Program-made: the position numbers and the translations under genes
NCBI GenBank assembly: GCA_964503125.1
Contig: CAZCZE010000020.1
Coordinates: forward strand, 159,979-223,978
Length of the DNA: 64,000 bases
Direction of reading: 5' to 3'
Origin: an uncultured Gammaproteobacteria bacterium
GTDB taxonomy: Bacteria; Pseudomonadota; Gammaproteobacteria; Steroidobacterales; Rariloculaceae
Part shown: positions 1 through 64,000 of the stretch, one piece after another
How positions within the stretch are numbered: the stretch's first letter is position 1
Layout: each line of letters starts with the position of its first letter
The notes under the pieces: model-generated
The model's input: the letters and a program-made list of their open reading frames with translations, nothing else
The model's database searches: none
Told to the model about the DNA's origin: nothing

Positions 1-171
1 CGACTCGGCGACGGCAGCCTTAGCGGCCGCGGCGAGGTTCATGCCTTCCGACACCTGCGCACGGATCGTGTAATCCTGATACGCGGGAATCGCGATGGCG
101 GCCAAGATGCCGATGATGGCCACCACGATCATGAGTTCGATCAAGGTGAAGCCCTTTTGCAGTTTCGTCAT
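1..171 (-). CDS. pilA: Type IV major pilin (PilA-like), C-terminal part cut by window edge
   Basis: Not in the ORF track because it is partial. The reverse complement of 1..171 reads [57 protein letters not shown]. This is a prepilin leader with the G|FTLIELMIV motif. The start codon is the complement of 169..171, and the gene lies downstream of pilS-pilR. Confidence 0.85.
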
Positions 172-247
172 TTCAAAGCTCCTCTGGCGGTTTCAAAAGT
201 AATGTGCTTGTTCACAAGTTCGACGCCCAAGCGCCTGCCGTGGACTC

Positions 248-263
248 TGCAAGCGCTGTGCCA
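248..263 (-). promoter_or_regulatory. Sigma-54 (-24/-12) promoter upstream of pilA
   Basis: The reverse complement of 248..263 is TGGCACAGCGCTTGCA, which matches TGGCAC-N5-TTGCA. It lies about 77 nt upstream of the pilA ATG. PilR (the next gene) is a sigma-54 activator. Confidence 0.7.
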
Positions 264-450
264 AGCGTCAACGCTATGTCAATTTCCGCTTAGGACATGG
301 GTTCGTTTGCGAGGCGCTGTCGCGGCACGGCGACGCTTCGACATATTGCAGCCCCAGGCCTCTCGTGGACAGACGCATATCGGGCACAATCTGACCGAAA
401 TTGTCACCGCTTTTCGGCGGTGCGCGACAGACGTTCCGTAAAAGGAATGG

Positions 451-1779
451 CTATTCGATGCCGAGCTTCTTGATGCGATACCGCAGTGCGCGGAACGTCA
501 AGCCCAGCAGCTTGGCCGCGGCGGTCTTGTTGTAGCGTGTTTGCTCGAGGGCCGCGACGATCGCGTCGCGCTCGATTTCCTCGAGCTGGGTGCCGAGCGG
601 CGCGCCGCGATCGGGCCGCGGCGCCGTTTCGTCGCGGTCTTCCTCGCGCAGCTGCAAGTCCGCGACGTCGATTTCGTCGCCGGCGCACAGCGTCAGCGCC
701 CGCTCGAGGATGTTCTCGAGCTCGCGCACGTTGCCGGGAAAACGGTACGCGAGCAGCGCGTCGCGAGCGTCGGGTGTCAAGTGCGGCGTCGGGACGCCTT
801 GCTGGCCGGCCAAGCGCGTGAGCGCGTGGTGGGCGAGCATGAGCACGTCGTCGCCGCGGTCGCGCAGCGGTGGCACCTGGAGGCCGATGACGTTGATGCG
901 GTAGAAGAGATCCTCGCGGAAGCTGCCCTCGGCCACGAGCTCACCCAAGTTCTTGTGCGTCGCGCTCAAGATGCGGACGTCGACAGGCACCTCGGTGGCC
1001 TGGCCGACGGGCCGAATGGTTTTCTCTTGGATGACGCGCAGCAGCTTTACTTGCATGTGCAGCGGCAAGTCGGCCACCTCGTCGAGAAACAACGTGCCGC
1101 CTTCGGCCGTTTGGATGAGGCCGGTTTTGTCGGCGACGGCGCCCGTGAAGCTGCCCTTCTTGTGGCCGAAGAACTCGCTTTCCATGAGCTCCGTGGGAAT
1201 CGCGCCGCAGTTGATCGGTACGAACGGGCCCTCGCGCCGCGGCCCCGTGTCGTGAATCATGCGCGCGACGAGCTCCTTGCCCGTGCCCGACTCGCCCGAG
1301 ATGTGCACGGGCGCCTGGCTCCGCGCCACCTTCGCGACCATGGCGCGCACGCGCTCGATGGGTGCGGACCGGCCCACGAGCGCATCGGTCGCCGCGCCGC
1401 GCGGCACGGCCGCGCCCTTGAGCTTGAGCGCGGCCGTCACGAGCTTGCGCAGGTCGTTCAGGTCGAGCGGCTTCGAAACGAAATCGAACGCACCGAGCTT
1501 CAGGGCCCGGACCGCCGCTTCGACGCTGCCGTGCGCCGTGATCACGGCCACGGGCGTGCCGGGCACTTCGCGCTGAATCCATTCGACGAGCTCGAGGCCG
1601 TCGCCGTCGGGCAGGCGCATGTCCGTAAGGCAGAGGTCGAACGCTTGCTCGCCGAGCGCTTGCTTGGCACTCGTCACGTCGATACACGCGCGCGTGGCGA
1701 TATCCATGCGCTCGAGCGTGATCGACAAGAGCTCGCAGATGTGGGGTTCGTCGTCGACGACGAGGGCGATGGGCTTCAT
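451..1779 (-). CDS. pilR: Sigma-54-dependent response regulator PilR
   Basis: 442 aa. It has a receiver domain ([20 protein letters not shown]), an AAA+ sigma-54 interaction domain ([14 protein letters not shown]-like FTGA, ESEFFGH) and a C-terminal Fis-type HTH. It overlaps pilS by 4 nt. Confidence 0.9.
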
Positions 1780-3446
1780 AGAGAGTTTTCGCTCGCCTGC
1801 CAGCGGCGCGGATCGGCGAACACGATGCGAAACGCACTGCCGCCGCCGGGTCGCGGTTGGTAGCGTAACGCCGCGCCGTTGCGCTCCGCGAGCTCTCGTG
1901 AAATGTAGAGGCCCAAGCCCGTGCCGCCGGGCTGGCTCGTGTAGAACGGCTCGAAGATCTGCTCGACCGTGTCCGGCTTGATGCCGGACCCACGGTCAGC
2001 GACCTCGAGATACGGGCGGCCCGACGGCTCGAGCACACCGCACGAGAGCTCGACGGCGATCGCGCCGGCTGTGGCGCTCGCGTATTTGACGGCGTTGTCG
2101 CAGAGGTTCCAGAGGATCTGGTGCAGGTGCGTGGGGTCCATGCGCACTTCGATGTCGGGTGCGCCGGGCGCGAGGCCCACGGCGCCCTCGTAGAGCTCGA
2201 GCGTCTGCACGAACTCGCGTGTGAAGTCCTCGACCCAGGGAATGAGCTGGAGCCGCTCGGGGTGCGTCGGCGCGCGGCGCGACAGCGCGAGCACGCTCTC
2301 GACGATCTGGCTCACGCGGCGCGCGTTGACGCGAATGATGTCGGTGAGGCGGCGCTCGGCGTCGCCGATGCCGGGCGATTCCGCGAGCAATTGGCCCGCA
2401 TGGCTCATCGCGCCGAGTGGGTTACGGATCTCGTGTGCGATGCTGGCGCTCAACCGGCCAAGTGCGGCGAGCTTCGCTTGTTGCACGCGCTCGGCGATCA
2501 GCGACGTGTCCTCGAGAAAGATGACGACGCCACGCTCGCGGCCGCTCGCGAGCGGCGCGAAGTGCGGCTGGATCGTCGCGCCGTCGGGCGCAGCGAAAGC
2601 CATTTGCGTGCGGTCGATGTCGGCGTTGCCGCGCCAGCTCTCGAGCCGGTTGGCGAGCTCGGGATAGACGGCGCCTAGGCTCGCATCGGCGCGCGTCGCA
2701 CCCGCGCCGAGCTGCTTGATGGCAGATTCGTTGATGAGCCGCACCTGATCGTCGCCGTCCACGACGACGATGCTCTCGCGCAAATGTTGAATGATGTACT
2801 CGTTGAGCTCGACGAGGTTGCGCAAGTCCAAGCCGCGCTGCTCGGCGAGCGCTTCGGTCTCGACGAGCCGCGCGCGTAGCAGCTGCACGACCGCCGTGAT
2901 CACGAAGATCACGGCGCCGAGGATGCCCACGGGCGCGAACTGAGCGCTCGTCGTCATGCCGTCGAGCTGCGCATAGGTCTGCTCGCCGAGCAGCACGAGC
3001 GTCGAGACGGCCGCGAGCAAGAACGCGCGGTCTGCCTTCACGAGCAATGCGAGCGCGCCCACCGACACGATCAACACGCCGCCGAGACCGCTCGAGATGC
3101 CGCCGCTCGCGTGCATGAGCAACGTCGTCGTGACGAGGTCCGTCGCGAACTGCAAGTAGATCTGCCACCGCGCGCCCGGCCAGCGCCGTTGCAGCAACGC
3201 GAGGAACACGCAGCCGGCGCCGAGCAACGCCAGGAGCGACCACCAGGCGAGTGTGCCGTCGGTTTCGCCCACGATGCGCGGCGATTCGACGAGATAGAAG
3301 ACCGCGAGCAGCGTGACGCCGACCGAGAGGCGGAACAAGTTCAGCAGGACCAGCACGCGCCACGCGAAGTCGCCCGGCGCGGAGGCGGCCACTGGAAGCG
3401 GCGTCGAGCTCGAGCGGGCGGTGCCGATATCGCCGACGGCGGACAT
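1776..3446 (-). CDS. pilS: Sensor histidine kinase PilS
   Basis: Track ORF 1776..3782. I chose the internal start MSAVGDIG (complement of 3444..3446) because the upstream part overlaps the sucC leader. It has multiple N-terminal TM helices, an H-box [12 protein letters not shown] and an HATPase region (DNAVKY, DRGSGI, GGTGLGL). Confidence 0.8.
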
Positions 3447-3566
3447 GGCGGCGAATTCTACCCGAACGCCGCCAGGAACCCGGTGCACGGTTCGCGCTTT
3501 GCGGCACCCGCGCGTTTCGTGGAGAATACCGCCGCCCGCGAGCCCAGGAAGGCGCTGCATCTCAAG

Positions 3567-4736
3567 ATGAATCTGCACGAATACCAGTCGAAGGCGTTGT
3601 TCGCCGAGTACGGCATCCCTGTGCCCAAAGGTCATGTCGCGACCACGCCGCTCGAGGCCAAGACGGCCGCCACGACGCTCGGCGGGCAGCTCTGGGTCGT
3701 GAAAGCCCAAGTGCATGCCGGCGGCCGCGGCAAAGCCGGCGGCGTGAAGCTCGCGAAATCCATCGCCGAGGTCGAGCAGCACGCGTCCACCATGCTCGGC
3801 AAGCGGCTCGTCACGCAGCAGAGCGGCCCAGAGGGCCTGCCCGTCGATTACGTCTACGTCGAGGCGGGGTCACAGATCGAGCGCGAGCTCTATTTGAGCC
3901 TCGTCGTCGATCGCAGCTCCGAGCGCATCGCCGTCATGGCCTCGGCCTCGGGCGGCATGGACATCGAAGAGGTGGCGCGCAAGACGCCCGAGAGGATCCT
4001 CACGCTGACGCTACACCCGGCGGCCGGTCTCGAGGACTATCAGGCGCGCAAGCTCGGCTTCGGGCTCGATTTGAGCGTCGAGCAGCAAGGCGAGCTGCGC
4101 GACATCCTGCGCAAGCTCTACAAGTTGTTCCGCGAGTGCGACGCGAGCCTCGTCGAGGTGAATCCGCTCATCGTCACGAAGGACGGCCACGTCGTCGCGC
4201 TCGATGCCAAGATCAACATCGAGGACAACGCGCTGTTCCGGCAGAAGCGGCTCGCGGCGCTACGCGACAAGGCGCAGGAAGACGAGCGCGAGCGCGTCGC
4301 GCACGAAAACGATCTCAACTACGTCTCGCTCGACGGCAACATCGCGTGCATGGTCAACGGCGCGGGCCTTGCGATGGCCACGATGGACCTGATCAAGCTG
4401 CACGGCGGCGAACCGGCAAACTTCCTCGACGTCGGCGGCGGCGCCACGGCGGAGCGCGTGACGCAGGCGTTCAAGATCATCCTGACGAACCAGAACGTCA
4501 AAGCGATCCTCGTCAACATCTTCGGCGGCATCGTGCGCTGCGACACGATCGCCGAAGGCGTGATCACCGCCGTCAGAGAAGTCCACGTCGGCGTGCCCGT
4601 CGTCGTGCGGCTCGAGGGCACGAACGGCGAGAAGGGCCGCGAGCTGCTCGCGAAGAGCGGCCTTGCCGTCGTGGCGGCCGAAGGTTTGACCGACGCGGCG
4701 TTGAAAGTCGTGAAGCTTGCCGGAGCCGCCGCATGA
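3567..4736 (+). CDS. sucC: Succinyl-CoA ligase (ADP-forming) beta subunit
   Basis: It begins [20 protein letters not shown] within track ORF 3111..4736 and shows full-length SucC similarity. The stop overlaps the sucD ATG. Confidence 0.95.
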
Positions 4737-5608
4737 CGATCCTGGTCGACAAGAACACCAAAGTCGTGGTCCAAGGCCTCACGGGCAAGCAGGGCACGTT
4801 CCACGCAGAGCAGTGCCTCGACTACGGCACGAAGATCGTCGCCGGCGTCACGCCCGGTCGCGGCGGCGAGACACATTTGAATGTGCCCGTGTTCGACACC
4901 GTGGCGGCAGCCAAGAAAGCCACGGGCGCGACGGTCAGCATGATCTACGTGCCGGCGCCGTTCGCGGCCGACGCGATCCTCGAAGCGGCCGACGCAGGTA
5001 TCGAGCTCGTCGTCTGCATCACCGAAGGCGTGCCCGTGCTCGACATGGTCAAGGTCAAAGCCGTGCTCAAGGGCGGGGGTGTGCGGCTCATCGGGCCAAA
5101 CTGCCCCGGCATCATCACGCCGGGCCAGTGCAAGATCGGCATCATGCCGGGCTCGATCCACAAGCCGGGCTCGGTCGGCATCGTCTCGCGCTCCGGCACG
5201 CTGACCTACGAAGCCGTGAATCAAACGACGCTCAAAGGCTTGGGCCAGAGCACCTGCGTCGGCATCGGCGGCGATCCCGTGCGCGGCATGAACTTCATCG
5301 ACTGCCTCGAGCTCTTCGAGAAGGACCCGGGCACGCGCGGCGTCATCATGGTCGGCGAGATCGGCGGCTCCGACGAGGAAGCCGCGGCCGAGTACATCGC
5401 GAAGCACGTGACGAAACCCGTCGTCGGCTACATCGCCGGCGTCACGGCGCCGCCCGGCAAGCGCATGGGGCACGCCGGTGCGATCATCTCGGGCGGCAAA
5501 GGCACGGCGAAGGAGAAGTTCGCGGCGCTCGAGAAGGCCGGCGTGCGCACCGTGCGCTCGCTGGCAGAGCTCGGCGAGGCCATGGCCAACGAGCTGCCGC
5601 GGCGCTGA
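4733..5608 (+). CDS. sucD: Succinyl-CoA ligase alpha subunit
   Basis: [24 protein letters not shown]... within track ORF 4136..5608. It contains SRSGTLTYE and the phosphohistidine region GHAGAII. Confidence 0.95.
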
Positions 5609-5609
5609 A

Positions 5610-7211
5610 GTGAAGATTGGCTTAGCCCAGATCAACACGCGCGTCGGTGCCATCGACGCGAACACCAACAAGGTCCTCGACTACGCGGCGCGCGCGCGCG
5701 CCGCGGGGTGCGATCTCGTCCTCTTCCCGGAGCTCACGTTGTGCGGCTACCCGCCCGAGGACTTGCTGCTGCACGGCGGCCTGCGCACGCGCGTGGCGGC
5801 GGCGCTCGACAAGGTACGCACCGAGGTGCGGGGCATCGCCGTCTACGTCGGCTACCCCGAGTACCAAGACGACGCCCTCTACAACAGCGCGGCGCTGCTG
5901 CGCGATGGCGTAGTGCTCGGCAACCACCGCAAGGTGGCCCTGCCGAACTACGCCGTGTTCGACGAGAAGCGCTACTTCCAGCCCGGCGACTCGGCCACCG
6001 TCGTCGCTCTCGACGGTTTGAAGCTCGGGCTCATCATTTGCGAGGACGTCTGGCTCAGCGCGCCGTGCCGGGCGCCGGCCCAGGCCGGCGCCGAGGTCAT
6101 CCTCGTGATCAACGGCTCGCCGTTCAACCGCACGCAGCAGCAGACTCGCGAGCGCGTGCTCGCGCAGCGCGCCGCCGAGAACTCGCTGCCGCTCGTCTAC
6201 TTGAACATGGTCGGCGGCCAGGACGAGCTCGTCTTCGACGGCGGCTCGGTCGTCGTCGACGCGGCCGGGCAGGTGCGGTTCCGCGCGCCGTTGTTCGAGG
6301 AAGGTCTCTATACGGTCGATCTCGAGAGGACGCGCGCGGGGCTCGCGCCGAGCGGTGCGGTGACGCCCGTGCCGCCGCGCGTCGAGCGCATCTATCGCGC
6401 GCTCGTGCTCGGCACGCGCGACTACGTCGAAAAGAACGGCTTCAAGGGGGTGGTGCTCGGCCTCTCGGGCGGCGTCGACTCGGCGCTGACGCTGACGATT
6501 GCCGTCGACGCGCTCGGGGCGGGGCGCGTCCACGCCGTCATGATGCCGTCGCGCTACACGTCGCAAATGAGCCGCGACGACGCGGCCGAGCAGGCGCGCA
6601 CGCTCGGCGTGCGTTACGACGTGCTCTCGATCGAGCCGATGTTCGAGGCGACGCTCAAAGTCCTCGCGGACGTCTTCGCAGGCTTGCCGCCCGACACGAC
6701 CGAGGAGAACATCCAGGCGCGCTGCCGCGGCGTGCTGCTCATGGCGCTCTCGAACAAGACGGGCAAGATGGTGCTCACGACGGGCAACAAGAGCGAGATG
6801 GCCGTCGGCTATGCGACGCTCTACGGCGACATGGCGGGCGGGTTCGCGCCGCTCAAAGACTGCACGAAGACGCTGGTCTACGAGCTCGCGAGCTACCGTA
6901 ACGGAATCGCGCCGGTAATCCCCGAGCGCGTCATCACGCGTGCGCCGACCGCGGAGCTGCGCGAGAACCAGAAGGACAGCGACTCGCTGCCGTCGTACGA
7001 CGTGCTCGACGCGATCCTCGAAGCCTTCATCGAGCAAGACTTGTCCGTCGACCAGATCGCCGAGCTCGGTTTCGATCGCGCCACGGTCGTGCGCGTCCTG
7101 CAGATGGTCAGGCGTGCGGAGTACAAGCGCCGGCAGGCGCCGCCCGGCGTGCGCGTCAGCAGCCGCGCGTTCGGCCGCGACTGGCGCTACCCCATCACCT
7201 CCGGCTACTAG
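5610..7211 (+). CDS. nadE: Glutamine-dependent NAD+ synthetase
   Basis: GTG start at 5610 (VKIGLAQINT...) within track ORF 5478..7211. It has an N-terminal CN-hydrolase domain plus a C-terminal NAD synthetase domain (GLSGGVDSA P-loop). Confidence 0.9.
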   Translation: MKIGLAQINTRVGAIDANTNKVLDYAARARAAGCDLVLFPELTLCGYPPEDLLLHGGLRTRVAAALDKVRTEVRGIAVYVGYPEYQDDALYNSAALLRDGVVLGNHRKVALPNYAVFDEKRYFQPGDSATVVALDGLKLGLIICEDVWLSAPCRAPAQAGAEVILVINGSPFNRTQQQTRERVLAQRAAENSLPLVYLNMVGGQDELVFDGGSVVVDAAGQVRFRAPLFEEGLYTVDLERTRAGLAPSGAVTPVPPRVERIYRALVLGTRDYVEKNGFKGVVLGLSGGVDSALTLTIAVDALGAGRVHAVMMPSRYTSQMSRDDAAEQARTLGVRYDVLSIEPMFEATLKVLADVFAGLPPDTTEENIQARCRGVLLMALSNKTGKMVLTTGNKSEMAVGYATLYGDMAGGFAPLKDCTKTLVYELASYRNGIAPVIPERVITRAPTAELRENQKDSDSLPSYDVLDAILEAFIEQDLSVDQIAELGFDRATVVRVLQMVRRAEYKRRQAPPGVRVSSRAFGRDWRYPITSGY

Positions 7212-7234
7212 CCCGCGGTGCGGCTGGGGCAGAG

Positions 7235-7993
7235 CTAGAGCTGTGCGGTGGCCGCTTCTTCGCCGAAGCTCTCGCGCAAGACGCGGCGCGCGTCGGCGGC
7301 CAGGTCCCGCATGCCGAGCCGCTCGTAGGCGAAGACGAGCACCTGCAGCGTCTTCTGGAGCTGCGGCGCTTCGGGGTAATGCTCGAGCGCGTATTTGGCG
7401 CGATTGATCGCGGCCACATAGGCGCCGCGTCGCACGTAGTAGTCGGCGACGTGGTTCTCGTACTCGGCGAGCCGGTTACGCAGGAACACCATGCGCTGGC
7501 GCGCGTCGGGCACGTACTCACTGTCGGGGAAGCGGCGAATGAGCTCCTGGAACGTCGAGAACGAGCGCAGCGTGTCCTTGGGCGGGCGGAGCGATAGGTC
7601 GACGCGCAACAGCCGCTCGATGATGTTCGGGGCTTGATCGAAGAGAACGAGCCCGCGCATATAGAGGCAGTAGTCGATGCGCTCGTGAGTGGGGTTCTCG
7701 CGCTCGAACTCCTCGGCCGCGTCGATGGCCTGCTCGGGCTGCAGGCTGCGGTGATAGAGATAGATGAGATCGAGCTGCGCCTGGCGCGTCTCGGGGCTGA
7801 ACGGATAACGTGCCTCGAGCGCGTTGAAGTACTGGATGGCGCCGACGAAGTTCGAGGCGTTCATGGCTTCGTAGCCGCGCTCGTAGAGGAGCTCGGGACC
7901 TTGGTCCTCGACGACGTTATCGCGCCGGCCGCAGCCCATGAGCGCGGTCAAGGCGAGGCAGAGCAGCAACGAGGTTTTGCCGATTCTAAGCAC
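7235..7993 (-). CDS. bamD: Outer membrane protein assembly factor BamD (lipoprotein)
   Basis: Track ORF 7235..8764. I chose the GTG at the complement of 7991..7993 (VLRIGKTSLLLCLALTALMGC), which gives a signal peptide plus a lipobox LMGC. The body is TPR-like (YERGYEAMNASNFVGAIQYFNALEARYPFS). It is divergent from rluD, as in many proteobacteria. Confidence 0.85.
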   Translation of the reverse strand: MLRIGKTSLLLCLALTALMGCGRRDNVVEDQGPELLYERGYEAMNASNFVGAIQYFNALEARYPFSPETRQAQLDLIYLYHRSLQPEQAIDAAEEFERENPTHERIDYCLYMRGLVLFDQAPNIIERLLRVDLSLRPPKDTLRSFSTFQELIRRFPDSEYVPDARQRMVFLRNRLAEYENHVADYYVRRGAYVAAINRAKYALEHYPEAPQLQKTLQVLVFAYERLGMRDLAADARRVLRESFGEEAATAQL

Positions 7994-8101
7994 GGATGGT
8001 CTGTCCGGATGAGTATTGGGCGACGATAATGCCGACGGTTCGTAGCCGCTTCGACGCTGCAGTATAGCCGAAAGTTTCCTAAGCCCCCTTGCGAGCGCCC
8101 T

Positions 8102-9061
8102 ATGAACAGAATCTCGCGCACCCTTGCGGTGCCCGCGGATTTCGCCGGCCGCCGCGTCGATCAGACGGCGGCCGCGTTGCTGCCCGAGTTCTCGCGCAGC
8201 CGCCTGCGTGCCTGGATCGAGGGCGGGGCGCTCACGGTCGACGGCCTCAAGGTACGGCCGAGGATGCTGCTCAAGGGCGGCGAGCGCATCGATCTCATGG
8301 CGGAGCTCGCCGCGGCCGTCGCGGTCGGGCCCGAGCCGATACCGCTCACGGTGATCTACGCGGACGACGCGGTGCTCGTCGTCGACAAGCCGGCGGGCCT
8401 CGTCGTCCACCCCGGGGCCGGGAACCGGTCGGGCACGCTGCAGAACGCGCTGCTGCACCGGTACCCCGAGCTCGCCGTGCTGCCGCGCGCGGGCCTCGTC
8501 CACCGGCTCGACAAGGACACGAGCGGCCTGCTGCTCGTGGCGCGGACGCTCGAGGCGCAGGTCAAGCTCGTGGCGGCGCTCGAACGGCGCGCCGTGAAAC
8601 GCGCGTATCAGGCGATCTGCCAAGGCGTGCTCACGGGCGGCGGCAGCATCGACGCGCCGATCGCCCGCCACCGCCGCGAGCGCACCAAGATGACCGTGAG
8701 CGAGAGCGGCCGAGGCGCCCGCACGCACTATCGCGTCGTCCAACGGTTTCGCGCGCACACGCATTGCGAGATCGAGCTAGAGACGGGGCGCACGCATCAG
8801 ATTCGCGTGCACATGGCGCACATCCGCGCGCCGCTCGTCGGCGACCCCGCCTACGGCGGCCGGCCGAAATTGCCACCGGCCGCGAGCGACGAGCTGCGCA
8901 TCGCGCTGCAGACCCTGCATAGGCAAGCGTTGCACGCGAGCCGCTTGCGGCTCACGCATCCTAAGACGGGCGCCGCGCTCGATTTCTCGAGCCCGCTCGC
9001 GGCCGACCTCACGCGCCTGCTCGACTTGTTGCGCGCCGATGCGGCGCGAGCGCCGCCGTGA
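8102..9061 (+). CDS. rluD: 23S rRNA pseudouridine synthase RluD
   Basis: 319 aa with an S4 domain and the RluA-family catalytic motif HRLDKDTSGLL. Confidence 0.9.
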   Translation: MNRISRTLAVPADFAGRRVDQTAAALLPEFSRSRLRAWIEGGALTVDGLKVRPRMLLKGGERIDLMAELAAAVAVGPEPIPLTVIYADDAVLVVDKPAGLVVHPGAGNRSGTLQNALLHRYPELAVLPRAGLVHRLDKDTSGLLLVARTLEAQVKLVAALERRAVKRAYQAICQGVLTGGGSIDAPIARHRRERTKMTVSESGRGARTHYRVVQRFRAHTHCEIELETGRTHQIRVHMAHIRAPLVGDPAYGGRPKLPPAASDELRIALQTLHRQALHASRLRLTHPKTGAALDFSSPLAADLTRLLDLLRADAARAPP

Positions 9062-9789
9062 GCTTCGCGACGTTAGGCTTCGCTCCCGATTGGCCCGCGC
9101 CGAGCAGCGTGCGCGCCTGGGTCACCGAGCGCGCCGGCGGGGGCCGCTACGGCGCGGGCAATCTCGGCGCGCACGTCGGCGACGAGGCGAGCAGCGTCGC
9201 GGCCAATCGCGCGCGCTTGCGCGCGGAGCTGGCGTTGCCCGCGGAGCCCTGCTGGCTCACGCAGGTGCACGGCGCGCGCGTGCTCGATCTCGACCGCGAG
9301 GCCGTCGCGCCGGCCGACGGCGCCGTGACGTCGCGGACGGGCATCGTCTGCGCCGTGTTGACCGCGGATTGTGTGCCCGTCTTGCTTTGCGACCGCGCAG
9401 GGCGGCGCGTCGGCGTGGCGCATGCCGGTTGGCGCGGCCTCAAGGCCGGCGTGCTGCCGGCGGCCGTGCGCGCAATGGCCGTGCCGGCCGCCGACCTCGT
9501 CGCCTGGCTCGGCCCCGCGATCGGTCCCTCCGCCTACGAGGTTGGCGCCGACGTTCGTGAGCCGTTCGTGGCGCAGAGCGCGGCGGCCGAGCGTCGGTTC
9601 GAGCGCAATGGCCGCGGCCGCTGGCAGGCCGATCTCTTCGGGTTGGCGCGCGACTCTCTGGCGGCCGCCGGGGTCGGCGCGGTCCACGGCGGCGGCCTCT
9701 GCACCTTCACGGCCGCGGAACGGTTTTTCTCGCACCGGCGCGAGGGCCAGTGCGGCCGCATGGCTACGCTCATTTGGGTCGGCCAATAG
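9058..9789 (+). CDS. pgeF: YfiH/PgeF family laccase-domain (peptidoglycan editing factor) protein
   Basis: 243 aa. It has YfiH-type motifs (LTADCVPVLL, HAGWRG, CT..FFS.RR) and the conserved rluD-yfiH-clpB order. It overlaps rluD by 4 nt. Confidence 0.85.
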   Translation: MSFATLGFAPDWPAPSSVRAWVTERAGGGRYGAGNLGAHVGDEASSVAANRARLRAELALPAEPCWLTQVHGARVLDLDREAVAPADGAVTSRTGIVCAVLTADCVPVLLCDRAGRRVGVAHAGWRGLKAGVLPAAVRAMAVPAADLVAWLGPAIGPSAYEVGADVREPFVAQSAAAERRFERNGRGRWQADLFGLARDSLAAAGVGAVHGGGLCTFTAAERFFSHRREGQCGRMATLIWVGQ

Positions 9790-9830
9790 GCTTTAATGGG
9801 GTGCGGCCGTCAGTAGTTACCGGAATGGCG

Positions 9831-9860
9831 GTTGAAGACGCCTAAGCCTACCCTCATGTC
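9831..9860 (+). promoter_or_regulatory. Possible sigma-32 heat-shock promoter of clpB
   Basis: GTTGAAG-N13-CCCTCATGT resembles the CTTGAAA-N13/14-CCCCATNT consensus. It sits about 35 nt upstream of the clpB ATG (9893). The -10 match is imperfect. Confidence 0.4.
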
Positions 9861-9892
9861 ACCGGCCAGCCGATTTCTAGGAGCGCCTTGCT

Positions 9893-12490
<2,598 letters not shown>

Positions 12491-12506
12491 AGGATCAAGC
12501 GGAACC

Positions 12507-12923
12507 ATGCCGATCTACGAGTATCGCTGCGGTGCCTGCGGGCACCATCTCGAAGCCTTGCAGAAGATGAGCGAGGGCCCCTTACGCAAGTGCCCCGACT
12601 GCGGCAAGTCGCAGTTGCGCCGGCTCATGTCGGCGCCGCAGTTTCGCTTGAAGGGCGAGGGCTGGTACGAGACCGATTTCAAGAGCAAGAACGAGGTGAA
12701 GCGCAATCTCGTCGAGGCGACCGCCGAGAGCGGTGCCGAGGCGAAGAGCGGCGACGCGAAGGAAGCTCCCGCGAAGGCCGATGCCGACAAGGCCGCAACG
12801 GCCGCGAAGCCCGACGGCGCGGACAAGAGCGCGGCGTCCGATAAGCCCGCGCGCGCCAAGAACGCGGCGCCCGCGGGCAAGAGAGCGGCCAAGACGCGCG
12901 CGTCGAAGCCCGCGAGAGCCTGA
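12507..12923 (+). CDS. FmdB-family zinc-ribbon putative regulatory protein with Lys/Ala-rich tail
   Basis: MPIYEYRCGACGHHLE...KCPDCG is the CxxC..CxxC FmdB signature. The C-terminal half is low-complexity A/K-rich. Confidence 0.8.
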   Translation: MPIYEYRCGACGHHLEALQKMSEGPLRKCPDCGKSQLRRLMSAPQFRLKGEGWYETDFKSKNEVKRNLVEATAESGAEAKSGDAKEAPAKADADKAATAAKPDGADKSAASDKPARAKNAAPAGKRAAKTRASKPARA

Positions 12924-13567
12924 TGCGCCTGCGCCGCTACCTCGTGGCGGGGTTGCTCGTGTGGTTGCCGGTCGGCGTCACGATCCTGGTCTTCGGCGTG
13001 CTGCTCGATCTCATGGACCGCGTGCTGGTCCTGATCCCCGAGGCCTATCGCCCCGAGACGCTACTCGGCTTTCGCATTCCGGGCTTGGGCGTGGTGCTCG
13101 CGCTCGCCGTGCTGTTCGTCACGGGTGTGCTCGTCGCGAACCTGCTCGGCCGTCAGCTTGTGCTCTGGTACGAGGGGTTGCTCGCCCGCATCCCGCTCGT
13201 GCGCTCGGTGTACGGCGGCGTCAAGACCTTCGCCGCCGTGCTCTTGAGCGACACGGGGCTGTCGTTCAAGAAAGTGCTGCTCATCGAGTACCCGCGCAGA
13301 GGCGTCTACCGCATCGCGCTGCAAACGTCGGACACCGTGGCCGAGATCGCCGCGGCGACGGGCAAGCACGTCGTGACGGCGTTCGTGCCGACGACGCCCA
13401 ATGCGACGTCGGGGTTCATCGTGTTCGTGCCGCGCGAGGAGACCGTCGAGCTCACGATGACGGTCGAGGAGGCGCTCAAGCTCATCGTCTCCCTAGGCGT
13501 CGTCGTGCCCGAGTGGCAGCCCGAACGCGGCGCGGACGCGCTTGCAGGACCTGCCGCTTCGCCGTAA
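12923..13567 (+). CDS. DUF502-family membrane protein
   Basis: 214 aa with two N-terminal TM helices, IPLVRSVYGGVK and a TTPNATSGF motif typical of DUF502. The family assignment is from memory. Confidence 0.75.
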   Translation: MRLRRYLVAGLLVWLPVGVTILVFGVLLDLMDRVLVLIPEAYRPETLLGFRIPGLGVVLALAVLFVTGVLVANLLGRQLVLWYEGLLARIPLVRSVYGGVKTFAAVLLSDTGLSFKKVLLIEYPRRGVYRIALQTSDTVAEIAAATGKHVVTAFVPTTPNATSGFIVFVPREETVELTMTVEEALKLIVSLGVVVPEWQPERGADALAGPAASP

Positions 13568-13634
13568 CATCGCGGCCGCTCCGAGACTAATGCCACCTTT
13601 CAATTCAAAAGGTTAGGCTCAAAGGACCGACGCG

Positions 13635-15404
13635 ATGCGCAGTCACTACTGCGGCCATGTCAACCGTTCCCTCATCGGCCGCGAGGTGACCGTAGCGGGT
13701 TGGGTACATCGTCGCCGCGATCACGGCGGCGTCATCTTCATCGACTTGCGCGATCGCGAGGGCTTGCTCCAGGTCGTGTTCGATCCCGATCGTGCCGACA
13801 TATTCAAGGAAGCGGAGCGGCTGCGCTCCGAGTTCGTGCTTAGCGTAGAGGGACGCGTGCGCGCGCGGCCCGACGGCACGGTCAACCCGAACTTAAGCAG
13901 TGGCGAGGTCGAGGTGCTCGCCACGAAGCTCACGGTGCTCGCGAAGGCGAAGACGCCGCCGTTCCATCACGACGAGCCCGTGAGCGAAGAGCTGCGCTTG
14001 CGTTATCGTTATCTCGATCTGCGTCGCGAGCCGATGCTGCGCAACTTGCGGCTGCGGCACACCGTGACGCGCGCGCTGCGCAAGTTCATGGACGAGCACG
14101 GCTTCGTCGACGTCGAGACGCCGATCTTGACGAAGACGACGCCCGAGGGCGCGCGCGACTATCTCGTGCCGAGCCGCACGCAGCAGGGCAACTTCTTCGC
14201 GCTGCCGCAGTCGCCGCAGCTCATGAAGCAGCTGCTCATGATGGCGGGCCTCGACCGTTACTATCAGATCGTCAAATGCTTCCGCGACGAGGATCTGCGC
14301 GCCGATCGCCAGCCCGAGTTCACGCAGCTCGATATCGAGACGAGCTTCATGAGCGAGGAAGACATCATTGCGCTCATGGAGGAGCTGCTGCGCTCGACGT
14401 TCAAGTCGGTGCTCGGCGTGGAGCTCCCCGTGCCGTTCGCGCGCATGACACATGCCGAAGCGCTGCGCCGCTACGGCAGCGACAAGCCCGACTTGCGGAA
14501 CCCGCTTACGCTCGTCGAAGTAGCGGACTTGTTCCGCGGCGTCGAGTTCAAGGTGTTCGCGGGCCCCGCGGCCGATCCCAAGAGCCGCATCGCGGCGCTC
14601 CGCTTGCCGAAAGGCGGTGAGCTCACGCGCAAGGAGATCGACGACTACACGGCGCTCGTCGGCCGCCACGGCGCCAAGGGCCTCGCCTACATCAAGGTCA
14701 ACGAGCGCGCCAAGGGGCGCGACGGCTTGCAGTCGCCGATTTTGAAGTTCCTGCCCGATGCCGCGATCGCCGGCGTGCTCGAGCGCACGGGCGCCGTCGA
14801 CGGCGACCTCGTGTTCTTCGGCGCCGACAAGGCGGAAGTCGTCAACGAGTCGTTGAACGCGTTGCGAAGCGCGCTCGGCCGCGACCGCAAGCTCATGCAA
14901 GGCGACTGGGCGCCGCTCTGGATCGTCGACTTTCCGTTGCTCGAGGAAGTGCCGGGCGGCGGCTGGACGCCGCTGCACCACCCGTTCACGTCGCCACGCG
15001 ACACGTCGGTCGAGGCGCTCAAGCGCGCGCCGGGCGGCGCGATCGCGCGCGCCTACGACAGCGTCATGAACGGCTACGAGATCGGCGGCGGCTCGATTCG
15101 TATCCACGATCCCGAGCTCCAGTCGGCGATGTTCGATCTGCTCGGGATCTCGAAGGAGGAGGTCGAGGTCAAGTTCGGCTTCTTGCTCACGGCGCTCGAC
15201 TACGGCGCGCCGCCGCACGGCGGCATCGCGTTCGGCCTCGATCGCATCGTCATGCTCATGGCCGGAGCCGACAACATCCGCGACGTCATCGCGTTCCCGA
15301 AGACCGCGACGGCGAGCGACCTGCTCACGGGCGCGCCGAGCCCGGCCGATGCCACTCAGCTCAAGGAGCTCGGCATCCGCCTTAAGAGCGGCCCGCCGGG
15401 CTGA
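13635..15404 (+). CDS. aspS: Aspartate--tRNA ligase
   Basis: 589 aa with the bacterial AspRS layout: an OB fold, class II motifs ([22 protein letters not shown]) and the GAD insertion. Confidence 0.97.
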
Positions 15405-15410
15405 CGCGCG

Positions 15411-15860
15411 ATGGTCGCCGTCGCGCAGTTCAAGCGACCGGAGTCCGTGCTCGTCGTCGTGCACACGCCCTCGCTCGACTGCCTGCTGCTCGAGCGCGCC
15501 GAGCCGCGCGGTTTTTGGCAGTCGGTGACGGGCTCACTGCGGCCCGCCGAGACGCCGGCCGAAGCCGCGGCGCGCGAGCTCCACGAGGAGACCGGGCTCG
15601 CGCCGGAGGGCCTGCGCGACGCGCATGTCCAGCGCTCGTTCCCGATCCTGCCCGCATGGCGCTCGCGCTATTCGCCCGACGTCGACTTGAACACCGAGCA
15701 CCTCTGGTATCTCGAGGTGCCCGAACTCTGCGCTGTGCGCCTCGAGGCGGCCGAGCACGTGGCCTATCTCTGGTTGCCCGTCGACGCGGCCATCGAGAAG
15801 GTGGCGTCGTGGACGAATCGCGAAGCCCTGCAACGCCTCAAGGATTCGCGCGGCGCGTGA
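15411..15860 (+). CDS. nudB: Dihydroneopterin triphosphate diphosphatase (Nudix)
   Basis: 149 aa with FWQSVTGS..E.....AA.RE..EETG (Nudix box) and the EH.AY.WL tail, as in E. coli NudB. It is adjacent to aspS. Confidence 0.75.
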   Translation: MVAVAQFKRPESVLVVVHTPSLDCLLLERAEPRGFWQSVTGSLRPAETPAEAAARELHEETGLAPEGLRDAHVQRSFPILPAWRSRYSPDVDLNTEHLWYLEVPELCAVRLEAAEHVAYLWLPVDAAIEKVASWTNREALQRLKDSRGA

Positions 15861-16492
15861 TCTCGGTCGTCACCGTGCACGGCCTGTGGATGCGCGGCGC
15901 CGCGATGGCCCCGCTGCGGCGGCGGCTCGAGCCCCACGCCTGGCGCGTCGTGAATTTCAGCTATCCGTCGATCACGCGGTCGCTCGAGGCGAACACGACC
16001 GCGCTCGAGGCGTACATCGACGCCGTTCCCGGCGACACGGTGCATCTCGTCGGCCACAGCTTGGGTGCCGTGTTGGTCTGCGCGCTGCTCGAGCGCCGAG
16101 TGCCTGCGCGCCTCGGCCGCATCGTGTGCCTCGGCGCGCCGTTCAAGGGCAGCCGCACGGCGGCACGCCTCGCGCGGTGGCCCGGCGGCCAACGCCTGAT
16201 CGGCTCCAGCCTCGGCGACGTGAACGCGCGCGGCGGATTCGCGAAATTTCCCGCCGGCGTCGAGGCTGGCAGCATCGCGGGACGCCTACCGTTTGGCGTC
16301 GGCCGATTGCTGGGGCGGTTCCCGGAGCCGAACGACGGTACCGTCGCCGTCGCCGAGACGAAGATCGACGGCCTCGCGGACCACGTCGTGCTGCCCGTGT
16401 CGCACGTCGCGCTCTTGTGGTCGAGCGCGGTCGCGGCAGAGACCGAGCACTTCCTGCTGCACGGGCGGTTTCGACGCGCGCCGGGCCCTTGA
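15857..16492 (+). CDS. Alpha/beta-hydrolase fold protein (small lipase/esterase-like)
   Basis: GTG at 15857 (VISVVTVHGLW...) within track ORF 15515..16492. It has the nucleophile elbow GHSLG and overlaps the nudB stop by 4 nt. Confidence 0.7.
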   Translation: MISVVTVHGLWMRGAAMAPLRRRLEPHAWRVVNFSYPSITRSLEANTTALEAYIDAVPGDTVHLVGHSLGAVLVCALLERRVPARLGRIVCLGAPFKGSRTAARLARWPGGQRLIGSSLGDVNARGGFAKFPAGVEAGSIAGRLPFGVGRLLGRFPEPNDGTVAVAETKIDGLADHVVLPVSHVALLWSSAVAAETEHFLLHGRFRRAPGP

Positions 16493-16494
16493 GC

Positions 16495-17361
16495 TCAGAG
16501 CCCCGGCGGGCGCGGAAACTTGGCCATCTCGGCCTTGAGCCAGTCGCGAAACTCGGCGAACGCAGGATGCGCGCGGCCGTGCTTCGAGTGCACGAGCCAA
16601 TAGGTGCGGAAGAAGCTCAGCGGCTTGTCGCTCGCGACGACGAGGCGACCGGCGGCGACGTCGTCGCCCGCGAGGCTCCAGCGCGCGAGCGCGAGGCCGG
16701 ATCCCTGCAACGCGAGCCGCACGACGGCAGCCGAGTCGTCGACGCGCGTGCCCGTGAAGGGCGATGTCGTGTCATCATCCGCCTTGCTCGCAAGGAGCCA
16801 CGCGGTCCACGGCTCGCTCGCGCTGTGCACGAGCGGATAGCGGCCGATGTCGTCGCGCGCCTCGAGCGGTCCATGCTTTGCGTAGACGGCCGGCGTGCAG
16901 ACGGGGACGAGCCACTCGTCGAGCAGCTTCTCGCCGGTGAGCCCCGGCCACGGGCCGGTGCCGAGCCGGATCGCGGCGTGTTGGTCGGCGCGCACCAGAT
17001 CGACGCTGACCTCGGACGTGTGCAGTTGGAGGTCGATGCGCGGGTGCTCGGCGCGCAGCCGCGGCAAGCGCGGCAGCAACCAGTTCTGAAGGAACGAGGC
17101 GAGCATCGTCACGCGCAGGGGTCCGCCGCTGCGATCGCCGCGCGTATCCGCGAGCGCGTGCTCGAGATCGCCCAGCGCCTGCTGCACGCGCGGCAACAGT
17201 GCGGCCCCTTCCGCCGTGAGCTGCACGACGCGGCCGTTGCGCCGAAACAGGGGCCGGCTCAGGTATTCCTCGAGCGCGCGGACGGCCAGGCTCGCGGCGC
17301 CGGGCGTGACCCCGAGCGCCTCGCCCGCGCGAGTGAAGTTCAGGTGCTCGGCGACGGCCAC
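16495..17361 (-). CDS. LysR-family transcriptional regulator (GcvA/AmpR-like)
   Basis: The HTH is AVAEHLNFTRAGEALGVTPGAASLAVRALEE, followed by a LysR substrate domain. In-frame similarity continues upstream (..RRLPLGSLRVF) with no ATG/GTG/TTG, so the real start is uncertain (see finding). Confidence 0.85.
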   Translation of the reverse strand: MAVAEHLNFTRAGEALGVTPGAASLAVRALEEYLSRPLFRRNGRVVQLTAEGAALLPRVQQALGDLEHALADTRGDRSGGPLRVTMLASFLQNWLLPRLPRLRAEHPRIDLQLHTSEVSVDLVRADQHAAIRLGTGPWPGLTGEKLLDEWLVPVCTPAVYAKHGPLEARDDIGRYPLVHSASEPWTAWLLASKADDDTTSPFTGTRVDDSAAVVRLALQGSGLALARWSLAGDDVAAGRLVVASDKPLSFFRTYWLVHSKHGRAHPAFAEFRDWLKAEMAKFPRPPGL

Positions 17362-17453
17362 AAAAACGCGCAGGCTGCCAAGTGGCAGCCTGCGCGGTGT
17401 GGGCCGACGTGCGGCGCCATCGCGCCGCTCACGCGTTCTCGTGGCGATAGTTT

Positions 17454-17834
17454 TCAGTTCCTCGCGGCGAGTGCGCCGGCGCTACGTGCACCTGCGGGGC
17501 TCGCCTTCGCGGCATGGTAAGCCGTGAGAGCGGGGCGATCTACTGCGGCGACACCCTGCTCGAGCGCGGCTCTCACGCAGGCGCGCCAGCCTTGCGCGAG
17601 GAACAGCATCTGGGACCGATAGCCCGTATCGCAGACCTTCTCCGCTGCGATCTTGAGGCGCGTATAGAGCCGCGCGATGCCGGCCGCGTCGTCGAGATCG
17701 AGGTCGCCGTAGCGCACCGCGATCGACTCCTCGACGAGTGTGCCGTCGGCCGCCGCCGGCAGCGTGACCGTGGCTACGAGAGCGCTGAGCGCCAGGGCCC
17801 CCAAAGCGCCGAGCGGAAAACGAGAGCTACGCAT
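17454..17834 (-). CDS. UrcA-family small secreted protein
   Basis: 126 aa with a signal peptide and the pattern VRYGDLDL..AAG...LY.R...AA..VC that I associate with the UrcA family (from memory). Confidence 0.6.
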   Translation of the reverse strand: MRSSRFPLGALGALALSALVATVTLPAAADGTLVEESIAVRYGDLDLDDAAGIARLYTRLKIAAEKVCDTGYRSQMLFLAQGWRACVRAALEQGVAAVDRPALTAYHAAKASPAGARSAGALAARN

Positions 17835-17959
17835 CGGTATCTCCTGAAGAGGTTGGTGAACGCGGCGCAGTGTGCGGCCGCGGCGCCGTGCGTAGCGGAC
17901 AAAGAGATGACAGTGCGTTTAGAAATACTAAACGCTCGGCACGCAGTCGACTGGCGAGC

Positions 17960-18961
17960 TCATGCCCGCAGAAACGCGCGCAGCTCCGCGAGCACTTCAG
18001 CCGGCGCGCCTTCCTGCATGTTGTGGCCGCCGGGCATGCCCTTGCCCGTGACGTTGCGCGCCCGTTCGCGCCAGATCGCGAGCACGTCGTAGAGCCGGTC
18101 CATGGCGCCGTTCTCCGCCCACAGCACGTGCAGCGGGCAACGAATCTTGGCGTCGAGATCGGTCTCGTCGTGCGTAAGATCGACCGAGGCGCCCGCGCGA
18201 TAGTCCTCGCACATGCCGTGCACGCCGTCGGGCGTGCCGTTCGCGCGCCGATACTCGGCTTGCGCAGGCGACTGCGCTCGGCCCGCAAGCGCTGCGCGCT
18301 GCGCGAGCAGCTCGTTCTCGGGCCCGGGCGCGGCGCGCAAGTAGTTGAACCAGTGGAAGTACGCTTGCACGAAGTCGATGTTCACGTGCGTGTAGAGGTA
18401 GTACGTCGGCACGATGTCGATGACCACGGCCTTCGTAACCTTGTCGGCATGATCGAGCGCCATGCGGTGCGCGACGCGCCCGCCGCGGTCCTGGCCCACG
18501 ACCGCGAATCGCTCGAAGCCGAAGTGCTTCATCACGTCGACCTGATCCAAAGCCATCGCGCGCTTCGAGTAGTTCGAGTGATCGGGCAAGCCTTGCGGCT
18601 TGTCGCTGTCGCCGTAGCCGCGCAGGTCGCTCGCGATGACCGTGAAGTTCTCGGCGAGCCCAGGCGCGACGTCGCGCCACGTGTAGAGCGTGAGCGGCGC
18701 GCCGTGCAGCAGCAGCAGCGGCGGGCCGTTGCCGCCTTTGACCGCATTGATCGTCACGCCGCCGCTCGTCGCGATGCGTTCGGCCGCGAACCCGGGGATC
18801 GACAACGGCGTCGGTGCCGCTTCCGGAGCTGCTTGCTGCGCCTGCGCGCCGTCGAAGAGCGCCGCGCCGGCGACGAGCGTCGAGGCCGCGCGCAGCAAAT
18901 CGCGGCGCTCGCGGGAGGCCAGATCGTCGCCGTTCGTCGGCGGCAGGTGCGGAGCAGTCAT
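17960..18961 (-). CDS. Alpha/beta hydrolase, haloacetate dehalogenase/epoxide hydrolase-like, with twin-arginine signal
   Basis: The start MTAPHLPP is at the complement of 18959..18961, within track ORF 17960..19651. It has a Tat-like SRERRDLLRAAS..AGAAL, an Asp nucleophile motif VVGQDRGGRVAHRMALDH, and HGAPLT plus DLRGYGDS. Confidence 0.8.
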   Translation of the reverse strand: MTAPHLPPTNGDDLASRERRDLLRAASTLVAGAALFDGAQAQQAAPEAAPTPLSIPGFAAERIATSGGVTINAVKGGNGPPLLLLHGAPLTLYTWRDVAPGLAENFTVIASDLRGYGDSDKPQGLPDHSNYSKRAMALDQVDVMKHFGFERFAVVGQDRGGRVAHRMALDHADKVTKAVVIDIVPTYYLYTHVNIDFVQAYFHWFNYLRAAPGPENELLAQRAALAGRAQSPAQAEYRRANGTPDGVHGMCEDYRAGASVDLTHDETDLDAKIRCPLHVLWAENGAMDRLYDVLAIWRERARNVTGKGMPGGHNMQEGAPAEVLAELRAFLRA

Positions 18962-18972
18962 GTCCAAGCCCT

Positions 18973-20610
18973 CTAGTTTGCTGTGGTCGGTGCTGCGCTC
19001 CCGAGCAGGCGCTCGAGCAGCGCGATCGTCTCGGGCTTGCGCACGGGCGGGTGCGTCGCGAGGAACACGCCTTCGGCCCACGTGAGCGGCGTGCGACCCT
19101 CGCGGTCCGCGACGTCGAGCTTCGCGCCGTTGGCCGCGAGGTACTCGATGACGTCGTTGGCGCCGCGATTGGCCGCGCCGTGAATCGCGGCGATGCCCAT
19201 CGAGTTGCGCGCGTTGACGTCGTTGCCGAGCGAGTGCGCCAGCTTCACGGCTTCGAGCAAGGCCGCCGGCCCTTCGTCGAAAGTCTCGGCGACGGCCCAG
19301 TTGACGCCGGCCGCGACCATGAGCGGCGTCGTGCCGGTGTCGGTCGCGATGTTCGGGTCCGCGCCGTGGTCGAGCAATAGGCGCATCACGCGCAAGTCGC
19401 CAGCGGCCGCCGCGCGCAGGAACGGCGTCTGCCCCGTGAGATCGACCCACGCGACCGAGCCCACGGCCGCGACGATATAGCGGCGCTCGTGCGGGAACTC
19501 GCGCGTGCGCACGTTGGGATTCGCGCCCGCGGCCAGCAACCGCTCGACGAGCGCGAAGGCCTCGTCGCGGATACCCGTCGCGCTGTCGGCCGGGCCGAGC
19601 TCGAGGTTGCGCAGATCGACGGCGGCCCAGAGCGGCGTCTCGCCGTACCAATCCATGGCGTCGACGTTCGCGGCGGCGTCGAGCAGCAGGTTCGCAACTT
19701 GCAAATGATCGCTCGACCCTAAGCGGCTCACGCGGAAGACGCTGGCGTTCATGATCGCAGACAGCAGCGGCGTGACGCCGTTGCCGTCGGCGAGCTCGAG
19801 GCTCGCGCCGCGCTCGACGAGCAGCCGCGTCACGTCGAGAAGTCCCTCGCGAGTCGCATACAGCAGCGCGGTTTTTGCTCCGCCCACGGGGAAACGCTTG
19901 CCGCGGTCCTCGGGCCAGCCGGCGCGCACGATGCCGATGCCGCGCGACAGCCCCGGCGGCGACTCGCTCGGCGGCACGAACCGCGGCGGCTCCTGGGTCG
20001 TCGTCGCGGCATCGACGTCGGCGCCCGCGTCGAGCAGCAGCTTCACGAGCGCAACGCTCCCTAAGCGCGCCGCGATCATGAGCGCCGTTTGGCCGAAGCG
20101 CACGTCGCGCGTGTCGACGGCGACGCCGTGCTCGAGCAGCGCTGCGGCAACGGCGGGATCCGCTAGGCGCGCGGCCTGCAGCAGCGGCGCTTCGCCGGCG
20201 TGATCGGGCAGGGTCGTGTCGGCGCCCGCGTCGAGCAGCCAGCGCACCATGGCGGCGTCGCCGGCGCCGATCGCGAGCTCGAGCGGCGTCACGCCGTAGC
20301 GGCTCGCCGCGTTGACGTCGGCGCCGGCGCGCACCAAGCGCTCGGCCGTGGCGCGATCGCTGACGCGCACGAGCCAGTGCAGCGCGGGCGTGCCGTCGCG
20401 GCCCGGCGCATCGAGGTCGAGGCCACCCCGCTCGAGCAGTGCGGCGAGGGTCTGCTTGTCGCCGCGCATCGCGGCCTCGGCGAGCGGCGATGCCGGCACG
20501 TCGGCCGCGGCCGGTGCCAGCGGCACCTCTTGTGCGGTTACCACCGAGCCCAGTAGCAGCGCGAACGTCGTGGAGACGACGCGGCCCAACGAAGCTCGCA
20601 ACGCGCGCAC
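18973..20610 (-). CDS. Secreted ankyrin-repeat protein (copy A)
   Basis: 545 aa with a signal peptide and many ANK repeats (G.TPLH/L..A......V..LL..GAD.N). It is a paralogue of 29810..31381. Confidence 0.85.
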   Translation of the reverse strand: MRALRASLGRVVSTTFALLLGSVVTAQEVPLAPAAADVPASPLAEAAMRGDKQTLAALLERGGLDLDAPGRDGTPALHWLVRVSDRATAERLVRAGADVNAASRYGVTPLELAIGAGDAAMVRWLLDAGADTTLPDHAGEAPLLQAARLADPAVAAALLEHGVAVDTRDVRFGQTALMIAARLGSVALVKLLLDAGADVDAATTTQEPPRFVPPSESPPGLSRGIGIVRAGWPEDRGKRFPVGGAKTALLYATREGLLDVTRLLVERGASLELADGNGVTPLLSAIMNASVFRVSRLGSSDHLQVANLLLDAAANVDAMDWYGETPLWAAVDLRNLELGPADSATGIRDEAFALVERLLAAGANPNVRTREFPHERRYIVAAVGSVAWVDLTGQTPFLRAAAAGDLRVMRLLLDHGADPNIATDTGTTPLMVAAGVNWAVAETFDEGPAALLEAVKLAHSLGNDVNARNSMGIAAIHGAANRGANDVIEYLAANGAKLDVADREGRTPLTWAEGVFLATHPPVRKPETIALLERLLGSAAPTTAN

Positions 20611-20620
20611 GCGGCCGCCG

Positions 20621-21904
20621 TCAGATCTCGAGCGCGCCCGTGCTGTCGCCGAACGAGGCGACGGGCACGTCGAGCTTGTCGAGCACCGTCACGAGCAGGT
20701 TCGCGAACGACGTGTCGTCGGCCGCACGAATGTGCCGGCCGCCCTCGAGCCGCCCGGAAGCGCCGCCCGCGAGCAGCATCGGCAGCGGGTTGTGGTCGTG
20801 CTGATTCGGGTTTGCCATGCCGCTGCCGTAGAGGACCAACGAGTGATCGAGCAGGCTGCCGTCCCCGTCTGGCGTCTCGGCGAGCTTGCGCAGGCCGTAC
20901 GCTAGACCTACGCGCGTGTGGTACTCGTTGAGCTTCGCGAGCCGGTCGACGTTCGCCGGAATTCCCGAGTGGTGCGACGCGTTGTGGAAGCCCTCGTTGA
21001 CGCCGCTGCGCGGATAGAGGCGGTTGCTGAGCTCGCGCGAGACCATGAACGTCGCGATGCGCGTGAGGTCGCCGGCCCAGGCGAGCGCGAGCAAGTCGAA
21101 CATGAGCATCGTGTGCTGTTCGAAGTCGCCGGGAATCCCGTTAGGCTTATCGGGCACGTCGAGGTCCGCGAGCGCGGAGTCGGCGGCGAGATTGAGACGG
21201 CGCTCGAGCTCGCGGATGTCGGTCAAGTAACGATCCATGCGCTCGCGGTCCGGCCCCGGCAAGTCGCGCTTGAGCGCTGCAACTTGCCCCGTCACCGAGT
21301 CGAGCAGGCTCGAGAGCTGACGCTGCCGCGCCGCGCGCTCCTCGGGAGTGCTGCCGTCGCCGAGCAGGCGCTCGAACACGACGCGCGGATTCGTCTCCAT
21401 GGGCAGCGGCGTTTTCGGCGTGAGATACGAGATCGACGCGCCGGCCTCGAGCGCGAGCTCGAGCGACGGCAGCGGCGTCTCCTGGCCGATGTGCCGCGCC
21501 GCGAGCTGATCGACCGACGTCGGCGACGGCCCCGTGCCGTCGGGCAGGCACGTGAGCCAGCATTGCGACGAGCGCGAGTGATTCGCGGCCGCCGACGACT
21601 CGCCGACGTACGCGGCCGGCAGCTTGAGCCCGCTGATCACGTTCAAGCGGTCGCGGAACGGCTCGAGCGACTCGAGCGTCGGCGTGAAGGCGAAGTTGCG
21701 GCCCGTCGCGGCCGGCTGCCATCGGTCCATGACGCAGCCGTGCGGGATGTAGATGCACGCGAGCCGCGAGCGCGGCACGCCCGCCGCGGACGCGGTGCGG
21801 ATGCCCGCCGGGATCATGGATTCCAAGAGCGGCAGCGCGATCGCCGCGCCGGTCCCGCGCAGTACCGTGCGGCGAGAGAGGTGCTTCTTCGTCAGGTAAC
21901 GCAT
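20621..21904 (-). CDS. DUF1552-family protein with Tat signal (copy A)
   Basis: 427 aa with SRRTVLRGTGAAIALPLLESM at the N-terminus and NHSRSS / HNASHHSG motifs. It is a paralogue of 28485..29813. Confidence 0.85.
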   Translation of the reverse strand: MRYLTKKHLSRRTVLRGTGAAIALPLLESMIPAGIRTASAAGVPRSRLACIYIPHGCVMDRWQPAATGRNFAFTPTLESLEPFRDRLNVISGLKLPAAYVGESSAAANHSRSSQCWLTCLPDGTGPSPTSVDQLAARHIGQETPLPSLELALEAGASISYLTPKTPLPMETNPRVVFERLLGDGSTPEERAARQRQLSSLLDSVTGQVAALKRDLPGPDRERMDRYLTDIRELERRLNLAADSALADLDVPDKPNGIPGDFEQHTMLMFDLLALAWAGDLTRIATFMVSRELSNRLYPRSGVNEGFHNASHHSGIPANVDRLAKLNEYHTRVGLAYGLRKLAETPDGDGSLLDHSLVLYGSGMANPNQHDHNPLPMLLAGGASGRLEGGRHIRAADDTSFANLLVTVLDKLDVPVASFGDSTGALEI

Positions 21905-22070
21905 GAGACTCGCCTCCCGAGGCTAGAGCCAGGTTACAGGGATCGCCCGAGTCCGACAATTCGAGCCAAGCGCGCCGCCGCTCGTGGACGCGGCGCAACA
22001 CGCGTTCGAGGCGCCGCTCGGCCATATTTGGGCGCGCCGACCGTGTTCGAAAGCGCGGACGATTGCCGCC

Positions 22071-22100
22071 GATAATGCTATCTGCTATAACAATATTATC
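22071..22100. promoter_or_regulatory. AT-rich inverted-repeat operator candidate (Fur-box-like) upstream of the TonB-dependent receptor
   Basis: GATAATgctatctgctataacaatATTATC has GATAAT/ATTATC arms. A GCTATAAC direct repeat lies at 22084..22091 and 22101..22108. This is the only strongly AT-rich stretch in a G+C-rich intergenic region, 87 nt upstream of the receptor ATG. Confidence 0.3.
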
Positions 22101-22186
22101 GCTATAACCAATAGCAATGTGCGCTGCGGCGCGGCGATGCATCGCCACGCCGCTCACAGATCGAAACAACTTGGGGGGGAACATTC

Positions 22187-25100
22187 ATGAGTGTGCAGAA
22201 CGCTTTCGTCACGCGCGGTGTATGGAGTCCGCTTGCCGCCGCTATCGGCTCGTTACTGTTCGTCGGCGACGGCGCGGCGCAGGCGCCGGCGCAGGCCGAA
22301 CAATCGGTCGAGGAGATCACGGTCACGGGCACGCGCATTCGCCGCACCGACGGTATGGCTGAGCCCGTGCCCATCACGACGCTGACGACCGAGGAGCTAC
22401 AGCTGTTCGAGCCCGGCAGCACCGTGGCCGAGCAGCTCGATGCCCTGCCGCAGTTTTTTTTGACGGGAACGGCTCAACGCGGCGGCCCGGCGTTGTTCGG
22501 CGCGGGCGGCGGCAGCTACTTGAATATGCGCGGTCTCGGCCCGGAGCGGACGCTCGTGCTGTTCGACGGCTTCCGCATGCCGCCCGCCGACAAGCGCGGC
22601 TCCGTCAACGTCGACACCGTCCCGATGGCGCTCGTGCGCTCCGTCGACGTGGTCACGGGCGGCGCCTCGGCCGCGTACGGCGCGGATGCGATCGGCGGCG
22701 TCACGAATTTCATTCTCGACCGGGAATTCGAAGGCCTCAAGTTTACGGCCGGCACCGGCATGAACGAGTTCAACAGCGAGGGCAAGAACTGGAACGTCTC
22801 GGTCGCCGGCGGCACGCGCATCGGCGAGCGGCTCAACATCCTCGGCTCGTTCGAGGCGCGGCACGTCGATCAGATCTGGCGCAACCCGCTCGATCTCGAT
22901 ACGAGCTGGTTTCAGCGCTGGGGTCACGTCACGAACCCGGCCTGGAGCGCGAGCCAACCTCGAGGCACCGTCCCTCAGCGCTTGACCGTGCCCTGGGTGG
23001 CGCCCGCCGGCCTCCACGTCAACGGCAAGATCGGCGGCGTGCCGGCGACGAGCGGGCTCGCGAACATGAAATTCAACGACAACGGCACCGCCCTCGTGCC
23101 GTTCGACCGCGGCACGCTCTCCGACGCCTCGTGGATCTCGGGCGGCGCCGACGCAATGACTGCGCATCAGACGCTCGGAGGCGGCCCGAGCGGCTCGGAA
23201 GTCGTGCAGAACACGGCCTTCTTGAGCTTGACGTACGACGTGTCCGATTCGCTCGACGTGTTCTTCGACGCGCTGCTCGGCCATGTCGAGTCGAACAGCC
23301 AGCAGTTCATCACGGGCGCCACGATGTCGGGGCCATGGTCGGCCACCGTGTTTCGCGACAACGCCTACCTGCCTGAGAGCGTCCGCCAGGTCATGGTGGC
23401 CGAGAACCGGCAGAGCTTTCTGATCGCCAAAGGCGCGAGCTACCCCGGCGAGCTCGACATCTACAACACGAGCGAATCGCGCAACGAGTTCGATTCGAAT
23501 TTGTTCCGCTTCGGCTTCGACTGGGCCATCAATGACAAATGGGACATGCGCGTGGCCGTGCAGACCGGCGAGACGGAAAAAATGACGGGCGTCTTCGATG
23601 GATTGCGCGTCGATCGTGTGGCGCTCGCCATGGATGCCGTCGAGGTCTACTCCGACCGCCGCGACACGGACGGCGATGGTCTCCCGGACCTCGTCGCCGC
23701 CACCGACCGGGGCACGGGCACGATCATCTGCAACGTGCAGCGCTATAACCCGACGCCGGCGCAGCTCGCGGCGACCCCGCTGCTCCAGGGTAGGGTCAAC
23801 TCGCGAGACGGCACACCGCTCGCCTCACCGATCGGGCTCGACAACTCCGTGCAGGACTGCGTGCCGCTCAACATCATGGGCCACGGCAACATCACGCCCG
23901 CGGCCGCCGATTACGTCCTGACGCCGAAGTGGGGCGTCGGCGTAGTCGAGCAGGACTTCGCGGAGCTGCTCGTGCGCGGCGAGGTCTCCGACGGCTGGGG
24001 TGCGGGGCCGCTGTCGCTCGCGACCGGCTTCACCTACCGCGACCAGTCTTTCAACGACGGCGCTTTCCCCGAGGACGTCGACGCCCTCGGTCCGCCCGTC
24101 AATGCGCCCGAGCTCGGCATTCGCGGCATTGCCACGACGTGGCAGGGCGGCAGCCCGAACCTGCACCAGTTCTCGACGGTCTCGCTGATCTCCGGCGGCT
24201 ACGACGTCTGGGAAGGGTTCGGCGAGTTCAACATGCCGATCTGGAAATCCTCCTCGGGCAACCAGTTTCTCGGCAGCAGCTTCGCGTACCGTTCGTCCGA
24301 CTACTCGAGCGTCGGCCGCGTCGAAAGCTGGAAGGTCGGTGTCGACTTTCAGCTGTTTCGCGATCTGCGCCTGCGTGCGACGGACTCGCGCGACGTTCGC
24401 GAGGCGACGTTCAGCGAGCGGTACGACCAGTCGCCGGGCGGCGGAAGCGTGTTCGATCCGGCCAGGAACCAAGCGCAATCGACCATTACGCTGACGACCG
24501 CCGGCAATCCCAACCTCGCTCCGGAGGTCGCTGACACGACGGTCGTCGGCCTCGTCTATCAGCCGAGCTGGGCGCCCAACCTGCGCATGTCCATCGACAA
24601 ATACGACGTGGACATTTCCGACTCGATCGCGACTCTTGGCGCACAACGCGTGGTGGAAGAGTGTTTCTTCAATAGCGTGCTCTGCGAGTACGTGTTCCGA
24701 GACAGCAACGGCGTGCTGAGCCGCGTATTGAGCCCGTATCTCAATCTCGATCTGGCGCGGGCGCGTGGCCTGGATCTCGAGATCTCGTATCTCAAAGACG
24801 TGGACTTCCTCGCTAGTCAGGATGAGTCGTTGTCGATCCGAATGTTCGCCGGTAAGCTCGAGGAGCGGACTAGCACGGTCGTCGGCGGCACGCCGGCCGA
24901 GTTCGCCGGCTCGCGCGGCTATCCCGATGTCACGGCCAACGTCACTCTGTCCTATCGTGCCGGGCGCTGGTCGGCGCAGCTGCAAGAGCGCTTCATCGAC
25001 GAGGTGCTGCTGAACCGGACCTGGGTCGAGGGTATCGACGTCGACGACAACACCATCCCGTCGCGCGCCTGGACGAATCTCGTCCTCGGCTACGAGGGCG

Positions 25101-25273
25101 AAACCGATGGGGCCGGCGGCTGGCGGGTCACCCTCAGCGTGCAAAACCTGTTCGACAAGGATCCGCCGATCATCCCCTCGGCCGGCGACACGCGCTTCGG
25201 TGCGCAGGCGACCGATACCACGTACGATGAGTGGGGCCGACGCTATCAGCTCGGTTTCAACATGGAGTTCTAA
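22187..25273 (+). CDS. TonB-dependent outer-membrane receptor
   Basis: 1028 aa with a signal peptide, a plug domain (EEITVTGTRIRR, GGASAAYGADAIGGVTNFI) and a beta-barrel ending in the terminal aromatic ..GFNMEF. Confidence 0.9.
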   Translation: MSVQNAFVTRGVWSPLAAAIGSLLFVGDGAAQAPAQAEQSVEEITVTGTRIRRTDGMAEPVPITTLTTEELQLFEPGSTVAEQLDALPQFFLTGTAQRGGPALFGAGGGSYLNMRGLGPERTLVLFDGFRMPPADKRGSVNVDTVPMALVRSVDVVTGGASAAYGADAIGGVTNFILDREFEGLKFTAGTGMNEFNSEGKNWNVSVAGGTRIGERLNILGSFEARHVDQIWRNPLDLDTSWFQRWGHVTNPAWSASQPRGTVPQRLTVPWVAPAGLHVNGKIGGVPATSGLANMKFNDNGTALVPFDRGTLSDASWISGGADAMTAHQTLGGGPSGSEVVQNTAFLSLTYDVSDSLDVFFDALLGHVESNSQQFITGATMSGPWSATVFRDNAYLPESVRQVMVAENRQSFLIAKGASYPGELDIYNTSESRNEFDSNLFRFGFDWAINDKWDMRVAVQTGETEKMTGVFDGLRVDRVALAMDAVEVYSDRRDTDGDGLPDLVAATDRGTGTIICNVQRYNPTPAQLAATPLLQGRVNSRDGTPLASPIGLDNSVQDCVPLNIMGHGNITPAAADYVLTPKWGVGVVEQDFAELLVRGEVSDGWGAGPLSLATGFTYRDQSFNDGAFPEDVDALGPPVNAPELGIRGIATTWQGGSPNLHQFSTVSLISGGYDVWEGFGEFNMPIWKSSSGNQFLGSSFAYRSSDYSSVGRVESWKVGVDFQLFRDLRLRATDSRDVREATFSERYDQSPGGGSVFDPARNQAQSTITLTTAGNPNLAPEVADTTVVGLVYQPSWAPNLRMSIDKYDVDISDSIATLGAQRVVEECFFNSVLCEYVFRDSNGVLSRVLSPYLNLDLARARGLDLEISYLKDVDFLASQDESLSIRMFAGKLEERTSTVVGGTPAEFAGSRGYPDVTANVTLSYRAGRWSAQLQERFIDEVLLNRTWVEGIDVDDNTIPSRAWTNLVLGYEGETDGAGGWRVTLSVQNLFDKDPPIIPSAGDTRFGAQATDTTYDEWGRRYQLGFNMEF

Positions 25274-25279
25274 CGAGTC

Positions 25280-27580
25280 ATGCGGCCGCCCCCCAGTCTC
25301 ATCGTCGCAGTGGGACTGCTGGCGGCCGCGCTCGTCGCGCTCGTCGTGATCCTCGAGCGCCGCGCCGCGCGCTCCGAGCCGCGCGCCGTGCTCGAGCGCT
25401 ATTGCGTCGGCTGCCACGACTCGGCCGAGCGCGCGGGCGGCCTCGCGCTCGACCGCCTGCCGCTCGACGGCGTCCATGCCGACGCCGAGACCTGGGAGCA
25501 CGTCGTGCGCAAGGTGCGCACGGGGTTCATGCCGCCGGCCGGCGAGCCACGCCCTGAGCGCGCCGTGCTCGACGGCTTCGCCGCGGCGCTCGAACGGCGC
25601 CTCGATGCCGCCGCGCGCGCGACGCCGAACCCGGGCTTCAAGGGCGTGGCGCGGCTCAACCGCGCCGAGTACGCGAACGCGATCCGCGACCTGCTGGGCT
25701 ACGACGCGCGCGCGCTGGTCGCGACGCTGCCGGCCGACGACGCGATCCAGGGCTTCGACAACGTCGCGGCGGCGCTGACCGTTTCGCCCACACTCATCGA
25801 GAGCTACGTGACGGCCGCGCTCAAGATCAGCCGCGGCGCCATCGGCGATCGCTCGCAGGGCCCGGCACAAGTGGTCTACGACGCGCCCGGCGGCTCGCAG
25901 GCGAGCCACGTCGACGGGCTGCCGCTCGGCACGCGCGGAGGTTTCAAGCTGACGCACGATTTTCCGCTCGATGCGACCTACGAGCTGCGCGTGCGCGCCC
26001 GCGGGCCTGGGGCACTCGCGGGCCAGCGTTTCTGCCCGCCGCCGCGCATCGACGTGACGCTCGACGGCGTACCGCTCGAGATCCCCGACGTGAGCGCATT
26101 CGAGCTTCGCGTGACCGCCGGGCCGCACACGCTGACCGCTGCGCTGCTCGACGAGCGCCGCTGCGAAGGCGTCAACGAGCTCTACGGCGTATTCGCGCCC
26201 GGCGGCGGCATCCAGAGCGTCGAGATCCACGGGCCGTTCGAAACGACCGGAAGGGGCGACACCCCAAGCCGGCGGGCCATCTTCAGCTGTTACCCTCCAA
26301 CCAGCGGCGAAGATCTTCCGTGCGCGCGCGAGATACTGACGCGGCTCGCGACACGCGCGTATCGGCGGCCCGTGGACCTTGGCGATGCGGCCCTCGACAC
26401 GTTGCTGCGCTTCTACGAGCAAGGCCGGCAAAGCGGCGACTTCGACACCGGCATCGAGCAGGCGCTCGCGCGGTTGCTCGTCGATCCGAGCTTCCTCTAC
26501 CGCTTCGAGGCCGAGCCCGAGAACGTCGCGCCGGACGCGAGCTACCGCGTCAGCGATCTCGAGCTCGCGTCGCGGCTGTCGTTCTTCCTGTGGAGCAGCA
26601 TCCCCGACGACGAGCTGCTCGCCACGGCGGCTGCAGGCAGCCTCCACGAGCCCGCCGCGCTCGAGCGGCAGGTGCGGCGCATGCTCGCCGATCCGCGCGC
26701 CGGCGCGCTCGTCGCGAACTTCGCGGGCCAGTGGCTCAAGCTTCGTGAGCTCGACGACGCGTTGCCGCAAGACGCAGGATTCGACGCCCAGTTGCGCAGC
26801 GCATTCCGGCGCGAGACCGAGCTCCTGTTCGAGCACGTCATGCGCGAGGACTCGAGCGTGCTCGAGCTGCTCACGGCGCGTTACACGTTCCTCGACGAGC
26901 GCCTCGCGCGCCACTACGGCATCGACGGCGTGCGCGGCAGCTATTTTCGCCGCGTCGAGCTCCCCGAGGATAGCCCGCGCGGCGGGCTCCTGGGCTTGGG
27001 CAGCATCCTGACGGCAACGTCGGCGGCGAATCGCACGTCCCCCGTGGTGCGCGGCGCCTGGATCGTCGAAAACCTTCTCGGAGCCGAGGTGCCGCCGCCG
27101 CCGCCGGGCGTCGAAGCCGACCTCTCGGGCGCGAGCTCGCCGGTCGACGCGAAGACGCTGCGCCAGCGCATGGAGGCACACCGCACCGATCCCGTCTGCG
27201 CCGCGTGCCATCGGCTCATCGACCCGTTCGGCTTCGCGCTCGAGAACTTCGATCTCGTCGGTCGGTGGCGCTCGACCGAGGCCGGCGAGCCGATCGACGC
27301 CACTGCGCTGCTCGTCGACGGCACACCCATCGACGGTCCGGCGGCGCTGCGCGCCGCGCTGCTCGAGCGCTCGGACGCCTTCGTCACGGCGTTCACCGAA
27401 AAGCTCATGACCTACGCGCTCGGCCGCATTCTCGAGGCGTACGATAGGCCGGCCGTGCGCGGCATCGTCGCCGACGCGGATGGCGCGGACCATCGGTTCT
27501 CGAGCTTGGTGGTCGGCATCGCCAACAGCGCGCCGTTTCGAATGCGGACCCAGCGCCCGGCAGACACGGAGGAACGATGA
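25280..27580 (+). CDS. DUF1592/DUF1588-type multidomain protein with CxxCH motifs (PSD1-like 'planctomycete cytochrome c' architecture)
   Basis: 766 aa with an N-terminal TM/signal then YCVGCHD, and a later DPVCAACHRLIDPFGFALENFD. This architecture is usually paired with DUF1552. Confidence 0.8.
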   Translation: MRPPPSLIVAVGLLAAALVALVVILERRAARSEPRAVLERYCVGCHDSAERAGGLALDRLPLDGVHADAETWEHVVRKVRTGFMPPAGEPRPERAVLDGFAAALERRLDAAARATPNPGFKGVARLNRAEYANAIRDLLGYDARALVATLPADDAIQGFDNVAAALTVSPTLIESYVTAALKISRGAIGDRSQGPAQVVYDAPGGSQASHVDGLPLGTRGGFKLTHDFPLDATYELRVRARGPGALAGQRFCPPPRIDVTLDGVPLEIPDVSAFELRVTAGPHTLTAALLDERRCEGVNELYGVFAPGGGIQSVEIHGPFETTGRGDTPSRRAIFSCYPPTSGEDLPCAREILTRLATRAYRRPVDLGDAALDTLLRFYEQGRQSGDFDTGIEQALARLLVDPSFLYRFEAEPENVAPDASYRVSDLELASRLSFFLWSSIPDDELLATAAAGSLHEPAALERQVRRMLADPRAGALVANFAGQWLKLRELDDALPQDAGFDAQLRSAFRRETELLFEHVMREDSSVLELLTARYTFLDERLARHYGIDGVRGSYFRRVELPEDSPRGGLLGLGSILTATSAANRTSPVVRGAWIVENLLGAEVPPPPPGVEADLSGASSPVDAKTLRQRMEAHRTDPVCAACHRLIDPFGFALENFDLVGRWRSTEAGEPIDATALLVDGTPIDGPAALRAALLERSDAFVTAFTEKLMTYALGRILEAYDRPAVRGIVADADGADHRFSSLVVGIANSAPFRMRTQRPADTEER

Positions 27581-28488
27581 GCCACGACCCGTACTCCCTA
27601 CGAACGTCGCGCCGTGCCGTGCTCGCCGCGAGCGCGGGCCTCGCGGTCGCCGCGCGCTTCGCCGCGCCGCGCCGGGCGGCCGCGCAACCGCAGAGCGGTG
27701 CGCCGCAGGCGGAGCCCACCGCGGCGCAGATCGCCGCCGCGTTGCCGCTCGACACGCTCGGACTCGAGCACATCGGCACAGTCGTGCCCGACGTCACGCG
27801 CGCCGCGCGCTTCTACTCGAACGTGTTCAACCCGCCGCTCTACAAGGAGCGCGACGAGCCGCTGCGCTATTACGTGACGCTCGACCCGGGCTACATCGCG
27901 CTCGGCAGCCGCGCCAACGAGCCGCGGGCGTTCATCGACCACGACTGCGCGCTGCTCCGTAGTTACGACCGCGCCGCCATGGCGCGGCGGCTCGAAGCCG
28001 ACGGCTTGCCGGCGGGGCGCTTCGGCATCATCCCTGACTTAGACGGCCTCGGGCTCCAGTTGCTCGCCGTGCCCGGCGGGCTCGCGGGCACGACGGTAGC
28101 GGCGGGCCGGCTCGTGGAGAGCGAGCCGCTCGTGCGGCCGCGCGGGCTCGCCTACGTCGTGCGCTACGTGGCCGACCTCGAGAGCTCGGCGGCCTTCTAC
28201 CGCCGCTTCTTCGGCCCCGAGACGAGCGAGGAGGGCGGCGGCCTCGCATTCCGCGCCGCGCACACGCTTTGGATCCTGCGCCCGGCGCCGGCCGGCGAAG
28301 CCGCGCGCATCGACCGCTTCGGCGTCAACGTCGCGCGCTTCGACGCCGCGGCCGTCGCGCGCGGCCTCGAGGCGCTCGGCGCGCGCGTCGTCTCGGCCGC
28401 ACCCGAGCGGCTGCACTTCCGCTGCCCGGACGGGCTCGGCGTCGAGCTCAACCCTGTCGACCCTGCGCGCATCTGGGGGCTCGCGTGA
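27577..28488 (+). CDS. Tat-signal VOC (glyoxalase/dioxygenase-fold) protein, two-domain
   Basis: 303 aa with SRRAVLAASAGLAVA at the N-terminus and LGLEHIGTVVPDVTRAARFY (VOC beta-alpha-beta-beta-beta start). A second repeat starts at GLAYVVRYVADLESSAAFY. It overlaps its neighbours by 4 nt on both sides. Confidence 0.65.
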   Translation: MSHDPYSLRTSRRAVLAASAGLAVAARFAAPRRAAAQPQSGAPQAEPTAAQIAAALPLDTLGLEHIGTVVPDVTRAARFYSNVFNPPLYKERDEPLRYYVTLDPGYIALGSRANEPRAFIDHDCALLRSYDRAAMARRLEADGLPAGRFGIIPDLDGLGLQLLAVPGGLAGTTVAAGRLVESEPLVRPRGLAYVVRYVADLESSAAFYRRFFGPETSEEGGGLAFRAAHTLWILRPAPAGEAARIDRFGVNVARFDAAAVARGLEALGARVVSAAPERLHFRCPDGLGVELNPVDPARIWGLA

Positions 28489-29813
28489 GCGCGCCGTTCC
28501 TGACGCGCCGGCCTCTGTCGCGGCGCAGCGTGCTGCGCGGCGCCGGCGCGACGATCGCGCTGCCGTTCTTGAGCGCGATGCTACCGGCCGGCGAGGCACG
28601 AGCCGCGACGCCGCGCTCGCGCTTCGCCTGCGTCTACATTCCGCACGGCGCCGTCATGCGCCAGTGGACGCCGGCGGGCGAGGGCACAGGCTTCGCGTTC
28701 CCGCCGATCCTGCGCTCGCTCGAGCCGTTCCGCGAGCGACTCAACGTCGTGAGCGACTTGACGTTGCCGCTCGCCTACGGAGAGGACGCCTCGGCGGGCG
28801 CCAACCACACGCGCTCGTCGGCCGTCTGGATCACGTGCGCGCTTCCTAAGGCGGGCGCTACGCCGCACCTCGGCACGTCGGCCGATCAGGTTGCGGCGCA
28901 AGCCTTCGGCCAGGACACGCCGCTGCCCTCGCTCGAGCTCTCGCTCGAGGAAGGCGGCTTGAGCGGCGGCTCGGGCCTGTCGGGCGCCTACCGCAACACG
29001 ATCGCGTGGCGCACACCGACGGCGCCGCTGCCGATGGAGGTGAACCCGCAGGTCGTCTTCGAGCGGCTGTTCGGCGACGGCGCGACGGCCGAGCAGCGCG
29101 CGCAACGGCGCGCCCAAGCCGCGAGCCTGCTCGACTCGGTGCTTGCGGACGCGGTCGCGCTCGGGCGCACGCTGCCCGGCGACGACCGTGCGCGGCTCGA
29201 GCGGCATCTCGAGGACGTCCGCGAGGTCGAAAGGCGCATCGAGCTCGCGGGCGCCAAAGTCGGCGCCGACCTCGACGTGCCGGCGCGGCCCGCCGGCGTG
29301 CCCGACGACTTCGAGCAGCACGCGCGTCTCATGTTCGATCTGCTCGCGCTCGCCTGGGCGGCGGACCTCACGCGCGTCGGCACGCTCATGATCGCCAAGG
29401 AAGTCAGCAACGCCGTCTACGCCGCGAGCGGCATCAACGACCCGTTCCACAATCTCTCGCACCACTCCGAGGTGCCTTCGAACATCGAGCGCTACGGGCG
29501 CTTGAACGCCTATCACACGACCACGACGCTCGCCTATTTCTTGGGCAAGCTCCGCGACACGCCCGATGGCGACGGCAACCTGCTCGATCACTCGCTCGTG
29601 CTCTACGGCAGCGGCATGAGCAACTCGAACCAGCACGATCACGAGCCGCTGCCGACGATCGTGGCGGGCGGCGCTTCGGGCGCGCTCGCCGGCGGCCGGC
29701 ACATTCGTGCGGGCGCCGGCACGCCGCTGGCGAATCTGCTCGTCGCCCTGCTGCAAAAGCTCGGCGTGCCCGCCGAGTCGTTCGGCGATAGCACGGGGGT
29801 CGTGACGCTATGA
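28485..29813 (+). CDS. DUF1552-family protein with Tat signal (copy B)
   Basis: GTG at 28485 (VSAPFLTRRPLSRRSVLRGAGATIALPFLSAM) within track ORF 28269..29813. It is collinear with copy A along its whole length. Confidence 0.85.
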   Translation: MSAPFLTRRPLSRRSVLRGAGATIALPFLSAMLPAGEARAATPRSRFACVYIPHGAVMRQWTPAGEGTGFAFPPILRSLEPFRERLNVVSDLTLPLAYGEDASAGANHTRSSAVWITCALPKAGATPHLGTSADQVAAQAFGQDTPLPSLELSLEEGGLSGGSGLSGAYRNTIAWRTPTAPLPMEVNPQVVFERLFGDGATAEQRAQRRAQAASLLDSVLADAVALGRTLPGDDRARLERHLEDVREVERRIELAGAKVGADLDVPARPAGVPDDFEQHARLMFDLLALAWAADLTRVGTLMIAKEVSNAVYAASGINDPFHNLSHHSEVPSNIERYGRLNAYHTTTTLAYFLGKLRDTPDGDGNLLDHSLVLYGSGMSNSNQHDHEPLPTIVAGGASGALAGGRHIRAGAGTPLANLLVALLQKLGVPAESFGDSTGVVTL

Positions 29814-31381
29814 GGGCCGTCTGGTCCGCAGCCGCGCTGCTCGCGCTGCCGCTCGCCGCGGCAGCCGAAGCCGACCACGCGACGCTCGCCGATGCCGCGA
29901 TGAATCGCGACGGTGCCGCCGTCCGCGCGCTGCTCGCGCAAGGGGCCGATGCGAACGCGCTCGGCACGTTCGGCACGCCGGCGCTGCACTGGCTCGTGCG
30001 TAGCGAGGACCGCGCGACGGCGGGCCTGCTGCTCGACGCGGGCGCCGATCCGAACCTCAAGAGCCGCCAGGGCGTCGCACCGCTGCATCTCGCGATCGCG
30101 AACCGCGATCGCGCCACCGTCGAGCTGCTGCTGAAGGCCGGCGCCGACGCGACGCTCGTCGACCAGGCCGGCGAGACGCCGCTCATGCTCGCGGCGCGCG
30201 CCGGGGATGCCGCGATCGCCGCGCGGCTCCTTGCCGTGGGCGCGCCCGTCGATGCGCGCGACGCCGAGTACCGGCAGACGGCGCTCATGCTCGCCGCGCG
30301 CGAAGGCCACGGCGACGTCGCGCGCCTGCTGCTCGACGCCGGCGCCGACGTGAACGCAGCGACGCGCGCGGGCGCCGAGCCCGAGTTCCGCCGCCCGAGC
30401 GAGAACGCGGGCTCGAAGGGCGTCGGCATCATCCGCGGCGGCTGGCCCGAGCGCGGCATGCGCCCGCCGGTGCCGGGCGCAAAGACGCCGCTCTCCTATG
30501 CCGCGCGGCGCGGCGACCTCGCCGTCACACGCCTCCTCGTGGAGGCCGGCGCCGCTCTCGAGCTTGCAGACGCGGACGGCGTGACGCCGCTCTTGAATGC
30601 GATCGTGAACGCGAGCATCGCGGTGGCGCGTGGCGCGCCCGGCGAGCACGCGCATCTCGCCGTCGCGCGCTATCTCATCGAGCGCGGCGCGAACGTCGAC
30701 GCGGAGGACTGGTACGGCGAAACGCCGCTCTGGGCCGCGGTCGACGTCCGTAATCTCGACGTCAACGGGCCCGAGCGCGACAACGGCATGGACCGAGCGG
30801 CCGCGCTCGATCTCATCATGGAGTTGCTCGCGCGCGGCGCCGACGTGAACGCGCGCCTCCGCGAATATCCGCCCGAGCGGCGCTTCATCGCGACGTTGGG
30901 CTCGCTTTCGTGGGTCGACTTCACGGGCCAGACGCCGTTCCTGCGCGCCGCGCTCGCGGGCGACGTCACCGTGATGCGGCTATTGCTCGAGCACGGCGCC
31001 GACCCGAACATCGCGACGTTCGCCGGCACGACGCCGCTGATGGCGGCCGCCGGCGTGAACTGGGCGGTCAATCAGACGTTCGACGAAGGGCCCGAGGCGT
31101 TGCTCGCCGCCGTCGAGCTCTGTCACGAGCTCGGCAACGACGTGAACGCGGCCAACTCCATGGGGATCGGCGCAATCCACGGGGCCGCCAATCGCGGCTC
31201 GAACGCCATCATCGAATATCTCGCGACGCACGGCGCGCGGCTCGACGTCGCCGATGCGCAGCGGCGGACACCGCTCGTTTGGGCGGAAGGCGTGTTCCTC
31301 GCCACGCATCCGCCGCAACGCAAGCCAGAGACGATCGCGCTGCTCGAGCGCCTGCTGCGCGAACCGAGTGGTAGTCCGTGA
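29810..31381 (+). CDS. Secreted ankyrin-repeat protein (copy B)
   Basis: 523 aa with a signal peptide and ANK repeats. It is collinear with copy A, including the non-ANK insert (..RRPSENAGSKGVGIIRGGWPERG..). Confidence 0.85.
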   Translation: MRAVWSAAALLALPLAAAAEADHATLADAAMNRDGAAVRALLAQGADANALGTFGTPALHWLVRSEDRATAGLLLDAGADPNLKSRQGVAPLHLAIANRDRATVELLLKAGADATLVDQAGETPLMLAARAGDAAIAARLLAVGAPVDARDAEYRQTALMLAAREGHGDVARLLLDAGADVNAATRAGAEPEFRRPSENAGSKGVGIIRGGWPERGMRPPVPGAKTPLSYAARRGDLAVTRLLVEAGAALELADADGVTPLLNAIVNASIAVARGAPGEHAHLAVARYLIERGANVDAEDWYGETPLWAAVDVRNLDVNGPERDNGMDRAAALDLIMELLARGADVNARLREYPPERRFIATLGSLSWVDFTGQTPFLRAALAGDVTVMRLLLEHGADPNIATFAGTTPLMAAAGVNWAVNQTFDEGPEALLAAVELCHELGNDVNAANSMGIGAIHGAANRGSNAIIEYLATHGARLDVADAQRRTPLVWAEGVFLATHPPQRKPETIALLERLLREPSGSP

Positions 31382-31974
31382 GACCGCGGCGCATCGTGCG
31401 TGCAGGCTTGCAAGCCCCTCGAGCTTCGACGAAGATCGCGGCCTTCCGCAGGGCAAGCCGATCGCGAGGAGCTGCACTGGCGACCGAATCGAAACGGCGG
31501 CGAACGACGCCGCGAGCGCCGGCCTTCGGCGTCGCGCTCGACGATCTCATGGGCTACAACTTGCGGCGCGCCCACGGAGTTCAGAAGCAACGCTTCGCCG
31601 CGGTATTCGGCCCCCTAGGCATTCGACCGGTGACCCTGTCGGTGCTCGGGACGATCTACGACAATCCGGGCATCACGCAGGCCGATCTGGGCAAGACGCT
31701 CAACATCAAACGCGCCAACATGGTGCCCGTGATGGCGGAGCTCGAAGCGCGCGGTTTGATCGCACGCGCTCCGAGTGCCAACGACCGGCGCGCTCACGTG
31801 GTCAAGCTGACGCCGGCCGGCACCAAGTTCACCGTCAAGGTGCTCGACTTGCACCGCCGTCTCGAGGACGACTTGTGGCAAGCTCTGGGTGTGCGCGAAC
31901 GGGACCAGTTGCTGCAGCTGCTCAAGAAGTTCCGCAGGCTCTCGCAGGAGCCGGACCTCGGCGATACCGACTGA
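31378..31974 (+). CDS. MarR-family transcriptional regulator
   Basis: It has a winged HTH, LSVLGTIYDNPGITQADLGKTLNIKRANMVPVMAELEARGLIAR..DRRAHVVKLTPAG. The start is uncertain: the GTG at 31378 overlaps the ankyrin stop, and internal Met codons are possible. Confidence 0.8.
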   Translation: MRPRRIVRAGLQAPRASTKIAAFRRASRSRGAALATESKRRRTTPRAPAFGVALDDLMGYNLRRAHGVQKQRFAAVFGPLGIRPVTLSVLGTIYDNPGITQADLGKTLNIKRANMVPVMAELEARGLIARAPSANDRRAHVVKLTPAGTKFTVKVLDLHRRLEDDLWQALGVRERDQLLQLLKKFRRLSQEPDLGDTD

Positions 31975-32011
31975 GCGAGTAGGTCGCGGCATCTAAGCGA
32001 TGCGGCCGCGG

Positions 32012-33262
32012 TTACCCTGTCGCAGTCGTCGTGCGCGGCGCCTGTTGGTGCCCCGCAGCCTGCTTGTATTTCGTGACGATGCCGTCGAGCTCGGCTCGCG
32101 ATATCACGTCGTCGATACGGTCGAAACCCCGCGGAGCCCGCTCCTCGACGATATCGAGGATCACGTCGATTCCCTGCTGGCGGTTCAGGCGCACGATGGC
32201 CGCCGCCATCGGCCGGCGTTTGGCTTCGTAATCGGCGAGTGCAGCCTCGACGTCCGGAATCGCCGCCAGCGACTCCGCGAGCGCCGCAGCGTCCAAGATC
32301 GCCTGGCTCGCGCCGTTCGAGCCGATCGGGTACATCGGGTGTGCGGCGTCGCCGAGCAACGTGATACGGCCAAACGTCCAGCGCTCGAGCGGGTCGCGGT
32401 CGACCATCGGGAACTCGAACACGGCGTGCGCGCCGCGAATCACGGCCGGAACGTCGAGGCACGGGAAGTGCCAGTTCTCGTAGCGCGGCAAAAAATCGGC
32501 GAGGTTGCCCGGCCGGTTCCAGTCCTCGCGCCGCGGCAGCTCCGTGGCATCGAGCTTGAGATCGCAGATCCAATTGATCATTGCGCGGCCGCGTTCGAGA
32601 TGAGGCTTCGAGATCGGGTAGCAGACGAACTTCTGCCGATTCGTGCCCGACCAGATCTGCGAGCGCCCCGACAGGAACAACGCGCCTTCCGTGACCCCGC
32701 GCCACATCTGCACGCCGTTCCATTTCGGCGGCCCTTCGTTCGGGTAGAAGTGCGAGCGAACGACGGAGTGGATGCCGTCGGCCGCAATGAGCACGTCGGC
32801 GTCGAACGTGCCGACCGGCGCGTCCGTATCCTTGTCGACGAACGACGCGCGCACTTGGCTGCCGCGCGGCTCGAGCGCCGCGAGCCTGTGGCCCGTCCGT
32901 ACGCGATCGGCTCCGACGCGCGCGCAAAGCGCGTCGAGAAGCAGCATTTGAAGCTCGCCGCGATGAATCGAGTACTGCGCGTGCTCGTAACCCGCAGCGA
33001 GACCGCGCGCGTCGACGAAGATCTCCTGGCCAAAGCGGTTCATGAACACGATCTCTTTGGCGTCGATGCCGGTCGACGCGAGCCGCTCGCGCAAATCGAG
33101 CGCCGTGAGCACGCCGACGGCGTGCGGCAGCAAATTGATGCCGACGCCGAGCACGCGCAGGTGACCGACCTGCTCGAACACCGTGACGTCGAATCCCTTG
33201 CGCTCGAGCGCGAGCGCCGCCGCGAGCCCACCGATGCCGCCGCCGATGATGGCGATCTTCAT
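32012..33262 (-). CDS. FAD-dependent aromatic-ring monooxygenase (salicylate/3-hydroxybenzoate hydroxylase-like)
   Basis: 416 aa with MKIAIIGGGIGGLAAA (a GxGxxG Rossmann motif) and the GD motif LLGDAAHPMYPIGSNGASQAILDA. Confidence 0.9.
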   Translation of the reverse strand: MKIAIIGGGIGGLAAALALERKGFDVTVFEQVGHLRVLGVGINLLPHAVGVLTALDLRERLASTGIDAKEIVFMNRFGQEIFVDARGLAAGYEHAQYSIHRGELQMLLLDALCARVGADRVRTGHRLAALEPRGSQVRASFVDKDTDAPVGTFDADVLIAADGIHSVVRSHFYPNEGPPKWNGVQMWRGVTEGALFLSGRSQIWSGTNRQKFVCYPISKPHLERGRAMINWICDLKLDATELPRREDWNRPGNLADFLPRYENWHFPCLDVPAVIRGAHAVFEFPMVDRDPLERWTFGRITLLGDAAHPMYPIGSNGASQAILDAAALAESLAAIPDVEAALADYEAKRRPMAAAIVRLNRQQGIDVILDIVEERAPRGFDRIDDVISRAELDGIVTKYKQAAGHQQAPRTTTATG

Positions 33263-33280
33263 GTTTCCCGCTTTGCCGGC

Positions 33281-33394
33281 CTACTTGATCTGGTAGACCT
33301 TGATCGGGATTGCGCCGAGCCGGCCCTCGGGCGCCTGGAGTTTCACGCGGCCGTTCAGCTTCGGCCCCGCGAGCGTGCCGTGCACGGTAGCCAT
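33281..33394 (-). CDS. Possible 37-aa small protein upstream of the monooxygenase
   Basis: MATVHGTLAGPKLNGRVKLQAPEGRLGAIPIKVYQIK. Third-position G/C is very high (about 34 of 37 codons), consistent with coding. It lies 18 nt upstream of the next gene. It has no recognisable family and a weak RBS. Confidence 0.25.
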   Translation of the reverse strand: MATVHGTLAGPKLNGRVKLQAPEGRLGAIPIKVYQIK

Positions 33395-33423
33395 TTTTCG
33401 AGTCGCGCCCGGGTGCGGTGCGA

Positions 33424-35925
<2,502 letters not shown>

Positions 35926-35935
35926 GGAGTTCTCG

Positions 35936-36445
35936 ATGACGACGCTACGACGTGCGCGCCTTGCCGCGCTTGGCGCGACGGCGCTGGTCCTCGCCGCGGC
36001 GAGCGCGCCGCGCCCCGTGCGTGCGCATCACTCGTTCGCCATGTACGACGAGAAGAAGACTTACGTCCTCACGGGCGTAGTGACTCGTATCAGTCCCGAC
36101 GCGAACCACTTGCAGATCTTCTTCTCGCCGCTCAATGAGGCGCGCAATGCCGTGGTTCGCGACGCCGCGGGCCAACCCGTCGTGTGGGCCGTCGAGCTGC
36201 GCGCCGCGAGCCAAGTCGCCCAAGAGAACGTGACCGTGGGGACGTTTCCTCCGGGAACCATCTTCAGCATCGGTCTCCATCCGTTACGCAACGGTTTACC
36301 GGCCGGGGGTCGCGGTAGGTCGGGTTTGTTCAAGTGCCCGGAGAAGACGCCCCCCGCGCCGGGTGAACATTGCGACGGCGTGGCCGGGTCGACATCGCAT
36401 GGTCAGGGGGCGCTGCCCGCGCCGACCAGCGAATGGCGACCTTGA
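35936..36445 (+). CDS. DUF6152-like small secreted protein (copy 1)
   Basis: 169 aa with a signal peptide ending ..PVRA followed by HHSFAMYDE. The family name is from memory and needs an HMM check. Confidence 0.7.
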   Translation: MTTLRRARLAALGATALVLAAASAPRPVRAHHSFAMYDEKKTYVLTGVVTRISPDANHLQIFFSPLNEARNAVVRDAAGQPVVWAVELRAASQVAQENVTVGTFPPGTIFSIGLHPLRNGLPAGGRGRSGLFKCPEKTPPAPGEHCDGVAGSTSHGQGALPAPTSEWRP

Positions 36446-36479
36446 AGCGCGCCACCGAATAGCGGCGCGCTACTCGCCG

Positions 36480-38696
36480 CTACGGCCGGGTGAGCGACAC
36501 GCGCTCGTGGTGCTCGAGATGCATTTGCGTGTCGGCCGTGGCGCCCGGCCAGTTGACCAATACGGTAATCGGTGCGCGATCCGCGTTCGAGGCGGCGCTG
36601 TCCACGAGGAACCGGCTGCCATCCGCGGTCACGGCGTAATGATCGCGAGCGTCCGCCGGCCCGCCGCCGAGCGGCGGGCGAAACAGCGGGCGCGGTGGAC
36701 CGAGCAACAGCGGCGCCGAGCCCGACACTTCGACCGACATGAGCTCGCGGTCCAGGGACATGAAGAAGATCTCGCGTTGGTCCGATCGCCATTGCGGTTG
36801 CCCGCCGCCGGCATGGGAGACGCGGTATTTCTTCTCGAGCTGCGGATAACTGACGACGTAGACCTCGATCGTGCCCGATTCGTCCGAGGCGTAGGCGATC
36901 CAACGGCCGTCCGGCGAGAAGCGTGCTTGCATCTCGTTGAACGCCGTTGCGAGCAGCGGCGCGGCGCGCTCGTCGGCGACCGATACGGCCCACAGATCGA
37001 GCTTCGTCTCGCCGTTCGCCTGTGTGTAGACGATGGTGTCGCCGCGCGGAGACCAGTCGTTGAGCACCTTCACGGCGCCGTCCCGCAATAACGGTCGGGC
37101 GACACCCTCGCTGGCCGTGGGGCGGACGAGCAGGTCGATGCCGTTGCGCGAGGTGAAGGCGACGCGGTCGCCGCCCGGTGCCCAGAGCGGCGCCATGGCA
37201 TCGGTCTCGAGTCTCGTGTACTCCGCTCGCGACAGGTTCGCGAGCCACAGACCCGGGTCGTTGGTGATGGAGCCCGTGGCGAGCACGGACGTCTCATCGG
37301 GCGACAGGCGCGGATTGAACAGGGTCGTCGGCACGGACAGCGAGCCGAGCTCGGCACCCGTCCGGTCGAACCAAGCGAGGTTTTGGCGCCTGGCGCCCTC
37401 GCGGAAAGCGACCAGGTTGCCGGCGGCGGACACGATGTCTCCATCCCCGAGTGACGGTGGCGAAACGTCGCGTGCGAGCAGAATCGAACGGCCCGTCGGC
37501 TCGAGGCGCGCCAGGTCGATCTCCTCGGCGACCAGCATGCCGTTTTGCACGTGCATGACATAGCGAGGGGGCGCGAAAACGGCGGGCGACTCCGTCGCGA
37601 ACAGCAGCTCCGCGCGCGCATCGTCGAGGCTCGCGACATAGACGCCCGTTCGCGCTGCGTCGAGGCTCATCGCGTGGTAGAGATAGCGCCGCCCGTCCGG
37701 GAGAAACTGCGGCCACGTGTGGGCGAGCTCCCGCGCATCGCGGTCGAGCCTCCTGAGCTCACGGATGGCGCCGTCCCCCGACGCGTCTACGGCATAGAGA
37801 CCCGTCGGCCAGTCGGCAAAAACGATCGTGTCATCCACCCCCCACGTGCCGCCGGCGGGTGCGATGTCGCCGTCGGCGACGATTCGCGTCGTCTCGCCGC
37901 GGAGCTCCACGATGCCGATGCTTCCGGCCGCGAAGAAACCGATTCGTCGGCCATCGGGTGACCAGAAAGGCTTCGACGCGCCGGCGGTGCCGGGCAAGCG
38001 TTTGGCTTCGGACGACTGCAACCGTCGCAACCATAGCGCGCTCTTGCCGGAGCTCACGTCGCGAGCGACGAACACGAGATGCTGCGCGTCGGGCGAGAGC
38101 ACGCCGCCCGACACGATGGCGGTGCCCGGCGGCGGCGGTAGGAACAAGCGGATTGCCGCTGTCGTATCGTTGCCCGGGCTCGGCGCGCGCGACGCGAGCA
38201 CGGCGAGCCCGCTCAGCGTCACGGCAGCGACCGCCGGCCAGAACAGGCGTCCGCGTCCACGGGCCGCGGCCTGCGCGGCGGTAGGCGCTGCGAAGGCCGC
38301 GGTCGGCGATTCGTGGGTCGGCGGCGCCAGGTCGGCGGCGACGGTCTCGACCGCGCACACGAAGCGATAGCCGCGGCGAGGAACCGTTTCGATGAGGTGG
38401 GGTGCATCGGGGTGATCGGCCAGCGCGCGTCGAAGGACCGAGATCGCATGGATCAAGCTGTCGTCGGTGACGATGACGTTGTTCCAGACGGCGCCGAGGA
38501 GCTCTTCTTTGTCGACGAGCCGGTCGCGATGCTCGATGAGGTAGACGAGCGTGTCGAATGCCCGCGAGGGCAGTGCAATCGTCTCGTGCCGCCCCCGAGA
38601 GACTTTCCGGGCAGCGACGTCGACCCTAAACGGGCCAAAGACATACGGGCCGCGCGCCGTGGCCGGTTTCGGCTCGTGAGTGGGGCCCGCGGACAT
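36480..38696 (-). CDS. Membrane-anchored winged-helix (CadC/ToxR-like) transcriptional regulator with periplasmic TolB-like beta-propeller
   Basis: The start MSAGPTHE is at the complement of 38694..38696, within track ORF 36480..38873. It has an OmpR/PhoB-type wHTH (..VPRRGYRF), one TM helix (LFWPAVAAVTLSGLAVLA) and repeated PD40/TolB-like blades (FSPDGRWIAY, WAPGGDRVAF, LSPDETSV). Confidence 0.85.
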   Translation of the reverse strand: MSAGPTHEPKPATARGPYVFGPFRVDVAARKVSRGRHETIALPSRAFDTLVYLIEHRDRLVDKEELLGAVWNNVIVTDDSLIHAISVLRRALADHPDAPHLIETVPRRGYRFVCAVETVAADLAPPTHESPTAAFAAPTAAQAAARGRGRLFWPAVAAVTLSGLAVLASRAPSPGNDTTAAIRLFLPPPPGTAIVSGGVLSPDAQHLVFVARDVSSGKSALWLRRLQSSEAKRLPGTAGASKPFWSPDGRRIGFFAAGSIGIVELRGETTRIVADGDIAPAGGTWGVDDTIVFADWPTGLYAVDASGDGAIRELRRLDRDARELAHTWPQFLPDGRRYLYHAMSLDAARTGVYVASLDDARAELLFATESPAVFAPPRYVMHVQNGMLVAEEIDLARLEPTGRSILLARDVSPPSLGDGDIVSAAGNLVAFREGARRQNLAWFDRTGAELGSLSVPTTLFNPRLSPDETSVLATGSITNDPGLWLANLSRAEYTRLETDAMAPLWAPGGDRVAFTSRNGIDLLVRPTASEGVARPLLRDGAVKVLNDWSPRGDTIVYTQANGETKLDLWAVSVADERAAPLLATAFNEMQARFSPDGRWIAYASDESGTIEVYVVSYPQLEKKYRVSHAGGGQPQWRSDQREIFFMSLDRELMSVEVSGSAPLLLGPPRPLFRPPLGGGPADARDHYAVTADGSRFLVDSAASNADRAPITVLVNWPGATADTQMHLEHHERVSLTRP

Positions 38697-38786
38697 CGTT
38701 CGTTCTTGGTTTTTCCGGAGTTTTCCGCGAGTTTCGGGACTTGCATTCGAGTCTAGCGTACGAATTCTCGGAGCGGCAAGCGGCGC
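38684..38786. repeat. 103-bp direct repeat, left copy
   Basis: GGCCCGCGGACATcGTTCGTTCTTGGTTTTTCCGGAG...GAGCGGCAAGCGGCGC is identical to 50201..50303 except for one C/T difference (38697 vs 50214). It contains the first 4 codons and the 5' leader of the regulator gene. Confidence 0.95.
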
Positions 38787-38832
38787 GACCGGCGCGCGTG
38801 TCGGGTGCCATTCATCGCAGGGACGCGACACC

Positions 38833-39507
38833 ATGGCGCGCGAGCGGGCGCGGCCGCGTGCTCCACCGTTCATCGATCCGCCGGGTTACGCACGCCACCG
38901 GCCCGAGGCGACGCTGCTCTACCAAGTCGTGGAGCGGCACTACCCCGAGTTTGTCGCCACGCGTGAAGCTGCTGGCCGACCTTTACCGAAGTACGTGCAC
39001 GAGGAGTTCGAGGCGTACTTGAGGTGCGGCCGCCTCGAGCACGGTTTTCTGCGCGTCCGCTGCGAGGACTGTCACGCCGAGAAGCTCGTCGCGTTCAGCT
39101 GTAAGCGCCGCGGCTTTTGTCCCTCCTGCGGCGCCCGGCGGATGACGGACAGCGCTGCGCTCCTGGCCGACGAAGTGTTACCGAAGAAGCCGCTACGCCA
39201 GTGGGTGCTGTCGCTGCCGATGGCGTTGCGCTTCCTATTGGCCACGGACCCCAGGGCGCTGACGCAGGTGCTTGGGATCGTCTATCGAACGATCTCGGCA
39301 CCCATTCTCAAGAGGGCGCGGCTGATGCGCGCGAGCGGTGCGACGGGCGCCGTGACGCTGATCCAGAGATTTGGGTCTGCGCTCAATCTCAATATTCACC
39401 TCCACATGCTGGTGCTCGACGGCGCGTACCTCGTCGACACCGAGCCACCGGTGTTCCGCCGGATCGCGCCGCCTAGCCTGGCGGAACTACAGGCGCTTGC
39501 GCTATGA
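38833..39507 (+). pseudogene. IS91-family (Y2/HUH rolling-circle) transposase, N-terminal fragment
   Basis: MARERARP... has a zinc-binding region, CEDCHAEKLVAFSCKRRGFCPSCGARRM, and an HUH-like NIHLHMLVLDGAY. Similarity ends around ..PPSLAELQALA at about 39500. Confidence 0.8.
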
Positions 39508-41268
39508 CCTGGCGCCGAGGAAATCCCGCAGGAATTCCTCGCGTGTCAAAGGGGGTCGAACGTCGTCTCCCAACAACTCCTGTGAAGAGGCTTCCTTTCT
39601 TAGGATGCGGTCATATTCAAACGGCTCTATGGTCTCGTCGCATAGCAGGATGAGGTACTCGACCGAGCGCTCCTGCCCTCTACGGTGGATGCGGTCTAGA
39701 CTTTGGAGATAGTGCGCAGCTTGGTTAGACATCGACTCGTACACCGCGTAGCGCGCTCGGTGCAATGTTAGGCCAGCGCCGGCAGCCGCAGGGTTGCCGA
39801 CGAAGAGCATGGTGACGTCATCCTCCTGGAACCTTCGAACGGCCTCCCGTCGGTCGTTGACCGCCGAGACTGAGCCGTCAATCCTCACAGGATTGTAGTT
39901 GCTGTAGCGAGAACAGAGCGCATTTACAGACGCCGTAAAGAATGACCATACGATGACCTTCTCGCCCTTTGCTTCGATAAGATCCGTAAGGATGCTGTCA
40001 AGCGCGGCAAGTTTCGCGGGAAGGCCGCAGCCAAAGGCCGAATCTATCCCAATTGGGTTGGAGCAAATTTGGAGGAGAGCCGTGCGCCTCGCCATGAAAG
40101 ACGCCAGATTCCGTTTGAAGCTTATTTCGTCAGTGGCGCGGACATCCTCCAGCAAGCCGGACATCGCACTCTCATACAATCGCCGCTGAGCTGGCGGAAG
40201 CGGGAGTATGATGCGCCGGAACGCGCGAGCGGGTAGATCGGGCAAGACTGCGCCCTTAAGTCGACGGATGTACACGCCGCGCGCCTCAATCGTCGCCGCG
40301 ACTACGTCCCTAGCGGCAACAGGATCGGTAGGCACCTCAACGCCCGAAAACGTCTCACCATCGTCGGCGATGTTGAATTGTTCAACAAGGTCAACCGCGC
40401 TATTTGGGGCGGGCGTCCCGCACAAGACGATACATCGACCAGCTTCGCGACGGAGCCTTCGTAATGCGCGAGCCCGCTGGGCTTCGGCGTTCTTCACAAA
40501 GAAGCTCTCGTCCACAATCAGTATGGCCCGCCCTTTCTCTCCCTGTAGTAGATGGCGTATCCGGATCTCAAGCTGCGTTGCCGTTTCGAAGTTGGTAACA
40601 AATATCTCGGCAGGCTCGTCCAATGTCGCACGCTTCTCTGCCTCATGGCCTACAACGGCAGCGGCCCGGTACTTGCTACCAAAAAACCTTGTGAGGTCAT
40701 GCACCCATTCGAGCACCATGTTCTTCGGCGCGAAGATTACCGCGCGTCCGACCAAGCCCTGTTCGCGAAGCCTGTCAAACGCGAACAGGGCCTCCACCGT
40801 CTTACCAACACCCTGCTCGTCAAATATGCAGAGGCCGCGGACATCTGGATGCGCCGCCAACGCGACGGCCGTAACTTGGTGTGCATCCAGAGCATCGATC
40901 CGCTCGTAGCCCTGCAACCACATTTTCGCGGTCTCTGGGGAGGCAATGGCTGTCCGGCAGGCCGCGAGGGCAGCGCTGTGCCACTGACGCCGATGTCGCG
41001 CTGACGTAGCCGCCGCGAGAACGCCCGCTGAGACTGCAAAGGACCATCCGTCAAGCGCAATACGGCAGGCTTCGAGTTCCAACACGTCAACCAGCGCACC
41101 GCCCGCAACCGGATCAAGTTGCAGTGAGATGCCCGCTGTCCGAAGCGTCCGCTCTAAAGTGCGCAGTCTGGCGCTGGGACCAGGCTTGATGAAACAGCGA
41201 CCATCGCGCGCGAGGTTCGCATGGGCATCAAGCTGCGGCATTGGAATCCTCAGGCTGGCTGTTGTCAC
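39502..41268 (-). CDS. SNF2-family helicase-like ATPase
   Basis: 588 aa with motif I DEQGVGKT, motif II VDESFFVKN, motif III LCGTPAPNS and helicase-C QSLDRIHRRGQ. The alternative start MPQLD is 27 nt downstream. The stop sits right at the left junction of the cassette. Confidence 0.85.
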   Translation of the reverse strand: MTTASLRIPMPQLDAHANLARDGRCFIKPGPSARLRTLERTLRTAGISLQLDPVAGGALVDVLELEACRIALDGWSFAVSAGVLAAATSARHRRQWHSAALAACRTAIASPETAKMWLQGYERIDALDAHQVTAVALAAHPDVRGLCIFDEQGVGKTVEALFAFDRLREQGLVGRAVIFAPKNMVLEWVHDLTRFFGSKYRAAAVVGHEAEKRATLDEPAEIFVTNFETATQLEIRIRHLLQGEKGRAILIVDESFFVKNAEAQRARALRRLRREAGRCIVLCGTPAPNSAVDLVEQFNIADDGETFSGVEVPTDPVAARDVVAATIEARGVYIRRLKGAVLPDLPARAFRRIILPLPPAQRRLYESAMSGLLEDVRATDEISFKRNLASFMARRTALLQICSNPIGIDSAFGCGLPAKLAALDSILTDLIEAKGEKVIVWSFFTASVNALCSRYSNYNPVRIDGSVSAVNDRREAVRRFQEDDVTMLFVGNPAAAGAGLTLHRARYAVYESMSNQAAHYLQSLDRIHRRGQERSVEYLILLCDETIEPFEYDRILRKEASSQELLGDDVRPPLTREEFLRDFLGARS

Positions 41269-42550
41269 CCTCGCTACTGGATTGCAGTCCGTGAAGGATC
41301 TTCACGGTGTCAGTGAGTATCTGGCGCAAATGATCAAGGCTTGTCGGCGTCAGCCGTCGATAGTCCTCCCGTTTGAAGCTGTCCAGCCAGGCCGCGAAGT
41401 GCGTAATCCGTTCGTTCGCTGCGGACTTGTCTTTGATACGCACGGGATCATTCGAGATGACCGTCTCGATAGCCCGCTTGACCCCCTCGTCATCATCGGC
41501 ATTCGCGTGTTTGCGCGCCTCAGGATCTTGCAGAATCTTCGGAACCGACCTGACGTCAACGAACGATTTGAACTTGCCCTCCCAGAGCCAGCGAAATACT
41601 TCATCGCGTGCATCCGGGTTCGTCTCTAGCGTCCCCCAGACACCTGGTTTGCTGAGCTCATCGAAATACTCGAAGTTTTCTTGAATCTGCAGCTCGACGT
41701 CGACCTCCGGTCGGTCGAACTCCTCTTCGTGGTACTCCTTGAACTGGGAAGCCAAACCAAACATTTTGATCCAGCGGTCAGCTTGCCGCCAGCCACTCAG
41801 CCCAAACTCCTCCGCGATCTGCACCTTCGCCGCACGTTTGACCTGCGGATCATGCGGATCTTCCGCGGCGAGACGCTGGTAGATATTGAAGACCTCCTCC
41901 GCTTTCACGTACGAGGGCCACGGGATGTGATCCTTCTCCTTGAAGTTCAGCTCCGTCAAGACGGCCCGTTTGACGGCCGTGTCCGTCTCAGGGTCTCCTG
42001 ACGGAACGTGCACGTAGGCTGGCAGCCAGCGCGCTTGATTCCGCGCGCCGCTAAACGCCGGATCAGTCATGATGTGTTGAGCGCCATACCGGCGGCGATT
42101 GCCATCCCACAGCGTGCCGTGATTACCATTCACGTGGATGAAGATTGGTTCCTGCACACCATTCGCGGCGATGTTGTGTGCCATGCGTTCCAGGTGGAAC
42201 GGCTTTCTTGATCGAGCCGACTCGCCGCGATCGGCCTCCAACATGACTTCGTAAATTTCTTGCGTCGTGGGCTCCTTATTCATATCGCCCTGCCGTGCGC
42301 GCCATCGACGCAAGTAGTGTTTCAGCCGGATGTTCTCGGCCCAGCCGTCCACGTCATCGATATGAACACGCCCGTACCACACTGATACCTCGCGGCCGTG
42401 GTACCTGCGGGTCATTCGCCGAGGCTGGTGCTCGGCGTCGGCGCTCGCGACTTCGCGCACGTACCGATCGAGGATCGTCGGCCACTCGGGGCGACGACCT
42501 GCTTGGCCCGTACCGGGCGGGGTAGCAGTGTTGGCCATTTGAGTCTCCAT
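41228..42550 (-). CDS. ParB/Srx-fold N-terminal domain protein (arginine patch GNRR) with HTH-like segment
   Basis: 440 aa with QEPIFIHVNGNHGTLWDGNRRRYGAQ, which resembles the ParB box II GERRxRA NTP-binding patch. It is followed by IAEEFGLSGWRQADRWIKM (HTH-like). No recognisable nuclease domain follows. Confidence 0.65.
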   Translation of the reverse strand: METQMANTATPPGTGQAGRRPEWPTILDRYVREVASADAEHQPRRMTRRYHGREVSVWYGRVHIDDVDGWAENIRLKHYLRRWRARQGDMNKEPTTQEIYEVMLEADRGESARSRKPFHLERMAHNIAANGVQEPIFIHVNGNHGTLWDGNRRRYGAQHIMTDPAFSGARNQARWLPAYVHVPSGDPETDTAVKRAVLTELNFKEKDHIPWPSYVKAEEVFNIYQRLAAEDPHDPQVKRAAKVQIAEEFGLSGWRQADRWIKMFGLASQFKEYHEEEFDRPEVDVELQIQENFEYFDELSKPGVWGTLETNPDARDEVFRWLWEGKFKSFVDVRSVPKILQDPEARKHANADDDEGVKRAIETVISNDPVRIKDKSAANERITHFAAWLDSFKREDYRRLTPTSLDHLRQILTDTVKILHGLQSSSEGDNSQPEDSNAAA

Positions 42551-42594
42551 TGCGGTTAGTGTGTGTGCATGTGAAAGACGCGCGCTGTGACAAG

Positions 42595-43395
42595 TCAGCT
42601 CTCGTCTTCATCGAGTTGATCGACCATAAAGCTCCCGCGGGTCTCCTCGAACGCCGCCACGAAACGAGCAGGCGGTCTCAACCCTAACTCCGTCACTACT
42701 TTCGGAATCTCGACGTGCAGCGCCGCGTAGGCTCGCTGCTTAGCCTTCCTGAAAGCGGCGGGCTTCATCCCCAAAGAGGCCGCCGCCATCTGTGACTGCA
42801 CGTCGAAGTCCTTGCGAGCGAAGTCGAACTGGAACGTCGAGAGATGTCGGATCAGTGCACGCTGCTTGAGCGTCAATTTCTCAAGAGCCGCCTCGACGAC
42901 AACCACTGCCCATGACCCGTCCGCCTCCACGTCGCTGAGAGTTTCCTCAACAGCGACCACAGCCCAGGCCGCGGGCACGAGCGTTGACCCATCGACGGAT
43001 GCGTCTGTTGCATCTGCGCTTGCCGGCGCCGGTGCAGACAATGCCTCAACCGAACTGACCAACTCATTGCGCCGTCGGCGGTGCAGCGTAGCGCCGCAGT
43101 TCCAAGCCGATCGCGCTAGATAGGCGTAGGGATCGGAGATTCGTTGGCCGTGTCTGCGCTCGACGAACGCCTCCAGAGCCTCCGCAATACAATCCTCAGC
43201 ATCCGAGATCTGTAGATTGAGACCGGATGACACGAGCCGCAGCAGGCGCGGTACTCCTTCCCCGACCATGACCTGGTAGAAGGCGGCTCGATCAGCTGCT
43301 GCCCAGAGTTGCGCCAGGCGTGTCGCCAATGACAACTGTTCCTCTTCATCTTCGTTTGACACGCCGGCCCGCTTCCCCGCCTCCGTTCTATCCAT
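42595..43395 (-). CDS. ECF-sigma-factor-like protein
   Basis: The start MDRTEAGK is at the complement of 43393..43395, within track ORF 42595..43521. It is region-2-like (ISDAEDCIAEALEAFVERR...DPYAYLARSAWNCGATLHRRRRNE) and region-4-like (LTLKQRALIRHL...QMAAASLGMKPAAFRKAKQRAYAAL), with an Ala/Asp/Val-rich linker between. Confidence 0.55.
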   Translation of the reverse strand: MDRTEAGKRAGVSNEDEEEQLSLATRLAQLWAAADRAAFYQVMVGEGVPRLLRLVSSGLNLQISDAEDCIAEALEAFVERRHGQRISDPYAYLARSAWNCGATLHRRRRNELVSSVEALSAPAPASADATDASVDGSTLVPAAWAVVAVEETLSDVEADGSWAVVVVEAALEKLTLKQRALIRHLSTFQFDFARKDFDVQSQMAAASLGMKPAAFRKAKQRAYAALHVEIPKVVTELGLRPPARFVAAFEETRGSFMVDQLDEDES

Positions 43396-43637
43396 CACAT
43401 AGACGCGAGCCGTGACACTCGGCAGCGATCGCGCGCTCGCACACGCCAGGGGAAGCGTAACAAGCACATAGACTTGCACGGCGCCTGCATAGATGCGTAG
43501 TTGCGCACCTATGTGCGTCAATGCTCACTGACGCACAAATATGCGCTAATACAAGCCAAAGCCCGTCTGTTTGCGTCTTACAGCACGAACCGGCAGAATC
43601 TTGCGCTGCCTTAGCGCAGCGATAACGAAGGGCGTCG

Positions 43638-43835
43638 ATGAGCAAGACTGTGAGGTTAAGTACGACGATCGACAGCCGATTGGCAGTGCGACTCCAGCGC
43701 GAGACCGACGAACGGACGCCTCGGCTTCCTAAGAGATACGTCATCGAGCTCGCTCTCCAGAGACTCTTCGAGGCCGTTGACCGTGGTCAGCTGGAGTTAG
43801 GACTAGGCGACGATGCCCGATCAAAAAGCGAATAA
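43638..43835 (+). CDS. Ribbon-helix-helix (CopG/Arc-like) small DNA-binding protein
   Basis: 65 aa. MSKTVRLSTTIDSRLAVRLQRE is a beta-strand plus helix pattern typical of RHH. It overlaps the C5-methyltransferase start by 23 nt and is divergent from the sigma-like operon. Confidence 0.55.
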   Translation: MSKTVRLSTTIDSRLAVRLQRETDERTPRLPKRYVIELALQRLFEAVDRGQLELGLGDDARSKSE

Positions 43836-45168
43836 GAAAAGGCTTCCCGTCATATCGCTGTTTAGCGGCGCTATGGGACTCGACCTGGGCCTCGAAGCAG
43901 CGGGCCTTCGTATCGCTGTTGCGCTAGAGTGCAACAGGTTTCCGTTGGCGACCATCCGGAAGAACCGTCCGAACCTTCCCTTGATCAACCAGCCGATCGA
44001 GGACGTTACAACGAAGGAAATCCTCGATGCCGCGGGATTAAAACCAGGAGAGGCGTTCGCGGTGGTAGGCGGACCGTCCTGCCAAGTGTTCAGCACAGCG
44101 GGAAATCGCCGATCGCTTGCCGATCCTCGTAGCACGATGTTCAAGCACTTCGTGCGCGTTATTCAGGAAGCAAGGCCGAAGTTTTACGTGATGGAGAATG
44201 TCCGCGGGCTTATTTCGGCTGCGGTGCGTCACCGCCCATTGAATCAGCGCGGACCCGGCTTCCCGCCTCTCGAAGAGGATGAGGAACTAGGGTCAGCCTT
44301 CAAAGTTGTCGCCGCGTCGTTACGAGGGCTCGGCTACTACAGTGTGTTCGACGTGTTGAACGCGGCTGACTACGGCGTTCCGCAGGCACGGCAGCGACTA
44401 CTGATCCTCGGTAGCCGGGATGGGAAGAAGATACGGATGCCGGAGCCGAGTCACGACCAGCACCGCCGCGATAAACGTCTTCGCTGGCGTACGCTCCGTG
44501 ATGCATTCAAAGGATGGGAAGAGGACAGTCGAGAGTTCTACAACTTTTGCCCGTCGAAGGAGCGCTATCTAAAATTGGTGCCCGAAGGTGGCAATTGGCG
44601 AGACCTACCGGAGCGCATGAAAAGTGAGGCGCTCGGGAGTGCGTTCGACTCGTGGGGCGGGAGATCCGGCTTTTTCCGACGGCTCTCCTTAGATGAACCG
44701 AGTCCCGCTCTTACCACGCGACCCGATAGCAAGGCGACGACACTCTGTCATCCGACTGAGCTAAGACCGCTAACGGTCGGTGAGTATGCACGAATCCAGC
44801 AGTTCCCCTCCCACTGGGTGTTCGAGGGAAGCGTCCGAAAAAAGTACGAACAAGTTGGAAACGCTGTGCCCATCGGACTCGGGAAAGCTGTCGGCAAGGC
44901 GCTGCTGGAGGCATCACGTACTCACGCGAATCCGCAGCGTTTGGAGCGAATTGAGTGCCTAAATCTCGACCTGCTATCAAAGCTCAGTCGCCGACCACGG
45001 ACAATCGTTAACCCCCCGCGGATGCGTGTTAGTGCTAAAGATGAAACGATATCGGAGTGGCACGGCGATGGGCCACGAATGCGCCTCGACGCATTTGACT
45101 ACGCGCCTCCTGGAACAGTAAAGGCATTACAGAAGCTCATCGGACGCTCAAACAGCGCTGGTTTGTAA
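43813..45168 (+). CDS. DNA (cytosine-5)-methyltransferase
   Basis: 451 aa with motif I ISLFSGAMGLDLG, motif IV GGPSCQVFS, motif VI ENV, motif VIII QARQRLLILG and motif X GNAVP. Confidence 0.9.
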   Translation: MPDQKANKKRLPVISLFSGAMGLDLGLEAAGLRIAVALECNRFPLATIRKNRPNLPLINQPIEDVTTKEILDAAGLKPGEAFAVVGGPSCQVFSTAGNRRSLADPRSTMFKHFVRVIQEARPKFYVMENVRGLISAAVRHRPLNQRGPGFPPLEEDEELGSAFKVVAASLRGLGYYSVFDVLNAADYGVPQARQRLLILGSRDGKKIRMPEPSHDQHRRDKRLRWRTLRDAFKGWEEDSREFYNFCPSKERYLKLVPEGGNWRDLPERMKSEALGSAFDSWGGRSGFFRRLSLDEPSPALTTRPDSKATTLCHPTELRPLTVGEYARIQQFPSHWVFEGSVRKKYEQVGNAVPIGLGKAVGKALLEASRTHANPQRLERIECLNLDLLSKLSRRPRTIVNPPRMRVSAKDETISEWHGDGPRMRLDAFDYAPPGTVKALQKLIGRSNSAGL

Positions 45169-45343
45169 TAAGCCGAGACGCGTCAAGCGGCATCGCGGAC
45201 GCAAGCGTGGTGAACTCTTCTTGTCTGAGGCGATCTAGGCAGGCGAAAGACAACTTTGCACGGTCAGAACGTGCAACCCTATTCACTGGAACCTGCGTGC
45301 TGGAGGCCACATCATCGAGCAGAATTCCGGGTGGCTTGAGTCG

Positions 45344-45697
45344 TTGATTAGTGCACGCGACCGAGTGAACCACTACAAGGATGGGGGCATCGAGCCAGAC
45401 GTGTTTACGGTGTGCGCGATCAACGACAAAGACGATGTAACCGTGCAGATTCCGATGTGGTCTGATGAACAATCGGTGGCACAGATGACGTTCGCCGCTT
45501 TCGGTGCGCTATTTCATTTCGTCGAGCAGTTCTTTTTCGCTGTTTTGGCGGCTCGTCTCCCCGACGAGCTGGGCGTCCTAAAGGCGTCCAACGTCCCACT
45601 CTATGAGCCACAGTCGCCTATCCATATCATGCGAACCTCAGAGTTCGAAGCGATTCGCGCTAAGGGCGGATGGTCGTCGCGTGGGGATCCGCTCTAA
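45344..45697 (+). CDS. Hypothetical protein (weak call)
   Basis: 117-aa track ORF with a TTG start. It has no recognisable motif and overlaps an equally unconvincing antisense ORF (45137..45472). Confidence 0.2.
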   Translation: MISARDRVNHYKDGGIEPDVFTVCAINDKDDVTVQIPMWSDEQSVAQMTFAAFGALFHFVEQFFFAVLAARLPDELGVLKASNVPLYEPQSPIHIMRTSEFEAIRAKGGWSSRGDPL

Positions 45698-46025
45698 CAG
45701 GGCGTGTGCGCGATTTCTGATCGAAACGCAGAAATACAGTACTAGCCACCGGCCTACTACTGGATGGACGCTTCGCCACGATGCTTGCCAAGATCCTGCG
45801 CATGCCGCCGCCCGTTGTCCTGACCGACGAGGATCTCAAGATCGCCGAGGCAGCATGCCGCCGCCTAGCCGCGCGGTATCGGCGCAAACGCGATTTCGAG
45901 ACGGCCGCGAGTTGGGAAGGGATGGCCGACAGAATCGCGCGCGTGCGGGCGCCGCGGTGACGGAGCAAGAGTTACAGACGCTCGCCGATCTAGGTGAGCG
46001 GCACGCGATCTACGCCCTCTCCAAT

Positions 46026-49000
46026 CTAGGAGTGCCAAGCTAATGAACTGTCGCGACAGCCGCGATAGTTTTCATCGAGTTGCTCGTTTAGCAACACGAT
46101 AGACGCGAGGCGGCGGATCATTGAAGACACGTATCGCGCTTCCGCCTTCGTTAACGGGCGGCCAAGGACACCTCCTTCGCGGTAGGAAAGCCATTTTTTC
46201 ACGACCTGATATCCACCGATGCGAAACTCCCACACTGCCGTTGGAACGTTGCCCCAATAGACGTGGTCGTTGAGGAATACGTCCACAGGTGGTCCAAAAC
46301 GTTCAAGCGCGGAATGCATACCCGGGACGTTCTGCAAAAGCAGCTTGAAGTTCGGCAATTCCTCCCAAGCTCGTTGCGCGAGCCGGCCCTTACCAGGCAT
46401 CACTGTCCCTTCAGTCATACCGCCCCACCCAACGTCCAAGTAGAGATCCTTAGCCGCTAGTTGTCCGCCCCCGACGCGAGAGACGTTTCCAAGCTCCGCG
46501 AGGAGCGGAGCCATCGATTCTAAGCTCGCGTTATCGAACCCTTGATCTGGATCCAATAGCGCGGCAATTCGGGCGCCTAGCTTGGCGGAGCGAAGAAGAC
46601 TGGTTTGGTCGGAGGGCAAGGGCACACGCGGCCAGTCGTTCAAGACGCCGTCCCTATTCTCCGCGAAATATTCGGGCGCGGAGAGAATCGCGGTTGCATG
46701 CATCCAGATAAGGTCAGTCACGCTACTGTCGGAATCCGGATCTCCAATTGTCAGTTCAGCGATGTACTTCCGCGCTCTAACGGACAGATTCGCGCGCGAC
46801 TTGCCTTTCTCCATCTCCAACAGAAGTCCGCCGACGTTTCCGTCGGTGTTCGGTGCAAGGCGGAAGGGAATAGCGACGACGTTTGGTCGAAGAAGGTGAT
46901 AGTCCGGGAGTGCCGCCGTGATCATTGCCGCGATACCCTCGTTCGGCCGCTCCGCGGACATCCGTGTAACTAGAGCCTTAGTGGCCATAGGCAGGTTGTT
47001 GACCAGAGCGGGGCGCGGCTCATTCCACAACGGCCTCGCTGCGCTCCAATAGCACCACCGATGGTCGAGCGGATAGAGCGCGTAGCGGCGAACAGCCGAA
47101 GCGCTATACGGAGCCGTCTTCAACAAAGCTGCGCGGACTTTCTGTGCGTCGAATCGCCCGCCGTCCTTGACCGGACCAATTTGTGCGGCGACGAGGGCTT
47201 GCCAGCTCACAGCCGAATCCAAATACGTGGCCATACGTTTCTCAAGCGTCACACGGTCTATCGACATGAGGGTCCCGCGGCGCATCTCCTGCAGGCCACT
47301 GATTGGCTCGGCCTCGCACAGGTCGATGACGCGCGGCCACGACAGATAGGATGCTGTTACGTTCTGAGGTTTGAACGTGAAACGGTTAATCGCCGTTGGG
47401 CTAGTCATTGCGTACTGCTCATCGAACGCAGGCACTTTGAGACTGTCTAGAACGGCCTCTCTCTTTGATGCGCCCCAGAACTCCCTAAATCGCACAATCG
47501 GTTTCTCGACGCGATCCTGCCGCAATACGAATAGGCCGATCGACGTCCCGAGCTTGATTCCCTCGCGATTGAACTCCGTTGAAAACACGGACGGGTCGGG
47601 CTCCCCAGTCGGCGTCAATTTGCCGGTCTCCCGCGAGTCGCCGTTAAGACTATCGATCCAGATGGCATCGAACTGTTTCAACAGTCGCTCGCGTAGAACA
47701 ACGTAGGAAGGATCTCCGAGATACGAATAGCTGGAGATGTAGCTAAAAATTCCTCTTCCAGTCTGCGCGATCCTTCGTTCCGCGATCCGAAAGAACCTGA
47801 CGTAAAGCTCATCCAAATTGAACTTTTTTATCCCCCATTTGCTATTCAATCCCGCCTTGTACGGTTCGACTAATCCCTGCTCCTCGTCCGGGCTCGTCCC
47901 TGCGTACGCGTTGTACGGCGGGTTACCAAGAATCACGAGCACCGGAACATCACGCTTCACGTGCTCTGCTGCGTCCCTTTCCACTTCGAGTTCCGGAAAC
48001 ATGGCGAGGGTTGCCTTTGGCCCGGTGGGCACGTCCCAGCCTGTCAAGGCGTTCGTGAGATAGATCGAGGGCCGTTCCCCTTCTTCAGGATCCAAAGGCG
48101 CACCGAAGCTTGCGAGCAGGTTTCCCACTTGCCAATGCGCAACAACGAATGATGCAGGTAGGATCTCAAAGCCAAATACACGCTCGCGCGCGGCTTCCTT
48201 GAGATCCTCCCCGATCAAGGCGTCACTGCCTTCGTCAGTCAACGTTGCGGCGATGCGCCGGAGTACTTCCACGACGTACGCGCCGGTGCCGCAGCAAGGG
48301 TCAAGAACATAGACGTTTTTATCCGCGAGGCCGCGTTCGAGGTTGAGTTCTGTTCTTAGGAGGTGATCGACGCGCTGAACCATGTACTTCACTATTTCTG
48401 CCGGTGTATACCAGACGCCAAGTTCTTTTCTCAGCTCCGGATCGAAGTCTTTTAGGAAGGGCTCGTAGAAGTGCTGAACGGCTTGGCCGCTATCGAAACT
48501 AGCGAAGAACTCTTTCCGCTTTACTCGATTCAGGGCTTCGCCGGTCCTGTCTAAGATCGCCGAAATTCCGAGTGTGCTGAGGCGAACGGGATTTGCGACT
48601 TCAGCGAAGATGCTCCGGATCATCGGAACGGTTAGCACATAGCCGGCGGTCTTCCAGTCGAATGCAGATTTGCCTTCCCGCGATACGAGTACCCACGCAG
48701 AAAACACGCCGTAGAAAAGCGTTTGGACGAGCGTCGATTTGAAGAAGTGATCTCCCTTCTTGCCGTGAAACTTGATACCAAGGATCGTCTCCAATCCCTC
48801 GCGCAGCGGTTTTAGCGCTAGATCGTCCTTCTTTTCGACCGTTTTGAGCGCTTCTCTCGCATACGACGCAAGAAACCCAGCGATGTCCCCGGGGCGCGTA
48901 AGTGGTGCCGCGCTCATCAGCACGCGCCGCGCGAACTCGGTGAAGGCGTCAACGTGATCACTCGCTGCCTTCACGGGGTCCGCACACATTAGCCAAAACG

Positions 49001-49457
49001 TGCTCTCGTCGGTCGCGAAGCTATAGAACTCGCGCTCCTGTGGGTTACCCGAAGAGTCTTCGCCGATTAGCCGAAAATCCCGATAGTTGCTAAGCAGAAT
49101 TAGCCGATAGAGACCGAAGTACTTCGTTGCCTGATCGCTGTTGGCCGTTCGCCAAGTGTCGTCTGAAAGGGGCTTTACCTCGATTACGCCGCGCTCCGGA
49201 ATCGCGCCCATTCCCTTCTTCGGAGCGCCTTTTGAAAACTGGCTCTTGGTGTACAAGCCGAAGTCAGGATGCCCTGAGCCTTGATTACGCAGTTGGCCAT
49301 TGCATACGACGGCTGGTTTTAAGGTCTTCCCAATGGCATTCAGAAGGTTTTCGAGGGCGGCGTAGTAGGAGGTCTCATCGGTCGCGCTGCCTGTACTGCG
49401 GATCTCTAGCATCCGCTCGAAGTACTTGCGGATGGCCTCCTCAATGTTGTCGCCCAA
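46026..49457 (-). CDS. Type IIG/IIL-like restriction-modification fusion: N-terminal PD-(D/E)xK nuclease-like domain + gamma-class N6-adenine methyltransferase + C-terminal specificity region (type ISP-like C-terminus)
   Basis: 1143 aa. The N-terminus GHPDFGLY...GVIEVKPL...QATKYF resembles the D..ExK..Q..Y layout of MmeI-type enzymes. It has MTase motif I VLDPCCGTG and motif IV GNPPY. No helicase motifs are seen in this polypeptide. Confidence 0.8.
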   Translation of the reverse strand: MGDNIEEAIRKYFERMLEIRSTGSATDETSYYAALENLLNAIGKTLKPAVVCNGQLRNQGSGHPDFGLYTKSQFSKGAPKKGMGAIPERGVIEVKPLSDDTWRTANSDQATKYFGLYRLILLSNYRDFRLIGEDSSGNPQEREFYSFATDESTFWLMCADPVKAASDHVDAFTEFARRVLMSAAPLTRPGDIAGFLASYAREALKTVEKKDDLALKPLREGLETILGIKFHGKKGDHFFKSTLVQTLFYGVFSAWVLVSREGKSAFDWKTAGYVLTVPMIRSIFAEVANPVRLSTLGISAILDRTGEALNRVKRKEFFASFDSGQAVQHFYEPFLKDFDPELRKELGVWYTPAEIVKYMVQRVDHLLRTELNLERGLADKNVYVLDPCCGTGAYVVEVLRRIAATLTDEGSDALIGEDLKEAARERVFGFEILPASFVVAHWQVGNLLASFGAPLDPEEGERPSIYLTNALTGWDVPTGPKATLAMFPELEVERDAAEHVKRDVPVLVILGNPPYNAYAGTSPDEEQGLVEPYKAGLNSKWGIKKFNLDELYVRFFRIAERRIAQTGRGIFSYISSYSYLGDPSYVVLRERLLKQFDAIWIDSLNGDSRETGKLTPTGEPDPSVFSTEFNREGIKLGTSIGLFVLRQDRVEKPIVRFREFWGASKREAVLDSLKVPAFDEQYAMTSPTAINRFTFKPQNVTASYLSWPRVIDLCEAEPISGLQEMRRGTLMSIDRVTLEKRMATYLDSAVSWQALVAAQIGPVKDGGRFDAQKVRAALLKTAPYSASAVRRYALYPLDHRWCYWSAARPLWNEPRPALVNNLPMATKALVTRMSAERPNEGIAAMITAALPDYHLLRPNVVAIPFRLAPNTDGNVGGLLLEMEKGKSRANLSVRARKYIAELTIGDPDSDSSVTDLIWMHATAILSAPEYFAENRDGVLNDWPRVPLPSDQTSLLRSAKLGARIAALLDPDQGFDNASLESMAPLLAELGNVSRVGGGQLAAKDLYLDVGWGGMTEGTVMPGKGRLAQRAWEELPNFKLLLQNVPGMHSALERFGPPVDVFLNDHVYWGNVPTAVWEFRIGGYQVVKKWLSYREGGVLGRPLTKAEARYVSSMIRRLASIVLLNEQLDENYRGCRDSSLAWHS

Positions 49458-49664
49458 TCGCCGTCTCCGTGTGGACCAGGATGGCCCCAGTGGGTAGGTG
49501 TTGGCAGTTGTCCAAGTTTACAGTACTGCCGTCGATCAAAATGGCCGCGCAGGGAAACTCTAGAAGGCTGGCATCCGTGTCCCACATCAATGAAGTGGGG
49601 GCGCATTGTTTGCGCGGGCTGCGCCCACGCACCGCTCTTATCTCGAGCTCGACCCGGAGGCTGA

Positions 49665-50114
49665 CGGCCCGATGGACGATCTTCTGGGGCACTCGATCAC
49701 GGGACGACGCACATCGTGCTGGAGCCGTTGGACTTCATCGCTCGCCTCGCGGCGCTGGTGCCGCCGCCGCGGGTACACCTGACGAGGTTCCATGGGGTGT
49801 TCGCGGCGCACGCGGTGCTGCGAGCGGCGATCACCCCGGCAGGAAGAGGGTCGGGGGCACAGCAGCGAACCACCGCCCCGGAGCAGCCTAGACTCAAGGA
49901 TCTTCGCATGACCTGGGCGCGCCGCCTAAAACGCGTGTTCGGGATCGAGATTGAGCAGTGCGCGCGCTGCGGCGGGCGCTTGAAGGTGATCGCGAGCATC
50001 GAGGAACCGGAGCTGATCGAGCGCATCCTCACGCACCGGCGGGAGCGGGGCGAGGAGGCGGCACCGACGACCGCGCTCGGGGCGCGAGCGCCGCCGCAGG
50101 GGCTGTTGTTCTGA
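49665..50114 (+). pseudogene. IS91-family transposase, C-terminal fragment
   Basis: ..DHGTTHIVLEPLDFIARLAALVPPPRVHLTRFHGVFAAHAVLRAAI.. and CARCGGRLKVIASIEEPELIERIL are typical IS91-family C-terminal blocks. Weaker similarity (..SVSHINEVGAHCLRGLRPR..RRLTA) continues upstream from about 49530 in another frame, implying a frameshift. Confidence 0.75.
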
Positions 50115-50200
50115 TTCACCTGGTCGTCGACGGGCTCGTGGTTTTCAGCGCGGGCGGCGGGCGGTGCTGCGCGCAGCGTGGCCGGAGGCCGACATCGGCC

Positions 50201-50303
50201 GGCCCGCGGACATTGTTCGTTCTTGGTTTTTCCGGAGTTTTCCGCGAGTTTCGGGACTTGCATTCGAGTCTAGCGTACGAATTCTCGGAGCGGCAAGCGG
50301 CGC
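50201..50303. repeat. 103-bp direct repeat, right copy
   Basis: See the left copy. Here the duplicated MSAG codons run into an unrelated 23-codon remnant ORF. The repeat is followed 45 nt later by the ATG of 50349. Confidence 0.95.
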
Positions 50304-50348
50304 AAACCGCCGCCTGTTTGCCGATGAGTCGCGGTAGTAGGGGGAGCG

Positions 50349-52520
50349 ATGCCAGCCGTCCGAGCTCTGAACGTCCTTGCGTTGTGCGTGCTCGCGGCCG
50401 CCGGCCTGCGCGTTTTGGGTCAGCCTGCGACATCCGAGCCCATCGCCGTCGATTCGGACGACATCGCCGGGGTCGTGACCGGACCGAACGGCCCGGAGGC
50501 CGGGGTCTGGGTCATTGCCGAGACCGAGGATCTGCCGACGAAGTTTCGCAAGATCGTCGTGACGGACGACCGCGGCCGCTACCTGTTGCCCGATCTGCCG
50601 CCCGCCAACTACGTGCTCTGGGTGCGCGGCTACGGCCTCGTCGACTCGCCGCGTGCGCGCTCTGCCCCAGGCCGAATCGTCGCACTGCCGGCCGTGATCG
50701 CGCCCGACGCGCGCGCGGCCGCGCAGGTCTATCCGGCCAATTACTGGTACTCGCTGATCGAGCTGCCGCAACCCGACCAGTTCCCCGGTACCGGCGCCGG
50801 CGGCAACGGCATCGAAGCGGGCATGGCGACCCAGCACCATTGGATCAATCAGATCAAGACGGGCTGCGTCGTTTGCCACCAGCTCGGCAATCTCGCGACG
50901 CGCGATTTTCCGCCGGGCCTCGGGCAGTTCGAGTCCGCGTACGACGCTTGGGATCACCGCACGCAAGTGGGCCAGGACGGCACGGCGATGATCAGCGCCA
51001 TCAATGCGCTCGGCCGCCGTCCCGCTCTGACGATGTGGGCGGATTGGACCGACCGCATCGCGGCCGGCGAGCTGCCGCCGCAGCCGCCGCGCCCGCAGGG
51101 CATCGAGCGCAATCTCGTGCTGACACTCTGGGAGTGGGGCGGCGAGGCGACGTTCGCGCACGACGAGTTGTCGTCCGACAAGCGCAATCCGCGAGCCAAC
51201 GCCAACGGCCCGATCTACGGCGTCGATTGGGGCAACGACGGCTTCCTCACGCTCGACCCGAACACGCACACCGCGACCGAGGTGCGGATCCCGGTCCTCG
51301 ACCCGACGACGCCGCCGGGTAAGCCGCAATCGATGCCGCGGCCATCGCCGTACTGGGGCACCGAGCTCTACTGGTACGACCCGGCCATCACGAATCATGC
51401 GGCGATGGACAGCAAAGGCCGCGTCTGGATGTCGTCGCGGTTCCGCCGGCCCGAGAGCCAGCCCGAGTTCTGTCGCAACCATCCGTCGGCGGCGTTGTCG
51501 CCTCAGGAGTCGAGCTTCCGCCAGGTGCAGTATTTCGACCCGCGGACGAAGGCGTTCCACCAGGTCAACATCTGCTTCGACACGCATCACGTGCAGTTCG
51601 CGTCCGACGATGATGAGACGCTCTACGGTAACGGCGTGTTCAGCGGCGCGATCGGCTGGGTCAACACGCGCGTGCTCGACGAGACCGGCGACGAGGCGGC
51701 AGCGCAAGGATGGTGCCTGCCGTATTACGACGTCGACGGCAACGGCAAGATCGAAGCCGGCGGCGTCGACCGCTATGTGTTCGCGCACCTCGGCCAACCG
51801 ACCGGGCGGCTCGCGGGCATGCGGATCCCCGCGGGCGTGATCTACAGCGTCATTCCGCACCCCACCGACGGCAGTGTCTGGGGGGCCGTGCCCGGACCGA
51901 TGCCGGGCCGCATCATCCGCGTCGACCCGAAGACGTGCGTTTCCGAGGTCTACGAGCCGCCGTTCAACAATCCCGAGGTCAACGTGAACGGTTACACGCC
52001 GCGCGGCATCGACGTCGATTCCTACGGCGTGATCTGGACGGCACTCGCCGGTAGCGGTCATCTCGCGAGCTTCGATCGCCGCAAGTGCAGAGTCTTAAGC
52101 GGCCCCGCGTCGACGACGGGGCAGCACTGCCCCGAAGGCTGGACGCTGTATCGAACGCCGGGGCCGAGCTTCAAAGGTGCAACCGACGCGATCGCCGTCG
52201 ACATGTCCTACTACAACTTCGTCGACCGCTTCAACACGCTCGGGCTCGGCCCCAACGTGCCGATCGCGAACGGGACCAACTCGGACTCGTTGCTGGCGCT
52301 GCAACCCGACGGCCGCTGGGTCGTTCTCCGCGTGCCGTATCCGCTCGGCTTCTTCACGCGCGGCATGGACGGTCGCATCGACGACCCGAATGCGGGCTGG
52401 AAGGGTCGCGCCCTCTACGGCGACTACGGACAGAACGCCGTTTGGCACATCGAGGGCGGCAAGGGCACGCGCAGCTCCGTCGTGAAGTTCCAGCTGCGTC
52501 CGGACCCGCTCGCGAAGTAG
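50349..52520 (+). CDS. Secreted carboxypeptidase-regulatory-like domain protein with one CxxCH motif and C-terminal beta-propeller-like region
   Basis: 723 aa with a signal peptide and GVVTGPNGPEAGVWVIAE...VTDDRGRYLLPDLPPANYVLWV (CarboxypepD_reg-like). It also has QIKTGCVVCHQLGN (CxxCH) and repeated ..G.VW.. blade-like segments. Confidence 0.75.
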   Translation: MPAVRALNVLALCVLAAAGLRVLGQPATSEPIAVDSDDIAGVVTGPNGPEAGVWVIAETEDLPTKFRKIVVTDDRGRYLLPDLPPANYVLWVRGYGLVDSPRARSAPGRIVALPAVIAPDARAAAQVYPANYWYSLIELPQPDQFPGTGAGGNGIEAGMATQHHWINQIKTGCVVCHQLGNLATRDFPPGLGQFESAYDAWDHRTQVGQDGTAMISAINALGRRPALTMWADWTDRIAAGELPPQPPRPQGIERNLVLTLWEWGGEATFAHDELSSDKRNPRANANGPIYGVDWGNDGFLTLDPNTHTATEVRIPVLDPTTPPGKPQSMPRPSPYWGTELYWYDPAITNHAAMDSKGRVWMSSRFRRPESQPEFCRNHPSAALSPQESSFRQVQYFDPRTKAFHQVNICFDTHHVQFASDDDETLYGNGVFSGAIGWVNTRVLDETGDEAAAQGWCLPYYDVDGNGKIEAGGVDRYVFAHLGQPTGRLAGMRIPAGVIYSVIPHPTDGSVWGAVPGPMPGRIIRVDPKTCVSEVYEPPFNNPEVNVNGYTPRGIDVDSYGVIWTALAGSGHLASFDRRKCRVLSGPASTTGQHCPEGWTLYRTPGPSFKGATDAIAVDMSYYNFVDRFNTLGLGPNVPIANGTNSDSLLALQPDGRWVVLRVPYPLGFFTRGMDGRIDDPNAGWKGRALYGDYGQNAVWHIEGGKGTRSSVVKFQLRPDPLAK

Positions 52521-52524
52521 CCGT

Positions 52525-53388
52525 ATGGTCAGGTCCCCATCGCTCGCGTTGCGAATTCTCGCCGGCGTCGTACTCATCGGCCTCGGCATCCCCCTCGAGG
52601 CACAGCGCGATCTTTCGGGCTCATGGGGCCAACGTTTTCACGAAGATCTGCCCGAGCGCGGCGGCGGACCCGAGATCGGCGATTACACGGGCTTGCCGGT
52701 CAACGATGCCGCGCGGCTGCGCGCCGACTCGTGGGACGCGGCCAAGTGGACGATGCCCGAGCGTCAGTGCGAGCCGCATCCTGCCGACTACGGCCCGCGC
52801 GGTCCCGCAAGCCTGCGCATCTCGAGCACCGTCGACCCCATCTCTCAGGACGTCGTTTCCTGGGAGATCACGGTCATGTGGGGACTGCCGCACCGGACGA
52901 TCTACATGGACGGCCGTCCGCGTCCCTCCGCGAACGCCCAGCACAGCTGGCAGGGATTCTCGACGGGGGAGTGGGAGGGCGACATGCTCGAAGTGACGAC
53001 CACCCATCTGAAGGAAGGCTGGCTGCGGCGCAACGGCCTGCCCCGCAGCGACAAGGCCACGCTCGTCGAGTACTTCATCCGTAGCGAGAACTACCTGACG
53101 CTCGTCACGGCCGTCATGGACCCCGTGTATCTGACCGAGCCGCTCGTCCGCACTTCGGATTGGGTGCTCGATCCCGGCTTGCAGCTCAGCCCGTTCTCGT
53201 GCATTCCGGCGATCGAGATCGAGCGGCCGCGCGGGACCGTTCCGCATCATCTGCCGGGCACGAACACGTTCCTCCCGGAGTTCGCGACGCGTCACGGCTT
53301 GCCGTTCGACGCCACGCGCGGCGGTGCTGCGACGATGTATCCCGAGTACGTTCCGGAGCTCTCGCGCGGCCTGCGTGTGGCGAGGTAG
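52525..53388 (+). CDS. Secreted protein of unknown function ('medium' family, member 1)
   Basis: 287 aa with a signal peptide, DLSGSW, IYMDGRPRP and WQGFSTGEWEGDMLEVTTTH. This motif set is shared with 54345.., 60842.. and the C-termini of 34579.. and 61659.. Confidence 0.7.
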   Translation: MVRSPSLALRILAGVVLIGLGIPLEAQRDLSGSWGQRFHEDLPERGGGPEIGDYTGLPVNDAARLRADSWDAAKWTMPERQCEPHPADYGPRGPASLRISSTVDPISQDVVSWEITVMWGLPHRTIYMDGRPRPSANAQHSWQGFSTGEWEGDMLEVTTTHLKEGWLRRNGLPRSDKATLVEYFIRSENYLTLVTAVMDPVYLTEPLVRTSDWVLDPGLQLSPFSCIPAIEIERPRGTVPHHLPGTNTFLPEFATRHGLPFDATRGGAATMYPEYVPELSRGLRVAR

Positions 53389-53391
53389 CGG

Positions 53392-54348
53392 ATGGTTCGA
53401 ACGAGCGGCTACTGGCCTGCGCTTGGCACTGTGCTCCTCGTCGGCTACTCGTTCGAGGCCCGTGGCGAGCTAGACGTCCTGCCGGTGCAGGGTAACGTGT
53501 TCGTGATCGTGGGCCCGGGCGGCAACACGACCGTGCAGGTGGGGCACGAGGCTGTCGTCATCGTCGACGCGCAAACGGCGGCAGCTGCCGAGGAGGTCGT
53601 CGCCGCGGTCGCAAAGCTGAGCGGCAAGCCGATTCGACACATCATCAATACGAGCGCGGACTCCGACCACACGGGCGGTAACGAGATCCTGTCGCGTGCC
53701 GGGACCTATGTGCGGCTCATCGACTCGTTCGATCCCCGCGGCTCGAGCACCCAAGCGGCGATCATCGCGCACGTCAACGTGCTCGCGCGCTTGAGCGCGC
53801 CGACGGGCGCCGTGGCCACGGCCCCTGCCGGGGCGTGGCCGAGCGACACCTACTTCACGGCCGACTGGGCGCTGTTCGTCAACGGCGAGGCCGTGCAGCT
53901 GTTGCACGTTCCCGCTGCGCACACCGACGGCGACACGATGGTTTTCTTTCGTCGTTCCGATGTGATCAGCACGGGCGACATCTTCAGCCCTGCCCGCTAC
54001 CCACGGTTCGATCGCGTGCGCGGCGGCAGCATCGCCGGCGTGATCGAGGGCCTGAACCGCATTATCGACCTCGCGATTCCGGGCGAGCGCCAGGAGGGCG
54101 GCACGGTCGTGATACCCGGCCACGGGCGCATCAGCGACGAGACCGAAGTCGCGAACTATCGCGATATGGTCACGATCGTTCGCGACCGCGTTGCCGCGCT
54201 GGTCGGCACGGGCATGACGCTCGAGCAGGTGCTGGCCGCCAAGCCGACGTTCGACTACGACGGCATCTATTCCGACGCGGCCGGCGGCGGAACGGGCGAC
54301 TCGTTCGTCGCGGCGGTCTATCGCGATCTCAAGGGAGAAGACGAATGA
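53392..54348 (+). CDS. Secreted MBL-fold protein with degenerate metal motif
   Basis: 318 aa with the MBL-fold pattern (VIVDAQT..., HVPAAHTDGDTMVFF, VIPGHG). SADSDH stands where HxHxDH is expected. Confidence 0.7.
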   Translation: MVRTSGYWPALGTVLLVGYSFEARGELDVLPVQGNVFVIVGPGGNTTVQVGHEAVVIVDAQTAAAAEEVVAAVAKLSGKPIRHIINTSADSDHTGGNEILSRAGTYVRLIDSFDPRGSSTQAAIIAHVNVLARLSAPTGAVATAPAGAWPSDTYFTADWALFVNGEAVQLLHVPAAHTDGDTMVFFRRSDVISTGDIFSPARYPRFDRVRGGSIAGVIEGLNRIIDLAIPGERQEGGTVVIPGHGRISDETEVANYRDMVTIVRDRVAALVGTGMTLEQVLAAKPTFDYDGIYSDAAGGGTGDSFVAAVYRDLKGEDE

Positions 54349-55166
54349 CGGCCCGTGCGCTAAGGCGACGCGTGCTCGAGCTGGCCGCGCTCGCGGCGCT
54401 GTGGCTCGGCGTCGCGGCGCCTCCGCCGGCTCGCGCGCAGTTTGGCCCGCCACCGCCCCCCGATACGCGCAGCCCACGCGAGCGCGCGCTGATCGACATC
54501 ACGGGCCAGTGGGTGGCCGTCGTCACCGAGGATTGGCGTTGGCGCATGGTCACGCCGCCCGTCGGCGATACCGCGAGCTTGCCGCTGAACGAGCGCGGTC
54601 GGACGGTTGCAGCGCAGTGGAGTCTCGAGCGGGACCGGGCGGAAGGCAATCTCTGCCGCCCGTTCGGCGTGCCGGGTCTCATACGGCAGCCGACGCGAGT
54701 ACGCATCGTCTGGGACGACGACGACACGCTCTCGCTCGAGTTCGATGCCGGCCGTCAGGTCCGGCGCTTCGAGTTTGTGGACACGCCATCCGGTGAGCCG
54801 TCGCTGCAAGGCCACTCCGCCGCGCGCTGGTTCAGGCAGCCGCAGTCGCGCGGAGTGTTCGGCGTGCGCACGCCGCCGCAGGGCGGCTCTCTCGTCGTTC
54901 GGACCACTCGACTCAGAAGCGGTTACCTCCGCGCCAACGGCGTGCCGTACAGCGACCGCGCGACGGTCAAGGAATTTTTCAATACGTTCGCGTTGCCGGG
55001 CGACGGCGGCACATGGCTCATCGTGACCACGGTCGTGGACGATCCCGAGTACCTCACGACCGAGCTCATATTGAGCTCACAGTTCAAGAAGGAGACGGGG
55101 CGAGCGGGGTGGAACCCTCGGCCCTGCGATATCGCCGCTCCGCCCCTACTCGCACCGAACGGTTAG
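54345..55166 (+). CDS. Secreted protein of unknown function ('medium' family, member 2, divergent)
   Basis: ATG at 54345 (MTARALRRRVLELAALAALWLGVAA) within track ORF 53835..55166. It has DITGQW, LCRPFGVPG and GVPYSDRATVKEFF...DDPEYLTTE. It overlaps the previous stop by 4 nt. Confidence 0.7.
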   Translation: MTARALRRRVLELAALAALWLGVAAPPPARAQFGPPPPPDTRSPRERALIDITGQWVAVVTEDWRWRMVTPPVGDTASLPLNERGRTVAAQWSLERDRAEGNLCRPFGVPGLIRQPTRVRIVWDDDDTLSLEFDAGRQVRRFEFVDTPSGEPSLQGHSAARWFRQPQSRGVFGVRTPPQGGSLVVRTTRLRSGYLRANGVPYSDRATVKEFFNTFALPGDGGTWLIVTTVVDDPEYLTTELILSSQFKKETGRAGWNPRPCDIAAPPLLAPNG

Positions 55167-55171
55167 GGACC

Positions 55172-55549
55172 ATGCAACGCTACGCGCTCACGATCATCGG
55201 TTTGCTGGCCGCCTCGTCCGCAGGGGCGCATCACTCGTTCACGGCGACGTACGATGAGTCGGGGCGCGTGCAGATCGAAGGGGAAGTCGTGCAGTTTCTG
55301 TTCAGGAATCCCCACTCCATGATCCACGTCGCGGCGCCCGACGCGGCCGGCACCGTGCAACGCTGGGCCGTCGAATGGGCAGGCGTTGGGACGTTGAGCG
55401 GCGAGGGCGTGACGCGCGCGACACTGCGCATCGGTGATCGCGTCGTCATCTTTGGCAATCCCGGACGCAACGCCGCCGACCACCGTTTGCGGTTGTTGTC
55501 GATCGAGCGGCCGCTCGACGGCTGGAAATGGCAGGGTACCTTCGAGTGA
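55172..55549 (+). CDS. DUF6152-like small secreted protein (copy 2)
   Basis: ATG at 55172 (MQRYALTIIGLLAASSAGA|HHSFTATYDE) within track ORF 55013..55549. 125 aa with an NPH motif (FRNPHS). Confidence 0.75.
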   Translation: MQRYALTIIGLLAASSAGAHHSFTATYDESGRVQIEGEVVQFLFRNPHSMIHVAAPDAAGTVQRWAVEWAGVGTLSGEGVTRATLRIGDRVVIFGNPGRNAADHRLRLLSIERPLDGWKWQGTFE

Positions 55550-55589
55550 CGGTGACCCGTGCCACAAACGCGTTGGCGCTGCTACGCGA

Positions 55590-56600
55590 TCAAAGGTTCT
55601 TTCGCTGCAGCGTCCAGCTCGCATCGCGGCAAAGGCCGCAGTCGTCGCCGACGAAGCGGCGGGCGGCCTCGCGGTCGCCACGCAGTTGCCAATCGAGCCA
55701 ACTCACGGCCACGGACGCGGCTGCGCCGCCGTTCGGCTCCTGAAACGTGCCGCCGTGGCCGACGGGCAGGTTGGCGACGACGGCCGGCACCTGTGCAATG
55801 CGCTCGAAGTCGTCCATGCCGTTTAAGTAGGCGATGTCGGGTGGGCCGCCGAGGATGTAGATGACGGGCGTGTGAAAGTTCGCGAGCGCGTCTTTCGTCA
55901 GGTCCATGCCGGGAATCGTCGTGTTGGGGCCGCCGTTGAGAACGCCGGTGTTGTGCATGACGACGGTCTTCACGCGTGGATCGTTAGCGACTCGCAGTGC
56001 CTGTAGACCGCCGCAGCTCCAGCCCGACAGCGCGACCTGCGCGGGGTCGATGCGCCCGAAATACGGGCTGCCGGCGCGGCCGTTCTCGGCGAGCGCCCAG
56101 TCGATTGCGTCCGTCAGGTCGGTGGCTAGCGTGCGCGGCGGTTGCGGTTGACCTGGTTGCGCCGGTGCGCGCGGCGCGGCGGGCGGGGCGCCGGGGCCGC
56201 TCAAGATGCGCCCGCTCGCGAGCACGAGGTAGCCGTGCGAGGCGAGCTCGAGCAGGTGGAACCGGGTGCTCGCGCCGTCGTTGGAGCAGCCGCCGTTGCC
56301 CCAGGCCACGACGCCGAGTTTTTGACTACCGAGCGCGGCGAGATCGGCCGGCCGATAGACGACGTGCTTCGGCAACGCCGCGATCTCTTCCTTCATTGCC
56401 GGGAAGCGGCCCGTGCCCGGAGGGTCGGGTAGCTTGTTGTTCTCGGCGACCCGGCGTTGTGCCGCTTCGTTGTCCTGGGCGGGCGGTGCCGCCGCGGGTG
56501 CTTGTGCCGCGGCGAACCCCGCGCCGAGAAGCTGCAACGCCACGGCGACGCAAAGCCCCATCCGCAAACGCCGTCTTTGTATTCGTCGAATCATTGTCAT
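55590..56600 (-). CDS. Secreted alpha/beta hydrolase (dienelactone-hydrolase/chlorophyllase-like)
   Basis: 336 aa with a signal peptide, the nucleophile elbow GWSCGG and a Pro/Ala-rich loop. Confidence 0.7.
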   Translation of the reverse strand: MTMIRRIQRRRLRMGLCVAVALQLLGAGFAAAQAPAAAPPAQDNEAAQRRVAENNKLPDPPGTGRFPAMKEEIAALPKHVVYRPADLAALGSQKLGVVAWGNGGCSNDGASTRFHLLELASHGYLVLASGRILSGPGAPPAAPRAPAQPGQPQPPRTLATDLTDAIDWALAENGRAGSPYFGRIDPAQVALSGWSCGGLQALRVANDPRVKTVVMHNTGVLNGGPNTTIPGMDLTKDALANFHTPVIYILGGPPDIAYLNGMDDFERIAQVPAVVANLPVGHGGTFQEPNGGAAASVAVSWLDWQLRGDREAARRFVGDDCGLCRDASWTLQRKNL

Positions 56601-56672
56601 CCCCCTGTGGAGCCGTCTCGCGACTGCCGTGATGCTGGGCCGTCACGGTTCGGTTTATGATGAGAATGCTAT

Positions 56673-58217
56673 ATGACATTACGAGATCGAGGAAGACGCC
56701 GCACGACGGTAGTAGTGGGAGTGCTGGCCTCGGTCGCCACGGCCGCCGTCGCGGTCGGCTATTACGAGATGCGTGCATGGAGTGCGGACGTTCCGCGCGT
56801 CTGGGACGAAGCGGCGCTCAAAGGTTGGGCGACGCCGCTCGCGGGTCTCGGCGAAGCGCCGACGCATATGTCGCCGCAGGAGTACTACGCGCTGCCCGAG
56901 GAGAACCTCCGCAGCTATCCGCTCTACATGCCGGATCGCGAGCCGGCAGGCTTATGGGAGCAGATCCAAATCGTCGGCCCGCAGCCGCTCATCGAACCCA
57001 CCAGGCTGGCCACCAAGGCCGATTGGATCGCGGCCGGCGAGCGCGTGTTCCTCGACTCCGTCGTGCTCAAGACGTTCGATCCGCAGGTCATTGCGATGGC
57101 CCGTAGTCAGCAGGAGATGGCAGCGCGCGGCACCGGCCCGCTGCCCGACGGCACCGTCAATGGCTTGCGCTGGGTGCCGACGAAGGACGGCGTGGCACTC
57201 GGCTTCACGAACTGTAGCGCCTGTCATCTTCTCTATCTGCCCGACAATACGCCTGTGCCCGGCGCCTCGTCGTTCGCGATGCCGAACAACTTTCGTAACG
57301 GCCTCGGTGCCGTCATTCGCGAGGCCGAGCGGACGCTGCCCGGCGAAGTGCCGTTCGCGCTGGCAGGCTCGATCGGAGTCCAGGCAGCCCAAGCTTACGG
57401 CGTGCCGTGGGTCAACGATCCCGTGGGCGAAAAGCTCGAGGAACTGACGGCGTCTGAGTTCAATGCCTATATCGGCGCGGGAATTCGCGGCGGCGGCGTC
57501 GCGCGCTGGAACGGCAGCATCTTCTATCCGGCCAAGATCCCGGACCTCATCGGGCTAAAGGACCGCAAGTACCTCGATCACACCGGGACTCATCTGCACC
57601 GCAATATCGGCGACCTCATGCGCTACGCCGCGCTCGTGAGCTTCGCCGACGATATCGACTTCGCGGGGCAGCGCGTGATTCTTCCCGGCACCGAGCGTTT
57701 CCGCACGCGCTTATCGGACGAAGCGCTGTATGCGCTCGCCCTCTACGTGTATTCGCTCGAGCCGCCGAGCAATCCGCATCCGTTCGATGCGCGGGCCGAA
57801 GCAGGGGAGATGATCTTCGAGCGCGAGCGCTGCGCCCGTTGTCACACACCGCCGCTCTACACGAACAACAAGCTCACTCTGGCGGTAGGTTTTACGCCGC
57901 CCGAAGACTCGCCGCTCGACATCGTTCGAACGTCGGTCGGCACCGATCCGGGTTTGGCGCTGCGCACGCGCAAGGGCACGGGGTTCTACAAGATTCCCTC
58001 GCTTAAGGGTCTCTGGTATCGAGGGCATTACTTGCACGACGGCTCGGTCGCCAGCCTCGAGGAGCTGTTCGACCCAAACCGATTGAGCGACACTCACGTG
58101 CCCGGCGGTTTCGCGCCGCCAGGGACCGTCACGCGCGCTATTCGCGGTCACGAGTTTGGACTTACGCTCACCACCGCAGAGCGGGCGGAGCTCATCGCGT
58201 TTCTGCGTACGCTTTAG
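56673..58217 (+). CDS. Di-haem cytochrome c peroxidase-like protein
   Basis: 514 aa with an N-terminal TM/signal and two CxxCH motifs (NCSACHL, RCARCHTPPLYTNN). The second has the CH.PP context typical of the CCP/MauG family. Confidence 0.7.
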   Translation: MTLRDRGRRRTTVVVGVLASVATAAVAVGYYEMRAWSADVPRVWDEAALKGWATPLAGLGEAPTHMSPQEYYALPEENLRSYPLYMPDREPAGLWEQIQIVGPQPLIEPTRLATKADWIAAGERVFLDSVVLKTFDPQVIAMARSQQEMAARGTGPLPDGTVNGLRWVPTKDGVALGFTNCSACHLLYLPDNTPVPGASSFAMPNNFRNGLGAVIREAERTLPGEVPFALAGSIGVQAAQAYGVPWVNDPVGEKLEELTASEFNAYIGAGIRGGGVARWNGSIFYPAKIPDLIGLKDRKYLDHTGTHLHRNIGDLMRYAALVSFADDIDFAGQRVILPGTERFRTRLSDEALYALALYVYSLEPPSNPHPFDARAEAGEMIFERERCARCHTPPLYTNNKLTLAVGFTPPEDSPLDIVRTSVGTDPGLALRTRKGTGFYKIPSLKGLWYRGHYLHDGSVASLEELFDPNRLSDTHVPGGFAPPGTVTRAIRGHEFGLTLTTAERAELIAFLRTL

Positions 58218-58250
58218 AACACTCGATAAAAGACAAAGAGGAGTCGAGCC

Positions 58251-59120
58251 ATGCGGATAGCCGCGTTCACCGTCTACCTACTTGCCGCTGCGGCCATGCT
58301 TGCAGCCGGCGCTCAGGAGCGGCCCGGAGCCGACGCGGGAACGTCGAGCGCGCAGCTCGCGACGCTTCCGCAAACACCGGGCGCGAAGGGCGATCAGCAA
58401 CGCCACTACTTGTTCGCGGCGGCGGGTGAGGAGATGCCGTACCGTCTCTATGTTCCGCCGTCCTACGACTCGGCGCGAAAGACCCCGCTCGTCGTTGCGT
58501 TGCACGGCTACGGCGGCGACCAGAACTACTTCTTCGCGGCGCTGCCGACGCTTCCCGAGCTCCTCGACCAGCATGGGTTCATCTTCGTGGCGCCGATGGG
58601 CTACTCGAAGAGCGGTTGGTATGGTGCACCGCTCGACATTCCCGGCAACCGGCCGCGCAATAGCGGCCAAGCGATCCCGCCCGTGACGCAGACGCCCGAG
58701 GAGATGCGGCGCGAGCGCGCGTTGAGCGAAGCCGACGTCATGAACGTGCTCGAGATCGTGAGCCGCGAGTACAGCGTCGACCCCGACCGCGTCTACCTCA
58801 TGGGTCATTCGATGGGCGGCATGGGCACGTACGTGCTCGGCCAGAAATACGCCGAGCGGTGGGCCGCCATCGCGCCGATGTCGGGCACGCTCGCCGACGC
58901 GACGTACTCGCTGGATCGCCTGACGAACGTCGCCGTCATGCTGTCGGCCGGTTCGACGGAAACCGCGACCGTTGCCGCTGCGCAGGCGCAGGTCGGAGAG
59001 ATGAGCAAGATGGGCATCGTGACAGGGCTGTGGATTGAGCCCAACGGCACGCACGGGTCGATGATCGCGCCGACCCTGCCGAAGGTGCTCGATTTCTTTG
59101 CCGACAAGGTGCGCCGATGA
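58251..59120 (+). CDS. Secreted esterase/alpha-beta hydrolase
   Basis: 289 aa with a signal peptide, PLVVALHGYGGD and the nucleophile GHSMGG. Confidence 0.8.
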   Translation: MRIAAFTVYLLAAAAMLAAGAQERPGADAGTSSAQLATLPQTPGAKGDQQRHYLFAAAGEEMPYRLYVPPSYDSARKTPLVVALHGYGGDQNYFFAALPTLPELLDQHGFIFVAPMGYSKSGWYGAPLDIPGNRPRNSGQAIPPVTQTPEEMRRERALSEADVMNVLEIVSREYSVDPDRVYLMGHSMGGMGTYVLGQKYAERWAAIAPMSGTLADATYSLDRLTNVAVMLSAGSTETATVAAAQAQVGEMSKMGIVTGLWIEPNGTHGSMIAPTLPKVLDFFADKVRR

Positions 59121-59140
59121 TCCGGCGCAAGGGGGAGACG

Positions 59141-60388
59141 ATGAATCTTTGTGATCGGCGCAGCGTCTTGACAGGGCTCGGCGCGGTCGGGGCCAACTTA
59201 TGGTTGCCTCCGTCTGCCGACGCGCTCGGCCTCGCAGACGACAAGATCAAGGTCATTCGCTACTTCAGCAATGCCGGTGATGCCGCCGGGCGGCGCGGCC
59301 AGCCCATGACCAACCAGTCCTCGAACGTCGTGATCATCGAGACGGAAGGGGGCTTGACCGGCATCGGCGAGGGTGGCGAGCCCACGTCGATGGACGAATG
59401 CGCGAGCATGCTGATCGGCCAGGACCCGTTTCGCATCGACCAGCATTGGCAGCGCATGCTGCGCGGCTATTTCTTTCCGGCCGGCCGCGAGAAGCAGCAC
59501 TCGCTCGGCGCGCTCGATCTGGCGCTCTGGGATCTCAAGGCCAAAGCTCTCGACGTGCCGGTCTGGCAACTCCTCGGCGGCAAATCGCGCGACTACGTCG
59601 AATGCTATTCCACGGTCTTTCCTAGGCCGGCCAACGGCACGCTCGAAGATGCGGCGCGCGCCTGCATCGACGCCGGGTTCCGCTGCTTCAGGCATGCCAC
59701 CGACAATCCGCGCGAGCGCGAGGTCGATCGTTTCAAGCTCGTGCGGCGCATGCACGAGGACTGCGTGCTGTTGCACAAAGGCGCGGGCGACGGCGGTTGG
59801 GCGATCGATTTCCACACCGAGCTCGACCCGCCCGACGCCATCAACCTCGCGACGCTGCTCGAGCCGCTGCATCCTTATTTCTGCGAGGACCTGATCCGCA
59901 GCGAGGGCGTGGACTCCTACGCCATGATCCGCGAGCGGACGCGCGTGCCGATCGCGGTCGGCGAGCAGTTCGGTTACAAGTGGGACATCAACACGCTGAT
60001 CGAGCGGGAGCTCATCGATTACACGCGTTGCACGTTGCCCAACGTCGGCGGTATCAGCGAGTTCATGAAGATCATCGCGCTCGCGGAGACGCATTACGTC
60101 GGCATGGTTCCGCACTTTACGGGCCCGATTGCGGAAGCCGCGCTCGTGCATTGCCTCACCGCCACGTCGATCACGTCGTTGATGGAGATGCTCGGCGACG
60201 GCAGCCGCACGTATCCTCATCTGCCGAAGATGTACGACTTCAAGGAAGGCAAGATGTGGCCCAATGACCGGCCGGGGCTCGGCGTCGAGCTCGACATGAG
60301 CAGGCTCACGCTGCTCGGCGAATACGCCACGTATCGCGCCGGCATGCTAATGAACCGCCGCCCGGATGGCTCGTTCACGAACTGGTGA
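59141..60388 (+). CDS. Enolase-superfamily enzyme (mandelate racemase/muconate lactonising, sugar-acid dehydratase-like) with twin-arginine signal
   Basis: I chose the ATG at 59141, preceded by GGGGGAG; the track start is 59117. The N-terminus is MNLCDRRSVLTGLGAVGANLWLPPSADA. It has an MR/MLE fold pattern (GIGEGG, LDLALWDLKAK, metal ligands D..E..E region, CEDLI). Confidence 0.85.
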   Translation: MNLCDRRSVLTGLGAVGANLWLPPSADALGLADDKIKVIRYFSNAGDAAGRRGQPMTNQSSNVVIIETEGGLTGIGEGGEPTSMDECASMLIGQDPFRIDQHWQRMLRGYFFPAGREKQHSLGALDLALWDLKAKALDVPVWQLLGGKSRDYVECYSTVFPRPANGTLEDAARACIDAGFRCFRHATDNPREREVDRFKLVRRMHEDCVLLHKGAGDGGWAIDFHTELDPPDAINLATLLEPLHPYFCEDLIRSEGVDSYAMIRERTRVPIAVGEQFGYKWDINTLIERELIDYTRCTLPNVGGISEFMKIIALAETHYVGMVPHFTGPIAEAALVHCLTATSITSLMEMLGDGSRTYPHLPKMYDFKEGKMWPNDRPGLGVELDMSRLTLLGEYATYRAGMLMNRRPDGSFTNW

Positions 60389-60449
60389 GACTGGCTACGA
60401 CGCTAACGACGCCAGCGGCGGCAGCACGATTACTTGGAGGAACACTCTG

Positions 60450-60839
60450 ATGTCACGATTATTCTCGGCGGCGACGCTGGCTGCCCTGTTGCTCGGCAGC
60501 CAAAGCCAGGCACACCATTCATTCGCCGTCCACTACGATTCCAACAAGATCATCACCAAAGAAGGAGTCGCGACGGAGTTTCGCTTTGCCAATCCCCACG
60601 GCATCCTGATGTTGGACGTCACCAACGAGAGCGGCGCCGTCGAGCAGTGGACCGTGGAGACGACGTCGCCGAGTTATATGCGCCGTTTCGGCTGGACACC
60701 GGACATGATCAAGCCGGGCGATCGAGTCATCGTGGAAGGTTGGGCGTCGCGCGATGGGTCGCACCTCATGCGTATTCGTTCCGTCATGCGCCCCGACGGC
60801 ACGCAGCTCGGGCGCCCCAATCAGGCGGGTGATGAATAG
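60450..60839 (+). CDS. DUF6152-like small secreted protein (copy 3)
   Basis: ATG at 60450, preceded by GGAGG (MSRLFSAATLAALLLGSQSQA|HHSFAVHYDS), within track ORF 60366..60839. 129 aa with FANPHG. Confidence 0.75.
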   Translation: MSRLFSAATLAALLLGSQSQAHHSFAVHYDSNKIITKEGVATEFRFANPHGILMLDVTNESGAVEQWTVETTSPSYMRRFGWTPDMIKPGDRVIVEGWASRDGSHLMRIRSVMRPDGTQLGRPNQAGDE

Positions 60840-60841
60840 CC

Positions 60842-61645
60842 ATGTTGAAGCGAAATATCGGACGCACACTCTCCGGCGGCCACGCGGTATCCGTGCTGTT
60901 GCTGACGGCCGCCCTGGTTTCGGCATCGCCGGCGGTCGCCGCCGAAGTGCCCAATCTCGAAGGGTTTTGGTGGCCGGCACGCGGCGCCGCGGGTGAACGC
61001 ATGCCGGAGCTGACCTCCAAGCTGCCGGTCGACGGCGCCGCGATTCGCGATCTCGGCGCGCCCAGCCGTACCGGCGGCGACTTCGGCGATCTCAACGTGA
61101 AGCCCGCGGCCCGGGCCGAGGCCATGGCGTGGAACCCTATGGACGAAGAAACGGTGTCCAGGGCGTGCAAACCGCCCTCGATCATCTACGGCATGCCGGG
61201 GCCGTTCCCGTTCGAGATCTATCAGAGCGACACGCTGATCGTATTCAAGCTGGAATACTACGATCAGGTGCGGATCGTGTTCCTGGACGGTCGACCGCAT
61301 CCCGGCGGCGACTATCCGCATACGACGGTCGGTCACTCGATCGGCCATTGGGAGGACGACACGTTGGTTGTGGACACGACGCACCTCGCGTCGTCCACCA
61401 TGATGGGAAACGGACTGCGCCATTCGGACGAGTTGCACCTCATTGAGCGTTTCCGTCTCACAGAGGACGGCAAGCACCTCCACTGGACGCAGGACATCGA
61501 AGATCCCCTCGTGCTGAACAACCGTGGCATACGCTATGGCATCGTGGAGCGACGCGAGGGCCACGTGTATCCCTATGACTGCGATCCGGCCTATGGGCTC
61601 TCGATTCAGCAGCGCGGGGGGCAATCCCCGCCGGGGCGGCCCTGA
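60842..61645 (+). CDS. Secreted protein of unknown function ('medium' family, member 3)
   Basis: 267 aa with a signal peptide, [34 protein letters not shown] and [14 protein letters not shown]. Confidence 0.7.
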
Positions 61646-61658
61646 GCCCGAGCGCCCA

Positions 61659-63044
61659 GTGAAACCCAGGTCGATAGCGGCGCCGATCGCATCGATCGTC
61701 GTCGCGGCGGTGCTGCAAGGCTGCGGCCCACCAGCCAACGACGAAAGCGTCGGCCGAGGATGGCCGGTCGCCGTGCTGGAGTTTGACTACGTCGGCGGCG
61801 GCCTCGAAGGCGAGGGCCGACAGGCCGCGCGCGAGGGCGACGCGCCTCAGGGTGTCGAGCCGCTGGCCATCGACCTGTTCACCACGAAGGACTTCTACCG
61901 GGACGTCGAGCTGTGGTCGGATCCCCGCTATTTCCGCTGCAACAGTCCCTCGACGCTGCAGGCGATGTGGGGTGCCGACCTCAACACGGTGAGACCCATG
62001 ATCGGCTCCACTCCGCCCGCGAGCGCGTCATGGGGCCATTGCGCCATCGACTATCCGCGCGAGGCGATCGTCTCGCCGTACCCGTTCAAGACCGCGCAAG
62101 AGCATTACGAGGCGCTGCTCGCGGAAGCCCAAGCCCATGGCGGGCCAACGATCTATACGCGCGAGCGGCCGACGCCCGACTGGAACGGGCGCTATAGCCG
62201 CGCCATCTCGTTGCGATTCATCGCCGCGCGCGAGGGCGGTACCTACGAGGCGCCGGAATATCTGGCCGAACCGCCGCAGTGGTTTTTCACGTCGATCAGC
62301 CAGACCTCGACCATCCTCTCGCTGCTGACGTCGGAGTACCGGCAACGCACGGTGCAGATGCACTATCACCAGTCCGTGAACAATGCGCCGCTGTGGCCGG
62401 CGCAGTTCTGCTGGCCCGACGGATTCATGCGGCTGTTCTCGCGCCAGGCGCACCTCTCGATGGATGTGGTGACCACTCCAGAGCGGCTGCAGGTCATGGC
62501 CAGCAGCGCCGAGAACTTCATCCGCCACTTCAATGTCGGGCGCGAGTTCGACGTGAGCGGCGCCGTGCCGCGGCTAGGCGCGGACGTGCCGCGCTGGTTC
62601 GGCGAGAGCGTTGCGTTTTGGGACGGCGAGGCTCTCATCGCCTGGACGTCCAACGTCATCCCGTGGATCACGCACGGCGTGTTCGAGCATTCGGGGCAGA
62701 TGCAGACGGTCGAGGTTTTCTCGCCACGCCGCGCTCCGGCAGGCGAGCTGGCCGGCATCGAGCACGAGATCGTCTTCTACGACAGGGAAGCGCTCGCCGA
62801 GCCGCTGCGGCTCGTTCAGGTGCTCATCAAGACGGGCGAGCTCGGCGAGGTCGACCCTTTCGTCTATTCACGCTGCATCCAGACCATTTTCCCCGTCGAC
62901 GGCCGCCCGCAACCGCTGAGCCCGGGTGTCACGATCGACTACACCGTGCCCGACATCTACGGTCGTCCCTGGGCGCAGATCTGGGAGCAGTATTTCGAGC
63001 AGGGTATGGAGCGGCCCGAAGGCGAGTCGCTATTCGAGTTCTAG
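61659..63044 (+). CDS. Lipoprotein of unknown function ('large' family, copy B)
   Basis: GTG at 61659 ([22 protein letters not shown], lipobox) within track ORF 61524..63044. It has [25 protein letters not shown] and is collinear with 34579..35925. Confidence 0.75.
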
Positions 63045-63998
63045 CCGCTGCGCCTCGGCGCAGGTGCCGAGCATCTCGAAATAACGCAGGACGGTCGCGG
63101 TATCTGTTTCATACGGATGCTTCTCGCCCGCGGTGCGCGGCAGCTGGGCGATGCGCGCGCGGTCGTAGGCGCGATCGAACTCCGTGTGATTGGTCATGAG
63201 GACAGTGGCGCCCGCCGCTGCCGCCGCGTCGCCCATCTTCTTGGCGCTGTCGCGGTAGATGGCGAAGTTCTCGGCGCGGCGCGGGAAGTTGAAAGCCGTG
63301 CCTCCGGAGTACGCCACCGTCAGCGGGCGGCCGCCGTCTTTCACCGAGAAAATATAGGAGAGAGTGCCCGGCGAATGTCCGGGCGTGGCGACGATGTCGA
63401 CCGTGGTGTCGCCGAGCGTAATTCGTAGCCCTTCCGGACCCACGGCGATGTCGCGCTTGGGCACGCCGCCCGCGGCCGTTGCGGGGCGCTCAAGCGTCGA
63501 CTCCCAATCCGGCGCGCCCATCACCACCTTGGCGCCGTAGCGACCCTGCAATAGCGCGGCGCCTTGGTCGTGATCGCCATGAGCGTGGCTGATCAGCACG
63601 TATTTGATGTCGCGCGGATCGAGCCCGAGCTTCGTCATGCCATCCACCATCTCCGGCTCGATGGCGTAATCGAACAGCGTGTCGATGACGATGATGCCGT
63701 CGCTCGTGGTCAGCGCCCAGGCGGAGTGGATGAGCGTGCCGACGAAATAAAGATTGTCGAACACCTTGTAGGGCGCCGCGTACCAGGTGGCGCGGTCGGG
63801 CACGGTACGGGGCCCGGCCGGGTTTGGGGGACGGGGCGCGCCGCCGCCGAGATTGTCGGGGGCGACGCAGATGCGCACGAAGGTTCCGGCGTAGTCCCGG
63901 CCCGCGGCGCGCTTGGCCGCCGCCACGAGACTGTCGGGCGTGACCGGCGCAGGAGCCTGCGCCGTCGCGGTCATCGCAGCGAGCCAAACGGTCGCCAC
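63030..63998 (-). CDS. Secreted MBL-fold metallo-hydrolase (subclass-B3-like), N-terminus probably cut by window edge
   Basis: It has the canonical HAHGDH motif ([15 protein letters not shown]), ATPGHSPG and NHTEFD. The ORF runs to within 2 nt of the window end. Confidence 0.8.
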
Positions 63999-64000
63999 CG

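Follow-up and report, generated by a model that had tools for sequence, protein, structure and literature searches.

DUF6152 proteins with a predicted N-terminal His-His as candidate metal-binding proteins with an OB-fold

The study of free N-terminal histidines that act as metal chelators has given major discoveries, among them the LPMOs and CopC. In the canonical histidine-brace proteins (LPMO AA9-AA17, CopC, PmoB/PmoF, X325/Bim1 and YcnI, the last of which has a mono-His brace (PMC10952591)), a cleavage-exposed N-terminal His is combined with a conserved distal His on an Ig-like or cupredoxin-like beta-sandwich. Four further bacterial N-terminal-His classes were added in 2025, the “signal strapping” metalloproteins DUF4198 (Ni), DUF6702 (Ni/Co/Cu) and the Ang-1 and Ang-2 “anglerases”, for which the binding of Ni, Co or Cu has been shown experimentally (PMC12537917, Nat Commun 2025). 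In these classes a signal peptide is followed directly by a conserved His, with another one or two conserved histidines 17-31 residues on, and metal capture is proposed to occur through a non-canonical (facial or tri-His) brace; they are small secreted bacterial DUFs whose gene neighbourhoods are rich in unknown proteins and TonB-dependent receptors. Each of these features has a counterpart, putative in the case of metal capture, in DUF6152, a family which PMC12537917 does not mention and for which a literature search on DUF6152 and PF19649 found no papers.

Three DUF6152 open reading frames, referred to as c1, c2 and c3, were confirmed in the window (the whole stretch of 64,000 nucleotides that was analysed). 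They lie where an earlier reading of the DNA, the original prediction, had placed three DUF6152 proteins with mature chains starting HHSF; all score above the PF19649 gathering threshold of 27 bits, and a six-frame HMM scan of the window found no DUF6152 copy beyond these three:

35936-36445, + strand: c1, DUF6152 paralogue of 169 aa (Pfam 38.6 bits, translation-checked coordinates); leader 35936-36025, His-His 36026-36031, distal His of DANH 36107-36109, Glu of WAVE 36194-36196
55172-55549, + strand: c2, DUF6152 paralogue of 125 aa (Pfam 79.4 bits); leader 55172-55228, His-His 55229-55234, NPH His 55313-55315, Glu 55373-55375
60450-60839, + strand: c3, DUF6152 paralogue of 129 aa (Pfam 88.9 bits, AF2 model); leader 60450-60512, His-His 60513-60518, NPH His 60597-60599, Glu 60657-60659

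The ATG is preceded by a clear Shine-Dalgarno sequence in c1 (GAGGAG) and c3 (GGAGGA), and by only a weak one (AGGGA) in c2. The predicted leaders, MTTLRRARLAALGATALVLAAASAPRPVRA, MQRYALTIIGLLAASSAGA and MSRLFSAATLAALLLGSQSQA, are of the Sec type and end in VRA (c1), AGA (c2) and SQA (c3), with HHSF immediately after, and the predicted mature chains of the three copies, in order of size, have 106, 108 and 139 residues. A second conserved His had been expected about 30 residues after the first, and it is found 27 (c1) or 28 (c2 and c3) residues on, although the motifs had been assigned to the copies in the wrong order: it is c1 that carries DANHL, c2 RNPHS and c3 ANPHG. Pairwise identity among the copies is 29-33%, and c1 has a Pro/Gly-rich C-terminal extension with two Cys which is shared by a homologue of 86% identity at another locus (L006). 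Judged by their sequences, the copies are old paralogues that represent three subfamilies, and recent duplication is not their origin.

Whether the histidine pair lies at the mature N-terminus depends on the position of signal-peptidase cleavage, which was judged across the family by a rule of thumb (h-region plus residues -3 and -1) and is thus a prediction. His-His follows a leader of at least 12 residues in 245 of 268 sequences, and 234 of these 245 pass the rule, in agreement with the cleavage directly before His-His that had been proposed for the three copies. Ala occupies position -1 in 226 of the 245 (92%), residue -3 is small or aliphatic, the c-region mostly has 6-9 residues and positive n-regions are present, all of which are hallmarks of signal peptidase I substrates. 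Most probably, then, signal peptidase I would cut after the conserved A-x-A, so that the mature chain begins with His-His. The alternative that the leader is an uncleaved signal anchor, which would leave His-His internal and at the membrane surface, draws on the long c-region of c1 (SAPRPVRA); it is very unlikely, since it runs against these hallmarks and would leave the strict conservation of residue -1 unexplained.

DUF6152 is a large family: clustered at 50% identity, its members from environmental Proteobacteria form more than 6000 groups (6318 at E<=1e-3 in an exhaustive search with c2 as the query). Among relatives with an intact, aligned N-terminal region, 307 of 317 have His-His at the predicted mature start, a pattern that far exceeds chance, and the post-leader His is conserved more strictly than in the experimentally characterized classes (His-His about 97%, accompanied by an invariant Glu, compared to 79% for His1 in DUF4198 and 65% in DUF6702). 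In 131 diverse representatives, which are 38-60% identical to c2, the first His is kept in 124 and the second in 123; the same conservation count gives 130/133 for the Pro and 131/133 for the His of NPH, and 128/133 for the Glu, and Tyr is near-invariant (117/128) at mature position 8. All 30 copies from 20 genome loci, including distant alphaproteobacterial forms of the type “AHHGW...GNPHG”, keep A/G-HH and the second His. The family-wide alignment that had been suggested as a check of the original prediction thus finds His1, His2 and the NPH His near-invariant.

The residues also tend to disappear together. His-His occurs with both the distal (NPH/ANH) His and the Glu in 301 sequences, with the His but without the Glu in 6, and without the His in none, while all five sequences that lack the distal His also lack His-His. 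Within the clade that lacks His-His the decay is stepwise, with NPH replaced by DPH, then E by Q, then H by Y or E, and the structural motifs GD and RPxDGW remain intact; nothing has been lost in the sister sequences P0399 and P0400. The co-loss comes essentially from this one clade together with one singleton (P0233), and in two members without His-His that lie on long contigs the Y partner described below is also absent. Because they are conserved and lost together, His1, His2, the NPH/ANH His and the Glu are read here as one functional unit, and this pattern of conservation makes DUF6152 a strong candidate for a metal-binding family of a new type.

The original prediction had further compared the geometry of the site with that of LPMOs, CopC-type and PmoB-like proteins, and membership of their families was not borne out. 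Searches against Pfam at E<=10 matched DUF6152 to no other family, DUF4198, DUF6702, Ang-1 and Ang-2 included, so that no sequence relationship to these classes is apparent either, and sequence and profile searches against the PDB gave nothing significant. The AF2 model of mature c3 (pLDDT 89.2, pTM 0.82) is an OB-fold, unlike the folds of LPMO, CopC and PmoB, which would place DUF6152 outside every known histidine-brace family and would also set it apart from the beta-sandwiches of DUF4198 and DUF6702 (PMC12537917). In the model loop L12, which joins strands 1 and 2, carries NPH immediately ahead of strand 2, and strand 3 ends with the Glu; since the NPH loop and the Glu sit in the same hairpin, the distal His and the Glu should be neighbours. 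The position of the N-terminus is modelled less confidently (mean pLDDT only 70 for residues 1-10), and because the start of strand 1 is opposite loop L12 in a simple OB-fold topology, the N-terminal heptapeptide would need to fold back. Covariation reproduces the strand ladders of the model and pairs N-terminal residues 3, 6 and 7 with residues flanking NPH and the Glu, and both covariation methods rank V6-T50 and V6-A26 within the top 26 of 5460 pairs; this hints at packing of the N-terminal segment on the NPH/Glu region, with the qualification that the alignment has a Meff of only 144 and the signal could be phylogenetic. mfDCA also coupled invariant columns with each other (H1/H2-H29, G18); these couplings are artefacts that arise from invariance and pseudocounts and were left out of account.

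Each copy in the window is separated by only 2-10 nt from a gene for a secreted protein of one of two further families, Y and the larger X, which, together with the surrounding operons, comprise the following features:

34579-35925, + strand: X1, secreted protein of 448 aa that stops 10 nt short of c1 and pairs with the c1 subfamily
50349-52520, + strand: u723, first gene of the c2 operon, 723 aa, with a CarboxypepD_reg-like domain and one CVVCH haem-c motif
52525-53388, + strand: u287, third Y-family member, in the c2 operon (Y-HMM E 5.3e-60)
53392-54348, + strand: metallo-beta-lactamase-fold (MBL) protein of the c2 operon (Pfam Lactamase_B 9e-12)
54345-55166, + strand: Y1, secreted protein of about 273 aa without a Pfam family that stops 5 nt short of c2 and pairs with the c2 subfamily
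56673-58217, + strand: di-haem cytochrome c peroxidase/MauG/MbnH-like gene upstream of the c3 cluster (sub-threshold NCBIfam/Pfam matches, two CxxCH)
60842-61645, + strand: Y2, secreted partner of 267 aa, starting 2 nt after the c3 stop
61524-63044, + strand: X2, second X-family protein, downstream of Y2, with a lipobox-like VLQGC and an uncertain start

Y1 and Y2 are related (25% identity, E 5e-8; Y-family HMM match to Y1 1.6e-41), and sequence and profile searches of the PDB with Y found nothing significant. The AF2 model of Y2 (pLDDT 88.9) is a calycin/FABP-like beta-barrel with a helical N-terminal part, for which Foldseek gives weak matches to FABP/CRABP barrels (E 3e-3); in the Y2 family C109, C247, E202 and D221 are invariant and H153, H160, H181 and H194 near-invariant. 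X, of which X1 has no match in Pfam or NCBIfam and is 48% identical to X2, is a larger relative of this calycin-like barrel. The pairing recurs elsewhere: X with c1 in L005 and L006, c3 with Y2 in synteny in L001-L015, and in L030 and L031 an equivalent 273-aa gene which overlaps the DUF6152 start, L030 also having a 283-aa equivalent of u287. Overall, X or Y adjoins DUF6152 in 25 of 34 scan rows, where the rows comprise 30 locus copies and four from the window, of which one is a secondary fragment of the c2 ORF, and X-family adjacency is based on tblastn. Such a dedicated barrel-protein partner, often present, distinguishes DUF6152 from the classes of PMC12537917. His-His members without a Y/X neighbour (L018-L020, L024, L025 and L028) keep all four residues, which are therefore not maintained for the partner alone.

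The wider gene context looks catabolic and not metal-homeostatic. The c2 operon has the order u723, u287, MBL, Y1, c2; a u723 homologue of 85-90% identity is present in the syntenic locus L006, and an MBL gene also lies beside a c2-type copy in L030, L031 and L001. The operons of the window stand amid secreted esterases, the MBL-fold protein, an enolase-superfamily enzyme with a Tat-like leader and cytochrome-type proteins, and the commonest Pfam families among 126 neighbour proteins are Beta-lactamase-family hydrolases, MFS, TonB-dependent receptors and glyoxalases. In this Pfam census metal transport and resistance genes are not enriched, and CopA/B/C/D, Cus, Sco and PCuAC are absent from the most frequent families. 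Metal-type neighbours amount to three anecdotal cases (NicO, DUF1007 and Metal_resist); the neighbourhood was accordingly rejected as a pointer to the metal. CxxCH proteins, which had been reported beside every copy, are present in the c2 operon and upstream of c3, but there are none near c1. The di-haem gene at 56673-58217 was considered as a marker of an MbnP/MbnH-type copper system and rejected, because its matches are far below threshold and it is not conserved beside DUF6152, no homologue being found near the family in 20 other loci. With no copper-homeostasis gene in the examined neighbourhoods and no conserved CxxCH link, there is no support for copper in particular.

From these data, DUF6152 is best read as a new OB-fold member among the secreted proteins that would chelate metal through an N-terminal histidine. 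In the explanation that we favour, and hold with moderate confidence, these are Sec-exported OB-fold proteins with an N-terminal His-metal site which act as the small partner in a two-protein periplasmic module. His1, His2, the NPH/ANH-loop His and the Glu at the end of strand 3 would build one mononuclear transition-metal site, with the free N-terminal histidine as a brace-like chelator and with up to three His, the NH2 group and the Glu as ligands. Each copy would be co-translated with its secreted partner, the calycin-like barrel Y or the larger X, and it is because of this co-translation and the operon setting that DUF6152 is proposed as the metal-bearing small partner, which would either carry a metal for the barrel protein, or donate it, or act as a redox or Lewis-acid centre on a barrel-held ligand. 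If true, this would represent a new structural solution for N-terminal-His metal sites, would provide the first functional handle on the unannotated Y and X families, and might reveal a periplasmic activity important for soil carbon turnover.

The same four residues could instead form a metal-free surface (His-His, His29 and Glu49) for a protein or small ligand, for example an N-terminal peptide that plugs the Y/X calycin barrel, or a metal-free acid/base catalytic site. The tight, conserved Y/X pairing, the absence of the partner from members without His-His, the catabolic context and the fact that strands 2-3 are the classical ligand-binding face of OB-folds are all consistent with this, but it is unlikely, given that many His-His members without a Y/X neighbour retain all four residues, that a free N-terminal His-His beside a His and a Glu is intrinsically a strong chelator, and that all four N-terminal-His DUF classes tested so far bound metals (PMC12537917). 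If a metal is present, it could be copper held in a canonical T-shaped N3 site (His1 giving NH2 and N-delta, the NPH His giving N-epsilon), in an LPMO-like oxidative enzyme or a CopC-like carrier. The N-terminal and distal His are found in all three copies and nearly the whole family, the Tyr that is near-invariant at mature position 8 is reminiscent of the axial Tyr found in some LPMOs, and an oxidative helper enzyme would be well placed among the secreted esterases and hydrolases of the neighbourhood. This reading is nevertheless improbable: every known brace protein has a beta-sandwich or cupredoxin-like fold, Pfam links DUF6152 to none of them, copper-handling genes are missing from the most frequent neighbour families, and the few metal-related neighbours are of nickel/cobalt type (NicO, DUF1007). 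Moreover, His2 and the Glu, which the canonical brace does not share, are conserved like the “brace” residues, which implies a different coordination sphere and points to a putative site richer than the canonical three-nitrogen T-shape.

A bolder form of the favoured explanation, in which a two-component periplasmic enzyme, so far unrecognised, would have DUF6152 as its catalytic metal subunit, with the His-His/His/Glu centre (Cu, Ni or Fe) docked on a Y/X barrel that holds a hydrophobic or polymer-derived substrate, is decidedly improbable; if true, it would be a new enzyme class, analogous to the LPMOs in logic and unrelated to them, and an oxidative or Lewis-acid tool of soil Steroidobacteraceae-like bacteria multiplied into many paralogous pairs per genome. 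The histidines might also serve as axial haem ligands in a CcmE-like chaperone or hemophore-like protein for neighbouring c-type cytochromes, which is consistent with the OB-fold of the periplasmic CcmE, with a weak sequence match to one CcmE chain and with the CxxCH genes of the c2 and c3 regions. That match is not significant (E 1.1), the PDB profile search found nothing, 20 other loci show no conservation of the CxxCH neighbours and c1 is without any; nor is DUF6152 known to have a membrane anchor or the C-terminal His motif of CcmE. A role in haem handling is thus highly improbable.

Among OB-folds, the closest functional comparison is with the periplasmic Cu(I)/Ag(I) chaperones CusF and SilF, which have been called the sole OB-fold proteins with metal-ion binding as their only function (PMC10656224). 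Like the DUF6152 model they are small and have the strand order 1-2-3-5-4, and in CusF a ligand His marks the beginning of the strand 2 region, with His residues also near the mature N-terminus. DUF6152 differs in lacking the Met-Met-Trp Cu(I) site of CusF (it has no conserved Met pair) and an adjoining CusCBA-type pump; there is no CusF Pfam match, CusF and SilF are absent from the top 50 Foldseek matches, and hhalign against an approximate CusF sequence gave a non-significant probability of 3.4%. Foldseek returned only generic SSB/PriB/tRNA-synthetase OB-folds and no metalloprotein, the best matches being SSB/PriB (E 4e-4 to 5e-3, TM 0.45-0.6), which, like the model, have a barrel of five strands and a helix inserted between strands 3 and 4; these are cytoplasmic nucleic-acid binders, whereas DUF6152 is predicted to be exported and has no sequence similarity to them. 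About 20 homologues carry the JGI label “DNA/RNA endonuclease YhcR”, which is most likely an OB-fold cross-match with no functional meaning.

The three ORFs taken to encode DUF6152-like proteins, here called c1 (35936..36445), c2 (55172..55549) and c3 (60450..60839), were all located and are genuine members of PF19649 (DUF6152), with Pfam scores of 38.6, 79.4 and 88.9 bits, respectively, at a cut-off of 27; NCBIfam contains no model that matches any of them. A six-frame scan of the whole 64 kb, run with the single sequences and the family HMM, found these three copies and no other, and because their pairwise identity is only 29-33%, they represent three old subfamilies. A Shine-Dalgarno sequence precedes the ATG of c1 and c3, and c2 has only a weak one (AGGGA). 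Each copy carries a leader of the expected kind, in which a positively charged n-region and a hydrophobic core precede a c-region that closes with VRA, AGA or SQA directly before HHSF, and the distal histidine that had been placed about 30 residues later is present after 27-28 residues; the motifs containing it had been listed in the wrong order, and are DANH in c1, RNPH in c2 and ANPH in c3.

An exhaustive HMMER search with c2 as the query returned, at E<=1e-3, 6318 clusters defined at 50% identity, and column conservation was evaluated in 131 full-length representatives that are 38-60% identical to c2. The histidines that the original prediction had singled out, namely the first two residues of the predicted mature chain (His1 and His2) and the histidine of the Asn-Pro-His (NPH) motif, are near-invariant across the family, and the apparent exceptions to the conserved columns are mostly truncated or chimeric metagenomic ORFs.

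Conserved positions in DUF6152 representatives
Ala at residue -1: 109/131
His1: 124/131
His2: 123/131
Ser3: 110/131
Tyr8: 117/128
Asn-Pro-His: Asn 111/133, Pro 130/133, His 131/133
Glu closing strand 3: 128/133
Gly-Asp preceding strand 4: Gly 127/133, Asp 120/131

The combination of Ala or Gly, His-His and the second histidine is kept in 30/30 copies from 20 genome loci of Steroidobacteraceae, other Gammaproteobacteria, Chromatiales, Rhodospirillaceae and Devosia, among them very distant forms of the type AHHGW...GNPHG.

The co-occurrence of His-His, the NPH histidine (His29) and the glutamate that ends strand 3 (Glu49) was tabulated for 317 sequences whose N-terminal region is intact, placed in one combined HMM alignment. 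All of these residues are present in 301 sequences; six have His-His and His29 without Glu49, none has His-His without His29, and ten lack His-His. Both His29 and Glu49 are gone in five of these ten, and Glu49 in two more. One clade (P0173 and P0391-P0398) holds nine of the ten and shows stepwise decay, with NPH changed to DPH in 9/9, Glu to Gln in 7/9 and His to Tyr or Glu in 5/9, while the structural motifs GD and RPxDGW are unbroken; P0399 and P0400, the nearest sisters of the clade that contain His-His, retain all the residues. A second, independent case is P0233, in which HH has become YE and NPH has become NTH. This pattern of loss, drawn from one clade and one singleton, is as would be expected if His1, His2, His29 and Glu49 served a single function.

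An AlphaFold2 model of mature c3, computed from a 143-sequence alignment, has a pLDDT of 89.2 and a pTM of 0.82.

Elements of the c3 model, by residue
4-7: short helical turn
8-24: strand 1, long and bent
27-29: NPH, in loop L12
31-37: strand 2
43-49: strand 3, with Glu49 as its last residue
53-58: helix
69-70: Gly-Asp
71-79: strand 4
85-92: strand 5

Comparison of the model with the PDB using Foldseek gave generic OB-folds only (E 4e-4 to 5e-3, TM 0.45-0.6), comprising SSB, PriB, tRNA-synthetase anticodon domains and cold-shock domains, with no metalloprotein among the PDB matches, and none of the known histidine-brace proteins therefore has a fold like the predicted one. The hairpin of strands 2 and 3, in which residue 31 pairs with residue 49, is flanked by both His29 and Glu49, so that on the modelled secondary structure these two should be adjacent. 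The pLDDT averages 70 over residues 1-10, and the position of the N-terminus is therefore of modest confidence, as was also reported for apo DUF6702 (PMC12537917).

Covariation was computed with MI-APC and mean-field DCA (mfDCA) over 275 mature sequences (Meff 144), with ranks assigned among 5460 pairs. The strand ladders of the model (G76-M86, E17-R71, T37-V43, L34-V48 and I31-T47) emerge from both measures, each of which also couples N-terminal residues to positions flanking NPH and Glu.

Couplings of N-terminal residues
V6-T50: mfDCA rank 16, MI-APC rank 19
V6-A26: mfDCA rank 26, MI-APC rank 14
S3-N27: mfDCA rank 9, MI-APC outside the top 40
H7-W46: mfDCA rank 4, MI-APC outside the top 40
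H7-I31: mfDCA rank 229, MI-APC rank 5

These couplings suggest, no more than tentatively, that the N-terminal peptide lies against the NPH/Glu corner; the signal could be phylogenetic. The textbook topology of the OB-fold, in which strand 1 is expected to start at the opposite end of the barrel, counts against this placement.

On the best-supported reading, DUF6152 would be an OB-fold protein that is exported and processed to start with NH2-His-His, and this N-terminus, His29 and Glu49 may jointly form a metal site. Histidine at the N-terminus chelates metals strongly by its nature (PMC12537917, PMC10952591), and we consider metal binding through the N-terminal histidines somewhat probable. 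The discovery of metalloproteins from a conserved histidine right behind the leader is a concept of 2025, validated for DUF4198, DUF6702, Ang-1 and Ang-2, and DUF6152 is not among the families so validated (PMC12537917). The site would be brace-like in principle and non-canonical, with a different fold and with His2 and Glu as extra ligands, and these differences speak against a canonical copper brace, which is quite unlikely. At the level of the fold, CusF and SilF are the nearest functional analogues, and they are described as the sole OB-fold proteins dedicated to metal binding (PMC10656224); no homology between DUF6152 and CusF was detectable. A signal-peptidase I rule (a hydrophobic 9-mer, a small residue at -1, and a small or aliphatic residue at -3) was passed by 234 of the 245 sequences with His-His behind a leader of at least 12 residues, and 226 of the 245 have Ala at residue -1; an uncleaved leader serving as an anchor is very improbable.

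The surroundings of DUF6152 genes are catabolic, not metal-homeostatic. A binding or catalytic role that involves no metal is considered unlikely. A Pfam census of 126 neighbour proteins contained 16 DUF6152 proteins, six beta-lactamase-family hydrolases, six MFS proteins, four TonB-dependent receptors, three glyoxalase-type proteins and two esterases, and the window agrees, with secreted esterases, MBL-fold proteins, a PETase-like hydrolase and an enolase-superfamily enzyme. The only hints about the metal are weak, come from three anecdotal cases, and concern nickel or cobalt and general metal stress, not copper: a NicO nickel/cobalt transporter lies ~2 kb from P0400 (locus L024), a DUF1007 protein near a copy in L019, and Metal_resist, together with an ECF sigma factor, near P0392 (L021). 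In each case the distance is about 2 kb at most, and the DUF6152 copy has no partner of the X or Y type described below. Haem proteins encoded in the window are one of 723 aa with a single haem and one that is di-haem and peroxidase-like; the association of DUF6152 with CxxCH proteins that had been pointed out earlier is not conserved in 20 other loci, and there is no CxxCH gene near c1, so that haem handling is scarcely to be expected.

The tight linkage of DUF6152 to a secreted protein without annotation holds for 3/3 window copies.

Partner genes of the X and Y families in the window
34579-35925: X1, ends 10 nt upstream of c1
52525-53388: third Y-family member
about 54345-55166: Y1, ends 5 nt upstream of c2
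60842-61645: Y2, starts 2 nt downstream of c3, with X2 next
61524-63044: X2, X family, after Y2

X and Y are two related families of secreted proteins: X1 shares 48% identity with X2, Y1 is distantly related to Y2, and X and Y queries match overlapping regions of locus L003. Pfam and NCBIfam hold no family model for any of them; the Y family has 845 matches at E<=1e-3, including cultured Sphingomonadales, and Y homologues are present in Altererythrobacter, Sphingobium and Porphyrobacter. In L001-L015 a Y2 homologue comes after the c3-type gene, in L005 and L006 the c1-type gene has X as its partner, and in L030 and L031 a c2-type gene has a 273-aa Y1-like gene before it and an MBL gene after it. 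Overall, a same-strand Y/X-type neighbour lies within 400 nt in 25/34 rows of the adjacency scan, and in several of the remaining rows a contig end truncates the neighbourhood. Further DUF6152 subfamilies occur on their own in a range of contexts, and no Y partner occurs near the HH-less genes P0392 and P0393, both on long contigs. The model of Y2 (pLDDT 88.9) shows a beta-barrel whose N-terminal part is helical, and it weakly resembles the FABP/CRABP calycins (E 3e-3). Two Cys of the protein are invariant, and His, Glu and Asp residues are conserved as well, among them a cluster of histidines (H153, H160, H181 and H194); the Y family is predicted to form a calycin-like barrel, to which DUF6152 in this organism would be the small partner. 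The Y family merits a description of its own. In L004 (9172-11377) and L002, three or four DUF6152 genes lie within 3.5 kb, partly in tandem and with no Y between them, which indicates rapid paralogous expansion.

The literature contains no mention of DUF6152 or PF19649, and public records name its members "hypothetical" or "DUF6152 family protein", apart from about 20 that bear a misleading YhcR-nuclease label. DUF6152, with its unusual fold and dedicated partner, is a credible and easily testable candidate for a metalloprotein family.

Several other genes of the window were noted, including an inserted block between the c1 and c2 clusters.

Further features of the window
25280-27580: Planctomycete-type multidomain cytochrome
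36480-38873 (-): 797-aa regulator
38680-39507: IS91 part 1, Zn-binding domain and Y2_Tnp positions 1-29
39502-41268 (-): SNF2 helicase
43813-45168 (+): C5 DNA methylase
46026-49457 (-): Type ISP restriction-modification enzyme
49716-50114: IS91 part 2, Y2_Tnp positions 149-178
50349-52520: 723-aa protein
59117-60388: enolase-superfamily (MR_MLE) enzyme

An IS91-family transposase gene is apparently split, with parts at both ends of 38680-50114, and the roughly 10 kb between them have 58% GC, as against about 67% in the remaining window. In the syntenic MAG locus L006, which is without the block, the regulator homologue directly adjoins that of the 723-aa gene, so the block is a mobile defence island that was inserted recently. 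The regulator, in which PD40/TolB-like beta-propeller repeats come after a winged-helix DNA-binding domain of the OmpR/CadC type, lies between the c1 and c2 clusters in island-free L006 and is thus a candidate sensor-regulator of these operons. The 723-aa gene heads the c2 operon and is kept at 85-90% identity in L006; its product combines a carboxypeptidase-regulatory-like domain with one haem-c motif (CVVCH), and has no further family assignment. The Tat-like leader of the MR_MLE enzyme (DRRSVLTGLG), homologues of which adjoin DUF6152 in L002, L006 and L010, implies a periplasmic location, which is unusual for the enolase superfamily. The cytochrome has two CxxCH motifs and the domains PSCyt1, PSD2-5 and PSCyt3 (DUF1585/1587/1588/1592/1595), and is found here in an apparently gammaproteobacterial genome.

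Follow-up and report, generated by a model that had tools for sequence, protein, structure and literature searches.

The 64-kb stretch of DNA analysed here (the window) contains a dead IS91-family element with a predicted restriction-modification and defence cassette inside it, and this 11.4-kb unit is enclosed by two copies of a 103-bp sequence. We think it fairly probable that a single transposase-independent (illegitimate) insertion of the 11.4-kb fragment duplicated the 103 bp of its target. The locus represents a clear new example of insertion accompanied by long target duplication and not a new mechanism. Such insertions have been documented for 25 years; the present case comes from an uncultured, high-GC, Ku-encoding lineage.

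The left (38684..38786) and right (50201..50303) copies of the target duplication align without gaps and agree at 102 of the 103 bases, as had been noticed at first reading. Their sole mismatch, C at 38697 against T at 50214 (repeat position 14), is located directly 5′ of the ATG of a regulator gene. A search of the 4.37-Mb genome with the 103 bp returned exactly two copies (E = 2e-48 and 7e-47), and the pair is therefore neither a chance similarity nor part of a dispersed repeat family. The two repeats are spaced 11,517 bp apart and enclose an insert (38787-50200) of 11,414 bp. An extended repeat of 110 nt (96%) was rejected, because beyond position 103 there are merely scattered matches. On the minus strand the repeat comprises the ATG of the regulator (38696-38694), the S-A-G codons and the opening base of codon 5, the remainder being approximately 90 nt upstream of the start; the repeat thus has the content proposed in the earlier note, namely the start of the regulator with a leader of some 90 nt. 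The ATG of the right copy opens a frame of a mere 22 codons (50213 down to 50145).

The regulator (36480..38696, minus strand) is CadC/ToxR-like, with a winged-helix Trans_reg_C domain and a PD40/TolB-like beta-propeller (Pfam), and the first 13 nt of its gene lie inside the left repeat. The start codon at 38696-38694 is supported by a CAT aligned at the same column in three genomes of the same genus (L019-L021); it is absent there in L067-L069. The longest reading frame of the regulator (to 38873) is an artefact running into the IS remnant. On the other side of the insert, the gene at 50349..52520 (plus strand) is the first of an operon once divergent from the regulator, which it adjoins in related genomes. 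Within the repeat we recognize a putative divergent promoter/operator core (38698..38769; second copy 50215-50286) with three direct repeats at approximately 11-nt phasing, GTTTTTCCGGA, GTTTTCCGCGA and GTTTCGGGACT. This core is near-invariant in seven related sequences, although the flanking genes are just 71-79% identical. The 103-bp repeat is native target DNA, carrying the predicted divergent promoter/operator core that separates the regulator from the 50349 operon.

The 103 bp occur once, without the insert, in seven related genomes or metagenome contigs. Alignment is contiguous across the joined flanks, the signature of an empty site, in G007, G010 and G013 of the same genus, and likewise in the metagenome contigs L067/L068; these empty sites belong to other species of the genus, with flanking genes 71-79% identical, and not to conspecific strains. 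Both genes were found in 11 same-genus genomes, contiguous in three of them and about 0.5 kb apart in eight, and neither these 11 genomes nor the two metagenome contigs have an island at the regulator/operon site. Exact-protein look-ups with the regulator (two possible starts) and the first operon protein gave no further contigs. The related genomes bear out two expectations of the earlier note, that a duplicated piece of the original divergent intergenic region flanks the insert on both sides and that the empty site would read regulator, one repeat copy, operon.

What is the inserted DNA? A single degenerate copy of an IS91-family element makes up the whole of 38787-50200, and a cassette of 10.1 kb splits its transposase gene. 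The 5′ remnant (38787..39498, plus strand) consists of a 47-nt leader and the transposase N-terminus (ATG at 38834) with the Zn_Tnp_IS91 domain, the HUH motif and Y2_Tnp positions 1-29. In the 3′ remnant of the same element (49618..50200, plus strand) the transposase resumes at approximately reference residue 45, and the tyrosine (RYVSRPP) motif has been lost to a frameshifting deletion of 259 nt at ~49699-49707; the stop codon (50112-50114) and a subterminal hairpin (50153-50190) are still present. The element lacks both tips. On the right it ends 44 nt past the start of the hairpin, whereas nine IS91 copies in the same genome have ~180 nt from the hairpin to the conserved GGTTCAAAATACCTATCCGC end; approximately 136-140 nt, including oriIS, are absent. 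On the left (the terIS side) the 47-nt leader compares with a conserved leader of at least 91 nt in nine same-genus copies, a loss of about 45 nt or more. No oriIS-like sequence was found anywhere in the 64-kb window with up to three mismatches allowed. With its gene split and the tyrosine motif lost, the transposase is dead, and the element, devoid of both termini as well, cannot have acted in cis. The genome itself holds fragments only and no intact IS91 transposase; an intact one of the same subfamily is present in the genus (G015), and 26 further places in the genome match the 3′ part of the element.

Members of the IS91 family have oriIS and terIS ends, require oriIS, insert next to CTTG/GTTC-type tetranucleotides without target duplication, co-mobilize adjacent DNA and form circles (PMC13181058). 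The remnant resembles IS91/ISCR elements in its Zn_Tnp_IS91 and Y2_Tnp domains and HUH motif, and downstream of the gene its related copies in the genome terminate with an oriIS-like GGTTCAAAATACCTATCC. It differs from them in having a 103-bp duplication and neither termini nor tyrosine motif, and in carrying its cargo inside the transposase gene, not beyond terIS. Since both tips and the tyrosine motif are missing, canonical IS91 transposition cannot have made the junctions, and the suspicion that this was not a normal IS91 event has proved right. The GTTCGTTCTTG that follows the ATG had been read as a hint of an IS91 target. It is native, largely conserved in relatives and located 14 nt inside the repeat, off the junction, and thus provides no evidence of IS91 target use; GTTCTTGG is retained in most relatives without any IS. 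The GTTC/CTTG tetranucleotides lie 14-21 nt from the junction, inside the repeat. The window has no oriIS from which one-ended IS91 transposition could have started nearby, and this route was rejected. A homology of the 103 bp to the IS91 left end, suggested by a MAFFT alignment that covers part of them, was likewise discarded, as the 103 bp are conserved in relatives free of the IS.

The cassette (39499..49617) replaces ~55 nt of the transposase gene; its GC content is 55-60%, the flanking host DNA having 65-70%. None of 300 order-level genomes has it, and the closest module is a part of it conserved in Rhodospirillales MAGs; low GC, absence from the order and the Rhodospirillales match together mark the insert as foreign. 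Its leftmost gene encodes an SNF2-family helicase (DpdE/ZorD/DrmD-like; 39502..41268, minus strand), which forms a conserved gene module with a 440-aa protein without family match (41228..42550, minus strand). A 308-aa protein (42595..43521, minus strand) has weak similarity to ECF sigma factors, below curated cut-offs. The modification and restriction functions would be provided by a C5 cytosine DNA methyltransferase (43813..45168, plus strand) and a predicted Type IIG or Type ISP-like fused restriction endonuclease-methyltransferase (46026..49457, minus strand; PADLOC 2.7e-79, Pfam Type_ISP_C and N6_Mtase). The insert contains no integrase, other transposase, tRNA gene, Rfam RNA or terminal inverted repeats, and no second duplication was found at the junctions of cassette and transposase. 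A recurrent cassette site in IS91 copies was considered and rejected: the copies on C58 and in G006 that end nearby are simply other truncations.

Insertion with long target duplication was described for complexes of restriction-modification genes (Nobusato et al. 2000, Gene 259:99, as quoted in PMC2853133). The published repeats measure 45-423 bp, and the class was delimited by inserts of <20 kb with restriction and modification functions and a genome-unique flanking repeat of >30 bp, cases with mobility genes nearby being excluded (Furuta, Abe & Kobayashi 2010, NAR; PMC2853133). For the class, as for the present locus, double-strand breakage is the suspected mechanism. The present locus has direct repeats of 103 bp, far in excess of a transposon target duplication and with two copies in 4.37 Mb, around an 11,414-bp unit with predicted homologues of both functions (Type IIG and C5-methyltransferase). 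A single-copy empty site exists in G007, G010, G013 and L067/L068, here from other species of the genus and not from strains as in the published cases, and there is neither an integrase nor a tRNA target. The IS91 transposase pseudogene formally sets the locus apart from a class whose units have no mobile-element genes within or next to them. It also differs from the published cases in that the insert is framed by the trimmed ends of a dead IS91 copy, that the cassette is inside the transposase gene and that a whole divergent promoter/operator, not a gene end, is duplicated. That a tip-less IS91 unit with a composite defence island was captured here gives a hint of the source of inserted fragments.

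How could such an insertion have come about? The fragment would have been a dead copy of an IS91-family element, by then deprived of both tips and earlier hollowed out by the foreign restriction-modification/defence cassette. We propose that the target, an AT-richer, divergently transcribed region, was broken with a stagger of ~103 nt, either by a pair of single-strand breaks, one in each strand, or at a broken or regressed replication fork. Once the overhangs had been filled in, host end joining would have linked the incoming linear fragment on either side, with little or no homology. End joining is plausible since the genome encodes Ku. Microhomology at the right junction does not exceed 1-2 nt. 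At the left junction a GC-rich ‘GCGGCGC’ match is possible.

The geometry of the locus shows that the regulator and the operon each retain a complete conserved promoter/operator core, in agreement with the earlier note, which had each of the two genes keep a copy of the intergenic region. The two intact cores probably explain the survival of the insertion. In exactly preserving the divergent promoter/operator, the duplication illustrates insertion into regulatory DNA without disabling either neighbour, and insertions of this kind place host promoters ahead of island genes. Recombination between the repeat copies could excise the island precisely and restore the empty site. The earlier note, in proposing an atypical mechanism or a repair or duplication event, had chosen the right category, one that the literature had already named.

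An unlikely alternative is Campbell-type integration, in which a circle with the island and one 103-bp copy entered the chromosome by a single homologous crossover. Such a circle could have originated by excision from a conspecific chromosome via the repeats or by illegitimate circularization. A single crossover yields exactly the order repeat, island, repeat, and the lone C/T difference near one edge fits a polymorphism between donor and recipient. Circular intermediates are known in the IS91 family, where one-ended transposition carries flanking DNA (PMC13181058), and a cycle of repeat-mediated amplification and release has been proposed for restriction-modification units (PMC2853133). However, the circle must already have joined the island to the 103 bp on both sides, with identical non-IS breakpoints, and an earlier illegitimate event is therefore needed, so that this explanation accounts for spread and not for origin. 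The 103 bp also constitute a short substrate for homologous recombination, and a circle made by IS91 would hold an oriIS-terIS junction, of which neither end is present.

One observation counts against the illegitimate insertion: the insert starts ~50 nt from one tip of a single IS91 unit and stops ~140 nt from the other. In a fragment captured at random such a coincidence would be odd, and it hints that IS91 processing supplied the fragment. Cargo-laden IS91 units may have been excised in trans as circles or linear molecules, resected and captured by end joining at staggered breaks, a scenario that we put forward as speculative and rather improbable. If true, such a hybrid of ‘HUH excision, host insertion’ would explain the IS91 debris in the lineage, as well as how transposase-dead carriers of defence islands reach new sites with long target duplications.

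The same near-tip ends, which belong to one IS91 unit in the correct order and orientation, could be attributed to aberrant IS91 chemistry throughout. A transposase acting in trans would excise the cargo-bearing unit as a circle or linear molecule whose tips are resected, and the unit would enter single-stranded DNA at the divergent promoter or a fork, with strand joins 103 nt apart. HUH enzymes do act on single-stranded DNA, the genus has the intact subfamily transposase of G015, the genome is rich in IS91 debris with its 26 further 3′-part matches, and GTTC/CTTG occurs inside the repeat. Yet those tetranucleotides are native and 14-21 nt off the junction, with GTTCTTGG kept in most relatives, while neither oriIS nor terIS is present at the junctions and the window is devoid of oriIS-like sequence. 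The genome itself is without an intact transposase, and family members make no target duplication (PMC13181058). We consider this explanation improbable.

Very improbable, in our estimate, is an assembly artefact or strain chimera, in which an empty site and a separate element or locus sharing the 103 bp were wrongly threaded together. The assembly is a draft of 68 contigs on which alone the integrated form rests, and the sole mismatch, 13 nt from the left edge of the repeat, cannot by itself distinguish the two threadings. However, overlaps of exactly 141 nt recur many times among the contig ends and point to a final de Bruijn k of 141; this exceeds the repeat by 38 nt, so that single k-mers span each copy together with both flanks, the reads must contain the k-mers that link regulator, repeat and IS 5′ part and those that link IS 3′ part, repeat and operon, and misassembly of the repeat-insert structure is therefore unlikely. 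The contig measures 373 kb, and the assembly offers no alternative contig for the island.

Site-specific recombination, with the repeats as attL and attR of an integrase-less, cis-mobilizable island served by an integrase in trans, is the least credible account: integrative elements are known to have long att repeats by which the end of a gene is rebuilt (PMC2853133), but the insert has no recombinase, tRNA gene or Rfam RNA and ends in broken IS91 sequence, its repeat is native and conserved in relatives, the related islands L050 and L051 share no att core and have no match to the 103 bp, and the site is no hotspot, being free of any island in the 11 same-genus genomes and two metagenome contigs.

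The preferred reading, capture of a fragment by illegitimate joining, has a parallel in the Dup-IS-Dup junctions of Pseudomonas fluorescens SBW25, interpreted as the capture of an IS during break repair (PMC11708052). In both cases two direct copies of host sequence exactly enclose mobile DNA, and a canonical target duplication is lacking. The SBW25 case differs in having a 60-kb duplication and an intact IS481, compared with the 103 bp and the 11.4-kb dead IS91 with cargo found here.

Long, variable target duplications are made by the IS1634/IS1549 group and by IS1630, and flanking direct repeats of tens to hundreds of bp are what the locus shares with these elements. In contrast to the insert, all of them have a DDE transposase and terminal inverted repeats. 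No DDE transposase domain was found in any reading frame of the insert and no inverted repeat between its ends, which agree at ~12/23 positions when compared by eye. The IS1634/IS1549 group (IS4-related) and the IS1630 elements are listed in PMC2266710, and a target duplication of 19-26 bp is quoted for IS1630 in PMC2853133.

A scan of the whole genome for similar structures, long direct repeats 0.3-60 kb apart, recovered mostly IS91 right ends or multi-copy repeats. An 84-bp pair on contig C1 was rejected as a simple target duplication: in relatives the repeat is contiguous only with the right flank, and the left flank maps elsewhere.

The two copies of the 103-bp direct repeat, at 38684-38786 on the left and 50201-50303 on the right of the insert (38787-50200), align without gaps and agree at 102 of 103 positions, the sole mismatch being a C at 38697 against a T at 50214. 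A search of the 68-contig, 4.37-Mb draft genome of the same organism recovered these two copies only. Read on the minus strand, the repeat comprises the ATG (38696) of the CadC/ToxR-like regulator gene (36480..38696), its codons S-A-G and then about 90 nt of upstream DNA; the equivalent of this ATG in the right copy opens a frame of only 22 codons, which runs into the insert. The longest open reading frame of the regulator, 797 aa (36480-38873, minus strand, ATG at 38873), crosses the repeat into the IS91 remnant. The CAT aligned at 38696 in three genomes of the same genus points to that position as the real start, and the longer frame should be treated as an annotation pitfall, a product of the insertion.

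Related genomes were searched with both outer flanks joined around a single repeat copy. Three members of the same genus (G007, G010 and G013) align contiguously across the joined-flank junction, the regulator and the originally divergent operon (50349..52520, plus strand, and onward) lie about 0.5 kb apart in eight further genomes, and two (L067 and L068) of the four metagenome contigs recovered with a 23-nt repeat core as query run from the regulator through a single copy of the region into the operon. In the alignments the GTTCTTGGTTTTTCCGGAGTTTTCCGC..TTTCGGGACTT..GTCTAGCGTACGAATTC stretch of the repeat is nearly invariant, against just 71-79% identity in the adjacent genes. The layouts in the three genomes and the two contigs, together with this conserved stretch, therefore establish that an empty site exists and that the duplication covers the entire conserved control core; both the near-perfect 103-bp repeat and the single-copy empty site put forward in the earlier note are thus found as described. 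Three direct repeats, GTTTTTCCGGA, GTTTTCCGCGA and GTTTCGGGACT, occur with a phasing of about 11 nt at 38706-38740 (and at 50223-50257), and the intergenic core around them is nearly invariant over seven related sequences. The regulator carries a Trans_reg_C domain and PD40 repeats; the three phased repeats, a pattern expected for an OmpR/CadC-type protein, are probably the operator of this adjacent winged-helix regulator. These alignments identify the 103 bp as DNA native to the target.

Pfam and PADLOC scans of the insert identified the N-terminus of an IS91-family transposase (ATG at 38834; Zn_Tnp_IS91, and Y2_Tnp positions 1-29 with the HUH motif within), an SNF2 helicase, a 440-aa and a 308-aa protein without firm family match (the latter weakly resembling ECF sigma factors), a C5-methylase, a Type IIG/ISP-like fused restriction-modification enzyme and the C-terminus of the IS91-family transposase, ending at 50114. 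The cassette lying inside the transposase gene (39499..49617) has a GC content of 55-60%, against 65-70% for the host DNA on either side. Four of its genes (SNF2, 440-aa, 308-aa and Dcm; 39502-45168) recur as a module in two Rhodospirillales MAGs (L050 and L051) at 63-72% nucleotide identity. The 440-aa protein has no match among 300 other genomes of the order; homologues with 54-60% identity are encoded in Nitrospirae, Dehalococcoidia, Holophagales and other MAGs. Because two of the four module proteins match nothing in PADLOC, Pfam or NCBIfam, the module may represent an uncatalogued defence system. Neither in the insert nor next to it did profile and RNA searches detect an integrase, a transposase other than the IS91-family one, a tRNA gene or an Rfam RNA.

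Two references served for comparison with the interrupted transposase: G015, a genome of the same genus, encodes an intact 492-aa enzyme of its subfamily, and C20, the contig from which the window (positions 159979-223978) is taken, carries a long fragment. The gene reaches 39498 and restarts at 49618, with about 55 nt lost at the site of the 10.1-kb cassette, and a second loss, of 259 nt at about 49699-49707, causes a frameshift and takes out the RYVSRPP tyrosine region. No intact IS91 copy was found in the genome, though IS91 fragments are many. Nine of these copies share a subterminal hairpin, GCGGGCGGTGCTGCGCGC, and end, about 180 nt from this hairpin, in a conserved GGTTCAAAATACCTATCCGC sequence, an oriIS-like terminus downstream of the transposase gene. 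The copy in the window stops 44 nt past the hairpin start, precisely at the start of the right repeat, so that some 136-140 nt including oriIS are missing; no oriIS-like sequence occurs anywhere in the 64-kb window. At the other end, the conserved leader upstream of the ATG is at least 91 nt long in nine same-genus copies and 47 nt in the window. IS91-family elements require both oriIS and terIS, adjoin a tetranucleotide of the CTTG/GTTC type and leave the target unduplicated (PMC13181058), and with neither end at the junctions, canonical or one-ended IS91 transposition cannot have made them. The earlier note had called the duplication atypical for IS91, which holds, and its reading of the locus as an unusual insertion, repair or duplication event is supported, the underlying observation being confirmed; the hint of an IS91 target that it saw in GTTCGTTCTTG has to be abandoned, as it belongs to the native sequence and sits 14 nt within the repeat, and most relatives lacking the IS retain GTTCTTGG.

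How could such a structure have arisen? The most economical account, we infer, is a single event yielding both junctions and the duplication. A break staggered by about 103 nt would have opened the target in the AT-richer, divergently transcribed region, the overhangs would have been filled in, and a linear fragment would then have been joined with little or no homology. Microhomology at the right junction amounts to 1-2 nt at most. The genome encodes a Ku homologue (C9:114439-114978, 175 bits), so end joining would be available, and the non-homologous pathway is probably present in the lineage. The insertion probably survived because the regulator and the operon each retain the entire control core. 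The predicted rightward promoter of the left copy points at the truncated transposase frame, whose ATG lies 47 nt beyond the left repeat, the corresponding distance from the right repeat to the operon's own ATG being 45 nt; the predicted leftward promoter of the right copy has the Type IIG gene ahead of it at a distance of about 750 nt. Given this geometry, recombination between the repeat copies would cut the island out precisely.

The same product would be expected from Campbell-type integration, with one crossover bringing in a circle that bears the island and one repeat copy. Such a crossover could account for spread within the species, but a prior illegitimate event at the same breakpoints would still be needed. 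An aberrant IS91 reaction acting in trans is suggested by a single hint, the correspondence of the insert to roughly one IS unit less its tips, and the lack of both IS ends speaks against it. Site-specific recombination as the source of the duplication lacks every expected feature. Misassembly is very improbable, since the exact 141-nt overlaps between many pairs of contig ends are characteristic of assembly with a final de Bruijn k-mer size of 141, 38 nt above the repeat length, and single k-mers must therefore join the regulator through the repeat to the left IS91 remnant, and the right remnant through the repeat to the operon.

The inserted structure fits a class already known for restriction-modification genes, "insertion with long target duplication", which Nobusato et al. 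2000 (as cited in PMC2853133) were the first to describe and for which Furuta et al. 2010 (PMC2853133) gave criteria. With that class the locus shares restriction and modification homologues within an insert of <20 kb, a flanking direct repeat of >30 bp (45 to 423 bp in published cases, PMC2853133) found nowhere else in the genome and only once at the empty site, and the absence of an integrase and of a tRNA target. It differs in being framed by a transposase pseudogene, and thereby departs from one formal criterion. The pattern has been widened to other DNAs, with discussion of alternative routes (PMC3457768), and break repair has been seen experimentally to trap an IS at the junction of a duplication (PMC11708052). 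The present locus stands out in that its IS91 frame lacks the tips and that a divergent operator has been preserved exactly.

Other long repeats are present in the genome. An 84-bp direct repeat (C1:69336-69419 and 77405-77488, 97.6% identical, 8.07 kb apart) encloses genes for a TonB receptor, a GGDEF-EAL protein, a YfiR-like protein and a histidine kinase; we rejected it as a simple target duplication, since in relatives only the right copy is contiguous with its flank and a third, diverged copy lies on C12, and the sequence comparison marks the pair as a rearrangement boundary. A 318-bp direct repeat (C20:306201-306518 and 308875-309192, 99% identical, two copies only) encloses 2.4 kb with an AMP-binding enzyme gene and a 225-aa frame in IS91-rich surroundings. 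The 11,057-bp contig C61, binned with the same genome, has identical 141-nt ends and so corresponds to a 10.9-kb circular molecule (plasmid or phage-like), with no relation to the insert by BLAST.

In this genome devoid of an intact IS91 transposase, IS91 right ends with oriIS are also paired in direct orientation, 5.8-7.7 kb apart (C20:304836-305300 and 310624-311087; C49:238519-238738 and 245838-246059; C64:34374-34558 and 42114-42298), an arrangement that would fit earlier mobilisation of the DNA between them by IS91, one-ended or in tandem. A miniature derivative (C58:1-2600) has the transposase N-terminus, up to the equivalent of window position 39448, joined straight to the 3' subterminal hairpin and ori end, and about 1.8 kb further, at a contig end, a second 3' fragment with the same flank. 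In G015 (G015:C9:72800-76500), behind the intact 492-aa transposase gene and its oriIS-like end come, in tandem, another 3' fragment and another ori end; the element is likely an active relative of the IS91 debris described here.

Follow-up and report, generated by a model that had tools for sequence, protein, structure and literature searches.

A 10.1-kb foreign defence-island fragment inside a fossil ISCR-type insertion sequence, probably joined there by illegitimate recombination

In the window, the whole 64,000-nt stretch of DNA that we analysed, a 10,140-bp block (39498–49637) lies between two pieces of one transposase gene of the ISCR clade (IS91 family), which are on the same strand and do not overlap, and takes the place of 75 bp of that gene. 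The explanation towards which we lean is that a fossil ISCR-type IS was broken by the illegitimate joining of a 10.1-kb fragment from a foreign anti-phage defence island. On this reading the block would not itself be a mobile element, and its presence can be accounted for without a recombinase of its own.

That a block of lower G+C lies inside a single plus-strand transposase gene, as the original prediction held, is borne out by profile and alignment searches that agree with each other. The NCBIfam profile NF052416 (509 positions) matches the fragments at positions 24–233 and 374–507, Pfam finds Zn_Tnp_IS91 plus both ends of Y2_Tnp, and tblastn and blastn against full-length 492-aa relatives (90% identity) place 38833–39498 at codons 1–222, 49638–49701 at codons ~247–268, and 49699–50111 at codons ~355–492. 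The 5′ and 3′ fragments have the same nearest relatives, and because they do not overlap when aligned, a reading as two overlapping IS copies fails. The fragments had been thought to add up to roughly one full-length protein, but only ~381 of 492 codons survive (full-length relatives have 490–493 aa), 75 bp (codons ~223–246) having been lost at the insertion point and 259 bp further downstream. The right breakpoint, first put near 49530, lies at 49637/49638, and the stretch 49530–49637 is without clear IS homology. Logan contig L096, an independent assembly from run SRR10083321 that is 100% identical and spans 39418–49743 of the window, reproduces both block junctions and the 259-bp internal deletion base for base.

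The block also differs in composition, with 57.9% G+C against 68.0% in the rest of the window, where all 130 windows of 10.1 kb fall between 0.658 and 0.705. In tetranucleotide usage, normalised for composition, it lies at a distance of 0.234, where other windows give 0.120 ± 0.015. The change is sharp at both junctions, as the windowed check proposed earlier required, and the G+C step falls no more than 200 bp from each.

At the ends of the block we found no terminal inverted or direct repeats (the best end alignments score below shuffle means) and no target duplication, 75 bp of target having been lost instead. The junctions, which had been singled out for a search for short repeats or hairpins, hold none beyond shuffled controls. 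Nor are there att-like repeats at the block ends, the sole long direct repeat (R, described below) flanking the whole IS relic, and no tRNA was found in the 30–60 kb portion of the window. The earlier observation that the block encodes no integrase, transposase or relaxase holds by Pfam, NCBIfam and PADLOC searches, including six-frame fragments of the spacer at 45.2–46.0 kb. We rejected the block as a transposon- or IS-type cassette, for which TIRs and/or a TSD would be expected and neither is present, and as an integrative genomic island, since it has no recombinase gene, no att repeats at its ends and no tRNA. On the left side, the stop codon of the SNF2 gene (39502–39504) is indeed within a few nucleotides of the breakpoint, 5 nt past the end of IS homology at 39497, and the variable C-terminal tail of the protein after the conserved FL..LG is 2–22 aa shorter than in its homologues. 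A tail shorter than in all homologues, cut by a junction only 5 nt from the stop, indicates that the edge of the block is an arbitrary cut and not the end of an element.

Judged from its sequence, the ISCR copy is a dead, immobile relic. Clear IS homology is separated from R by a short plus-strand leader (38788–38812) that is partly like what precedes the transposase ATG in other copies; upstream conservation among ISCR copies extends for ~40 to ~115 bp, which leaves the 5′ (terIS-side) boundary of the relic undefined. The plus-strand 5′ piece (38813–39497, codons 1–222) matches L001 5981–6665 at 86% by blastn and residues 1–215 of the relative P0001 at 90% by tblastn, and its ORF (38833–39507) ends at a stop codon created by the junction. 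A zinc ribbon (PF14319, 1.9e-20) and an HUH motif, HLHMLV at 39397–39414, which aligns with HFHMLV at P0001 residue 189, give it the zinc-binding N-terminal domain and HUH motif by which ISCR transposases are recognised. Beyond the block, the plus-strand middle piece (49638–49701, codons ~247–268), found by tblastn and by blastn to L001 6741–6804 (92%), reads in a different frame from the plus-strand 3′ piece (49699–50184), which comprises codons ~355–492 and ~70 bp of 3′ sequence, matches L001 7064–7547 at 84% by blastn and has its stop codon at 50112–50114. The two pieces join at a 3-nt ACG overlap (49699–49701), where a 259-bp deletion removes codons ~269–354 with a frameshift. The RYxxRP motif (P0001 325–330), kept in 105 of 111 relatives, falls in this deletion, and only positions 1–29 and 149–178 of the 183 in the Y2_Tnp profile are present, so that the catalytic domain is incomplete.

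The IS homology of the relic ends ~70 bp after the stop codon, before an oriIS-like block. In L001, L013 and L014 the motif GTTyAAAAynCCTATCCG lies ~230 bp past the stop codon and can be aligned to clinical ISCR, and the full-length environmental relatives and the clinical element have in common the oriIS-like motif …CCTATCCG…. This motif is absent from the whole window, where its only match has 3 mismatches and lies at an unrelated site. The clinical ISCR copy next to floR in pJZ30-tet(X4) (NZ_ON390809.1) resembles the relic in its NCBIfam assignment to ISCR clade Ia, its zinc ribbon and its HUH motif, and the relic transposase has 61% protein identity to those of clinical plasmids. Unlike ISCR elements, the relic has lost both its oriIS-like end and its RYxxRP segment and has foreign DNA inside its gene; ISCR capture normally puts foreign DNA beside the element. 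The 103-bp duplication around the relic is not a TSD of the transposition type, and other ISCR copies have no flanking repeats.

The original prediction treated the block as one cassette. Its gene content indicates a mosaic of two separate defence-type modules, a five-gene module and a Type IIG restriction-modification (R-M) enzyme, as homology to the five-gene module of L011 stops at 45115. The module begins with a SNF2-family helicase of 588 aa (39502–41268, minus strand; Pfam SNF2-rel_dom and Helicase_C), which has partial PADLOC matches to DpdE, ZorD and DrmD. Next to it on the minus strand is a ParB/KorB/Noc-like protein of 436–440 aa (41228–42550) from a small family without a Pfam or PADLOC model, with 156 homologues and an invariant WDGNRR motif. 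Its AlphaFold2 model (pLDDT 87) has ParB, KorB, Noc, PadC or Spo0J as its top 26 PDB matches in Foldseek, with probabilities of 0.9–1.0 but low to moderate TM-scores (0.32–0.56 on target). A sequence profile search of the PDB returned nothing for this protein, and a paralogue in L004 matches Pfam ParB_N weakly. The model thus predicts the arrangement of the ParB/KorB/Noc superfamily, in which a helical DNA-binding domain comes after an N-terminal ParB fold of the CTP-binding type.

A sigma-70/ECF-like protein follows (42595–43521, minus strand) with weak NCBIfam SigE/ECF matches; Sigma70_r2 reaches the Pfam cut-off in its L009 homologue, and the position of the gene beside the ParB-like gene is conserved. 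Since the homologues have 255–289 aa and the ORF here 308, the true start is probably downstream. On the plus strand, a gene for a small protein of 65 aa (43638–43835) lies upstream of and overlaps that for a C5 cytosine DNA methyltransferase of the Dcm type (43813–45168, plus strand; Pfam DNA_methylase, 5e-53; TIGR00675) with PADLOC matches to DruM/DrmMII/MTase_II. The small protein had no family match in profile searches and is conserved by tblastn in L002, L011, L012 and L096. After a spacer (45169–46025) with no recognisable gene or recombinase remnant comes the R-M gene (46026–49457, minus strand), whose product of 1143 aa matches PADLOC REase_MTase_IIG (2.7e-79 and 6.7e-61) and Pfam N6_Mtase and Type_ISP_C. 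The translation has an N-terminal PD...EVK nuclease-like motif, an NPPY motif in its N6 methylase and a specificity domain like that of Type ISP enzymes, and a single polypeptide with nuclease, gamma-class N6 methylase and specificity domain is predicted to have Type IIG activity. No homologue of this enzyme was found in L002–L012, and it stands outside the conserved five-gene module.

The helicase matches to DpdE, ZorD and DrmD and the methylase matches to DruM and DrmMII recall DISARM, Druantia, Zorya and Dpd, but they reach no further than the generic core of each enzyme, helicase or methylase, and PADLOC has no model for either the ParB-like or the sigma-like partner. We rejected assignment to any of these systems: NCBIfam scores are 28–36 bits against cut-offs of 500–1500, and DrmA/B/C, ZorA/B/C, DpdA–C and DruA–E are all absent. 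The block resembles defence islands in mobile elements in joining a methylase-associated helicase module to a Type IIG R-M gene and in its foreign composition. It differs from them in having no carrier with working mobility genes, its sole mobile-element neighbour being the dead IS that it interrupts. In other phyla the five-gene module lies within islands bearing integrase or Tn7-like genes; in L002 it is beside integrase, AbiEii and NACHT genes, and in L003 it adjoins TniQ and Mu-like transposase genes.

The relic in turn sits in a host site that is recognisable in related genomes. To its left is a minus-strand host regulator with an OmpR-type winged helix and a PD40/TolB-like beta-propeller (36480–38696; Pfam Trans_reg_C, PD40), and to its right, on the plus strand, is the host gene p723 (50349–52520), which encodes a secreted protein with a CarboxypepD_reg-like N-terminus. 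Homologues of the two are directly divergent neighbours in L016 and L097–L099, and the 11.4-kb relic occupies what is normally a short intergenic region. A related-genome search had been suggested earlier for the uninterrupted IS and for the cassette elsewhere; what it returned was the site itself, empty in these four contigs, and for the block nothing closer than 77–81% DNA identity. A feature that the earlier work missed is that 103 nt of native intergenic DNA are directly duplicated around the whole relic, as a repeat search showed. The left copy, R (38685–38787), contains the first four codons and the promoter region of the regulator, and the right copy, R′ (50202–50304), runs on into the native upstream region of p723. 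The copies differ by one mismatch, at 38698, and share an 89-nt identical core; R occurs only twice in the window, with 0 copies expected by chance, and is homologous to an intergenic region present once in L016. With R duplicated, neither of the flanking host genes has lost any of its upstream region, which may be the reason the arrangement survived. Alignments place the junction of R′ with the truncated IS 3′ region at 50185–50201, where an imperfect microhomology of ~10 nt may exist if the IS sequence was as in L013, a weak indication from one reference copy. Logan contigs end either before R or within it (L105 ends at 38727, 29 nt past the R mismatch), which limits independent assembly support to the inner junctions.

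The lack of TIRs, TSD and hairpins, the replacement of 75 bp and the cut SNF2 tail are together the marks of illegitimate recombination, and with them the puzzle of how a recombinase-less block entered a transposase ORF largely dissolves. That part of the original claim which concerned topology stands, while that of a clean insertion into an intact gene does not, the gene being a relic with 75 bp replaced. We propose that an ISCR-type (IS91-family, rolling-circle) IS had lodged in the short intergenic region between the regulator and divergent p723, and that the foreign fragment would have been joined into its transposase gene either through end joining after a double-strand break had been resected by ~75 bp or through microhomology-mediated template switching. 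The 259-bp deletion at the ACG overlap, the loss of the oriIS-like end and the 103-bp host duplication would be other scars from the same sloppy joining. No donor closer than 77–81% was found, and microhomology at both inner junctions is therefore unreadable and the joining pathway is reached by exclusion; likewise, we infer the order of events, and whether entry occurred in the present genome or an earlier host. Illegitimate or homology-facilitated illegitimate recombination of foreign DNA was reportedly described by de Vries and Wackernagel in 2002. The present locus shares with it the absence of element ends, the loss of a little target DNA at the inner site, possible microhomology at the outer junction, and short duplication or deletion of recipient DNA, and differs in that the mechanism is read from scars alone. 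That the five-gene module rides elsewhere in recombinase-bearing islands (an integrase in L002; TniQ and Mu-like transposase in L003) also counts for illegitimate joining. Counting against it, a second ISCR copy, from another metagenome, is interrupted 13 bp from the right junction, which could hint at specificity.

ISCR elements are known for flanking and capturing foreign genes, as in the ISCR1 and ISCR2 regions, and two direct-orientation copies might once have flanked a defence island, with independent deletions removing the left 3′ and right 5′ parts. Remnants of ISCRs are frequent in the lineage (L097 has one of 161 bp and L101–L103 an IS3-interrupted copy), and deletions evidently happen at the locus. 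We nevertheless consider this history unlikely, as the breakpoints, measured along the IS, are separated by just 75 bp and fall in the right order with no overlap, which has a chance of ~5–10% if the deletions are independent. The shared nearest relatives of the fragments also speak against it, and at least three events are needed in place of one.

Rolling-circle capture by read-through or aberrant transposition, or an ISCR::block composite driven in trans and rescued by homologous recombination at R, seems to us quite unlikely. The clade of the transposase and its 61% identity to clinical-plasmid ISCRs suit such a route, and R on the 5′ (terIS) side is as a circle plus homologous recombination predicts, which could explain the outer structure. 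Such capture, however, puts cargo outside the transposase gene, by terIS, with 5′-truncated copies left of the cargo, and the observed order of N-part, cargo and C-part is the opposite. Moreover, the present copy has neither the oriIS-like motif nor the RYxxRP segment, other copies have no flanking repeats, and the IS91 target tetranucleotides GTTC and CTTG are absent at the junctions. The trans-driven composite would resemble ISCR1 in complex class 1 integrons, which in the model of Toleman et al. (2006) is reportedly flanked by duplicated 3′-CS segments. Both have an ISCR and foreign genes bracketed by a direct duplication of adjacent DNA; here, by contrast, the duplicated DNA is chromosomal and intergenic and measures only 103 bp, the cargo is in the transposase ORF, and there is neither an integron nor an intact ISCR.

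A more speculative reading, which we hold as a long shot, makes the palindrome-bearing stretch at codons 247–252 (…TATCTCGAGCTCGAG…) a recurrent breakage or capture hot spot, with dead ISCR copies as landing pads, or makes an ISCR::defence composite a trans-mobilised IS91-type element before oriIS loss. Either version is suggested only by two independent interruptions 13 bp apart, the block and the IS3-family element in L101–L103. The same IS3-family interruption, beside the palindrome CTCGAGCTCGAG, and the TniQ and Mu-like genes adjoining the module in L003 could also point to a non-autonomous element (a decayed integrative or transposon derivative) moved in trans, perhaps with a preference for an ISCR site. 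This we regard as improbable, given that TIRs, TSD and att-like repeats are lacking, 75 bp of target is lost, the left edge clips a gene tail, the two inner modules are unrelated in distribution and only one copy is known. An assembly artefact, with the block or whole 11.4-kb segment coming from another molecule such as a circle sharing R, is highly improbable, for although the contig is metagenome-derived, the 89-nt core of R exceeds small k-mers, breaks in the Logan contigs occur in R and within ISCR sequence, and a circle with R′(T) plus an empty chromosome with R(C) gives the same k=31 graph, the independent assembly matches both inner junctions and the internal deletion exactly, the segment has no replication gene, and R and R′ have different tails and one mismatch between them, as would be expected of two real copies.

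On the illegitimate joining that we favour, the locus would be an ordinary kind of genome scar and not the work of a mobile element. Were the hot-spot reading true, dead ISCR copies would trap foreign defence DNA.

The two transposase fragments were mapped by tblastn with full-length relatives and by blastn with L001, a contig encoding one of these relatives. A database search returns many full-length relatives of 490–493 aa, with identity up to 91% and with source names of Steroidobacteraceae and Gammaproteobacteria MAGs. The fragment at 38833–39507 matches the IS91 zinc-binding domain plus Y2_Tnp positions 1–29 (Pfam), the fragment at 49716–50114 holds Y2_Tnp positions 149–178 of 183, and both match the ISCR clade Ia model (NCBIfam), at profile positions 24–233 and 374–507 of 509. 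At the DNA level there are three pieces: a 5′ piece at 38813–39497 (L001 5981–6665, codons 1–222, 86% identity), a middle piece at 49638–49701 (L001 6741–6804, codons ~247–268, 92%), and a 3′ piece at 49699–50182 (L001 7064–7547, codons ~355–492 plus ~70 bp, 84%). From this coordinate map, we conclude that the fragments are ordered and do not overlap, and the absence of overlap in both profile and pairwise coordinates rules out two IS copies with overlapping fragments. The nearest relatives are also common to both fragments (Spearman 0.85 over 93 homologues). The original prediction of complementary halves of one transposase thus stands as to order, but the halves do not add up to a whole gene. 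The gene is short of 75 bp exactly at the position of the block, and a second deletion of 259 bp, at a 3-nt ACG overlap and with a frameshift, removes an RYxxRP segment that is kept in 105 of 111 full-length relatives. A clean insertion into an intact gene is ruled out by the 75-bp replacement, the separate 259-bp deletion, and the loss of the oriIS-like end.

The predicted lower G+C of the DNA between the fragments is borne out by a sharp discontinuity in both windowed G+C and tetranucleotide composition. Windowed G+C is 0.55–0.61 at ~39.5–49.5 kb compared with 0.65–0.70 on either side; with exact borders, G+C is 0.579 in the block (39498–49637) and 0.680 in the remainder of the window, where all of 130 other 10.1-kb windows are at 0.658 or above. 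The composition-normalised tetranucleotide distance of the block is 0.234 compared with 0.120 ± 0.015 in other windows, and the composition step lies no more than 200 bp from each junction.

At the left inner junction, IS homology ends at 39497 and homology of the SNF2 gene to its homologue in contig L012 ends at 39515, and the SNF2 stop codon at 39502–39504 does lie, as predicted, close to the breakpoint. Past the conserved FL..LG motif the SNF2 protein has a tail of 3 aa compared with 5–25 aa in homologues, and because the tail is shorter, the left edge falls at an arbitrary point within or directly behind the final SNF2 codons. The truncated transposase ORF stops at a TGA (39505–39507) that adjoins the convergent SNF2 stop on the minus strand, and both stops are inside 17 nt at the junction that can be assigned to neither side. 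Short repeats and hairpins, which the original prediction had named as features to look for at the junctions, did not appear there beyond shuffled controls: inverted or direct repeats at the block ends do not exceed those of shuffled sequence, hairpin z-scores against shuffles are −0.1 to −0.9, and neither target duplication nor templated filler is present. There is no tRNA near the block. By these tests it is neither a transposon nor an integrative island.

ISCR-clade elements are best known from clinical resistance plasmids. In L001 and two other contigs with ISCR relatives (L013 and L014), ~225 bp 3′ of the stop codon are conserved and terminate in the motif GTTyAAAAynCCTATCCG, which can be aligned with the corresponding part of the clinical ISCR that adjoins floR on plasmid pJZ30-tet(X4) (61% transposase protein identity). 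In the window, IS homology stops ~70 bp past the transposase stop codon, and the motif is not found anywhere in it. Conservation upstream varies among ISCR copies from ~40 to 115 bp, and the 5′ end cannot be judged from it. The fragments belong to the ISCR family by sequence but do not make up a functional element, and the window copy is a relic that, from its sequence, would be unable to transpose. In two related contigs, a 161-bp remnant of an ISCR transposase 3′ end (L097 15004–15162, same place in L098), 76% identical to window 49955–50114 and in opposite orientation, lies ~5 kb downstream of the homologue of host gene p723; ISCR relics are recurrent in the host lineage. Directly upstream of the full-length copy in L013, a 114-aa fragment (4553–4897) weakly matches the phage-integrase N-terminal domains Arm-DNA-bind_3 and Phage_int_M, and this ISCR may have inserted into or beside an integrase gene.

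The relic is bracketed by a 103-nt direct repeat with one mismatch, R at 38685–38787 and R′ at 50202–50304. R contains the first four codons of the host regulator gene (36480–38696, minus strand) together with its upstream region. Four related metagenomic contigs (L016 and L097–L099) have the homologues of the regulator and p723 (50349–52520, plus strand) directly divergent with nothing in between, and the single region between the two genes in L016 is homologous to R. From the empty site in relatives and the homology to R, we conclude that the 11.4 kb at 38788–50201 were inserted between two genes that normally stand close together, with duplicated host DNA on both sides. R is ruled out as IS sequence and as a dispersed repeat, because its similarity to the flanks of other ISCR copies is not beyond shuffles, only two copies occur in the window, a 24-mer of R has no exact match in the metagenome collection, and the L016 intergenic region is homologous to it. 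Flanking repeats like R are absent around other ISCR copies. Microhomology is hinted at by ~10 nt at the right outer junction, where the start of R imperfectly resembles the IS sequence as in L013, as judged from this one reference. Through the duplication, each flanking host gene keeps its full upstream region. In R′ the regulator promoter region should face left and read across the ISCR 3′ piece in antisense, in the direction of the Type IIG gene of the block, and in R a p723-side promoter should read into the truncated transposase ORF, so the relic and its cargo may now be driven by these predicted host promoters.

The inner junctions are also present in an independent assembly. L096, a 10,326-bp Logan contig of run SRR10083321, is 100% identical to window 39418–49743. 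It runs across the two inner junctions as well as the 259-bp deletion and breaks off within ISCR sequence, as expected at a repeat. Two further Logan contigs of this run (L104 and L105) match the flanks, and one of them stops within R at 29 nt past the R/R′ mismatch, which is what a k=31 graph does if the core of R is present twice. L096 and L104 are identical to the window; L105 differs from window 29556–38727 at 2 of 9,172 positions, which points to slight differences between strains or to other input in the assembly of the deposited contig. This support covers the inner junctions and not the outer R–IS and IS–R′ junctions, and there is a slight chance that the 11.4-kb segment is a separate circle sharing R, but it holds no replication gene.

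The evidence points to a foreign DNA fragment joined into one IS copy by illegitimate recombination, because of the order of N-part, cargo and C-part, the 75-bp replacement, the lack of element ends, the clipped gene tail, the mosaic content and the other deletion scars. A fragment of a foreign defence island would have joined an already dying insertion sequence and then stayed, and no element-encoded recombinase would be needed for its entry. The original prediction of a block without a recombinase inside a transposase gene holds, and its entry, then called unexplained, can be put down to such joining. Two ISCR copies followed by two deletions would also leave two fragments, but their breakpoints would have to fall 75 bp apart by chance. 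Capture by ISCR rolling-circle read-through (cargo outside the gene, a 5′-truncated copy on its left) and end joining of a linearised ISCR–cargo circle (C-part, cargo, N-part) each predict the opposite of what is observed. The 103-bp duplication around the relic has three possible origins: repair by template switching or at a staggered break, homology-facilitated illegitimate recombination, or the route by a circle and homologous recombination proposed for ISCR1, with oriIS removed by a later deletion. In ENA contigs L101–L103, from another metagenome, an IS3-family element (with HTH_Tnp_1 and rve) splits an ISCR copy of the same lineage at L001 coordinate 6754, beside the palindrome CTCGAGCTCGAG and 13 bp from the right junction in the window (6741). 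These two cases may mark a hot spot or may be coincidence.

The block has six credible genes: an SNF2 helicase (39502–41268, minus), a ParB/KorB-like protein of 436–440 aa (41228–42550, minus), a sigma-70/ECF-like protein (42595–43521, minus), a 65-aa protein (43638–43835, plus), a C5 cytosine methylase (43813–45168, plus), and a Type IIG restriction-modification enzyme of 1143 aa (46026–49457, minus). The ParB/KorB-like family is small (156 hits), and the top 26 PDB hits to its AlphaFold2 model (pLDDT 87) are ParB, KorB, Noc and Spo0J structures. The spacer at 45169–46025 has no recognisable gene or recombinase remnant, the block has no RNA family match, and the 11.8-kb region, searched for a plasmid origin, has no megablast match in PLSDB.

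The first five genes form a module (39502–45168) in which the 65-aa protein and methylase are divergent from the sigma-like, ParB/KorB-like and SNF2 genes. The same gene order is found in nine species-representative genomes, of Alphaproteobacteria, Nitrospirota, Methylophilaceae, Melainabacteria, Holophagales and Dehalococcoidia, and in two metagenomic contigs. The module, present in the window, L002–L012 and L096, is conserved in at least six phyla. In Dehalococcoidia, SNF2 is replaced by a DNA glycosylase (HhH-GPD glycosylase–HTH gene). Homology to the module stops at 45115, and the Type IIG gene lies outside it. Because the module lies beside integrase, AbiEii and NACHT genes in L002 and beside TniQ and a Mu-like transposase in L003, it is typical defence-island cargo of recombinase-bearing elements. 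Its SNF2 and methylase match the DISARM, Zorya, Dpd and Druantia models superficially only, and neither PADLOC nor Pfam has a model for its ParB-like and sigma-like partners. Dnd-related cytosine-methylase systems are built on a CxC ABC ATPase and DndE core (Rakesh et al. 2024, PMC10853773), and both are absent from the block, which rules out such a system. A literature search found no description of the five-gene module, which is possibly new and a candidate for an uncharacterised defence or epigenetic system linked to methylation.

Among known systems, the locus is closest to ISCR/IS91 elements and to defence islands nested within mobile DNA. It is a genome scar of an ordinary kind, though real and well resolved, by exact breakpoints, the empty site in relatives and the independent assembly of its inner junctions. 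The cargo module, with its breadth across phyla and no PADLOC model, is the more promising lead. What had appeared to be a puzzle becomes a documented example of defence genes becoming fixed in a chromosome, and ISCR-clade elements are both abundant and decaying in high-G+C environmental bacteria.

Follow-up and report, generated by a model that had tools for sequence, protein, structure and literature searches.

DISARM is a multi-gene defence island cassette in which a self-marking methylase (in variants with DrmMII, a C5 enzyme) is combined with a SNF2-type motor (DrmD), together with DrmA, DrmB (DUF1998) and DrmC (PLD). Hma comprises a SNF2 helicase with a fused PD-(D/E)xK nickase (HmaA), a methyltransferase (HmaB) and an ATPase (HmaC), and has anti-phage activity (PMC11232893). 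A SNF2 ATPase and a DNA methyltransferase also form the methylase-helicase dyad of the DarB type, found in polyvalent proteins of phages and plasmids (PMC5512222). In these giant fused proteins the methylase is an adenine enzyme, and phages and plasmids package or transfer them. ParB-superfamily domains are also known from this conflict setting. Dpd, a DNA-modification system resembling restriction-modification (R-M), contains a ParB-like ATPase (DpdB) and SNF2-like helicases (DpdE/J).

The window (the whole stretch of 64,000 nucleotides analysed here) holds a cassette that shares parts with these systems (Table 1). A first-pass annotation had reported an operon of three minus-strand genes at 39502-43395, encoding an ECF-sigma-like protein, a ParB-fold protein and a SNF2 ATPase, and could not assign the combination to a described system. 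The three ORFs are present at these coordinates, and the gene combination fits no described defence or partition system among those testable, DISARM, Hma, Dpd, ParABS and Type I, III and ISP R-M included. No published description of the cassette was found.

Table 1. Features of the cassette and its neighbour in the window.
Feature	Coordinates	Strand	Description
SNF2-family dsDNA translocase (predicted)	39502..41268	-	588 aa from GTG at 41268
ParB-superfamily protein	41228..42550	-	ParB_N-like predicted NTP-binding domain, putative HTH region, all-helical C-terminal domain
Cis element copy 2, TGTCACAGCGCGCGTCTT	42575..42592	-	Directly 3' of sigma-like stop codon; 24-36 nt upstream of ParB-like start
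Divergent ECF-type sigma-like protein	42595..43395	-	266 aa; sigma-2-like and sigma-4-like domains, acidic linker of ~40 aa
Cis element copy 1, TGTCACGGCTCGCGTCTA	43400..43417	-	Ends 4 nt ahead of sigma-like ATG
65-aa ORF	43638..43835	+	Overlaps methyltransferase start by 23 nt
C5 cytosine DNA methyltransferase (MTase)	43813..45168	+	451 aa; Pfam DNA_methylase 5.3e-53
Type IIG RM/MTase fusion	46026-49457	-	Type_ISP_C and N6_Mtase; not kept with the cassette
Cassette order			[small ORF]-C5 MTase-[HhH-GPD or Vsr]-sigma-like-ParB-like-SNF2-[PD-(D/E)xK nuclease]; MTase divergently transcribed

Comparison with described systems

With DISARM models, the window methylase matched DrmMII (9.7e-89) and the SNF2 protein matched DrmD (6e-19; PADLOC, DrmD partial); no other DISARM model in PADLOC was matched. 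However, the SNF2 protein scored 27.8 bits against a DrmD equivalog cut-off of 610, DrmA, DrmB and DrmC are missing from the island, and DISARM has no ParB-like or sigma-like part; DISARM was therefore rejected. Hma likewise brings together a SNF2 motor, a PD-(D/E)xK nuclease and a methyltransferase, but its motor and nuclease are one protein (NOV_C, DUF3883), its methylase is of the DUF1156 type and its third gene encodes a DUF499 ATPase, whereas in the cassette the nuclease is separate and optional and the methylase is Dcm-type. Hma was rejected on a partial match to the HmaA model (29.4 bits over the C-terminal lobe) and the missing HmaB and HmaC genes.

The best PADLOC match of the SNF2 protein is DpdE (3.7e-28), but it reaches only 34.5 bits against the DpdE equivalog cut-off of 500, and the modification enzyme of the cassette is a C5 methylase. 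The Dpd 7-deazaguanine system was rejected, as DpdA (TGT), DpdC and the other dpd genes occur in neither the window island nor the related loci. Type I, III and ISP R-M were rejected because the cassette pairs a C5 methylase with a SNF2-type motor to which no nuclease is fused. Unlike the DarB-type dyad, the cassette consists of separate genes, has a C5 enzyme and is chromosomal, and its signature gene is missing from phage and plasmid collections.

Gene content and distribution

Sixteen genome loci and ten metagenome loci were collected, and 24 loci plus the window were tabulated. The ParB-like gene, present in all 25, is the signature gene of the cassette; the C5 methyltransferase and the sigma-like gene each occur in 23 of the 25, and the SNF2 gene in 20. 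The trio and the C5 methyltransferase are one mobile, horizontally spread cassette, co-inherited across phyla, of which at least eight bacterial ones are represented. The 24 related loci derive from Alphaproteobacteria, Nitrospirae, Dehalococcoidia, Holophagales, Melainabacteria, Bacteroidota, Actinobacteria and others, and hosts include Aliidongia, Rhodospirillaceae, Methylophilaceae, Chitinophagaceae and Solirubrobacterales. In this neighbourhood survey, which the first-pass annotation had suggested, all four genes co-occur across phyla. Its placing of the operon beside two methyltransferases stands in part: both flank the trio, but the C5 enzyme is an integral, co-inherited component, whereas the type IIG enzyme is an unrelated neighbour that occurs in none of the 24 other loci.

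The SNF2, ParB-like and sigma-like genes lie in an island with a GC content of 0.56-0.60 (58%) against ~0.68 (68%) genome-wide, bounded by two IS91-family transposase fragments; the first-pass annotation had described this block as horizontally acquired. The window copy contains neither a T:G-repair gene nor the small PD-(D/E)xK nuclease and ends exactly at an IS91 fragment; it may thus have decayed in part, or represent a variant without a nuclease. No nuclease is recognisable in its closest relatives (L001, L002 and L017) either, and the alphaproteobacterial clade that includes the window has none. Four Dehalococcoidia-type loci are entirely without SNF2, and the motor is therefore dispensable for some function of the cassette core.

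Elsewhere a T:G-repair gene is usual, with HhH-GPD at 15 loci and Vsr instead at three, unrelated enzymes in one slot. The family has the combination of a type II C5 R-M methylase and T:G repair known from Dcm-Vsr and M.MthTI-Mig (PCQ and ENV motifs), whereas the window copy has the methylase alone. In L003, L005/6, L007, L015, L019/20 and L022/23, the SNF2 stop codon is overlapped by a gene of ~145 aa whose product carries H-E..PDV..GEAK; in the PDB, this product best matches the catalytic PD..EAVK segment of SdaI (E 0.35). The gene is predicted to encode a small PD-(D/E)xK nuclease, translationally coupled to SNF2, in about half of the loci. Other nuclease genes (RE_EcoO109I, HNH) adjoin the methylase elsewhere, and genes in the wider neighbourhoods include AbiEii, NACHT, integrase, RES, Cas1, Mrr_cat, REase-ARP, ArdC-N and HerA.

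The distribution bears on two alternative explanations. Routine plasmid or ICE genes for partition or leading-region functions (ParB plus SNF2 anti-restriction proteins) might be adjacent by chance, in keeping with the ArdC-N and SSB genes near L021 and the integrase in L001. Yet tblastn with the ParB-like gene gave zero matches in 72,556 plasmids and 50,697 phages, and none in IMG/VR; no ParA-type partner is present in any annotated neighbourhood of the related loci; and the linkage is intact at chromosomal sites between housekeeping genes (L018, L024). The first-pass annotation had named this explanation as the one that would overturn its own, and the cross-phylum linkage and the empty plasmid and viral searches effectively refute it, leaving it extremely improbable.

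It is also very unlikely that two independent units share islands, one a type II or orphan C5 methylase with Vsr/Mig-type repair (sometimes with a REase), the other a separate sigma-like/ParB-like/SNF2 module. The orientation and side of the methylase do vary relative to the trio, a classical RE_EcoO109I gene follows it in one locus, the L022 methylase lies about 4 kb off, and the cis element described below was not found ahead of the methylase gene. However, the methylase always belongs to one orthologous group (at least 50% identity) while the flanking genes are unrelated across phyla, the presence of its C-terminal tail tracks that of SNF2, and L026 may encode a methylase/ParB-like read-through product, perhaps an assembly artefact.

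The ParB-like protein

Translation of the ParB-like protein likely starts at the ATG at 42538, because GGAG lies upstream and the NCBI product has 436 aa. The window protein gave zero Pfam, NCBIfam or PADLOC matches, and its family has few members, with 201 representatives (E<=1e-3) in a set of 1.84 billion. Its AF2 model (pLDDT 89.2) returned only ParB, KorB, Noc, PadC or Spo0J among the top 25 Foldseek matches, with prob about 1 and E about 1e-3, a modest value obtained on a predicted structure. These alignments span 216-288 columns with targets of ~200 residues, corresponding to the N-terminal and HTH domains, and the global TM is low (0.29-0.56). In the family profile alignment with Noc, ELWDGNRRF pairs with ELIAGERRW; LWDGNRR is invariant in the family, the invariant residues being G150, N151, R152, R153, E200 and N202. 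Pfam ParB_N is reached by seven of 65 members (E<=0.01), and Pfam HTH_ParB is unmatched. These results support a ParB_N fold with a GNRR patch comparable to GERR, as first read from the window, and no nuclease domain was detected in the protein, again as annotated.

The likeness to ParB/Spo0J, Noc, KorB and PadC lies in the arginine patch (DGNRR versus GERR), in a conserved E-x-N motif downstream and in the predicted fold, which takes in the putative NTP-binding domain at the N-terminus and a putative HTH region. However, the cassette protein has neither a ParA partner nor a palindromic parS-like site, and two parts set it apart, a beta-rich segment at the N-terminus and a helical domain of ~150 aa at the C-terminus. 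It is too divergent to be retrieved with canonical ParB sequences and is linked to methylase, SNF2 and sigma-like genes. A ParABS partition system was rejected, given that no ParA-type gene is present in the annotated neighbourhoods and the sole conserved site is asymmetric.

The sigma-like protein and its cis element

The sigma-like protein is the quickest-evolving component of the cassette (mean pairwise identity 35%). The window protein is sub-threshold: it scores 1.3e-6 with TIGR02983 (far under the cut-off) and 15.6 bits with Sigma70_r2, whose cut-off of 24 the L008 orthologue attains (24.3 bits). Across the family, Sigma70_r2 is found in 11 of 22 members and Sigma70_r4_2 in six of 22 (E<=0.01), and these matches and Foldseek are compatible with the region-2-like and region-4-like segments described at first. 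The best Foldseek match of its AF2 model is chain F of an M. tuberculosis RNAP initiation complex (176 residues, prob 0.97, E 0.048). The match line leaves this molecule unnamed; judging by the chain letter and the size, we read it as an ECF sigma. Lower matches are sigma32, SigA, SigB and the sigma-4 domain of SigL. The protein is homologous to the product of the gene upstream of the ParB-like gene in a distant subfamily (hhalign E 1.5e-5). In L025, a 738-aa protein, apparently a sigma-like/ParB-like fusion, precedes a cassette-type SNF2 with 47% identity.

An asymmetric element, TGYMAC-N6/7-CGTCTW, lies upstream of both the sigma-like and the ParB-like genes in most loci. Copy 2 occupies the same position in L002, L003, L008, L010, L017, L018, L021 and L024. 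The position of copy 1 fits a putative promoter of a leaderless or short-leader mRNA, and in L001 an in-frame TAG separates this copy from the ATG, which indicates that the element is non-coding. The regex was observed 36 times against 15.8 expected in 405 kb, and 22 of the 36 fall, in sense orientation, where the two copies were predicted. The half-sites are ECF-like (-35 and -10): TGnAAC and CGTC match the ECF consensus, as in the SigW/X/M promoters of B. subtilis and the RpoE promoters of E. coli. In all clades they are 6-7 nt apart, against about 16-17 nt in ECF promoters, one helical turn short, and a canonical promoter of a sigma-70-family holoenzyme was rejected. The copy upstream of the sigma-like gene itself suggests autoregulation.

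The putative sigma-2/sigma-4 signatures, the half-sites and the presumptive element upstream of its own gene resemble those of ECF (group 4) sigmas, but the spacer, the long acidic linker, the lack of a membrane anti-sigma and the apparent fusion in one locus differ. The protein would fill the delay or controller role of R-M controller (C) proteins, which, in contrast, are small Xre-type HTH dimers on palindromes.

These features allow a DNA-sensing transcription switch to be considered, in which the ParB-like clamp would be an anti-sigma-like partner whose DNA binding or NTP-gated closure frees or activates the sigma-like protein; this would then transcribe from its own elements, with SNF2 acting RapA-like on RNA polymerase or DNA. 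The sigma-then-partner gene order is that of ECF sigma/anti-sigma pairs, the half-sites match the ECF consensus, the N-terminal half of SNF2 has a weak RapA match, and the L025 fusion resembles the sigmas with fused regulatory extensions of the ECF41/42 groups. We consider such a switch quite unlikely, however, given that the window has no element copies outside the cassette beyond chance, and hence no visible external regulon, that the spacer falls short of holoenzyme geometry, and that it offers no reason for the methylase, which is obligatory, for T:G repair or for a nuclease coupled to SNF2.

The SNF2 motor and the methylase

The SNF2 protein consists of a poorly conserved N-terminal region of ~120 aa followed by a complete ATPase core of two RecA-like lobes. 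Both Pfam domains are above threshold (SNF2-rel_dom 1.8e-16, Helicase_C 7.1e-11), and the motifs GVGKT, DESF, CGTPA and QSLDRIHRRGQ (motifs I, II, III and VI) are intact and kept in 10 orthologues, which bears out the motor with helicase motifs recognised initially and places the protein in the SNF2 family. By comparison with the orthologues, translation probably begins at the ATG at 41241, overlapping the ParB-like stop codon by 14 nt. The closest solved structures are ISWI, SMARCA5, SsoRad54, LSH and DDM1. The protein is far under the equivalog cut-offs of DrmD, ZorD, DpdE and RapA; its best library match is phrog_62 (246.8 bits), against at most 96 bits for any defence SNF2 model. It is thus closest to the SNF2 modules in polyvalent proteins of phages and plasmids, to which a counter-defence role is ascribed.

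The C5 methylase is orthologous throughout (pairwise identity 50-100%), target-recognition region included, and this region is conserved, not diversified, and partly aligns with that of DNMT1. R-M systems that face phage pressure do not usually show such conservation. The enzyme ends in a conserved C-terminal tail of ~60 aa (RPRTxxNPPRMR), which the three SNF2-less Dehalococcoidia methylases in the alignment lack. The 65-aa ORF ahead of it has counterparts in the corresponding place in L017 (68% identity) and L001 (42%) and was unmatched in a Pfam search; it may encode a small DNA-binding controller of the methylase, and a ribbon-helix-helix identity is a guess only.

A motor-assisted methylation machine without restriction would account for several of these observations. 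Here the ParB-like clamp would load the tail-tethered SNF2 protein, driving processive or maintenance C5 methylation of element or host DNA, for epigenetic marking or counter-restriction, as a split-gene counterpart of the DarB-type dyad that is functionally like eukaryotic DNMT5 or DDM1/LSH-DNMT1. The absence of the tail from the three SNF2-less methylases aligned, the phrog_62 match, the conserved target-recognition region, the nuclease-free clade of the window and the dyad concept already described (PMC5512222) all favour it. Nevertheless, it is judged unlikely, as the signature gene is unmatched in plasmid, phage and viral collections, the predicted nuclease is coupled to SNF2 in about half of the loci, REase or HNH genes lie beside the methylase in others, and the neighbourhoods resemble defence islands.

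Proposed function

The first-pass annotation had offered sensing/effector and anti-restriction readings. The former is favoured, with a mechanism that we infer. The cassette is tentatively proposed, at slightly less than an even chance, to be a new, putative self-marking, NTP-driven, R-M-like immunity system. The methylase would write 5mC at a fixed motif on host DNA, and HhH-GPD or Vsr would repair T:G mismatches arising from 5mC deamination. The sigma-like protein, probably in a physical complex with the ParB-like protein, would recognise its own element, and the restriction-side genes would be controlled apart from the methylase, in the manner of R-M controllers. The ParB-like protein would be an NTP-gated DNA clamp or sensor engaging DNA without the mark. 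The SNF2 motor would translocate on unmarked DNA, which the coupled PD-(D/E)xK nuclease, where present, would cleave, and the methylase tail may tether the methylase to the motor.

Counted for the immunity reading were the gene linkage, the accessory repair and nuclease genes, the cis element, the apparent sigma-like/ParB-like fusion, the covariation of the methylase tail with SNF2, the absence of the ParB-like gene from plasmids, phages and IMG/VR, and the defence-type neighbourhoods. Counted against it were the nuclease-free clade, the SNF2-less loci, the conserved target-recognition region, the proximity of SNF2 to phrog_62, the 6-7 nt spacer and the modest Foldseek E-values on predicted structures.

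A bolder form of the immunity reading is doubtful. Under it, a ParB-type NTP-gated clamp would sense 5mC-marked self versus unmarked foreign DNA, a role for which the cassette would be the first example among immune systems. The clamp would act in complex with a repurposed sigma-70-family protein, whose compact bipartite site is shorter by one helical turn than the promoter of any holoenzyme, and the complex would pass DNA to a methylase-tethered SNF2 motor. If true, this ParB-sensor system would parallel, in prokaryotes, the partnership of SNF2 and DNMT proteins in eukaryotes.

Genomic setting of the window cassette

The first-pass annotation had described three co-oriented genes on the minus strand, and an ORF listing confirmed all three at the coordinates claimed. 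The starts of the ParB-like and SNF2 genes probably lie at 42538 and 41241, respectively. Together with a C5 methyltransferase gene, the three genes lie in a low-GC region (56–60% across approximately 39.5–49.7 kb, against approximately 68% for the window average). The same region carries a type IIG enzyme, which was considered as a cassette component and ruled out, as it is present in the window only (1 of 25 sources) and in none of the 24 other loci. It is a second, independent restriction-modification-type gene that is not conserved with the cassette.

The low-GC island is flanked by two same-strand pieces of one IS91-family transposase. Approximately 120 catalytic-domain codons are missing between the fragments, which indicates replacement rather than a clean insertion. 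The border of the cassette coincides exactly with the SNF2 stop codon, where an IS91 transposase fragment begins. A direct repeat brackets the whole IS91-plus-island segment; it contains the promoter region of a Trans_reg_C/PD40 regulator gene together with the gene's first codons (MSAG...). IS91-family elements are not known to make duplications as long as 110 nt. The gap between the C5 methylase and type IIG genes corresponds to the position of the HhH-GPD gene in relatives, and no HhH-GPD similarity remains within it.

Coordinates of the cassette genes, their neighbours and selected features of related loci (L001 to L026, from other genomes and metagenomes)
Feature	Source	Position	Strand	Basis or remark
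Sigma-like protein	window	42595-43395	-	Family Pfam matches; Foldseek
ParB-like protein	window	41228-42550	-	AF2 model; Foldseek
SNF2 ATPase	window	39502-41268	-	Pfam SNF2-rel_dom 1.8e-16, Helicase_C 7.1e-11
C5 methyltransferase	window	43813-45168	+	Pfam/PADLOC
Small ORF, 65 aa	window	43638-43835		No Pfam match
Element copy 1	window	43417-43400	-	TGTCACGGCTCGCGTCTA
Element copy 2	window	42592-42575	-	TGTCACAGCGCGCGTCTT
Type IIG restriction/N6-adenine methyltransferase fusion	window	46026-49457	-	1143 aa; Type_ISP_C specificity domain
Gap, C5 methylase to type IIG gene	window	45169-46025		~850 bp
ORF	window	45603-46043		No Pfam match
IS91-family transposase fragment, N-terminal	window	38680-39507	+	Zn_Tnp_IS91 domain; Y2_Tnp profile positions 1-29
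IS91-family transposase fragment, C-terminal	window	49716-50114	+	Y2_Tnp profile positions 149-178
Direct repeat, 110 nt	window	38684-38793 and 50201-50310		96% identical
Trans_reg_C/PD40 regulator gene	window	36480-38873	-	
HhH-GPD fused to Xre-type HTH_3	L008	11381-12295	as ParB-like	Pfam; directly after ParB-like gene
HhH-GPD fused to Xre-type HTH_3	L009	5544-6437	as ParB-like	52-55% identical over the full length of the L008 fusion (range for L009 and L010); directly after ParB-like gene
HhH-GPD fused to Xre-type HTH_3	L010	11374-12273	as ParB-like	52-55% identical over the full length of the L008 fusion (range for L009 and L010); directly after ParB-like gene
Cassette-type methylase adjoining prephenate dehydratase (PDT) gene	L022/L023	498-2694		
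Cassette-type methylase adjoining PDT gene	L026	4121-5308		
Second, different ParB-superfamily gene adjoining cassette	L001	11516-13573		685 aa; ParB_N and HTH_ParB, then NACHT/STAND genes
Paralogue of cassette ParB-like protein, adjoining cassette	L003	5845-7071	-	22% identical

Distribution and linkage

Sixteen related loci were obtained from a one-genome-per-species scan and ten metagenome loci were added by exact-protein look-up. The hosts of the sixteen are Aliidongia, Rhodospirillaceae, Nitrospirae, Methylophilaceae, Melainabacteria, Holophagales, Dehalococcoidia, Chitinophagaceae, Solirubrobacterales and Elusimicrobia. A census of 24 loci and the window (25 sources), made by tblastn, ORF clustering and Pfam, found the ParB-like gene in all 25, the C5 methyltransferase and the sigma-like gene in 23 each and SNF2 in 20. 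An HhH-GPD glycosylase is encoded in 15 sources and Vsr in three (all lacking HhH-GPD); about 11 carry a small gene of approximately 145 aa that overlaps the stop codon of SNF2.

The genes flanking the cassettes are unrelated from locus to locus and are often defence- or mobility-related (e.g., AbiEii, NACHT and integrase; RES; RE_EcoO109I and Cas1; or, at another locus, Mrr_cat, REase-ARP, ArdC-N, SSB and HerA), and some cassettes have housekeeping genes on both sides. The ParB-like family is rare: a word-seeded search returned 156 matches, all of approximately 430 aa and 50–85% identical, and HMMER over 1.84 billion representatives found just 201 at E ≤ 1e-3. No ParB-like match was found in 72,556 plasmids, 50,697 phage genomes or IMG/VR. 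In a distant subfamily (approximately 30% identity, approximately 508 aa) the ParB-like gene is still preceded immediately by a sigma-like homologue (hhalign E 1.5e-5), and the loci also contain SNF2 and a methylase at approximately 50% identity.

The neighbourhood survey suggested in the first-pass annotation thus found SNF2, sigma-like and C5 methylase genes co-occurring across phyla. The contrary case raised there, that these are routine plasmid or ICE genes whose linkage is not conserved, is excluded by this census and by the plasmid, phage and IMG/VR searches. A chance association between an ordinary C5 module and an unrelated trio is very improbable. The cassette is real and conserved, and it is apparently undescribed: no description of this gene combination was found in the literature searched.

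The sigma-like, ParB-like and SNF2 proteins

The SNF2 protein matches Pfam and is a bona fide SNF2 ATPase, as had been proposed, with the motifs GVGKT, DESF, CGTPA and QSLDRIHRRGQ kept in ten orthologues. Its closest solved structures are ISWI, SMARCA5, SsoRad54, LSH and DDM1. It scores far under the curated cut-off of every named bacterial SNF2 equivalog (score/cut-off: DrmD 27.8/610; ZorD 35.6/1500; DpdE 34.5/500; RapA 24/576; SCO1167 98/1200), and its best library match is phrog_62 (246.8 bits).

Pfam, NCBIfam and PADLOC gave no match for the window ParB-like protein; its sole PHROGs match is phrog_4715 (ParB-like partition protein, 9.4e-5), with nothing above threshold, and 7 of 65 family members reach Pfam ParB_N. 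The earlier assignment of a ParB fold with a GNRR patch is nonetheless supported by structure and profile comparison. An AF2 model from a 65-sequence alignment (pLDDT 89) gave ParB-family CTPase clamps as all of its best 25 Foldseek PDB matches, including KorB, M. xanthus ParB, Noc, PadC and Spo0J (probabilities ~1, modest E ~1e-3). The family profile pairs ELWDGNRRF with ELIAGERRW of Noc, and LWDGNRR, E200 and N202 are invariant. The protein shares predicted fold and arginine patch with these clamps but lacks a ParA or parS context.

For the sigma-like protein, the earlier sigma call holds at family level, although the window protein itself gives only sub-threshold matches to sigma models. 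Sigma70_r2 is matched by 11 of 22 family members and Sigma70_r4_2 by 6 of 22, and one orthologue reaches the Pfam cut-off. Sigma factors are the best Foldseek matches of its AF2 model (pLDDT 80.5). The top match is a 176-residue protein, chain F in an initiation complex from M. tuberculosis, which we take to be an ECF sigma factor; others include sigma32, SigA, SigB and the SigL sigma-4 domain. It is the fastest-evolving component (mean identity 35%).

Two ParB-like family representatives bear on physical coupling. P0202 (738 aa, one metagenomic contig) appears to combine a sigma-like N-terminal half with a ParB-like C-terminal one, and a cassette-type SNF2 gene (47% identity) follows after 3 nt. 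Alignments of sigma-like profiles to P0202 by hhalign are sensible (E 7.8e-4 to 1.5e-3), with low probability (16–25%), and the fusion is therefore regarded as suggestive. The arrangement suggests joint action of the two proteins as a complex. P0232 joins a methylase C-terminus, including its tail, to a ParB-like domain; the methylase is split at this locus, and the product may have arisen in assembly.

A cis element preceding the sigma-like and ParB-like genes

Each cassette has two sense-strand copies of an asymmetric element of 18–19 nt, TG[T/C][A/C]AC-N6/7-[C]GTCT[A/T]. One copy lies immediately ahead of the sigma-like gene, the other in the short interval that separates this gene from the ParB-like gene. 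A loose regular expression over 405 kb of fetched sequence gave 36 matches against 15.8 expected, 22 of them at the two predicted positions in 12 sources. The element varies by clade (TGTCAC in alphaproteobacterial loci, TGCAAC-N7 in Dehalococcoidia, TGTAAC in several others). An N-terminal coding extension of the sigma-like gene was also considered as the source of the conserved block before it; this was rejected because L001 has an in-frame stop between element and ATG, marking the element as non-coding, and because the block recurs in the sigma-like/ParB-like gap. No copy was found before the methylase, and a canonical sigma-70 promoter scan gave one site in 7.2 kb, under the shuffle mean.

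The element ends 4–18 nt before the sigma-like start and 24–52 nt before the ParB-like start, a placement that would suit a promoter with a leaderless or short-leader transcript for the former and a Shine-Dalgarno-containing leader for the latter. The half-sites match those of ECF promoters (TGnAAC and CGTC), in which the spacer is 16–17 nt. The spacer here, 6–7 nt, is one helical turn short; the sigma-like protein has ECF-type domains, but its candidate site has non-ECF geometry. Being asymmetric, the site fits a monomer with two domains, as in sigma factors, rather than a dimeric ParB or ribbon-helix-helix protein, and we infer that the sigma-like protein recognises the element, either in association with RNA polymerase or on its own. 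A cassette functioning primarily as a DNA-sensing sigma switch is quite improbable; the half-sites and the P0202 arrangement are compatible with it, and the methylase, T:G-repair and nuclease genes would have no evident role in such a switch.

Methylase, T:G repair and nuclease genes

The cassette methylases form one orthologous group (mean pairwise identity 57%, minimum 50%) with a conserved target-recognition region. In PDB searches, residues ~259–376 (GGNWRDLP ... GGRSGFFRRL ... PSPALTT) align with the corresponding part of eukaryotic DNMT1. A small ORF overlaps the methylase gene from upstream and is conserved in L017 and L001; its reading as a ribbon-helix-helix protein lacks Pfam support and is a guess only. 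Cassette-type methylases also adjoin a PDT gene in two unrelated loci, one of which (L022) additionally has a separate 190-aa Sigma70_r4 protein beside the methylase.

HhH-GPD and Vsr are unrelated enzymes that both repair T:G mismatches left by 5mC deamination beside C5 methylases, as in Dcm-Vsr and M.MthTI-Mig. The cassette HhH-GPD carries an EndoIII/MutY-type Cys cluster by sequence inspection. HhH-GPD and Vsr replace each other in the same slot, which speaks for an active methylase with 5mC as its mark. HhH-GPD as an effector glycosylase was downgraded, since Vsr replaces it in three loci and it usually lies beside the methylase. Four Dehalococcoidia-type loci lack SNF2, and in three of these the ParB-like gene is followed instead by an HhH-GPD-HTH_3 fusion. 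This fusion keeps the option open, and in this clade the glycosylase could be more than a methylase accessory.

The small gene overlaps the SNF2 stop codon at every locus that carries it and conserves H-E-x-x-R ... P-D-V ... G-E-A-K. In the PDB it is matched best, though weakly (E 0.35), by the catalytic PD...EAVK segment of SdaI, a restriction enzyme, and we read its product as a putative PD-(D/E)xK nuclease subunit of the motor. Genes of 141 aa in L021 and 119 aa in L018 were considered as homologues and found no support by alignment. Neither the window copy nor its closest relatives (L001, L002 and L017, 77–83% identity) have the nuclease, and the repair gene is also missing from the window copy; tblastn of HhH-GPD and the small nuclease against the window gave no match.

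Three aligned methylases of the SNF2-less group lack a C-terminal tail of approximately 60 aa (G-x-V-x-C ... RPRTxLNPPRMR) that is present in all SNF2-linked methylases of the same alignment. As its presence tracks SNF2, the tail may be a contact between methylase and motor. Such a contact would also suit a motor-assisted methylation machine, an unlikely reading overall, for which the nuclease-free window clade and the conserved target-recognition region could be cited and in which the predicted nuclease gene would have no evident place.

Proposed function and implications

The analysis establishes the gene set and its co-inheritance, along with conserved motifs and the cis element. As to function, a restriction-like immunity system, self-marking and NTP-driven, is proposed, tentatively and at somewhat less than an even chance, with every step of it inferred. 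The methylase would mark self, and HhH-GPD or Vsr would limit the mutagenic cost of methylation. The sigma-like protein, acting at its own element, would gate the restriction-side genes independently of the methylase. Unmarked DNA would be engaged by the ParB-like clamp and then acted on by SNF2, together with the PD-(D/E)xK nuclease where present. Against this restriction-like reading stand the nuclease-free window clade, the Dehalococcoidia variant without SNF2, the non-diversifying methylase specificity region and an SNF2 protein closer to phage and plasmid polyvalent-protein motors.

Type I/III restriction-modification, BREX, DISARM, Dpd and Hma are self-marking, NTP-driven systems. In its working the cassette is closest to DISARM, Hma, Dpd and type I/III systems, which all pair a methylase with a motor, but it is negative in the defining-component test for each. 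Two components are unprecedented in self-marking NTP-dependent defence: a ParB-fold clamp whose arginine patch is intact, and an ECF-like sigma protein. The nearest published concept is the DarB-type methylase-helicase dyad (PMC5512222).

Should the cassette prove to be a defence system, the self-marking NTP-driven class would gain an uncharacterised family that spans phyla. The small size of the cassette (5–6 kb) makes direct cloning and testing feasible. Textbook half-sites at a spacing impossible for holoenzyme offer a direct and inexpensive test of whether sigma-70-family domains bind sites stand-alone. Furthermore, with the conserved methylase tail and the DNMT1-like target-recognition segment, the pairing of a C5 methylase with SNF2 bears on the origin of eukaryotic SNF2-dependent cytosine methylation (DNMT5, DDM1/LSH).
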